A stretch of 20,000 bases of DNA, taken from IMG/VR virus record IMGVR_UViG_3300043399_001317. One strand, written 5' to 3'. Shown here in pieces: positions 1 through 20,000 of this stretch. Position 1 is the stretch's first letter, and each line of letters begins with the position of its first letter. The notes beneath the pieces are model-generated. The model worked only from the letters and a program-made list of their open reading frames with translations. It was not told the DNA's origin and did not search any database. Both the position numbers and the translations under genes were made by a program. The DNA comes from an uncultured virus (IMG/VR IMGVR_UViG_3300043399_001317) (lineage: Duplodnaviria; Heunggongvirae; Uroviricota; Caudoviricetes).

Positions 1-22
1 GAAACTTAACATCGTCTTTCAT
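1..22 (-). CDS. 5' end of a gene running off the window (MKDDVKF...)
   Basis: ATG at 22-20 on the minus strand, preceded by an A-rich leader and a TATCTTTG box at 42-49, like the other array genes. Confidence 0.55.
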
Positions 23-70
23 AATGCTTTTTTTATTAACACAAAGATACAAACTAATTTCCAAATAAAC

Positions 71-109
71 AAAAAAAGGGGCAACTTTTTTTGTCGCCCC
101 TTCTTTTTT
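71..109 (-). terminator. Family B intrinsic terminator (GGGGCGAC-A7-GTTGCCCC-Tn)
   Basis: Hairpin with a G.U pair on the minus strand followed by a T-tract, just after the stop at 113; related copies at 5010-5050 and 5484-5520. Confidence 0.75.
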
Positions 110-112
110 TAC

Positions 113-526
113 TTACTTGAGTTTGAACTCCCCGACCTCGAAAAGTTCCCTTTTAACCTCATCAGAGGCCAAAAGAAGGCTTTTAATGGGAAACTCAATG
201 ATTCGGTGGCTGTCGTTCGGGATATTGTCGGTAGAAATAGGTTTCCCAACCGTATCAATGAAATCTTGGGCGAAAACAAAGTCATCCAAGGATACATGCC
301 ATGTATCCAGACGGAAGGTCATTGTTTGGTCGGTATTAAAGGGCATGGCATTTACCAAATCCTTTAAGATTTCACGGGGCATTTCAAGTCCAATTTCCCA
401 TTGCTCAAGATTGGACTTCAAGCCAATATCTTCACCTTTAAGGTGTTTCCCATTAGCTTCAAGCCAATCTTGGGTAGCATCGCCCAGCCATTCCCAAAGA
501 ACCAAAAGTTTGATTTTGTTGTTCAT
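113..526 (-). CDS. hypothetical protein (137 aa, MNNKIKLL...)
   Basis: Start moved from 547 to the ATG at 526 because 545-552 is the promoter -7 box. Confidence 0.8.
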   Translation of the reverse strand: MNNKIKLLVLWEWLGDATQDWLEANGKHLKGEDIGLKSNLEQWEIGLEMPREILKDLVNAMPFNTDQTMTFRLDTWHVSLDDFVFAQDFIDTVGKPISTDNIPNDSHRIIEFPIKSLLLASDEVKRELFEVGEFKLK

Positions 527-581
527 ATGTCTTTTTTTATGGTACAAAGATAAAGAATAAATTTGAATTCCGCAATAGACT

Positions 582-866
582 CTATGTATTTTTTTCCCAA
601 ACCTTCAGGCCGTCCTTATGTTTGTAGTGTTCGTCAAAGTCTCTATGCACAGTGAAACTGATACCATTCACTTGAATGGTTACTGATTTTGCAACCACCG
701 AGTAATACCAACACCCCTCATCGCAACCACAGCCACAATCCCTTTTAATGTTGTACCTGTCTACTACCTTACCTTTCAGGGAACGGGCAGCCCTCGCAGT
801 GGCCTTTGTCCAAGACAGGCCAAGCTCTAAACCCTCGATGATTTTGTTTCGCAGCATTTCTGTCAT
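582..866 (-). CDS. hypothetical protein with CGCGCDEGC cysteine cluster
   Basis: 94 aa ORF with its own promoter at 895-925. Confidence 0.78.
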   Translation of the reverse strand: MTEMLRNKIIEGLELGLSWTKATARAARSLKGKVVDRYNIKRDCGCGCDEGCWYYSVVAKSVTIQVNGISFTVHRDFDEHYKHKDGLKVWEKNT

Positions 867-943
867 GGCTTTTATTTTTGGTTATTTAATAGGACAAAGA
901 TAAAAGTTATTTTTGAATTATGCAATAGCCACATAAAATTTAA

Positions 944-987
944 CAAAAAAAATCCCTCATACCTTATTCAGATGTGAGGGAATTTTT
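944..987 (-). terminator. Family A repeat copy 1 (hairpin CCCTCACATCT-GAATA-AGGTATGAGGG + T-tract)
   Basis: Immediately after the stop at 989 and fused to the next promoter. Confidence 0.85.
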
Positions 988-988
988 A

Positions 989-1600
989 TCACAAAAACTT
1001 TTTGAGTTCGTCAATAAAAGACAAAAGGTCATGTTTGTTTTCCGGGTTCAACAAATAAACGGGCACATTCACACCCATTATATTTGCGAATTCCGGCAAC
1101 ATTAGGTTGTACACCCTTCTATCAGGTTTTTGCAGAAAGAAATGGATAGCCTCAGCCACATGTTCAACCTTAACCCTATCCGATTTATCAAGTTGCGCAA
1201 CTGTTTTAGAGACAACTATGATTTTTTGCAAAGTTGTCTCAGATAAAGACATCCTTCTTTGAGCCGTTTTTAAAAGCATCTCAGAAGTTTGGTCTATCTC
1301 GCAATCAACAACCTCGAAATCTTTTGCGGCCTCAACCCTTTTTTTGGACTCATCCAAATTGAAGACAGGTATTCCGTTTACCCTATCTAAAGGGTATAAT
1401 TCAACGGTCAACCCGTCTTCTGCGGATAAAATATCTTCACCCATTTCTGGGAGGATTATAGCTTTGAAGTCCTCGAACATTGGTTCAAAGGACATTGGAA
1501 CTATTTTGTAACCCCCCAAAAGCGCAATCTCATACGCCCTTTGAAGGTTAACCCACGCGCCCGTGTATTGCACGGTCTTTATTTTCTTTTTCTTTGCCAT
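989..1600 (-). CDS. degenerate ComM/YifB (Mg-chelatase-like AAA+) related protein lacking Walker motifs (203 aa)
   Basis: QRAYEIALLGGY resembles ComM KRALEIAAAGGH; MSLSETTLQKIIVVSKTVAQLDKSDRVKVEHVAEAIHF resembles the C-terminal LSARxxxRILKVARTIADL...HxAEAIxY; no GxxGxGKT; start corrected to 1600. Confidence 0.65.
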   Translation of the reverse strand: MAKKKKIKTVQYTGAWVNLQRAYEIALLGGYKIVPMSFEPMFEDFKAIILPEMGEDILSAEDGLTVELYPLDRVNGIPVFNLDESKKRVEAAKDFEVVDCEIDQTSEMLLKTAQRRMSLSETTLQKIIVVSKTVAQLDKSDRVKVEHVAEAIHFFLQKPDRRVYNLMLPEFANIMGVNVPVYLLNPENKHDLLSFIDELKKFL

Positions 1601-1678
1601 AGCAATTTTTTTTGGTTGTTTAATGATACAAAGATAGGTTTTATTTTTGAAATAAACAATATCCAGATAAAACTTTAA

Positions 1679-1723
1679 CAAAAAAATTCCCTCATACCTT
1701 ATTCAGATGTGAGGGAATTTTTT
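1679..1723 (-). terminator. Family A repeat copy 2
   Basis: Hairpin identical to copy 1. Confidence 0.85.
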
Positions 1724-1737
1724 GTGGTGAGGTGTTA

Positions 1738-2418
1738 CTATTCTACCTTATTGGTTTTCACCCCGGTAAGGTTTGCCCCAGTTATGTTGACCCCGGTCAG
1801 TTTCGCCCCGGTCAGGTCGGCCTCGGTTAGGTCTGCATCGCTTAGGTTGACACTATTTAGGGTGGCACTATTTAGGTTGGTACCGATAAGGTTCGCCCCT
1901 CTCATGCAAGCACCATTCAGGTTTGCCCCGGTCAGGTCGGCCTTACCAAGTTCAACCTCTACCATATTTGCACCAGCCATATTTGCTTGTCTCATATCAG
2001 AACAACTCAAGTTTGCCCCAGCCATATTAACACCGATTAAGTTCGCCCCGCTCAAGTCGGCATTGTAAAGGTGAGCGCCCCTCAAGTTTGTCCAGATAAG
2101 TTTTGCGTCGCTCAGGTTCGCAAACACTAAACAAGCATCGCTAAGGTCTGCTCCGCTCAGGTTTGCATTGTATAGAGACGCTTTGCTAAAATTAACCCCT
2201 TTCAAGTTCGCCCCGCTCAAGTTGGCATTGTACAGGTAAACCCCAGTCAGGTCGGCCCCAGTCAGGTCAGCCCCAGTCAGGTCAGACTCGCGTAGGTTTG
2301 CGTAACTAAGGTTCGCCCCGGCTAGATTTACCCCGGTCAGTTTTAACCGGTATAAATTAGCTCCTTTAAAATCCCGCTCCCCGGCGGCGTAGCGTTCTAA
2401 AAGTTTTTCCGCTGTCAT
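1738..2418 (-). CDS. pentapeptide repeat protein (226 aa)
   Basis: Tandem A(N/D)LxG pentapeptides after MTAEKLLERYAAGERDF. Confidence 0.95.
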   Translation of the reverse strand: MTAEKLLERYAAGERDFKGANLYRLKLTGVNLAGANLSYANLRESDLTGADLTGADLTGVYLYNANLSGANLKGVNFSKASLYNANLSGADLSDACLVFANLSDAKLIWTNLRGAHLYNADLSGANLIGVNMAGANLSCSDMRQANMAGANMVEVELGKADLTGANLNGACMRGANLIGTNLNSATLNSVNLSDADLTEADLTGAKLTGVNITGANLTGVKTNKVE

Positions 2419-2494
2419 GTTTTTTTTATTTGTTATTTAATAGTACAAAGTTAAGGGTTATTTTTGAAATAAACAATAGGTAGATAAATTTTAA

Positions 2495-2538
2495 CAAAAA
2501 AAATCCCCCACAGCTTATCCAGATGTGAGGGAATTTTT
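2495..2538 (-). terminator. Family A repeat copy 3 (GGATA loop)
   Basis: Hairpin plus T-tract; 2458-2532 is near-identical to 3437-3512. Confidence 0.85.
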
Positions 2539-2739
2539 TTAGTCTGCCCAACCCCGGGTATAACGCTTTACCCCGGTAGGAATGGGGTATTCAGGGTCTT
2601 TTTTAAAGTTAGCCCTCCATTGACGCCATGCTTCTCTGGTAGCACGGTTGGCAGAAGTCTTGTATGGTTTGCGGATACCAGCCCGCTTGGGCAGTAAGTG
2701 ATGCCCTTTCTCCTTTAATGCTTCAGGTTTTGCAGCCAT
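2539..2739 (-). CDS. small basic hypothetical protein (66 aa)
   Basis: K/R-rich ORF, second gene of a two-gene unit ending at repeat copy 3. Confidence 0.7.
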   Translation of the reverse strand: MAAKPEALKEKGHHLLPKRAGIRKPYKTSANRATREAWRQWRANFKKDPEYPIPTGVKRYTRGWAD

Positions 2740-2751
2740 TTTATATACAAT

Positions 2752-3012
2752 TTAGCAGTTACAATCCATACATACAACCCGGTAACGGTCTTCACCAGTT
2801 ACCAAATCGTAGTGTTCAATAAGCACTTTAAAGCGCATGATTTTACAGACGCTTTTGAGTACTGCCATTTCTGTTTTACGGTCGCCCCTTTCGCCAGCGT
2901 GTTTGACTTCACCCAGCATTGAACGCCTTTGCTGAGGGGTGAAACTTTCTCGGTATTCGGTTATGATTTCCCGTACCAAAGCCCCGGCGCAGTGTGAGTA
3001 GAATTTTGTCAT
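2752..3012 (-). CDS. hypothetical protein (86 aa, C-terminal CxxCxC)
   Basis: ORF with promoter box at 3035-3042. Confidence 0.75.
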   Translation of the reverse strand: MTKFYSHCAGALVREIITEYRESFTPQQRRSMLGEVKHAGERGDRKTEMAVLKSVCKIMRFKVLIEHYDLVTGEDRYRVVCMDCNC

Positions 3013-3066
3013 AGCTATTATTTTTTTAACACCACAAAGATATGAAATAAATATGAAACGACCAAA

Positions 3067-3408
3067 TTAATTTACCGAAATGTCAAGAAAAGGTGAATAA
3101 TTTTCGCCTTTCCAAGTTACGGTCAACACCCCTTTGCTGGTCGAAATTTCCATTTCGGCGGAACAATCGGGAAAGTTAGAAAATTCAATCCCTTCCAAAT
3201 TTGCCCCGACAATTTGAGTGTTGCCATCTGTTATCTCCGAGTCATAATTGGAGTCAAATACAAAAATTTCCTTTCCGTTTGAAAGCTCCAAAAAATAACC
3301 CGACGAACATTTAATCTCACAATAGGTTGTTTTAGCTGTCAATATTTGAAAGCCAACGCAACCCATAATGGACTGGTCTATCTCTTTTGTTTCATATGGA
3401 TATTGCAT
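3067..3408 (-). CDS. acidic hypothetical protein (113 aa)
   Basis: ORF with promoter box at 3425-3432. Confidence 0.78.
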   Translation of the reverse strand: MQYPYETKEIDQSIMGCVGFQILTAKTTYCEIKCSSGYFLELSNGKEIFVFDSNYDSEITDGNTQIVGANLEGIEFSNFPDCSAEMEISTSKGVLTVTWKGENYSPFLDISVN

Positions 3409-3473
3409 TTTTATGTATTTTTAACAAAGGTAGGTTTTATTTTTGAAATAAACAATAGGTAGATAAATTTTAA

Positions 3474-3518
3474 CAAAAAAAAATCCCCCACAGCTTATCC
3501 AGATGTGAGGGATTTTTT
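3474..3518 (-). terminator. Family A repeat copy 4 (GGATA loop)
   Basis: Hairpin plus T-tract after the pentapeptide gene stop. Confidence 0.85.
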
Positions 3519-3534
3519 GGGTAGTGAGGCTTTA

Positions 3535-4086
3535 CTATTCTACCTTATTGGTTTTCACCCCGGTAAGGTTTGCCCCAGTTATGTTGACCCCGGTCAGTTT
3601 CGCCCCGGTCAGGTCGGCCTCGGTTAGGTCCGCATAGCTTAGGTTGGTTCCGTTTAATGTTGTGTTACTTAGGTTCGCCCCTTTCAGGTTTGCACCATTC
3701 AGGTTTGCACCATTCAGGTTTGCACCGCTAAGGTTTGTATCATGAAGGTCGGTATTGGTCAGGTTTGCCCCGGCTAGGTTTGCCTCTATCATATTAGAAC
3801 AACTTGTATTAGCAAAAGTCATATTTACACCGATTAGGTTTGCTTCAACCAAATTGGTACTATAGAGGCTAGCACCGCTCAGGTTTACCCAGATAAGTTT
3901 TGCCTTGTTCAGGTTTGAAAAGTTGAGGTTTGCATCGGTCAGGTTGGCACCGCTTAGGCTGGCCCCACTCAGGTTTATTTCGCTTAGGTTTACCCCGCTT
4001 AGGTTGGCCCCAGTAAGGTCAGCACCCGAAAAATCCCGCTCTCCGTATGCATAGCTTTCCAATAACAATAATTCTTCTGCTGTCAT
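3535..4086 (-). CDS. pentapeptide repeat protein (183 aa)
   Basis: ANLSG-type repeats; 3532-3630 is identical to 1735-1833. Confidence 0.95.
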   Translation of the reverse strand: MTAEELLLLESYAYGERDFSGADLTGANLSGVNLSEINLSGASLSGANLTDANLNFSNLNKAKLIWVNLSGASLYSTNLVEANLIGVNMTFANTSCSNMIEANLAGANLTNTDLHDTNLSGANLNGANLNGANLKGANLSNTTLNGTNLSYADLTEADLTGAKLTGVNITGANLTGVKTNKVE

Positions 4087-4125
4087 TTGTTTTTATTTTA
4101 TTGATACAAAGATAAAAGTTATTTT

Positions 4126-4485
4126 TCAATTTAGCAACCATTTGGCCGAAAAATTTTCAAGCCATTGGATATAATCCATAACAAAACTTTCAGCGTCCTT
4201 TTTCTCAAGCACCTTTACAAGGTTTTCATACGCTGTTTTTATGTCAACCGGGGTTCCTGATTCATCGGTTAAAACGACATACACAATATCGTCATTCATC
4301 AGGATACCGACGATGTTTTGAATTGTAACAAAGTCAGAACCCTTTTCCATAAGGTTTCTGTGGTCGGTATAGTCAAAAAACCCTTTGGATTCCAAACACT
4401 CCCTGAAATGGTTTAGAACGGTTAACCATTCCTCCATTCCTTTGATGTTTAAATACCGCTTCTGGATATACTCTTCCCAGTTCAT
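4126..4485 (-). CDS. hypothetical protein (119 aa)
   Basis: Start overlaps the upstream stop by 4 nt (ATGA), consistent with translational coupling. Confidence 0.8.
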   Translation of the reverse strand: MNWEEYIQKRYLNIKGMEEWLTVLNHFRECLESKGFFDYTDHRNLMEKGSDFVTIQNIVGILMNDDIVYVVLTDESGTPVDIKTAYENLVKVLEKKDAESFVMDYIQWLENFSAKWLLN

Positions 4486-4961
4486 TTGTTTACTATTTTG
4501 CTTAGTTTGTCGATTATCGGTTTATAGAACCCTGATTCGTTTTCTGAAAACCCTTTTTCCATCCCTTCTTTTTCTTTTGTTTCCTCATCGGTTAACCCAG
4601 AACCAAATTCTTTGTCAACCAAATCGGAGAACCTGTCAACCCGCTGTTTTTGTTGCCACTTAACCGGGTTATTATGGAAAAGAATGATATCTTCTATTAT
4701 TTCCAATGATACCTTTTTGATTTTGTTAAGCCCATAATCTTGGGGTTTTTCGGTTGAATGTAGTTCTATTCCCATGTTGGTATACAGAACCACTTTATCA
4801 ACCCCTTTTATGCGGGCACTGAAAACCATTTCCCCCAAATCCTTCTTTGTAATCAGATAACTTCCATTATCCGATGTCAAACAAAAAAGGTCGGCTGTTT
4901 TTCCATCCCAGCCAATTTTGAAGGATATCCCGTTTTCGGTTATGTAATCAGAAAGTTTCAT
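4482..4961 (-). CDS. hypothetical protein (159 aa)
   Basis: ORF with promoter box at 4981-4988. Confidence 0.8.
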   Translation of the reverse strand: MKLSDYITENGISFKIGWDGKTADLFCLTSDNGSYLITKKDLGEMVFSARIKGVDKVVLYTNMGIELHSTEKPQDYGLNKIKKVSLEIIEDIILFHNNPVKWQQKQRVDRFSDLVDKEFGSGLTDEETKEKEGMEKGFSENESGFYKPIIDKLSKIVNK

Positions 4962-5009
4962 ATCTTTTTTTTTGATAAGTCAAAGATACAAACTATTTTT
5001 GACATAAAC

Positions 5010-5050
5010 AAAAAAGGGGGCAACTTTTTTTGTTGCACCCCTTAAAAAAA
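5010..5050 (-). terminator. Family B terminator copy 2
   Basis: GGGGTGCAAC-A7-GTTGCCCCC-Tn on the minus strand; T-tract abuts the -33 box of the next promoter. Confidence 0.75.
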
Positions 5051-5070
5051 TATTGTTAACCAAAAATATA

Positions 5071-5433
5071 TCATTCCCCCATTGCTTGTTTTATTGCTTT
5101 GGGGTTTGTTTCAATTAGTTCGTCAATTGCCTCCGCCAGAACATCAAAGTATAGGTTTTCAACCCTACATTTGACCGTGTAATCCTCATTTAAGAGCGTT
5201 ACGTCAAAGAGGTCCAATGAATTAAGGGTAATCAAAACCCAGAACTGGTGATAGCGCCCATTAGCTTTGAAGCCAAAGGCTAAATCTTTGAAGTTTGAAA
5301 AGTTTGTTCCGCCCCAAGAGAAGAACATGGTAATATTAACCTTCAGATATGCGAAGGTTTCTTTTACATTTTGCTCCCTCGGTTTGAGGTCTTCAATTAA
5401 TTTAAAGACTTTTAGTGCGTTTTCTTTGTGCAT
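5071..5433 (-). CDS. hypothetical protein (120 aa), probably a conserved Bacteroidota phage/mobile-element family
   Basis: SWG...FKANGRYHxxWVxITLNxxDLFDV...LYFDxLxExIDxLIE pattern recalled from such elements, not verified; promoter at 5455. Confidence 0.75.
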   Translation of the reverse strand: MHKENALKVFKLIEDLKPREQNVKETFAYLKVNITMFFSWGGTNFSNFKDLAFGFKANGRYHQFWVLITLNSLDLFDVTLLNEDYTVKCRVENLYFDVLAEAIDELIETNPKAIKQAMGE

Positions 5434-5483
5434 CGTTTTTTATTTTTGTTAATACAAAGATACAAAATATTTTTGATATAAAC

Positions 5484-5520
5484 AAAAAAGGGGGCAACTT
5501 TTTTGCTGTCCCCCTAAAAA
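5484..5520 (-). terminator. Family B terminator copy 3
   Basis: GGGGGACAGC-A6-GTTGCCCCC-Tn; flanks shared with copy 2. Confidence 0.72.
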
Positions 5521-5543
5521 ATATTGTTAATCCTTAATCGATA

Positions 5544-5984
5544 TTACCATTTTACGACCGCACCTTTAGGTAGCTGGTCAATTGTTAATTTTTTAGGTAC
5601 ACAATCTTCGGCGTGCATACGTGCCTGACGCGCCATTTGAAGCGTGGGAATCTCTATACCCCTAAATTCTGTGCAAGAGTCACCCAATGGCTCAGGTGTT
5701 TCGCCGATAAAAGTAAAATGGGGTTTAAACAAATAGCTGACCGCTGGCTCCCATTTGCTTTTGGCGGCTATTCTAAACCATGCCTCATCATCTGGTCGCC
5801 CCAAAAGATTAGGTGCCACACATTTAAAATTGCGCCACTTGGTGACGCTTATTTTTTTGAAACTAAATCCCTCTGACTGGTCTCTAAAACGACCCCCGCC
5901 CACATAACCCTTTGCCTCTTCTTCTGTCCATTCAGAGGGAAAAGATACAACAAACTCAATCGCTTCAAAAGTTATGTGGCTCAT
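5544..5984 (-). CDS. hypothetical protein (146 aa, MSHITFE...)
   Basis: Start corrected to 5984, downstream of the promoter box at 6011-6018. Confidence 0.78.
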   Translation of the reverse strand: MSHITFEAIEFVVSFPSEWTEEEAKGYVGGGRFRDQSEGFSFKKISVTKWRNFKCVAPNLLGRPDDEAWFRIAAKSKWEPAVSYLFKPHFTFIGETPEPLGDSCTEFRGIEIPTLQMARQARMHAEDCVPKKLTIDQLPKGAVVKW

Positions 5985-6060
5985 GATTTTTTTTTTGATT
6001 AACAATAATACAAATATAAGGTTTATTTTTGAAACAAACAATACCCCACATAAAATTTAA

Positions 6061-6107
6061 CAAAAAAAAAATCCTTCATACCTTATTCAGATATGAGGGA
6101 ATTTTTT
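6061..6107 (-). terminator. Family A repeat copy 5
   Basis: Hairpin has a compensatory U-A pair where copies 8-13 have C-G. Confidence 0.82.
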
Positions 6108-6129
6108 GAAAGGGTTATGTTAACTCAAA

Positions 6130-6810
6130 TTACAAAGAAAGGTCCAAGTACGAATAAACCGTTTCGTTTTCGATGTTCAAAGGCATGGTATAAACCAATG
6201 CGTTTTCTGTGTGGAGACAAAAGCCCATGTAGTCTGGACCTTTGTATAGGCTTAAATTTATTTCACCTTCGCCGGCCTGTAGGATAAACCTAAACGCATC
6301 TGCTAACAACATAGGGTTAAAACAAGCTATAGAAGTTCCAAACGTCAAACGTACCGCAACCGGGGAACCCTCTTTTTTCTGATAATTTTCGCCCTTTTGA
6401 CATAATTGATACAGAGCCTTAACCTCCTTATCAGAAAGCGTTTTAACATGTTGCGTTTTTTCAGGTTCTGGTATCACTACCTGAAAATTAGGCATCATGT
6501 ATTCTTTTTCTGGTCGGTGTACAGTTTGGTTTCTATGTTCTTTTTCGGCGTATTGGGCGGGAAAAACATTTCCCTGTAAATCCATATGTGTAATTTGGCT
6601 ACTATCCGACTTCAAACGGAGTATCATAGAAAAGTCTGTGCCGTAAATAAAGCCTTCACGTTGTACAATTAGGCGTTTTTCCTTAGCGTGCCAAGAGTCA
6701 GTAGAACCTGTACGCATTACAACGCGCTTCATTAGCTTTAGCGGGTCTTTTTCCTTTTCAGGGTTGGGCAAATCGTTTAATTTTTCAATTTGTTTTGTGA
6801 TGTTTTTCAT
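6130..6810 (-). CDS. truncated DNA polymerase III beta-clamp (DnaN)-like protein (226 aa)
   Basis: Collinear motifs: YGTDFSMILRL ~ VATDGHRLA, MPNFQVVIP ~ YPDYRRVIP, CFNPMLLADAF ~ GFNxxYxLDxL, VYTMPL ~ YVVMPM. Confidence 0.55.
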   Translation of the reverse strand: MKNITKQIEKLNDLPNPEKEKDPLKLMKRVVMRTGSTDSWHAKEKRLIVQREGFIYGTDFSMILRLKSDSSQITHMDLQGNVFPAQYAEKEHRNQTVHRPEKEYMMPNFQVVIPEPEKTQHVKTLSDKEVKALYQLCQKGENYQKKEGSPVAVRLTFGTSIACFNPMLLADAFRFILQAGEGEINLSLYKGPDYMGFCLHTENALVYTMPLNIENETVYSYLDLSL

Positions 6811-6943
6811 ACCTTTATTTTTTTTTGATTAACAATAAGACAAATTTACAAAAGATATTTCAAACATGCAATACCCAATGCAAAATTTTTTTTTGAGCCA
6901 TTTTAAGGCGTTTTAACGGGGTTTTTTTTAGAGGGAAAGGAAA

Positions 6944-6977
6944 GCCCCACAATAAATGGAATCTTTTATTGTGGGGC
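6944..6977 (-). terminator. 13-bp perfect hairpin downstream of the ArdC-like gene
   Basis: GCCCCACAATAAA-8 nt-TTTATTGTGGGGC, 11 nt after the stop; weak T-tract. Confidence 0.65.
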
Positions 6978-6988
6978 AAATATATAGC

Positions 6989-7864
6989 CTATTCTTTTAC
7001 TCCTAATATGTGGTTTACGGCCTTTTGTGCGGCGGCTGCTGCCTTAATTACAAAGGACGTATCGTTTTTGAGCGGTTTGAGCCAACCAGCCATATAAGCC
7101 GCTGAATTTTCCTCAAGTTCGTTTGATATGTTCAGGTGTGAACAAAGGAATGCCGCGCCAAGTTCGGCAACAAGTTCCTCAAATGAATAGCGCTCAGTGC
7201 CAAACATATCAAAATTTGCCACACCTTCACGGTTTAAACGATTAGGGTGTCCGGTGCTGTGTATTAACTCATGGCACATCGTTTCCGCATGGCTTTCTTT
7301 GGATTTCATATTGTCAACCAAAGGAACGTTTACAACGTCTTTAGAAGGTATATAATAAGCTCCCGTTTGGTCGTTTGATACAATTTGCGGCGGGTTCTTA
7401 TACCCCTCTATAATTTCCTGAAGCCCCTCAACGCCTTTGCCTTCATTCGTTGGGATTTGGTAGTCAATACCCGTCGTGTCTTCTAATGAAAAAACATGGT
7501 ATTGTTTGTATAAGAAGTATTTGGAAACTTCAAGATTATTTTTAAGGGCTTCTAAATATGCCTCTAATGTTACTGTTTTATTTCCCTGTTTGTAAATCAT
7601 GGAACCCAATACAATAACATTGCCTTTAGTTCCTTTTTTTACGGCACCGCCAGCAGCTTTTATTTGGTTAAAGGTACCCCACAAAGGGAGTTTGCCGCTA
7701 TGGTTCAAAAGAAGGTAGTTAATCCCGCTGTAAGCCCGTTTGCTCACAAAATTGCGGGCTATCCCGTTTTCAGTATATGGGCTTTCCCAAGAGCCCATTT
7801 TCCCTGATTCAATGGATTCTATAATCCGCTCAGTAATGGCGGCATAAATGTCTTTGTTGTTCAT
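6989..7864 (-). CDS. ardC: ArdC-family antirestriction / ssDNA-binding protein with zincin-like metallopeptidase domain (291 aa)
   Basis: N-domain IYAAITERII..W..P...N.VSKRAYSGIN..LL, W.TFNQI...GG.VKKG.KG; C-domain HELIHSTGH..RLNR...YSFEELVAELGAAFLC, SAAYMAGWL; start corrected to 7864. Confidence 0.9.
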   Translation of the reverse strand: MNNKDIYAAITERIIESIESGKMGSWESPYTENGIARNFVSKRAYSGINYLLLNHSGKLPLWGTFNQIKAAGGAVKKGTKGNVIVLGSMIYKQGNKTVTLEAYLEALKNNLEVSKYFLYKQYHVFSLEDTTGIDYQIPTNEGKGVEGLQEIIEGYKNPPQIVSNDQTGAYYIPSKDVVNVPLVDNMKSKESHAETMCHELIHSTGHPNRLNREGVANFDMFGTERYSFEELVAELGAAFLCSHLNISNELEENSAAYMAGWLKPLKNDTSFVIKAAAAAQKAVNHILGVKE

Positions 7865-7942
7865 TTTATTCTTTTTTTGATTAACAATAAGACAAAGATA
7901 TAAAATAACTTTGAAATAAACAATACCCCACATAAATTTTAA

Positions 7943-7988
7943 CAAAAAAAATTCCCTCAAACCTTATTCAGATATGAGGGAAATTTTT
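7943..7988 (-). terminator. Family A repeat copy 6
   Basis: Hairpin plus T-tract fused to the ardC promoter. Confidence 0.82.
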
Positions 7989-8026
7989 GTAGTGACGGTA
8001 TTACCATCAGGTTATCAAGTACTCCA

Positions 8027-8407
8027 TTATTTTATATCTGTAACCAATTTAACAAAACTCACAGCCTCTGAGTAATATCCGTTAGATTCGCCATACCAGC
8101 GAATTGTAACATAGCCATTTATTGTTGCAAACTTGTAGAAAGTCCAAGTTTCTGAACCATAATCAGTTTCACCACTATTTGTGGACTCTTCGGCATTTAA
8201 TATTGGAACGCCAACCAAGTCATTCAAATCCCCTTCAATGTCTTCTATGCTAACCACTTCGCAGCAGTCCTGTTCGTGGTACATTTCATATACCTCATCT
8301 TGGGATTCAAAGACTATTTTGTTTTTTAAGCTATATTCGCTTTCAACCGAAATTTTGGTTAAAGTCTTTCCGATTAAATCGGAAACAGGCGTTTCTAATC
8401 TTTTCAT
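8027..8407 (-). CDS. conserved phage protein (126 aa; possibly DUF7448)
   Basis: MYHEQDCCE.V.IEDI.GDL.DL.G.PIL.AEE...TWTFYK.ATI.GYVTIRWYGESNGYYSE is a recurring phage family motif (family name from memory); start corrected to 8407. Confidence 0.8.
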   Translation of the reverse strand: MKRLETPVSDLIGKTLTKISVESEYSLKNKIVFESQDEVYEMYHEQDCCEVVSIEDIEGDLNDLVGVPILNAEESTNSGETDYGSETWTFYKFATINGYVTIRWYGESNGYYSEAVSFVKLVTDIK

Positions 8408-8499
8408 ATTTGTTTTTATTTTATTGATACAAAGATATAAAATAAATTTGAAACAAACAAGCATTCAGATAAAAATATTTTTCCCCATGCCATAAAAAT

Positions 8500-8534
8500 A
8501 AAAAACCCATACCTTATTCAGATATGGGTTTTTT
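8500..8534 (-). terminator. Family A repeat copy 7 (shortened stem, CCCATATCT-GAATA-AGGTATGGG)
   Basis: Symmetric shortening keeps a fully paired stem and T-tract. Confidence 0.75.
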
Positions 8535-8549
8535 CTCTTAATGATTCTA

Positions 8550-8648
8550 CTATCCTTTAAAGATAAAATAAAGAACCAATAAGAAGAGGGATATATAAGC
8601 AATACCCCAAAATACGATTAAAGGCCAGTACGGATTTTCTTTTTTCAT
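8550..8648 (-). CDS. small single-pass membrane peptide (32 aa, MKKENPYWPLIVFWGIAYISLFLLVLYFIFKG)
   Basis: Translated by hand (below the ORF-track cutoff); A-rich leader; fills the gap between the upstream stop and terminator copy 7. Confidence 0.65.
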   Translation of the reverse strand: MKKENPYWPLIVFWGIAYISLFLLVLYFIFKG

Positions 8649-8660
8649 ATGTATTTTTTT

Positions 8661-8897
8661 TTAATTCCAGCAGTCAATTTTGTACTTATCCAAATAGGGT
8701 TTTTTTGCGCCGTTTGGGTGCCTGTATAACTCCCAGCGGGATAGATATAAGCCCTTATCAATAAGTTTAAAGGTTTCTTTTTTCGCCCTTTCCTTAAATT
8801 CTTTTTCCTTTTTGGGTGTATAGAGGGCTTGTACTTTCAAACCCATTTTTTCCCCGGTTTCGCCCTCGGTGACGAAATAAAGACTTAGAATTTCCAT
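8661..8897 (-). CDS. basic hypothetical protein (78 aa, MEILSLY...)
   Basis: Start corrected to 8897; variant promoter box TATCTTCG at 8929-8936. Confidence 0.72.
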   Translation of the reverse strand: MEILSLYFVTEGETGEKMGLKVQALYTPKKEKEFKERAKKETFKLIDKGLYLSRWELYRHPNGAKKPYLDKYKIDCWN

Positions 8898-8969
8898 AAA
8901 GTTGTTTTTATAAGGGTTAATAATCTGGCGAAGATACAAAGTTTTTTTTAATTATCCAAATTATTTAAT

Positions 8970-9013
8970 AAAAAAAATTCCCCCACACCTTTTCAGATGT
9001 GAGGGAATTTTTT
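8970..9013 (-). terminator. Family A repeat copy 8 (CCCTCACATCT-GAAA-AGGTGTGGGGG)
   Basis: 11-bp stem with two G.U pairs, GNRA tetraloop and T-tract. Confidence 0.88.
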
Positions 9014-9027
9014 GTGGTGAGGGGTGG

Positions 9028-10014
9028 TTAGAATAACCCATTTAAGAAAGCGAAAGGGCTTTCAGGGTCGGGGTTTTCTTTTTCCCTTACTTCGCCTTTT
9101 ACCCATTTTCCGTTTTGTAATATAAAACCCCTAGTTTCTAGGGAGTCTTCACCGCCGTATGGGTCGTACTCGGGTAGTTCTACTATTTCGGCGTTGGCCG
9201 GAACCATTAGACGCCATATTTTGCCGCCGCCCCTGTGCCCCGAGTAGCTTTCATGCGAAATTACCTGAACTAAATCAGGTATGTTTTCGCCTTCAAAGAG
9301 TATTCCGTTAACCAGAAGCCTGTTATAACCTTTGCGGCTAACAATTATATGTTCGTTATACTCCAATTTTATGAATTGGTAGTTAACCCGCTCTTCCATT
9401 TCCGCAATTTCGTCTAGATTCCTGAGATACTCTTCATACCGCACCCATGTATTAGGTAGTCGGTCTTTACAAAATATCTCTAATGCAGAGTTTTGGACGC
9501 CATAAACGCCCAAAGATTCTGCTATCTTTTTTAAAGATGTTACGTCGTTCACATAACGACCGCTATTCCAGTCCTGCATTAGCGCAGAACTTTTCACGCC
9601 CGCAGCAAGGCGTATAGAATAGGTCGTGTTCGACCACTTCCCGTTCTTCGAATAGTCCTTACTTTCGACCACACAAACCCCGGGAATGTTAGACCCGGTA
9701 AACTCGAATATATGATTTTTAACATAAAGCAAAAGCATCGGATACCTAGAACGGTGTCCCATGCCATCATTATACGATATTACCCCCTCATTCACATCGG
9801 GGAAAGGGTATAGTTCCGACGGAACGTCCGGAACGTGGTTGACTTGGACGTCCCAATACCCGTCCCTTACTTTGCATTTGTAATATTTGAAGTCTAAGAC
9901 TTCGAAGTTTTCAATTTTCCGGTCTTCTTTAACCGGGAAGCGGGAAGTTTTACCCGCAAATTCAACGACCAAAACTTGGCCGCATTCGTTTTTTTCTAAT
10001 GATAGATTCACCAT
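9028..10014 (-). CDS. hypothetical protein (328 aa, MVNLSLEK...)
   Basis: Start corrected to 10014; promoter at 10046-10076. Confidence 0.82.
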   Translation of the reverse strand: MVNLSLEKNECGQVLVVEFAGKTSRFPVKEDRKIENFEVLDFKYYKCKVRDGYWDVQVNHVPDVPSELYPFPDVNEGVISYNDGMGHRSRYPMLLLYVKNHIFEFTGSNIPGVCVVESKDYSKNGKWSNTTYSIRLAAGVKSSALMQDWNSGRYVNDVTSLKKIAESLGVYGVQNSALEIFCKDRLPNTWVRYEEYLRNLDEIAEMEERVNYQFIKLEYNEHIIVSRKGYNRLLVNGILFEGENIPDLVQVISHESYSGHRGGGKIWRLMVPANAEIVELPEYDPYGGEDSLETRGFILQNGKWVKGEVREKENPDPESPFAFLNGLF

Positions 10015-10095
10015 TTCAGTATTTTTTTTTCGATTAACAATAAGACAAATATACAAAGGATATTTGAATAATGCAATACCCCACATAAAATTTAA

Positions 10096-10158
10096 CAAAA
10101 AAAAATCCCCCACACCTTTTCAGATGTGAGGGATTTTTTTGACCGAAGGGGGGGGGGG
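10096..10158 (-). terminator. Family A repeat copy 9 with a C11 tract after the stop codon
   Basis: GAAA-loop hairpin; G11 at 10148-10158 on the plus strand. Confidence 0.88.
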
Positions 10159-10482
10159 TTAAACTCCAAGAGACTTGCACCCCAGAATTTTCCCTTCGCC
10201 GTCCCGCACGACCTCAGCGGGAACAAGGAGGTCGGCGCGTTGGGGTAGGGCAGTCTTCACAATTTGGGAAACGATTAAGAACGTCCCCTCTTGGGGTTCG
10301 GGCAGCCCCTCCGGTTCCCCGAAGACCGTTTTTGTGACGGGCACCCCGTCCACATCAAACCCCGCACTTTCGGTCGTCGCCTTCAGGCGAACAAGACCCT
10401 CGGGGTTAAACACTTTTACCGTTTCCCCTTCAACGTTCACCACCGTAATGGGGTGGGGTGTAAAGTTTTTTACTTCTGCCAT
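10159..10482 (-). CDS. conserved phage hypothetical protein (107 aa, NxTPH...LPEP...IVS...R.DLL.P...VRD..G.I.GC family)
   Basis: Motif pattern recalled from phage proteins of unknown function; promoter at 10534. Confidence 0.85.
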   Translation of the reverse strand: MAEVKNFTPHPITVVNVEGETVKVFNPEGLVRLKATTESAGFDVDGVPVTKTVFGEPEGLPEPQEGTFLIVSQIVKTALPQRADLLVPAEVVRDGEGKILGCKSLGV

Positions 10483-10603
10483 TTTAGAAAAGTTTTCCCC
10501 TGACCAGCGGGGCGCTGTTTTTTTTTAACACTACAAAGATAAAGAACATTTTTTAATTGTGCAATATCTTTGCAGCATTTTTTTTATTTTTTTTTGTCCC
10601 GCC

Positions 10604-10915
10604 TTATTCGGGGGGGTTTGAAGGTTCATCAAATTCCCGCTTTTCTATCTTGCGACCGCCGGGAACGGTCAAGCGGATAATTTCCCCCCTGATTGTAGGG
10701 GGTACCCAGCCGCCCGCAAAGAAATATTCACTAACCAGCGCCGTGACGTTGGTCAATGATATATCCCTTTTTCTGATTAGAAAAGAACCGCAGGAAAGTT
10801 CTATTTTAACTAGACGGAATCCGTCCGCCCATTTCAGGGCGGCATATGCAAACAGCAAGTTTGCAACTGTTTCAAGGCCGTTGGAGATCTCAAAGATAAT
10901 GTTTGCAATTTGCAT
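10604..10915 (-). CDS. hypothetical protein (103 aa)
   Basis: ORF with promoter box at 10943-10950. Confidence 0.65.
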   Translation of the reverse strand: MQIANIIFEISNGLETVANLLFAYAALKWADGFRLVKIELSCGSFLIRKRDISLTNVTALVSEYFFAGGWVPPTIRGEIIRLTVPGGRKIEKREFDEPSNPPE

Positions 10916-10992
10916 ATTTTCCTATTTTGATTAACAATAAAACAAAGATATAGTTTATTTTTGAAATAAACAATACCCCACATAAAATTTAA

Positions 10993-11056
10993 CAAAAAAA
11001 AATCCCCCACACCTTTGCAAGATGTGAGGGATTTTTTTGCGGTTGAGGGGGGGGGG
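10993..11056 (-). terminator. Family A repeat copy 10 (TGCAA loop) with a C10 tract
   Basis: Hairpin plus T-tract; G10 at 11047-11056. Confidence 0.88.
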
Positions 11057-11305
11057 TTATTCTAAAGTGTCCCCCAAAAACTGAATTGCCGCCTTATCTG
11101 ACATGTCGTCCCCCCATTTTGCCCGGGCACAATAAAGTTGGTCCCAGTCTTGAACCTTCCCTTCGCCATTCGAAGGGAAGGCCATAACCTCATCCCCGTG
11201 GTCAAAAGTGTTTGACCGCGATATTATCACGAATCTCCCATCCGAGAGTTGGTACTCTCGGGCATTTCCTCGTAACAGTCCTTCAGAAATTAACTTCGCT
11301 GCCAT
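11057..11305 (-). CDS. hypothetical protein (82 aa)
   Basis: ORF bounded by repeat copies 10 and 11. Confidence 0.8.
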   Translation of the reverse strand: MAAKLISEGLLRGNAREYQLSDGRFVIISRSNTFDHGDEVMAFPSNGEGKVQDWDQLYCARAKWGDDMSDKAAIQFLGDTLE

Positions 11306-11384
11306 GTCTTTATTTTTTGGTTGTTAACAATACACAAATATACAAAGGATATTTGAATAATGCAATACCCAATGTAAAATTTAA

Positions 11385-11446
11385 CAAAAAAAAATCCCCC
11401 ACACCTTTTCAGATGTGAGGGCTTTTTTTGTAGTGAGGGGGGGGGG
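11385..11446 (-). terminator. Family A repeat copy 11 with a C10 tract
   Basis: GAAA-loop hairpin; G10 at 11437-11446. Confidence 0.88.
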
Positions 11447-12139
11447 TTATTCTAAACCCAAAACCCCCCACAGGTTTGCCCCGGTCAAGTTTGCCCCGGT
11501 CAGGTTTGCATATGTCAAATTTGCCTCATAGAGGTTTGCTCCAGTCAGGTTTGCCCCTTGAAGCTTTGAATTGGACAACTCAACCCGAAACAGGTTTGTC
11601 CCACCAAGATTGACCCCTTGCAGGTCAGCCCCGCTCAGGTCGGTTTTGCTCAGGTTTGCTTCGCGCAGGTTTGCCCCGTTCAGGTTGACCCCTCGCAGGT
11701 CAGCCCCGCTCAGGTCAGCCCAGCGGAAGTCGGCCTCGCTCAGGTTTTTTTCATTCACCCCACCGAAGCGCAGGAGTGCCCCCCTAAGAATTGTTCCTCT
11801 TAGTCTGGCATAGGTCATACTTACAGCGCTAAGCCTGACCGTACTAAGGTCAGCCCCGCTCAGGTTGACCCCTTGCAGGTTTGCCCCGCTTAGGTTGGCC
11901 TTCCAAAAATTGACCCCTCGCAGGTCAGCCCCGCTCAGGTTGGCTCCGCTCAGGTCAGCCCCGCTCAGGTCGGCTTCGCGCAGGTTTGCCCCGCTCAGGT
12001 TGACCCCGCTCAGGTTGGCGTCCACAAGTACCGCCCCAGAACGGGGGACGCCGGGTATTACAAAGCCGCCGGATAGGTCGGCCCCTCTAAAATCCCGCTC
12101 TCCGGCTGCATAGCGTTCCAATAATTCTTGTGCAGTCAT
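11447..12139 (-). CDS. pentapeptide repeat protein (230 aa)
   Basis: MTAQELLERYAAGERDF followed by ADLSG/ANLxG repeats; start corrected to 12139. Confidence 0.95.
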   Translation of the reverse strand: MTAQELLERYAAGERDFRGADLSGGFVIPGVPRSGAVLVDANLSGVNLSGANLREADLSGADLSGANLSGADLRGVNFWKANLSGANLQGVNLSGADLSTVRLSAVSMTYARLRGTILRGALLRFGGVNEKNLSEADFRWADLSGADLRGVNLNGANLREANLSKTDLSGADLQGVNLGGTNLFRVELSNSKLQGANLTGANLYEANLTYANLTGANLTGANLWGVLGLE

Positions 12140-12219
12140 CGTATTTTTTTTTTGGTTGTTAACAATACACAAATATACAAAGGATTTTCCAAATATGCAA
12201 TAACCTTTTAAAAATTTAA

Positions 12220-12290
12220 CAAAAAAAAATCCCCCACACCTTTTCAGATGTGAGGGAAATTTTTGCGGTTGAGATGGGGGGGGGGGGGGG
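12220..12290 (-). terminator. Family A repeat copy 12 with a C15 tract
   Basis: GAAA-loop hairpin; G15 at 12276-12290. Confidence 0.88.
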
Positions 12291-12303
12291 TGGAGCGGTC
12301 GGG

Positions 12304-12537
12304 TCAGCACATGTGGCGCGACCAATCCCGGTCGCGCTTGTCATGCCATGATAGGTTTTCACCTCTTGATTGACCCCATTCGATTGCCCACTCCTTCCAG
12401 ACGTCTTCGGCGATTTCGTCGCCGATTTGGATGTTTTTGTCAACGGCCATCGCCATGCCGTTAGATAAGATTGCAACGTTTTTGGGGTTACTGTTTGCCG
12501 TATTGTCTACTGCAAACTCTTTTACAGTTACTGTCAT
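12304..12537 (-). CDS. hypothetical protein (77 aa, MTVTVKEF...)
   Basis: Start corrected to 12537; promoter at 12569-12599. Confidence 0.78.
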   Translation of the reverse strand: MTVTVKEFAVDNTANSNPKNVAILSNGMAMAVDKNIQIGDEIAEDVWKEWAIEWGQSRGENLSWHDKRDRDWSRHMC

Positions 12538-12618
12538 TTCAGTATTTTTTTTTCGATTAACAATAAGACAAATATACAAAGGATAATTGAATAATGCAAT
12601 ACCCTTTTAAAAATTTAA

Positions 12619-12680
12619 CAAAAAAAAATCCCCCACACCTTTTCAGATGTGAGGGCTTTTTTTGTTGTGAGGGGGGGGGG
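12619..12680 (-). terminator. Family A repeat copy 13 with a C10 tract
   Basis: GAAA-loop hairpin; G10 at 12671-12680 abutting the stop. Confidence 0.88.
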
Positions 12681-13187
12681 CTATTCTATTTCGTATTTTA
12701 CCCCCCGGATTGTTATAAATTTGACATTACTAATTTTTATGTCCTGTTGAAGGACAAGATTTTTAGGATAGTCGCCCGAATCCGACGGGCGCTTATATTG
12801 TTTGTATATGGCTTCTGAATTTTCAGAGCCGTTAGAGTTAGAGGTAAATGTTTGCGAGCGCACACTATTTTTTAGACGGCGAACCGTCATATAATAGTTT
12901 CCATTATGTTCAACTAGGGAGTTGGAAAGGCGGGTTCCCCAAGTCCGCTCCATAACTTCAAATGTCGTTGTCAAATCTTTGCGCTTTTTGAGCGCGTTTT
13001 GAATGCCTTTTTTATATGAGGAACCAATAAGAAAAACACTCTTTTCAGTCTTTTGGATTACCTCTAAGGGGCAATCCTTTTGAAGGTGTTTCCCCCTTCT
13101 GTATTCCGTCGTATATTCGACGGAAACAAAAGTCGGGGTGTTAATAGCCCAAAGAAGTTGGGCAATTGTCTCGATGTTGGTTTTCAT
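12681..13187 (-). CDS. phage hypothetical protein (168 aa, MKTNIET...), first gene of the array
   Basis: Start corrected to 13187; promoter box TAAATTTG at 13215-13222. Confidence 0.8.
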   Translation of the reverse strand: MKTNIETIAQLLWAINTPTFVSVEYTTEYRRGKHLQKDCPLEVIQKTEKSVFLIGSSYKKGIQNALKKRKDLTTTFEVMERTWGTRLSNSLVEHNGNYYMTVRRLKNSVRSQTFTSNSNGSENSEAIYKQYKRPSDSGDYPKNLVLQQDIKISNVKFITIRGVKYEIE

Positions 13188-13316
13188 TTGTCTTTGCTTT
13201 TGATTAACAATACCCAAATTTACAACGTTTCCAGTTAACAAACAAATTTTTATTCAATTATTTTCAAATTATTTTTAACCCCAGTTATATAACAAAAATA
13301 TAAATGTGTTAAAGTT

Positions 13317-13347
13317 TTGCATGTAAGAAAAAGTATTTGTATATTTG
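13317..13347 (+). promoter_or_regulatory. Bacteroidota-type promoter facing right into the non-coding region
   Basis: TTG (13317-13319), 20 nt spacer, TATATTTG (13340-13347). Confidence 0.7.
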
Positions 13348-13483
13348 ATAAAAAAAAGCCCACCCCCCAAGGATGCTGCCCCCAGCGTCCCCCACCCCCA
13401 TGCCTATACCCCCCCCCCGGCGTATCCTCCCTCCGTATAGGTAGCAGGTCGCTTGCACCCCATCAGAACCTTAACTAAACCTC

Positions 13484-13785
13484 AAAAAAATTTTCCCAAA
13501 AATCCTCCCATTTCAATATACTCCCCCATCTATCATTAAAAAATTTTCCCAAAAATCCTCCCATTTCAACATACCTTTAATAAAGACCCCATCTATCATT
13601 AAAAATTTTTTGGGAAAATTGACCTAAATCCTCCCATTTCAACATACCTTTAATAAAGCCCCATCTATCATTAGAAATTTTTTAGGAAAATTACCCCAAA
13701 TCTCCCCCATCTATCATTAAAAATTTTTTGGGAAAATTTCACTTTTTATGGTGATTTATCCAAAAAAATTTTTTGGAAAATTTTG
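13484..13785. repeat. iteron-like direct and inverted repeat cluster
   Basis: CCCCATCTATCATTA x4 (13524, 13587, 13659, 13705); AAATCCTCCCATTTCAA x3 (~13500, 13553, 13626); AATTTTCCCAAAAA x2 forward and ~4 exact or near reverse-complement copies (13607, 13679, 13724, 13769). Confidence 0.85.
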
Positions 13786-13846
13786 GTGAATAAGGCTTTA
13801 TTTTTTGGGGTTGTATTGATAATGTAAATTTTAAAACATTATCAAT

Positions 13847-14803
13847 ATGGGAAATACAAAGATATGTACAAAATGTAATTTAGAGCTTAGTGTAGATGAG
13901 TTTTATGTTAATTTAAACAAAAAAAATGGGAAAAGAACATATACATCAAGATGCAAAAAATGTACATTGCTTGCACAAAAAGAATATTCTTCAAAAGATG
14001 GTGTGAAAAACAAGATAAAAGAAAGACATAAGGAATATTATTTAAGGGATGGTATAAAGGATAAGATAAAACAAAGGAAAAAAGAATACTATTCAAGAAA
14101 TAGCGTAAAGGAAATGGTAAAAGAAAAGCAAAAAGAATATTATTTGCGAGAGAGAGAAAACATATTGCAAAAACGAAGAGAATATAACTCAAGAGATGAT
14201 GTAAAGATGAAAAGGAGAGAATATGAATCAAGTGAACTTAGGAGGGAGAATAGGATAAATAAACAAAGAGAATATCGATATAGAGATGATGTGAAAGAAA
14301 AAAATAAACAATGGCAAAAAGAATATTATTCGAGAAATGAGGTTAGAGAAAAACTACTAAAAAAACGAAAAGAATATAATTTAAGGAATAAAGAAAATAA
14401 GAAGAAACGAGATAAGGAATATCGTTTAAGAGATGATGTAAAAAAAAGGAGAAATCAAAATCACAAAGAAAGAATAAAAACAGATTCATTATACGCATTT
14501 AAAGAACGCTTACGAAGCAACATTTCAACAGCATTTAGTAGGCGTGGACAGAAAAAATTTGGTGTTCGCACCGAAGAAATTGTTGGAATTGATTTTGAGA
14601 GATTTAAAGCATATATTGAAAGCAAATTTCTGGATGGCATGAGTTGGGAAAATAGGAATGAATGGCATCTTGACCACATAATCCCAATTTCTTTGGCGGA
14701 AACTAGGGAGGATGTTATAAGGTTGTGTCATTACACAAATTATCAGCCATTGTGGGCCATTGATAATATGAGGAAGGGAAATAAGGTTATAATATCTGAA
14801 TGA
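13847..14803 (+). CDS. HNH endonuclease with N-terminal CxxC...CxxC Zn finger and charged helical repeats (318 aa)
   Basis: CTKC/CKKC; ~10 [KR]EY-initiated 13-17 aa repeats; WHLDHIIP...CHYTNYQPLWAIDNMRKGNK. Confidence 0.9.
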   Translation: MGNTKICTKCNLELSVDEFYVNLNKKNGKRTYTSRCKKCTLLAQKEYSSKDGVKNKIKERHKEYYLRDGIKDKIKQRKKEYYSRNSVKEMVKEKQKEYYLRERENILQKRREYNSRDDVKMKRREYESSELRRENRINKQREYRYRDDVKEKNKQWQKEYYSRNEVREKLLKKRKEYNLRNKENKKKRDKEYRLRDDVKKRRNQNHKERIKTDSLYAFKERLRSNISTAFSRRGQKKFGVRTEEIVGIDFERFKAYIESKFLDGMSWENRNEWHLDHIIPISLAETREDVIRLCHYTNYQPLWAIDNMRKGNKVIISE

Positions 14804-14816
14804 GGTTATTGTAAGT

Positions 14817-14847
14817 TTGTTTAATGTGAAAAATAATATTATCTTTG
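14817..14847 (+). promoter_or_regulatory. Bacteroidota-type promoter
   Basis: TTG (14817-14819), 20 nt spacer, TATCTTTG (14840-14847). Confidence 0.7.
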
Positions 14848-14893
14848 CCTCACAAAAAATTTTGTAATTTGTGGAATAATATTTATTAACAAA

Positions 14894-15016
14894 AATTATG
14901 GGCAAGGAAATGATAAAACTATAAAAGATGCTGGGTTTGATGGCGCTTATGTTTGGGAAAACAAAACCAAAAATATACAAATTTTTAATTTAAATAAAAT
15001 ATATGAAGTTTTGTGA
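14894..15016 (+). pseudogene. possible startless C-terminal remnant of an ART-like gene
   Basis: Frame reads ...KTIKDAGFDGAYVWENKTKNIQIFNLNKIYEVL*, like the G[FY]DG...IF tails of the downstream genes; no in-frame ATG after the stop at 14834-14836. Confidence 0.5.
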
Positions 15017-15051
15017 AAAAAAAAATATATTGGTAAAAACTATTTAATAAC

Positions 15052-15894
15052 ATGGAACTAAGGGAATTTATAAAAGAAACCATTCGTGAATGTTTGAATG
15101 AACAAAAAACCATCAGAAATGTTAAATATAAGAAATCCTTTGATGAAGATAGAACTAAAATAACAGCATTCTTAGATAATAAGAAAGTTGGTTCGATATC
15201 AATGGAAACACTATTTGATGCTTACCAATATGAATTTGATGATGTGTTTGATGAAGATACTTTCGAAGAATTATATCCCGACAGTAAAATTGTTAAAATT
15301 GAACACATTGAAGTTGATGATAAATATAAAAACTATGGTATTGGTTCTGAATTAATGAAACGTGGAATGAAATTGATGAGAAGAAATGGATATAATCAAT
15401 TTTACTTAAATGCTTCACCAATGGGATTCAAAGGACTCGAAACAATGGATTTAGTTGATTTTTACAAAAAATTTGGATTTAAAGAATTGTTAAATCAAGG
15501 ACATAATGTTTTAATGGGTGTTAATTTTAATAAATCTGTTAACGAAACAAAGATGAATAAACCAAAAGAACTATGTAATAATGTTTTATGTTTTAGTAGG
15601 GTGTTGGCTAAAAAGAAATTTATAGCTAAAAATGATAACTTTAAAGTTAGAGTTTTACTAAAAGGCGATGGTGATGAATTAGAAAGAACTTTTGATATTG
15701 AAGTTCCATTAATGACTGGGCTAAGGGATTATTTTGATTCGTCAAAGGAATATAAAGATGCAATGGAGTATTATAAAAATGAAACATCTGTTGAAGGTTG
15801 GAATTTATATGGTGAAGAAACTGAATGGCGAGTAATCTTATATTCAGAAATAGAAGATGTTGTTGAAGATTTAAATATCAAGTCGTATCGTTAA
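15052..15894 (+). CDS. GNAT family acetyltransferase with N-terminal leader and unknown C-terminal domain (280 aa)
   Basis: IEVDDKYKNYGIGSELM (acetyl-CoA binding motif A) and LVDFYKKFGF (motif B). Confidence 0.85.
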   Translation: MELREFIKETIRECLNEQKTIRNVKYKKSFDEDRTKITAFLDNKKVGSISMETLFDAYQYEFDDVFDEDTFEELYPDSKIVKIEHIEVDDKYKNYGIGSELMKRGMKLMRRNGYNQFYLNASPMGFKGLETMDLVDFYKKFGFKELLNQGHNVLMGVNFNKSVNETKMNKPKELCNNVLCFSRVLAKKKFIAKNDNFKVRVLLKGDGDELERTFDIEVPLMTGLRDYFDSSKEYKDAMEYYKNETSVEGWNLYGEETEWRVILYSEIEDVVEDLNIKSYR

Positions 15895-16020
15895 TTTTGT
15901 GTGATGGCGGTTAAAAAATAATATTTTTCATTATATTCATTTATGGTCTCCCCCCCAGAATGGTTATTAATTTCATTTTGTGTTTTGTTATAAATATATA
16001 TTTATGAATTAAATAATTCA

Positions 16021-16542
16021 ATGAATATATTGATAACGGAGAATCAACTTAATGGGTTGGTTGAATATATCAATGAGGGCAAGTATTTTCCAAAAGATTT
16101 GGGTCCTTTCATCTATCATGAAACAAATTATTGGAATGCCATTAACATATTGAAAGAAGGTTTTAAAAGCGGATTTGAACTGATTAAAGGGGAGGGGGAT
16201 AATGGGATATTTTTTTCGGCAACAGATAGGGGTCAAGAGAACGTGACTTATAACCGGGGCAAGAGCGATAAAAGGGTTCGGGTTGAAGTTTCAACGGATG
16301 GTTTGAATTTATTGGACACTGGGAAACTGCCAGTCGACCCGGAATTGTTGTCCTTTCAACAAAAGTGGTATTTGCTTATTAGAAATGCCAAAGAAAATAA
16401 TATATTTCCAGAAGGTTATGATGGGATATTGCATCGCGCATTTAACGGGGGAATATATGAAATAATATTAAAAAAAGATGTTGCAAATAAAAATATGACC
16501 GGCAGGGTTAAGAATTTGAGGGGAAAATATATTGAAATTTAA
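16021..16542 (+). CDS. ADP-ribosyltransferase-like protein (173 aa)
   Basis: IYHET...AINILKEGFK...GIFFS...GYDGI...YEIIL matches the strand order of His-type ART folds, with a candidate catalytic Glu. Confidence 0.7.
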   Translation: MNILITENQLNGLVEYINEGKYFPKDLGPFIYHETNYWNAINILKEGFKSGFELIKGEGDNGIFFSATDRGQENVTYNRGKSDKRVRVEVSTDGLNLLDTGKLPVDPELLSFQQKWYLLIRNAKENNIFPEGYDGILHRAFNGGIYEIILKKDVANKNMTGRVKNLRGKYIEI

Positions 16543-16546
16543 TAAC

Positions 16547-17098
16547 ATGGAACTAAGGGAATTTATAAGGAATGTCATAAGGGAATCTTTGAATGAGCAA
16601 AAATCATTTGATGATGTCAAATTGAACGATAATTTTTGGGAATGGTTTAAAGATTCCAAAGTTAAAGATGATGGGAAACCATTACCTCTATATCATGGGA
16701 CAAGGGCCAAATTCAACATATTCAAACCAAGCAAAAATGTCGGGAATCAAGGTGAAACAGACCAAATTGAAGGTGTTTATTTTACCACAGATAGGGATGC
16801 AGCATCATTTTATTCACTTGCCGATGATGATAGATATGTTAAACAAGTTTTTTTGTCTTTAAAAAACCCATATTTTTCTGATGGCGTCAATGAATTAAAA
16901 CGTGAATTGGGGGTTTCAAAACTAAGCGATGTGAACAAAACGTTAAAGATTTTCGGTTATGACGGTTTAATCATGAGAAAGGGGTTTTATACAATGGGGG
17001 GTCCGCATGTGGCATATATTGCATTTTACCCAAACCAAATTAAATCTGTTCATAATGATGGCAGTTGGGATGCGGATGATGATAACATATATTCTTGA
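16547..17098 (+). CDS. ART-PolyVal-like ADP-ribosyltransferase domain protein (183 aa)
   Basis: FWEWFKDSKV..DGKPLPLYHGT...GVYFT...A..Y...VFLSLKNP...GYDG...YIAFYPNQIKS; start corrected to 16547. Confidence 0.82.
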   Translation: MELREFIRNVIRESLNEQKSFDDVKLNDNFWEWFKDSKVKDDGKPLPLYHGTRAKFNIFKPSKNVGNQGETDQIEGVYFTTDRDAASFYSLADDDRYVKQVFLSLKNPYFSDGVNELKRELGVSKLSDVNKTLKIFGYDGLIMRKGFYTMGGPHVAYIAFYPNQIKSVHNDGSWDADDDNIYS

Positions 17099-17309
17099 TA
17101 TGTTTTCAATCAAAACCTTCAAAGTTGGGTTGGTTTTGTGAGTTAAATTTTGTTCTTATTTTTGTTAGGCATTTGTTGAAATTTGCTATAAAGGTAAATA
17201 TTTTCTGGGATATCCTTGTTATTGCGTCATAAGGTATGTCTTCATCTAATAAGAACGGCTCCGTAAAATTTTGTATTAATTTAATAATTATACAGTGAAA
17301 CATTTTATG

Positions 17310-18119
17310 ATGAATATATTGATTTCAGAAGGACAGATTTTAAATTTGGTTGAAGCGGAGATGGGACGTTTATATCATGGCACATCTGCTGATTTTGATA
17401 AGTTTGATTTATCTTATTTTGGAACAGGTTCTGGTGGGCAGTCTTATGGTTATGGAATTTATTTATCAGATGTTTTAAAAAGCGCAAATGAATATGCCGA
17501 GGAATCTTTTAAAGGAAGCGCCTCAAAATTTTGGTCAAGGTTCGTATCTAAAATGACGTTTTTTTTTGAAGATATAAATATTAATTTAAATATTCCAGCC
17601 ATTTTTTTTCCAGACATGCGGTTGAAATTAATAACGCATGATTATGAAAACATTGATTCAATGATTAATGATTTTTTTGATGTCGTCAAAAAAGAAATTC
17701 CAAAAGAATATATAGAAGATTTCAATGTTTTGAAAGAAGAGGTATTTGAGGAATTGGAATATTTCCCAAAGAAGATAACATATAAAATTGTTCTTAGAAA
17801 GAAAGGCGGGGATTTTAAGTTTTTGAATTGGAATGAAAAGATTGGTTTGGAGCTTGCGGGTTTCTTGCAAAAGGAAATAAATAAATTAAAAAGGAAAAAA
17901 ATGATTGAAAGGGGTTTTAAGGTAAACCCTGAAATGAGCGGAAAAAGGGTTTATCGGGAGGTTTTTGATAAATCAAAATTTATTGGGTATAAGGAAACAT
18001 CTGAATGGTTTAATTCCATCGGATTCGATGGAATTAAAGCAGAAAAAATATTTGGCAGGTCTGAAAATTATTATGTTATATTCGACCCAAGTTTGATTAA
18101 TATTGTTGAAAAGAAATAA
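17310..18119 (+). CDS. ART-like protein of the phage polyvalent-protein type, paralog 1 (~269 aa)
   Basis: LYHGTSADFDKFDLSYFGTGSGGQSYGYGIYLSD...GFDGI...YVIFDP; start at ATG 17310 (or 17307). Confidence 0.78.
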   Translation: MNILISEGQILNLVEAEMGRLYHGTSADFDKFDLSYFGTGSGGQSYGYGIYLSDVLKSANEYAEESFKGSASKFWSRFVSKMTFFFEDININLNIPAIFFPDMRLKLITHDYENIDSMINDFFDVVKKEIPKEYIEDFNVLKEEVFEELEYFPKKITYKIVLRKKGGDFKFLNWNEKIGLELAGFLQKEINKLKRKKMIERGFKVNPEMSGKRVYREVFDKSKFIGYKETSEWFNSIGFDGIKAEKIFGRSENYYVIFDPSLINIVEKK

Positions 18120-18123
18120 GGTT

Positions 18124-18939
18124 ATGGATATATTGATTGATGATATTCAATTTAATAATTTGGTTGAAGCCGAGATGGGGGGTTTATATCATGGCTCATC
18201 TGCTGATTTTGATAAGTTTGATTTGTCTTATATTAAATCTGGTTATGGGGGAACCGCTTATGGTTATGGCATTTACTTAACAGATGTTTTAAAGACAGCA
18301 AACGAATATTCGAATATCACGGCAAAGAGAAAAGCCGATAAAATAAGATTGAGAATTTTCTTGGAAGTTTGGTTTTTCTGTCAAAAAAGCGGGCTAACAA
18401 AAGAATATAACGATTTTGCCGCTTTGAGAAAAAAATTGGTTTTTGCCAATAGTAAAAAAGTAACAAAAAAAGATTACAATATTTGGGTTCAATTGATTTC
18501 TGGATTTCTTGAAGATATGTCAAATAAAATACCAAATGATTTTCTGGATGATTTTAATTCTTTGACATCTTCTATCAATGATAAATTAAAAAATTTGCCG
18601 TTACCCTTACGATATAAGGTTGTTTTAAAGAAGGCTGGGGATAAATTTATGTTTTTAAATTTTGACTCTAAAATAGGTAAAGAAAAAGCCAAATTAATAT
18701 CAGATGCAGCAAAAAAAGATAATTTAAAATATCTTGAGGTAAATGAAGATGTTTATGGGGAGCAAATATATGTTATAGCGGTCGAAAATTATTTTTCCCA
18801 AAAAGAATTTTCTGAATGGCTTATGGATATTGGTTTTGACGGTATAACTTATGCTGATAGGTTTTCTGAGAAAAGCGGTGATAATTTTAACTACGTTATA
18901 TTCGACCCAAGTTTGATTAATATTGTTGAAAAGAAATAA
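18124..18939 (+). CDS. ART-like protein, paralog 2 (271 aa)
   Basis: LYHGSSADFDKFDLSYIKSGYGGTAYGYGIYLTD...GFDGI...YVIFDP; last 45 nt identical to paralog 1; start corrected to 18124. Confidence 0.78.
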   Translation: MDILIDDIQFNNLVEAEMGGLYHGSSADFDKFDLSYIKSGYGGTAYGYGIYLTDVLKTANEYSNITAKRKADKIRLRIFLEVWFFCQKSGLTKEYNDFAALRKKLVFANSKKVTKKDYNIWVQLISGFLEDMSNKIPNDFLDDFNSLTSSINDKLKNLPLPLRYKVVLKKAGDKFMFLNFDSKIGKEKAKLISDAAKKDNLKYLEVNEDVYGEQIYVIAVENYFSQKEFSEWLMDIGFDGITYADRFSEKSGDNFNYVIFDPSLINIVEKK

Positions 18940-18991
18940 TATGGAATATTACTTGGTCAATATGTTTAAATTGGTTTAAAAATTTTTAATT

Positions 18992-20000
18992 ATGCGTTTG
19001 GTTGATATTTTTTCTTCAATTTTAAAAGATCAAGGGGCTTCTTTAATACCCCCTATAAGCGTTGCGCCATTGAATTGGAGGTCTGCCGTTTCCAAAATGG
19101 TGGATTATGCAAAAAGCAAATTAAGGATAAGCCCAGATAAAGTTAGGCTTATATTCCCTTTGAAAAAATGGGAGGAAAACGCTTTGTCCTTACTTAAAGA
19201 ATATGGCATTATTACCGGATATTTCAGGTCGTTGGATGATGCTTTAAAAGTCGTTGATGAAATTGCTGCAAAAGGAATTAAAGCAAAGGAATTGGTTATC
19301 GGTTCGCACGGCCAACAATTTACACTGTTGGCAACGCAACAAATGGGGGGTTATATGTTCGATAATAGTTTTTTGCTTTCCATTAAAAAAATTGTTGCAC
19401 CAAATTGCAAGGTTTTTTTTACCGCTTGCAATGGGGCAGATTTTCTATTAACCCTGAAAGATGCGGCAGAAAAACTGGGGGTTGGTGCATATGGTGCCGC
19501 CGGGCTTTACGATTATGTGTTCAATAAGGCGGACAAGGGTTTTTACTGGTGTAGCGCACAGAAGTATACACCCCCGGTGAAAAAAAGAATTAATGCAATA
19601 AAGCAACTCGGAAACGGTCTAATTTCGGTTTATTTACCAAAAGGGGGTAGTTCGGCCTATTCGACAAATGTACTTAGGTTTACCATACTTGTGAACCGTT
19701 CTGTTTTTGGTGTGGAAATACCCCCAATTGACGGTTTGGGAAGAGTAAAAGAGGTTTTGAAAATTAGTGATTCAAAATATAACCCAATAGAAATTGCTTT
19801 ATATGATTTTTACGCCGAAAATTATATTTACGATTATGCGAAAAGCAAAGGAAGTGATAATTTTTTTCTTAGAAAAAATAAGGAGGTTGGAAATGTAGGG
19901 GAATATATCAAAAATATGATAAATAACGGAAATATTAAAATTGTCGCCCAAACCCCGTCTGGTGAAATGGATATAATGAAAATTAAACCTTATTCAATCC
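18992..20000 (+). CDS. partial gene (>335 aa) with a caspase-hemoglobinase/DUF4347-like His-Cys domain
   Basis: Missing from the ORF track; translated by hand as MRLVDIFSSILKDQ...ELVIGSHG...KVFFTACNGA..., open to the window end. Confidence 0.72.
   Translation, partial: MRLVDIFSSILKDQGASLIPPISVAPLNWRSAVSKMVDYAKSKLRISPDKVRLIFPLKKWEENALSLLKEYGIITGYFRSLDDALKVVDEIAAKGIKAKELVIGSHGQQFTLLATQQMGGYMFDNSFLLSIKKIVAPNCKVFFTACNGADFLLTLKDAAEKLGVGAYGAAGLYDYVFNKADKGFYWCSAQKYTPPVKKRINAIKQLGNGLISVYLPKGGSSAYSTNVLRFTILVNRSVFGVEIPPIDGLGRVKEVLKISDSKYNPIEIALYDFYAENYIYDYAKSKGSDNFFLRKNKEVGNVGEYIKNMINNGNIKIVAQTPSGEMDIMKIKPYSI

Follow-up and report, generated by a model that had tools for sequence, protein, structure and literature searches.

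Positions 1-13250 of the window (the whole 20,000-nt stretch of DNA analysed) carry an array of short minus-strand genes separated by a recurring terminator+promoter module. We put at roughly 80% the probability that these genes form a plastic block of accessory genes in a large, uncultured tailed phage, and that insulated units within the block are shuffled by homologous recombination between modules, in the manner of the promoter-early stem-loops (PeSLs) of T4-type phages. The block is probably expressed early.

Organization of the array

On its minus strand the region has 23 complete ORFs (66-328 codons), together with a small ORF of 32 codons (8648-8550) and one truncated at the window edge (21-1); the first-pass annotation had counted 24 genes. 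A TAnnTTTG box was located no more than 120 nt upstream of the start codon in 21 of 24 cases, with a TTG exactly 20 nt before the box in all 21, and the distance from TTG-N20-TAnnTTTG to the ATG of these 21 starts was 16-51 nt. The w07 promoter has a degenerate box (TAtcTTCG) and brings the total to 22, as had been annotated. The minus strand of positions 1-13250 contained 26 TAnnTTTG motifs, compared to 4.8 +/- 2.2 (maximum 13) in 500 shuffles. The promoters had been described as Bacteroidota-type, and the TTG/TAnnTTTG pair does match that motif. The genes, and the intergenic regions in which only a promoter was found, are listed below.

12681..13187, minus: w01, 168 aa, no family; opens the array, and relative L010 has x24 in its place
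12304..12537, minus: w02, 77 aa, no family; missing from relatives L012 and C1
11447..12139, minus: PRP230, pentapeptide-repeat protein (PF00805, E 1e-71)
11057..11305, minus: w03, 82 aa, no family
10604..10915, minus: w04, 103 aa, no family
10483..10603, minus: promoter-only intergenic region w04/w05, long structured leader; covariance model (CM) 35.0 bits
10159..10482, minus: w05, 107 aa, phrog_30542 (unknown function), E 1e-22
9028..10014, minus: w06, 328 aa, no family; single-gene cassette missing from L010 and skipped by a run X5 contig
8661..8897, minus: w07, 78 aa, no family above cutoff
8550..8648, minus: 32-codon hydrophobic ORF 3' of w07, read from its ORF translation
8027..8407, minus: w08, 126 aa, DUF7448 (E 6.4e-29) / phrog_2650 (E 1.7e-45)
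6989..7864, minus: w09, 291 aa, ArdC-N + zincin-like MPTase-PolyVal (anti-restriction family); phrog_7245, E 1.7e-68
6130..6810, minus: w10, 226 aa, no family; pentapeptide genes instead in L010 and C1, missing from L012
5544..5984, minus: w11, 146 aa, no family
5071..5433, minus: w12, 120 aa, no family; four ORFs instead in C1
4482..4961, minus: w13, 159 aa, no family
4126..4485, minus: w14, 119 aa; overlaps the w13 stop
4087..4125, minus: promoter-only intergenic region w14/PRP183 (intergenic sequence, promoter scan)
3535..4086, minus: PRP183, pentapeptide-repeat protein, E 3.8e-48
3067..3408, minus: w15, 113 aa, no family
3013..3066, minus: promoter-only intergenic region w15/w16 (intergenic sequence, promoter scan)
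2752..3012, minus: w16, 86 aa, no family
2539..2739, minus: w17, 66 aa, no family
1738..2418, minus: PRP226, pentapeptide-repeat protein; a 98% identical protein lies in a different slot of L012
989..1600, minus: w18, 203 aa, Mg_chelatase_C-like domain, E 5.1e-10
582..866, minus: w19, 94 aa, no family above cutoff
527..581, minus: promoter-only intergenic region w19/w20 (intergenic sequence, promoter scan)
113..526, minus: w20, 137 aa, no family
1..21, minus: start of the next gene; the array continues beyond the window edge

The early, host-takeover or anti-defence role that had been proposed for the units is putative, its basis being the ArdC-like protein, the three pentapeptide-repeat proteins and the position of the genes. 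Of the listed sequencing runs that contain the stretch, none is recorded as RNA.

The type A module

The main module (type A) is about 110 nt long and consists, in order, of an A-run, an 11-bp hairpin, a T-run of 7-11 nt, GTTAAA, TTG-N20-TAnnTTTG, an A-rich leader and the ATG; in a subset of modules a C7-C15 tract directly follows the stop codon. A pattern for the hairpin and T-run matched 12 times, always on the minus strand, from 946 to 12655, and gave no match in 200 shuffles (0.00 expected). With a covariance model trained on 47 distinct copies, the window yielded 12 full copies at 92-121 bits. The next-best scores were far lower, 43 bits for 6832-6933, where the promoter half alone is present, and 39 bits for 8421-8542, which has a variant hairpin; no score as high as 87 bits was obtained in 13250-20000. 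A further 40 full copies were found in nine related contigs, giving 52 distinct copies, all on the gene-sense strand. The modules lie in direct orientation, 0.4-2.6 kb apart, and are 65-100% identical across 95-146 nt.

12538..12680, minus: module 1 (w01/w02), C10 tract, A-run, hairpin, T-run, GTTAAA, TTG-N20-TAtaTTTG, leader; CM 114.3 bits at 12560-12667
12140..12303, minus: module 2 (w02/PRP230), C15 tract; CM 107.5 bits at 12162-12268
11306..11446, minus: module 3 (PRP230/w03), C10 tract; CM 113.5 bits
10916..11056, minus: module 4 (w03/w04), C10 tract; CM 121.3 bits
10015..10158, minus: module 5 (w05/w06), C11 tract; 92% identity to module 1 over 146 nt (repeat family D3); CM 118.8 bits
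8898..9027, minus: module 6 (w06/w07), short-spacer variant with degenerate -7 box TAtcTTCG; CM 92.0 bits
7865..8026, minus: module 7 (w08/w09); CM 108.6 bits
5985..6129, minus: module 8 (w10/w11), the window copy bearing the U-A compensatory pair; CM 106.1 bits
3409..3534, minus: module 9 (PRP183/w15); CM 105.6 bits
2419..2538, minus: module 10 (w17/PRP226); CM 107.5 bits
1601..1737, minus: module 11 (PRP226/w18); CM 112.2 bits
867..988, minus: module 12 (w18/w19); CM 111.5 bits

Pairing within the hairpin was seen in 94.0% of 517 cells, compared to 36-65% when the partner was slid. The first-pass annotation had cited G.U pairs and a compensatory C-G/U-A change in favour of the hairpin. G.U pairs are indeed frequent (pair 16-36 is UG in 28 of 47 copies, and pair 21-31 in 34 of them), but just two of the 47 carry the compensatory change, and 17 have a C.A mismatch at the pair concerned. 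The covariation score was at shuffle level (0.064 compared to 0.066, with 383 of 500 shuffles as high), so that covariation gives the hairpin no statistical support; strand asymmetry does support it, the sense-strand RNA hairpin being the more stable in all 47 copies (mean -13.9 compared to -8.7 kcal/mol). The spacing from GTT to the -33 TTG, annotated as nearly fixed at 16-17 nt, has this value in 11 of 12 window copies and 39 of the 47, but is 7 nt in one window copy and 6-8 nt in eight of the 47. From these motifs it is predicted that the hairpin terminates and the TAnnTTTG box initiates transcription, and the original description of the modules as composite terminator+promoter units of the PeSL kind was borne out.

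Partial copies and a second module family

Where 13 copies including two partial ones had been annotated, we count 12 full and two partial. A second terminator+promoter module, type B, which the first-pass annotation had not separated, has the hairpin GGGGNGCAAC/GTTGCCCC and three copies in the window.

8408..8549, minus: partial module (32-codon ORF/w08), variant hairpin with the same loop (8534-8500) + TTG-N20-TAtcTTTG; CM 39.3 bits
6811..6988, minus: partial module (w09/w10), unrelated 13-bp hairpin terminator (6977-6944) + type A promoter half; CM 43.2 bits at 6832-6933
5434..5543, minus: type B module (w11/w12), second hairpin family (repeat family D19), T-run, promoter; CM 38.8 bits
4962..5070, minus: type B module (w12/w13), repeat family D19; CM 36.2 bits
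22..112, minus: type B module (w20/next gene), repeat family D19; 15-pair terminator-like hairpin at 107-71

Gene content among relatives

The window was compared with nine related metagenome contigs, 78-97% identical to it and drawn from one family of records; the Logan contigs among the relatives end at repeats. Relatives differed from the window by insertions, deletions and replacements of whole ORFs, so neither the fixed content nor the module-unrelated breakpoints that had been named as grounds for refuting the cassette idea were found; junctions instead lay in modules. Gain and loss of cassettes at modules, as annotated, was thus seen, but not general reordering: shared unique genes are colinear in the window and all nine contigs, and the sole out-of-place cassette is one pentapeptide-repeat gene, present in two different slots. 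The genes w13, w14 and the pentapeptide-repeat gene were kept as a group in all four long sequences. The absence of w06 was also seen in an independent sample, where 9015 and 10045 are joined in a run X5 contig; depth across w06 was 0 in X5 and 0.73 in X4.

Between the window and seven relatives, 28 junctions, which are non-independent events, were scored. In 21 of them all four ends were intergenic or no more than 15 nt from an ORF end, while four lay inside pentapeptide genes and three inside other ORFs. Since these seven are inside ORFs, mostly pentapeptide genes, modules are not the sole recombination substrate. An HNH endonuclease-like gene (13847-14803) is missing from the contigs of two runs with no module nearby, which shows a second route of gain and loss in the same phage.

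These observations could be accounted for by regulation only, with selection keeping many copies of one strong early promoter/terminator and genes turning over by illegitimate recombination or homing, gene-internal junctions being lost. The intergenic DNA of the array is nearly all module DNA, so that any surviving intergenic junction lands in a module, and ORF-edge junctions are partly what selection leaves under any mechanism; the seven junctions inside ORFs and the HNH-like gene also fit. We nevertheless regard this explanation as unlikely, because exactly one module remains in a genome from which a cassette is missing. In all six indels examined, the 5' side of this module matched the upstream flanking module and its 3' side the downstream one. 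Such clean chimeric modules are not expected from illegitimate events. In 32 of 62 cases (20 pairs) the junctions have a homology overlap of 2-156 nt in the cassette-less genome. The modules are also widely mosaic: the 47 copies sort into 8 hairpin, 11 spacer and 11 promoter classes, which occur in 26 combinations, and all four gametes are present at 793 of 1378 informative site pairs.

Proposed mechanism

From these comparisons we infer a recombination pathway between modules. Nearly all genes, singly or in groups of two or three, would form insulated transcription units. The stop codon of such a unit would be followed by an intrinsic terminator (A-run, 11-bp hairpin stable only in the sense RNA, T-run), about 25 nt past which a host-type promoter, TTG-N20-TAnnTTTG, would drive the next unit through an A-rich leader of 16-31 nt that lacks a Shine-Dalgarno sequence and extends to the ATG. 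Homologous recombination between the direct-repeat modules, within a genome or between co-infecting relatives, would delete, insert or replace the intervening ORFs, and the same process would both homogenise the modules and make them mosaic.

The array had been called integron-like, and a site-specific system of this type would treat the hairpin and GTTAAAT box as an attC-like folded site at which a recombinase encoded outside the window excises and reinserts single-gene circles. The core consensus of integrons is GTTRRRY, which GTTAAAT fits, and GTTAAA is nearly invariant in the 47 copies; the palindrome is lengthened by the A-run and T-run, most cassettes are single-gene, and one pentapeptide cassette is found in two slots. 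However, no conservation is seen in the 5' partner of the GTT box (columns 1-4 of A1), which would be the inverse core of attC, and each cassette has its own promoter, unlike integron cassettes. Crossovers also fall in different intervals from one event to the next (between 5' flank and hairpin, between T-run and promoter, or in the -7 region), a scatter along the module as general homologous recombination predicts, and type B modules and promoter-only regions host junctions too. No integrase or recombinase family was found among 30 proteins of the window and 22 of the relatives, in agreement with the earlier description of the array as apparently integrase-free; the window covers 20 kb of a contig of up to 77,965 nt, and a dedicated recombinase may be encoded elsewhere in the genome. 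The integron-like label was therefore dropped, and we consider such a system highly improbable.

The carrier

The array carrier is taken to be a large, tailed, uncultured freshwater phage whose host probably belongs to the Bacteroidota. A 709-aa protein downstream of the array in C1 matched phrog_1735 (E 5e-186), and its best cultured matches are from Cellulophaga phages (39-40%). Were the array instead the leading or accessory part of a conjugative element or phage-plasmid, with modules driving expression on entry, this would alter the carrier and not the module mechanism. ArdC, RadC and DUF932 are typical of regions of this kind. ArdC-N/MPTase is encoded in the window, as are ART-PolyVal proteins on its right arm, and the relatives encode RadC and DUF932. 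Homologues of the 709-aa protein do occur in 20 plasmid records, but 19 of these are non-mobilizable and 496 phage records contain one. Several strong PHROG matches were obtained among the proteins of the window and relatives, the 52 proteins scanned included no member of a conjugation or relaxase family, and Megablast gave no plasmid match, making a conjugative or phage-plasmid carrier very unlikely.

Comparison with known systems

As in integrons (IntI, attI, attC), co-oriented and mostly single-gene units are split by a repeated hairpin-forming element, and content varies among relatives. In contrast to integrons, no integrase was found here, paired R''/R' cores are missing from the repeat, a promoter and a terminator come with every cassette, and crossovers are spread over the repeat. 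Host-takeover/early-gene modules, for example that of Bacillus phage SPO1, have repeated strong early promoters, and the array resembles them in having a run of some two dozen small early-type genes with many near-identical host-type promoters. Here, however, promoter and terminator are joined in a single conserved module, and comparison shows recombination at modules.

The closest parallel is with the PeSLs, a gene-shuffling motif described in the T4-type phages phi1/RB49, PST/T4 and nt-1/KVP40 (Arbiol et al. 2010, PMC2839356; Comeau et al. 2014, PMC4122927). There, as in the present array, a host-type early promoter and stem-loop terminator fill the intergenic space from stop to start codon, G-T pairs occur in the stems, and many copies are gathered in a variable region whose small genes have no known function, where the motif flanks insertions, deletions and replacements between close relatives and a genome lacking the gene retains a single chimeric motif. 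The present array belongs to another phage lineage: no T4 core gene was seen, and the nearest cultured relatives of one neighbouring protein are Cellulophaga phages. It has the Bacteroidota-type promoter and A-rich leader, whereas the PeSLs have sigma-70 boxes and a Shine-Dalgarno sequence; a single fixed order of terminator then promoter, whereas PeSLs fall into five positional subclasses; and far higher identity over about 100 nt. The GTTAAA box, and the C tract in a subset, are further differences. The array is known from sequence alone, while mini-circles and promoter/terminator activity are described for PeSLs. The PeSL-type design, already known from T4-like phages, thus recurs here in a different lineage of large phages, where its promoter is of the Bacteroidota type.

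Array layout and module structure

The minus strand of positions 1-13250 carries 23 complete ORFs of 66-328 codons, all in one direction, and one 32-codon hydrophobic ORF. The array starts at 13187, where it adjoins a 650-nt non-coding stretch, and the genes past this stretch lie on the plus strand and run in the opposite direction. At the other edge an ORF reading gives the start of a further gene, indicating that the array extends beyond the left edge of the window.

Features of the array
21-1, minus strand: start of a further gene
5434-5543, minus strand: type B module
4962-5070, minus strand: type B module
22-112, minus strand: type B module
12671-12680, minus strand: C tract directly after a stop codon
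12276-12290, minus strand: C tract directly after a stop codon
11437-11446, minus strand: C tract directly after a stop codon
11047-11056, minus strand: C tract directly after a stop codon
10148-10158, minus strand: C tract directly after a stop codon
1738-2418, minus strand: pentapeptide-repeat gene
3535-4086, minus strand: pentapeptide-repeat gene
11447-12139, minus strand: pentapeptide-repeat gene
8550-8648, minus strand: 32-codon hydrophobic ORF between array gene w07 and a variant terminator; its DNA is conserved in the related locus L010 and partly in the related contig C1

Nearly all intergenic regions longer than about 100 nt share one plan. On the sense strand the stop codon is followed by a C10-C15 tract (in five cases), a short C/A-rich TCACNAC, an A-run, an 11-bp hairpin, a T-run of 7-11, the box GTTAAA, a spacer of 16-17 nt, TTG, 20 nt and TAnnTTTG, and the module ends in an A-rich leader of 16-31 nt before the ATG. 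The hairpin and T-run pattern of this module (type A) matched 12 times, on the minus strand only, and had 0 matches in 200 dinucleotide shuffles; the repeated module reported in the first-pass annotation is thus real, with 12 full copies in the window. A repeat search of the window returned families of 8-11 copies, 65-146 nt long and 60-100% identical, and modules 1 and 5 share 92% identity over 146 nt, reaching into the leader.

A covariance model, R1, was built on an alignment of 47 distinct module copies (A1). It scored 92-121 bits for the 12 window copies, and the next-best match in the window, a partial copy at 6832-6933 with the promoter half behind an unrelated hairpin, scored 43 bits. 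A second partial copy, at 8421-8542 and with a variant hairpin, scored 39 bits. In this search of the whole window all 12 full copies fell within 886-12667, and no full copy was found in 13250-20000. Three modules of a second family (type B) place a different hairpin before a promoter of the same kind, and four more short intergenic regions have the promoter motif without a hairpin. The earlier annotation had recognised type A and left type B unseparated from it.

The five C-tract modules of the window are those at the promoter-proximal end of the array. Across orthologous sites in relatives the tract ranges from 7 to 15 in length (10/10/8 at w01, 15/10 at w02, 10/11 at w03 and 11/8 at w05). 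Behind the tract comes a stretch with the sequence of the hairpin's left arm (CCCTCACA), which could therefore act as its competitor in pairing with the right arm. The GTTAAA box hardly varies among module copies.

Predicted promoter and terminator signals

TAnnTTTG lies no more than 120 nt from the start codon in 21 of 24 genes, with TTG exactly 20 nt upstream of the box in all 21. The box of w07 is degenerate, so that the 22 promoters counted earlier are accounted for as 21 with TAnnTTTG and one degenerate. The motif occurs 26 times on the minus strand of 1-13250, against 4.8 +/- 2.2 in shuffles. The housekeeping promoter of Bacteroidota consists of a -33 TTG and a -7 TAnnTTTG at fixed spacing, and the array promoters match this consensus. 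A generic sigma-70 promoter scan was set aside as unsuited to the promoter type of the array.

In the alignment of 47 copies the hairpin is paired in 94.0% of 517 cells, compared with 36-65% when the 3' arm is slid, and 7 of the 11 pairs are invariant. The sole double change, C-G to U-A, occurs in 2 of 47 copies, with C.A at that pair in 17 of 47, and covariation measures across the 47 copies were no higher than in shuffles; the compensatory change that had been put forward in support of the hairpin does not carry that weight by itself. Owing to its G.U pairs, the sense RNA hairpin is more stable than the antisense one in all 47 copies, with means of -13.9 and -8.7 kcal/mol. Intrinsic terminators are defined by a hairpin that is stable in the sense RNA and leads into a U-run shortly past the stop codon, and the module hairpins, which have these features, are predicted to be intrinsic (Rho-independent) terminators. 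A generic terminator scan gave 33 sites, against 17.9 +/- 4.3 in shuffles; it picks up the copies with a perfect stem and misses stems with a mismatch. From these signals we infer promoter and terminator activity of the modules. The array is probably an early block.

Relatives and gene content

The module pattern matched 17 loci from 9 records among metagenome contigs, and had no match in IMG/VR or in species genomes. No near match to the window was found in the phage collection or the plasmid collection, and protein-based locus searches of IMG/VR with w06 and w09 returned no relative. Aligned blocks of the relatives share 78-97% identity with the window, and the 9 contigs hold 40 further full module copies, giving a total of 52 distinct full copies, all on the gene-sense strand (7 duplicate rows from overlapping loci were removed from this count, and 15 kb of the L001 contig was left out).

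For a gene-order map, ORFs were called on the window and the 9 contigs and the resulting 142 proteins were clustered. The shared genes keep one order throughout, and content varies cassette by cassette. L010 is without w06, while L012 and C1 are without w02; in C1, w01 is directly followed by w09, w02-w08 being missing. One or two pentapeptide genes take the place of w10 in L010 and C1, and w10 is missing in L012. Four ORFs stand in place of w12 in C1, L010 has three extra genes (x25, x26 and x05), and the gene after w18 is a different one in each of four contigs. The groups joined only by a promoter or by overlap (w13-w14-PRP, w15-w16-w17 and w04-w05) are intact wherever seen, and w19-w20 are kept together in the window and L017. 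In L014 487 nt are deleted from within w19 to within w20 (L014 1229-1231 vs window 288-776), and this is a junction without module boundaries.

Contigs assembled from sequencing runs gave a similar picture. One contig of run X5 joins 9015 to 10045, skipping w06, and depth over w06 was 0 in X5 and 0.73 in run X4; a second X5 contig links two type B modules, skipping w12. As far as the contigs allow, independent samples agree with the cassette variation. Backward-joining contigs were considered as one-cassette circles and rejected as ambiguous, given 88% likeness across repeats and relatives.

Junctions and probable recombination footprint

When blastn blocks were chained for the window against 7 relatives, 28 junctions resulted. 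In 21 of these all four ends are intergenic or at most 15 nt from an ORF end, four fall within pentapeptide genes (changes in repeat number, and chimeras of paralogues), and three lie inside other ORFs, at least one of them an artefact of the start-codon call for w08/w09. The edge or intergenic class makes up 27.6% of window bases and holds both window-side ends in 22 of 28 junctions, an enrichment with a nominal binomial p of 6e-20, where the junctions are non-independent and in-gene junctions are also removed by selection. In 32 of 62 junctions from 20 sequence pairs, the flanking homology blocks overlap by 2-156 nt in the genome without the cassette.

For all six indels aligned three ways, the single module of the genome without the cassette resembles the upstream flanking module on its 5' side and the downstream flanking module on its 3' side, with one switch. 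The site of the switch varies, from the 5' flank to the hairpin (w06, x26), from the T-run to the promoter (x05), or in the shared promoter (the type B case), and switches in such differing places point to chimeric modules as the trace that homologous recombination leaves between directly repeated copies, and argue against a fixed cleavage site. The 47 aligned copies are themselves mosaic, bringing together 8 hairpin, 11 spacer and 11 promoter classes in 26 combinations, and all four gametes are present at 793 of 1378 informative site pairs. The first-pass annotation had proposed that genes are gained, lost and reordered at the modules, and had set the comparison of gene order as the test that could refute this; the junctions at ORF edges and the chimeric modules bear out gain and loss.

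Reordering fared less well. The shared genes are colinear, and one displaced cassette is left: the pentapeptide-repeat gene PRP226 is flanked by w17 and w18 in the window, whereas a 98%-identical protein is encoded after w14 in L012, with 94% DNA identity that includes the downstream module. Two readings fit its placement: the cassette moved, or ectopic conversion took place between paralogues with shared ends. Cassette reordering among C1, L008 and L016 was rejected, as presence and absence of paralogous pentapeptide genes can explain the apparent swaps.

Cassette genes

Of the 23 array proteins scanned, 16 had neither a Pfam family above cutoff nor a PHROG match, and three are pentapeptide-repeat proteins. 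The w09 protein combines ArdC-N with a zincin-like peptidase and matches phrog_7245 'anti-restriction' (E 1.7e-68). A Mg_chelatase_C-like domain was found in w18, w08 is DUF7448, and w05 matched a PHROG of unknown function. A search of the ESM Atlas with w06 gave no lead (best score 0.79; TM 0.33). Three further gene types occur as cassettes of relatives only.

Cassettes of relatives
L001 14788-15120, minus strand: RadC-like JAB protein
L001 3790-4539, minus strand: DUF932 protein
L010 11428-11751, minus strand: 107-aa fragment like the C-terminus of RecE-type exonuclease

Together with ArdC, RadC-like, DUF932 and RecE-like genes form a set usual for the entry or leading regions of mobile elements, and the cargo probably includes counter-defence genes.

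The pentapeptide-repeat family is expanded, being the most frequent cassette type with 32 of the 142 ORFs called on the window and the 9 contigs. These genes have conserved N- and C-terminal ends and a variable repeat number, and paralogue chimeras are present. They are a second recombination substrate. A literature search on phage pentapeptide-repeat proteins as anti-defence factors found no direct paper.

A foreign origin of the cassettes was also considered on the basis of G+C content. It was rejected, since cassette ORFs have 36-58% and modules 30%, but a conserved 709-aa phage protein of a relative has 45%.

Carrier phage, probable host and right arm

Contigs recorded with the w06 protein reach 77,965 nt. 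Downstream of the array, C1 encodes the 709-aa protein (phrog_1735, E 5e-186), which matched 496 phage records. An uncultured 462-kb phage gave the best match, at 46%, and the Cellulophaga phages phi17:2 and phi4:1 matched at 39-40%. Only 20 plasmid records matched the protein, and 19 of these plasmids are non-mobilizable. The carrier thus reads as a large tailed phage. No T4 core genes were present among 52 proteins scanned (the 20 kb window and 23 kb of a relative), and on these stretches the carrier may lie outside the T4-type phages. A Bacteroidota host is suggested by the promoter grammar, by leaders that lack a Shine-Dalgarno sequence and by the link to Cellulophaga phages. Runs holding 22-40% of sampled words were freshwater, aquaculture and wastewater metagenomes from several studies, and none of the runs listed is on record as RNA. 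A scan of Cellulophaga phage phi17:2 with the covariance model gave no module, its best hit having 22 bits (E 0.69), and there was none in 42 kb of uncultured phage LR756500.1, where a repeat search returned AT-rich short repeats only.

Features of the inter-arm stretch and right arm
13360-13800: non-coding stretch between the divergent arms, with G/C-rich tracts at 13360-13470
13847-14803, plus strand: HNH / endonuclease VII-like protein of 318 aa (phrog_1035, E 1.3e-13)
15052-15894, plus strand: GNAT acetyltransferase fusion
16532-17098, plus strand: ART-PolyVal / DUF3990-like ADP-ribosyltransferase
17295-18119, plus strand: paralogue of the same type
18103-18939, plus strand: paralogue of the same type

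Between the arms, at 13524-13710, about 5 copies of a CCCCATCTATCATTAAAAATTTTTTGGGAAAATT-like unit lie within 72-73-nt tandem repeats, and this iteron-like stretch may be an origin or regulatory region. The right arm (13847-20000, plus strand) has a G+C of 28-37% and GC3 of 19-36%, compared with 36-58% G+C in array ORFs, making the low-G+C arm the odd part. Repeats of 51 nt (17 aa) form an array inside the HNH-like protein. Contigs of both X4 and X5 join 13803 to 14750, skipping its gene and thus indicating relatives without the whole gene, which looks like a free-standing homing-type endonuclease gene. The ADP-ribosyltransferase paralogues at 17295-18119 and 18103-18939 have in common a 186-nt repeat at 80%.

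Comparison with known systems

The array had been likened to an integron that lacks an integrase. Family searches with 30 proteins of the window and 22 from relatives gave no recombinase and no IntI integrase. In integron attC sites an inverse core RYYYAAC is paired to the core GTTRRRY; GTTAAA is conserved in the array, but its 5' partner columns (1-4 of A1) vary, leaving no conserved inverse core. Integron cassettes are promoterless and read from one common promoter, whereas 21 of 24 array genes, and one more with a degenerate box, have a promoter motif of their own. The array crossovers are also spread along the repeat, unlike those of integrons, and the likeness is overstated. More than passive homology could still be read into the modules: their invariant GTTAAA box, together with a C7-C15 tract of variable length where the cassette has its 3' edge, would mark docking sites, at which a phage-encoded recombination function would excise, capture and pass single-gene circles between co-infecting phages. 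The array would then be a promoter-carrying, integrase-independent analogue of the integron that stocks counter-defence genes, with pentapeptide-repeat genes as its main cargo; we rate this as very improbable, at less than one chance in ten.

Among known systems the PeSLs of T4-type phages come closest, and our literature search, on PeSL and on TAnnTTTG with phage, found PeSL work for T4-type phages only. The accounts drawn on here describe PeSLs as an intergenic early promoter with a stem-loop terminator, present in many copies in hyperplastic regions ahead of ORFans, and flanking indels between close relatives, with a single chimeric motif where a gene is missing (PMC2839356, PMC4122927). 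The array modules resemble PeSLs, as described there, in being a stop-to-start intergenic composite of a promoter of host sigma type and a terminator-like stem-loop, here in 12 window copies. They are likewise concentrated in a plastic region, mostly before genes without known homologues, and the indels and replacements between relatives are bounded by the motif, with a chimeric motif at the missing gene. Every PeSL feature that can be assessed on sequence was thus found, and the PeSL-type platform that the first-pass annotation pointed to is upheld. In contrast to PeSLs as those accounts present them, the array has a Bacteroidota-type promoter and leader, a fixed order of terminator then promoter, copies that are more alike, a GTTAAA box and a C tract behind the stop codon.

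Gene swaps in the array are recorded by natural variants that come from several samples, and 52 natural promoter-terminator variants are available for Bacteroidota genetics. These results support the view that a repeated, fused terminator-promoter is a general and convergent route to a fast-turnover accessory shelf in large lytic phages. The array is a clean case without a new principle: a PeSL-like design whose sequence is unrelated to that of PeSLs and whose promoters follow another grammar, carried by a large phage from freshwater, probably of Bacteroidota.
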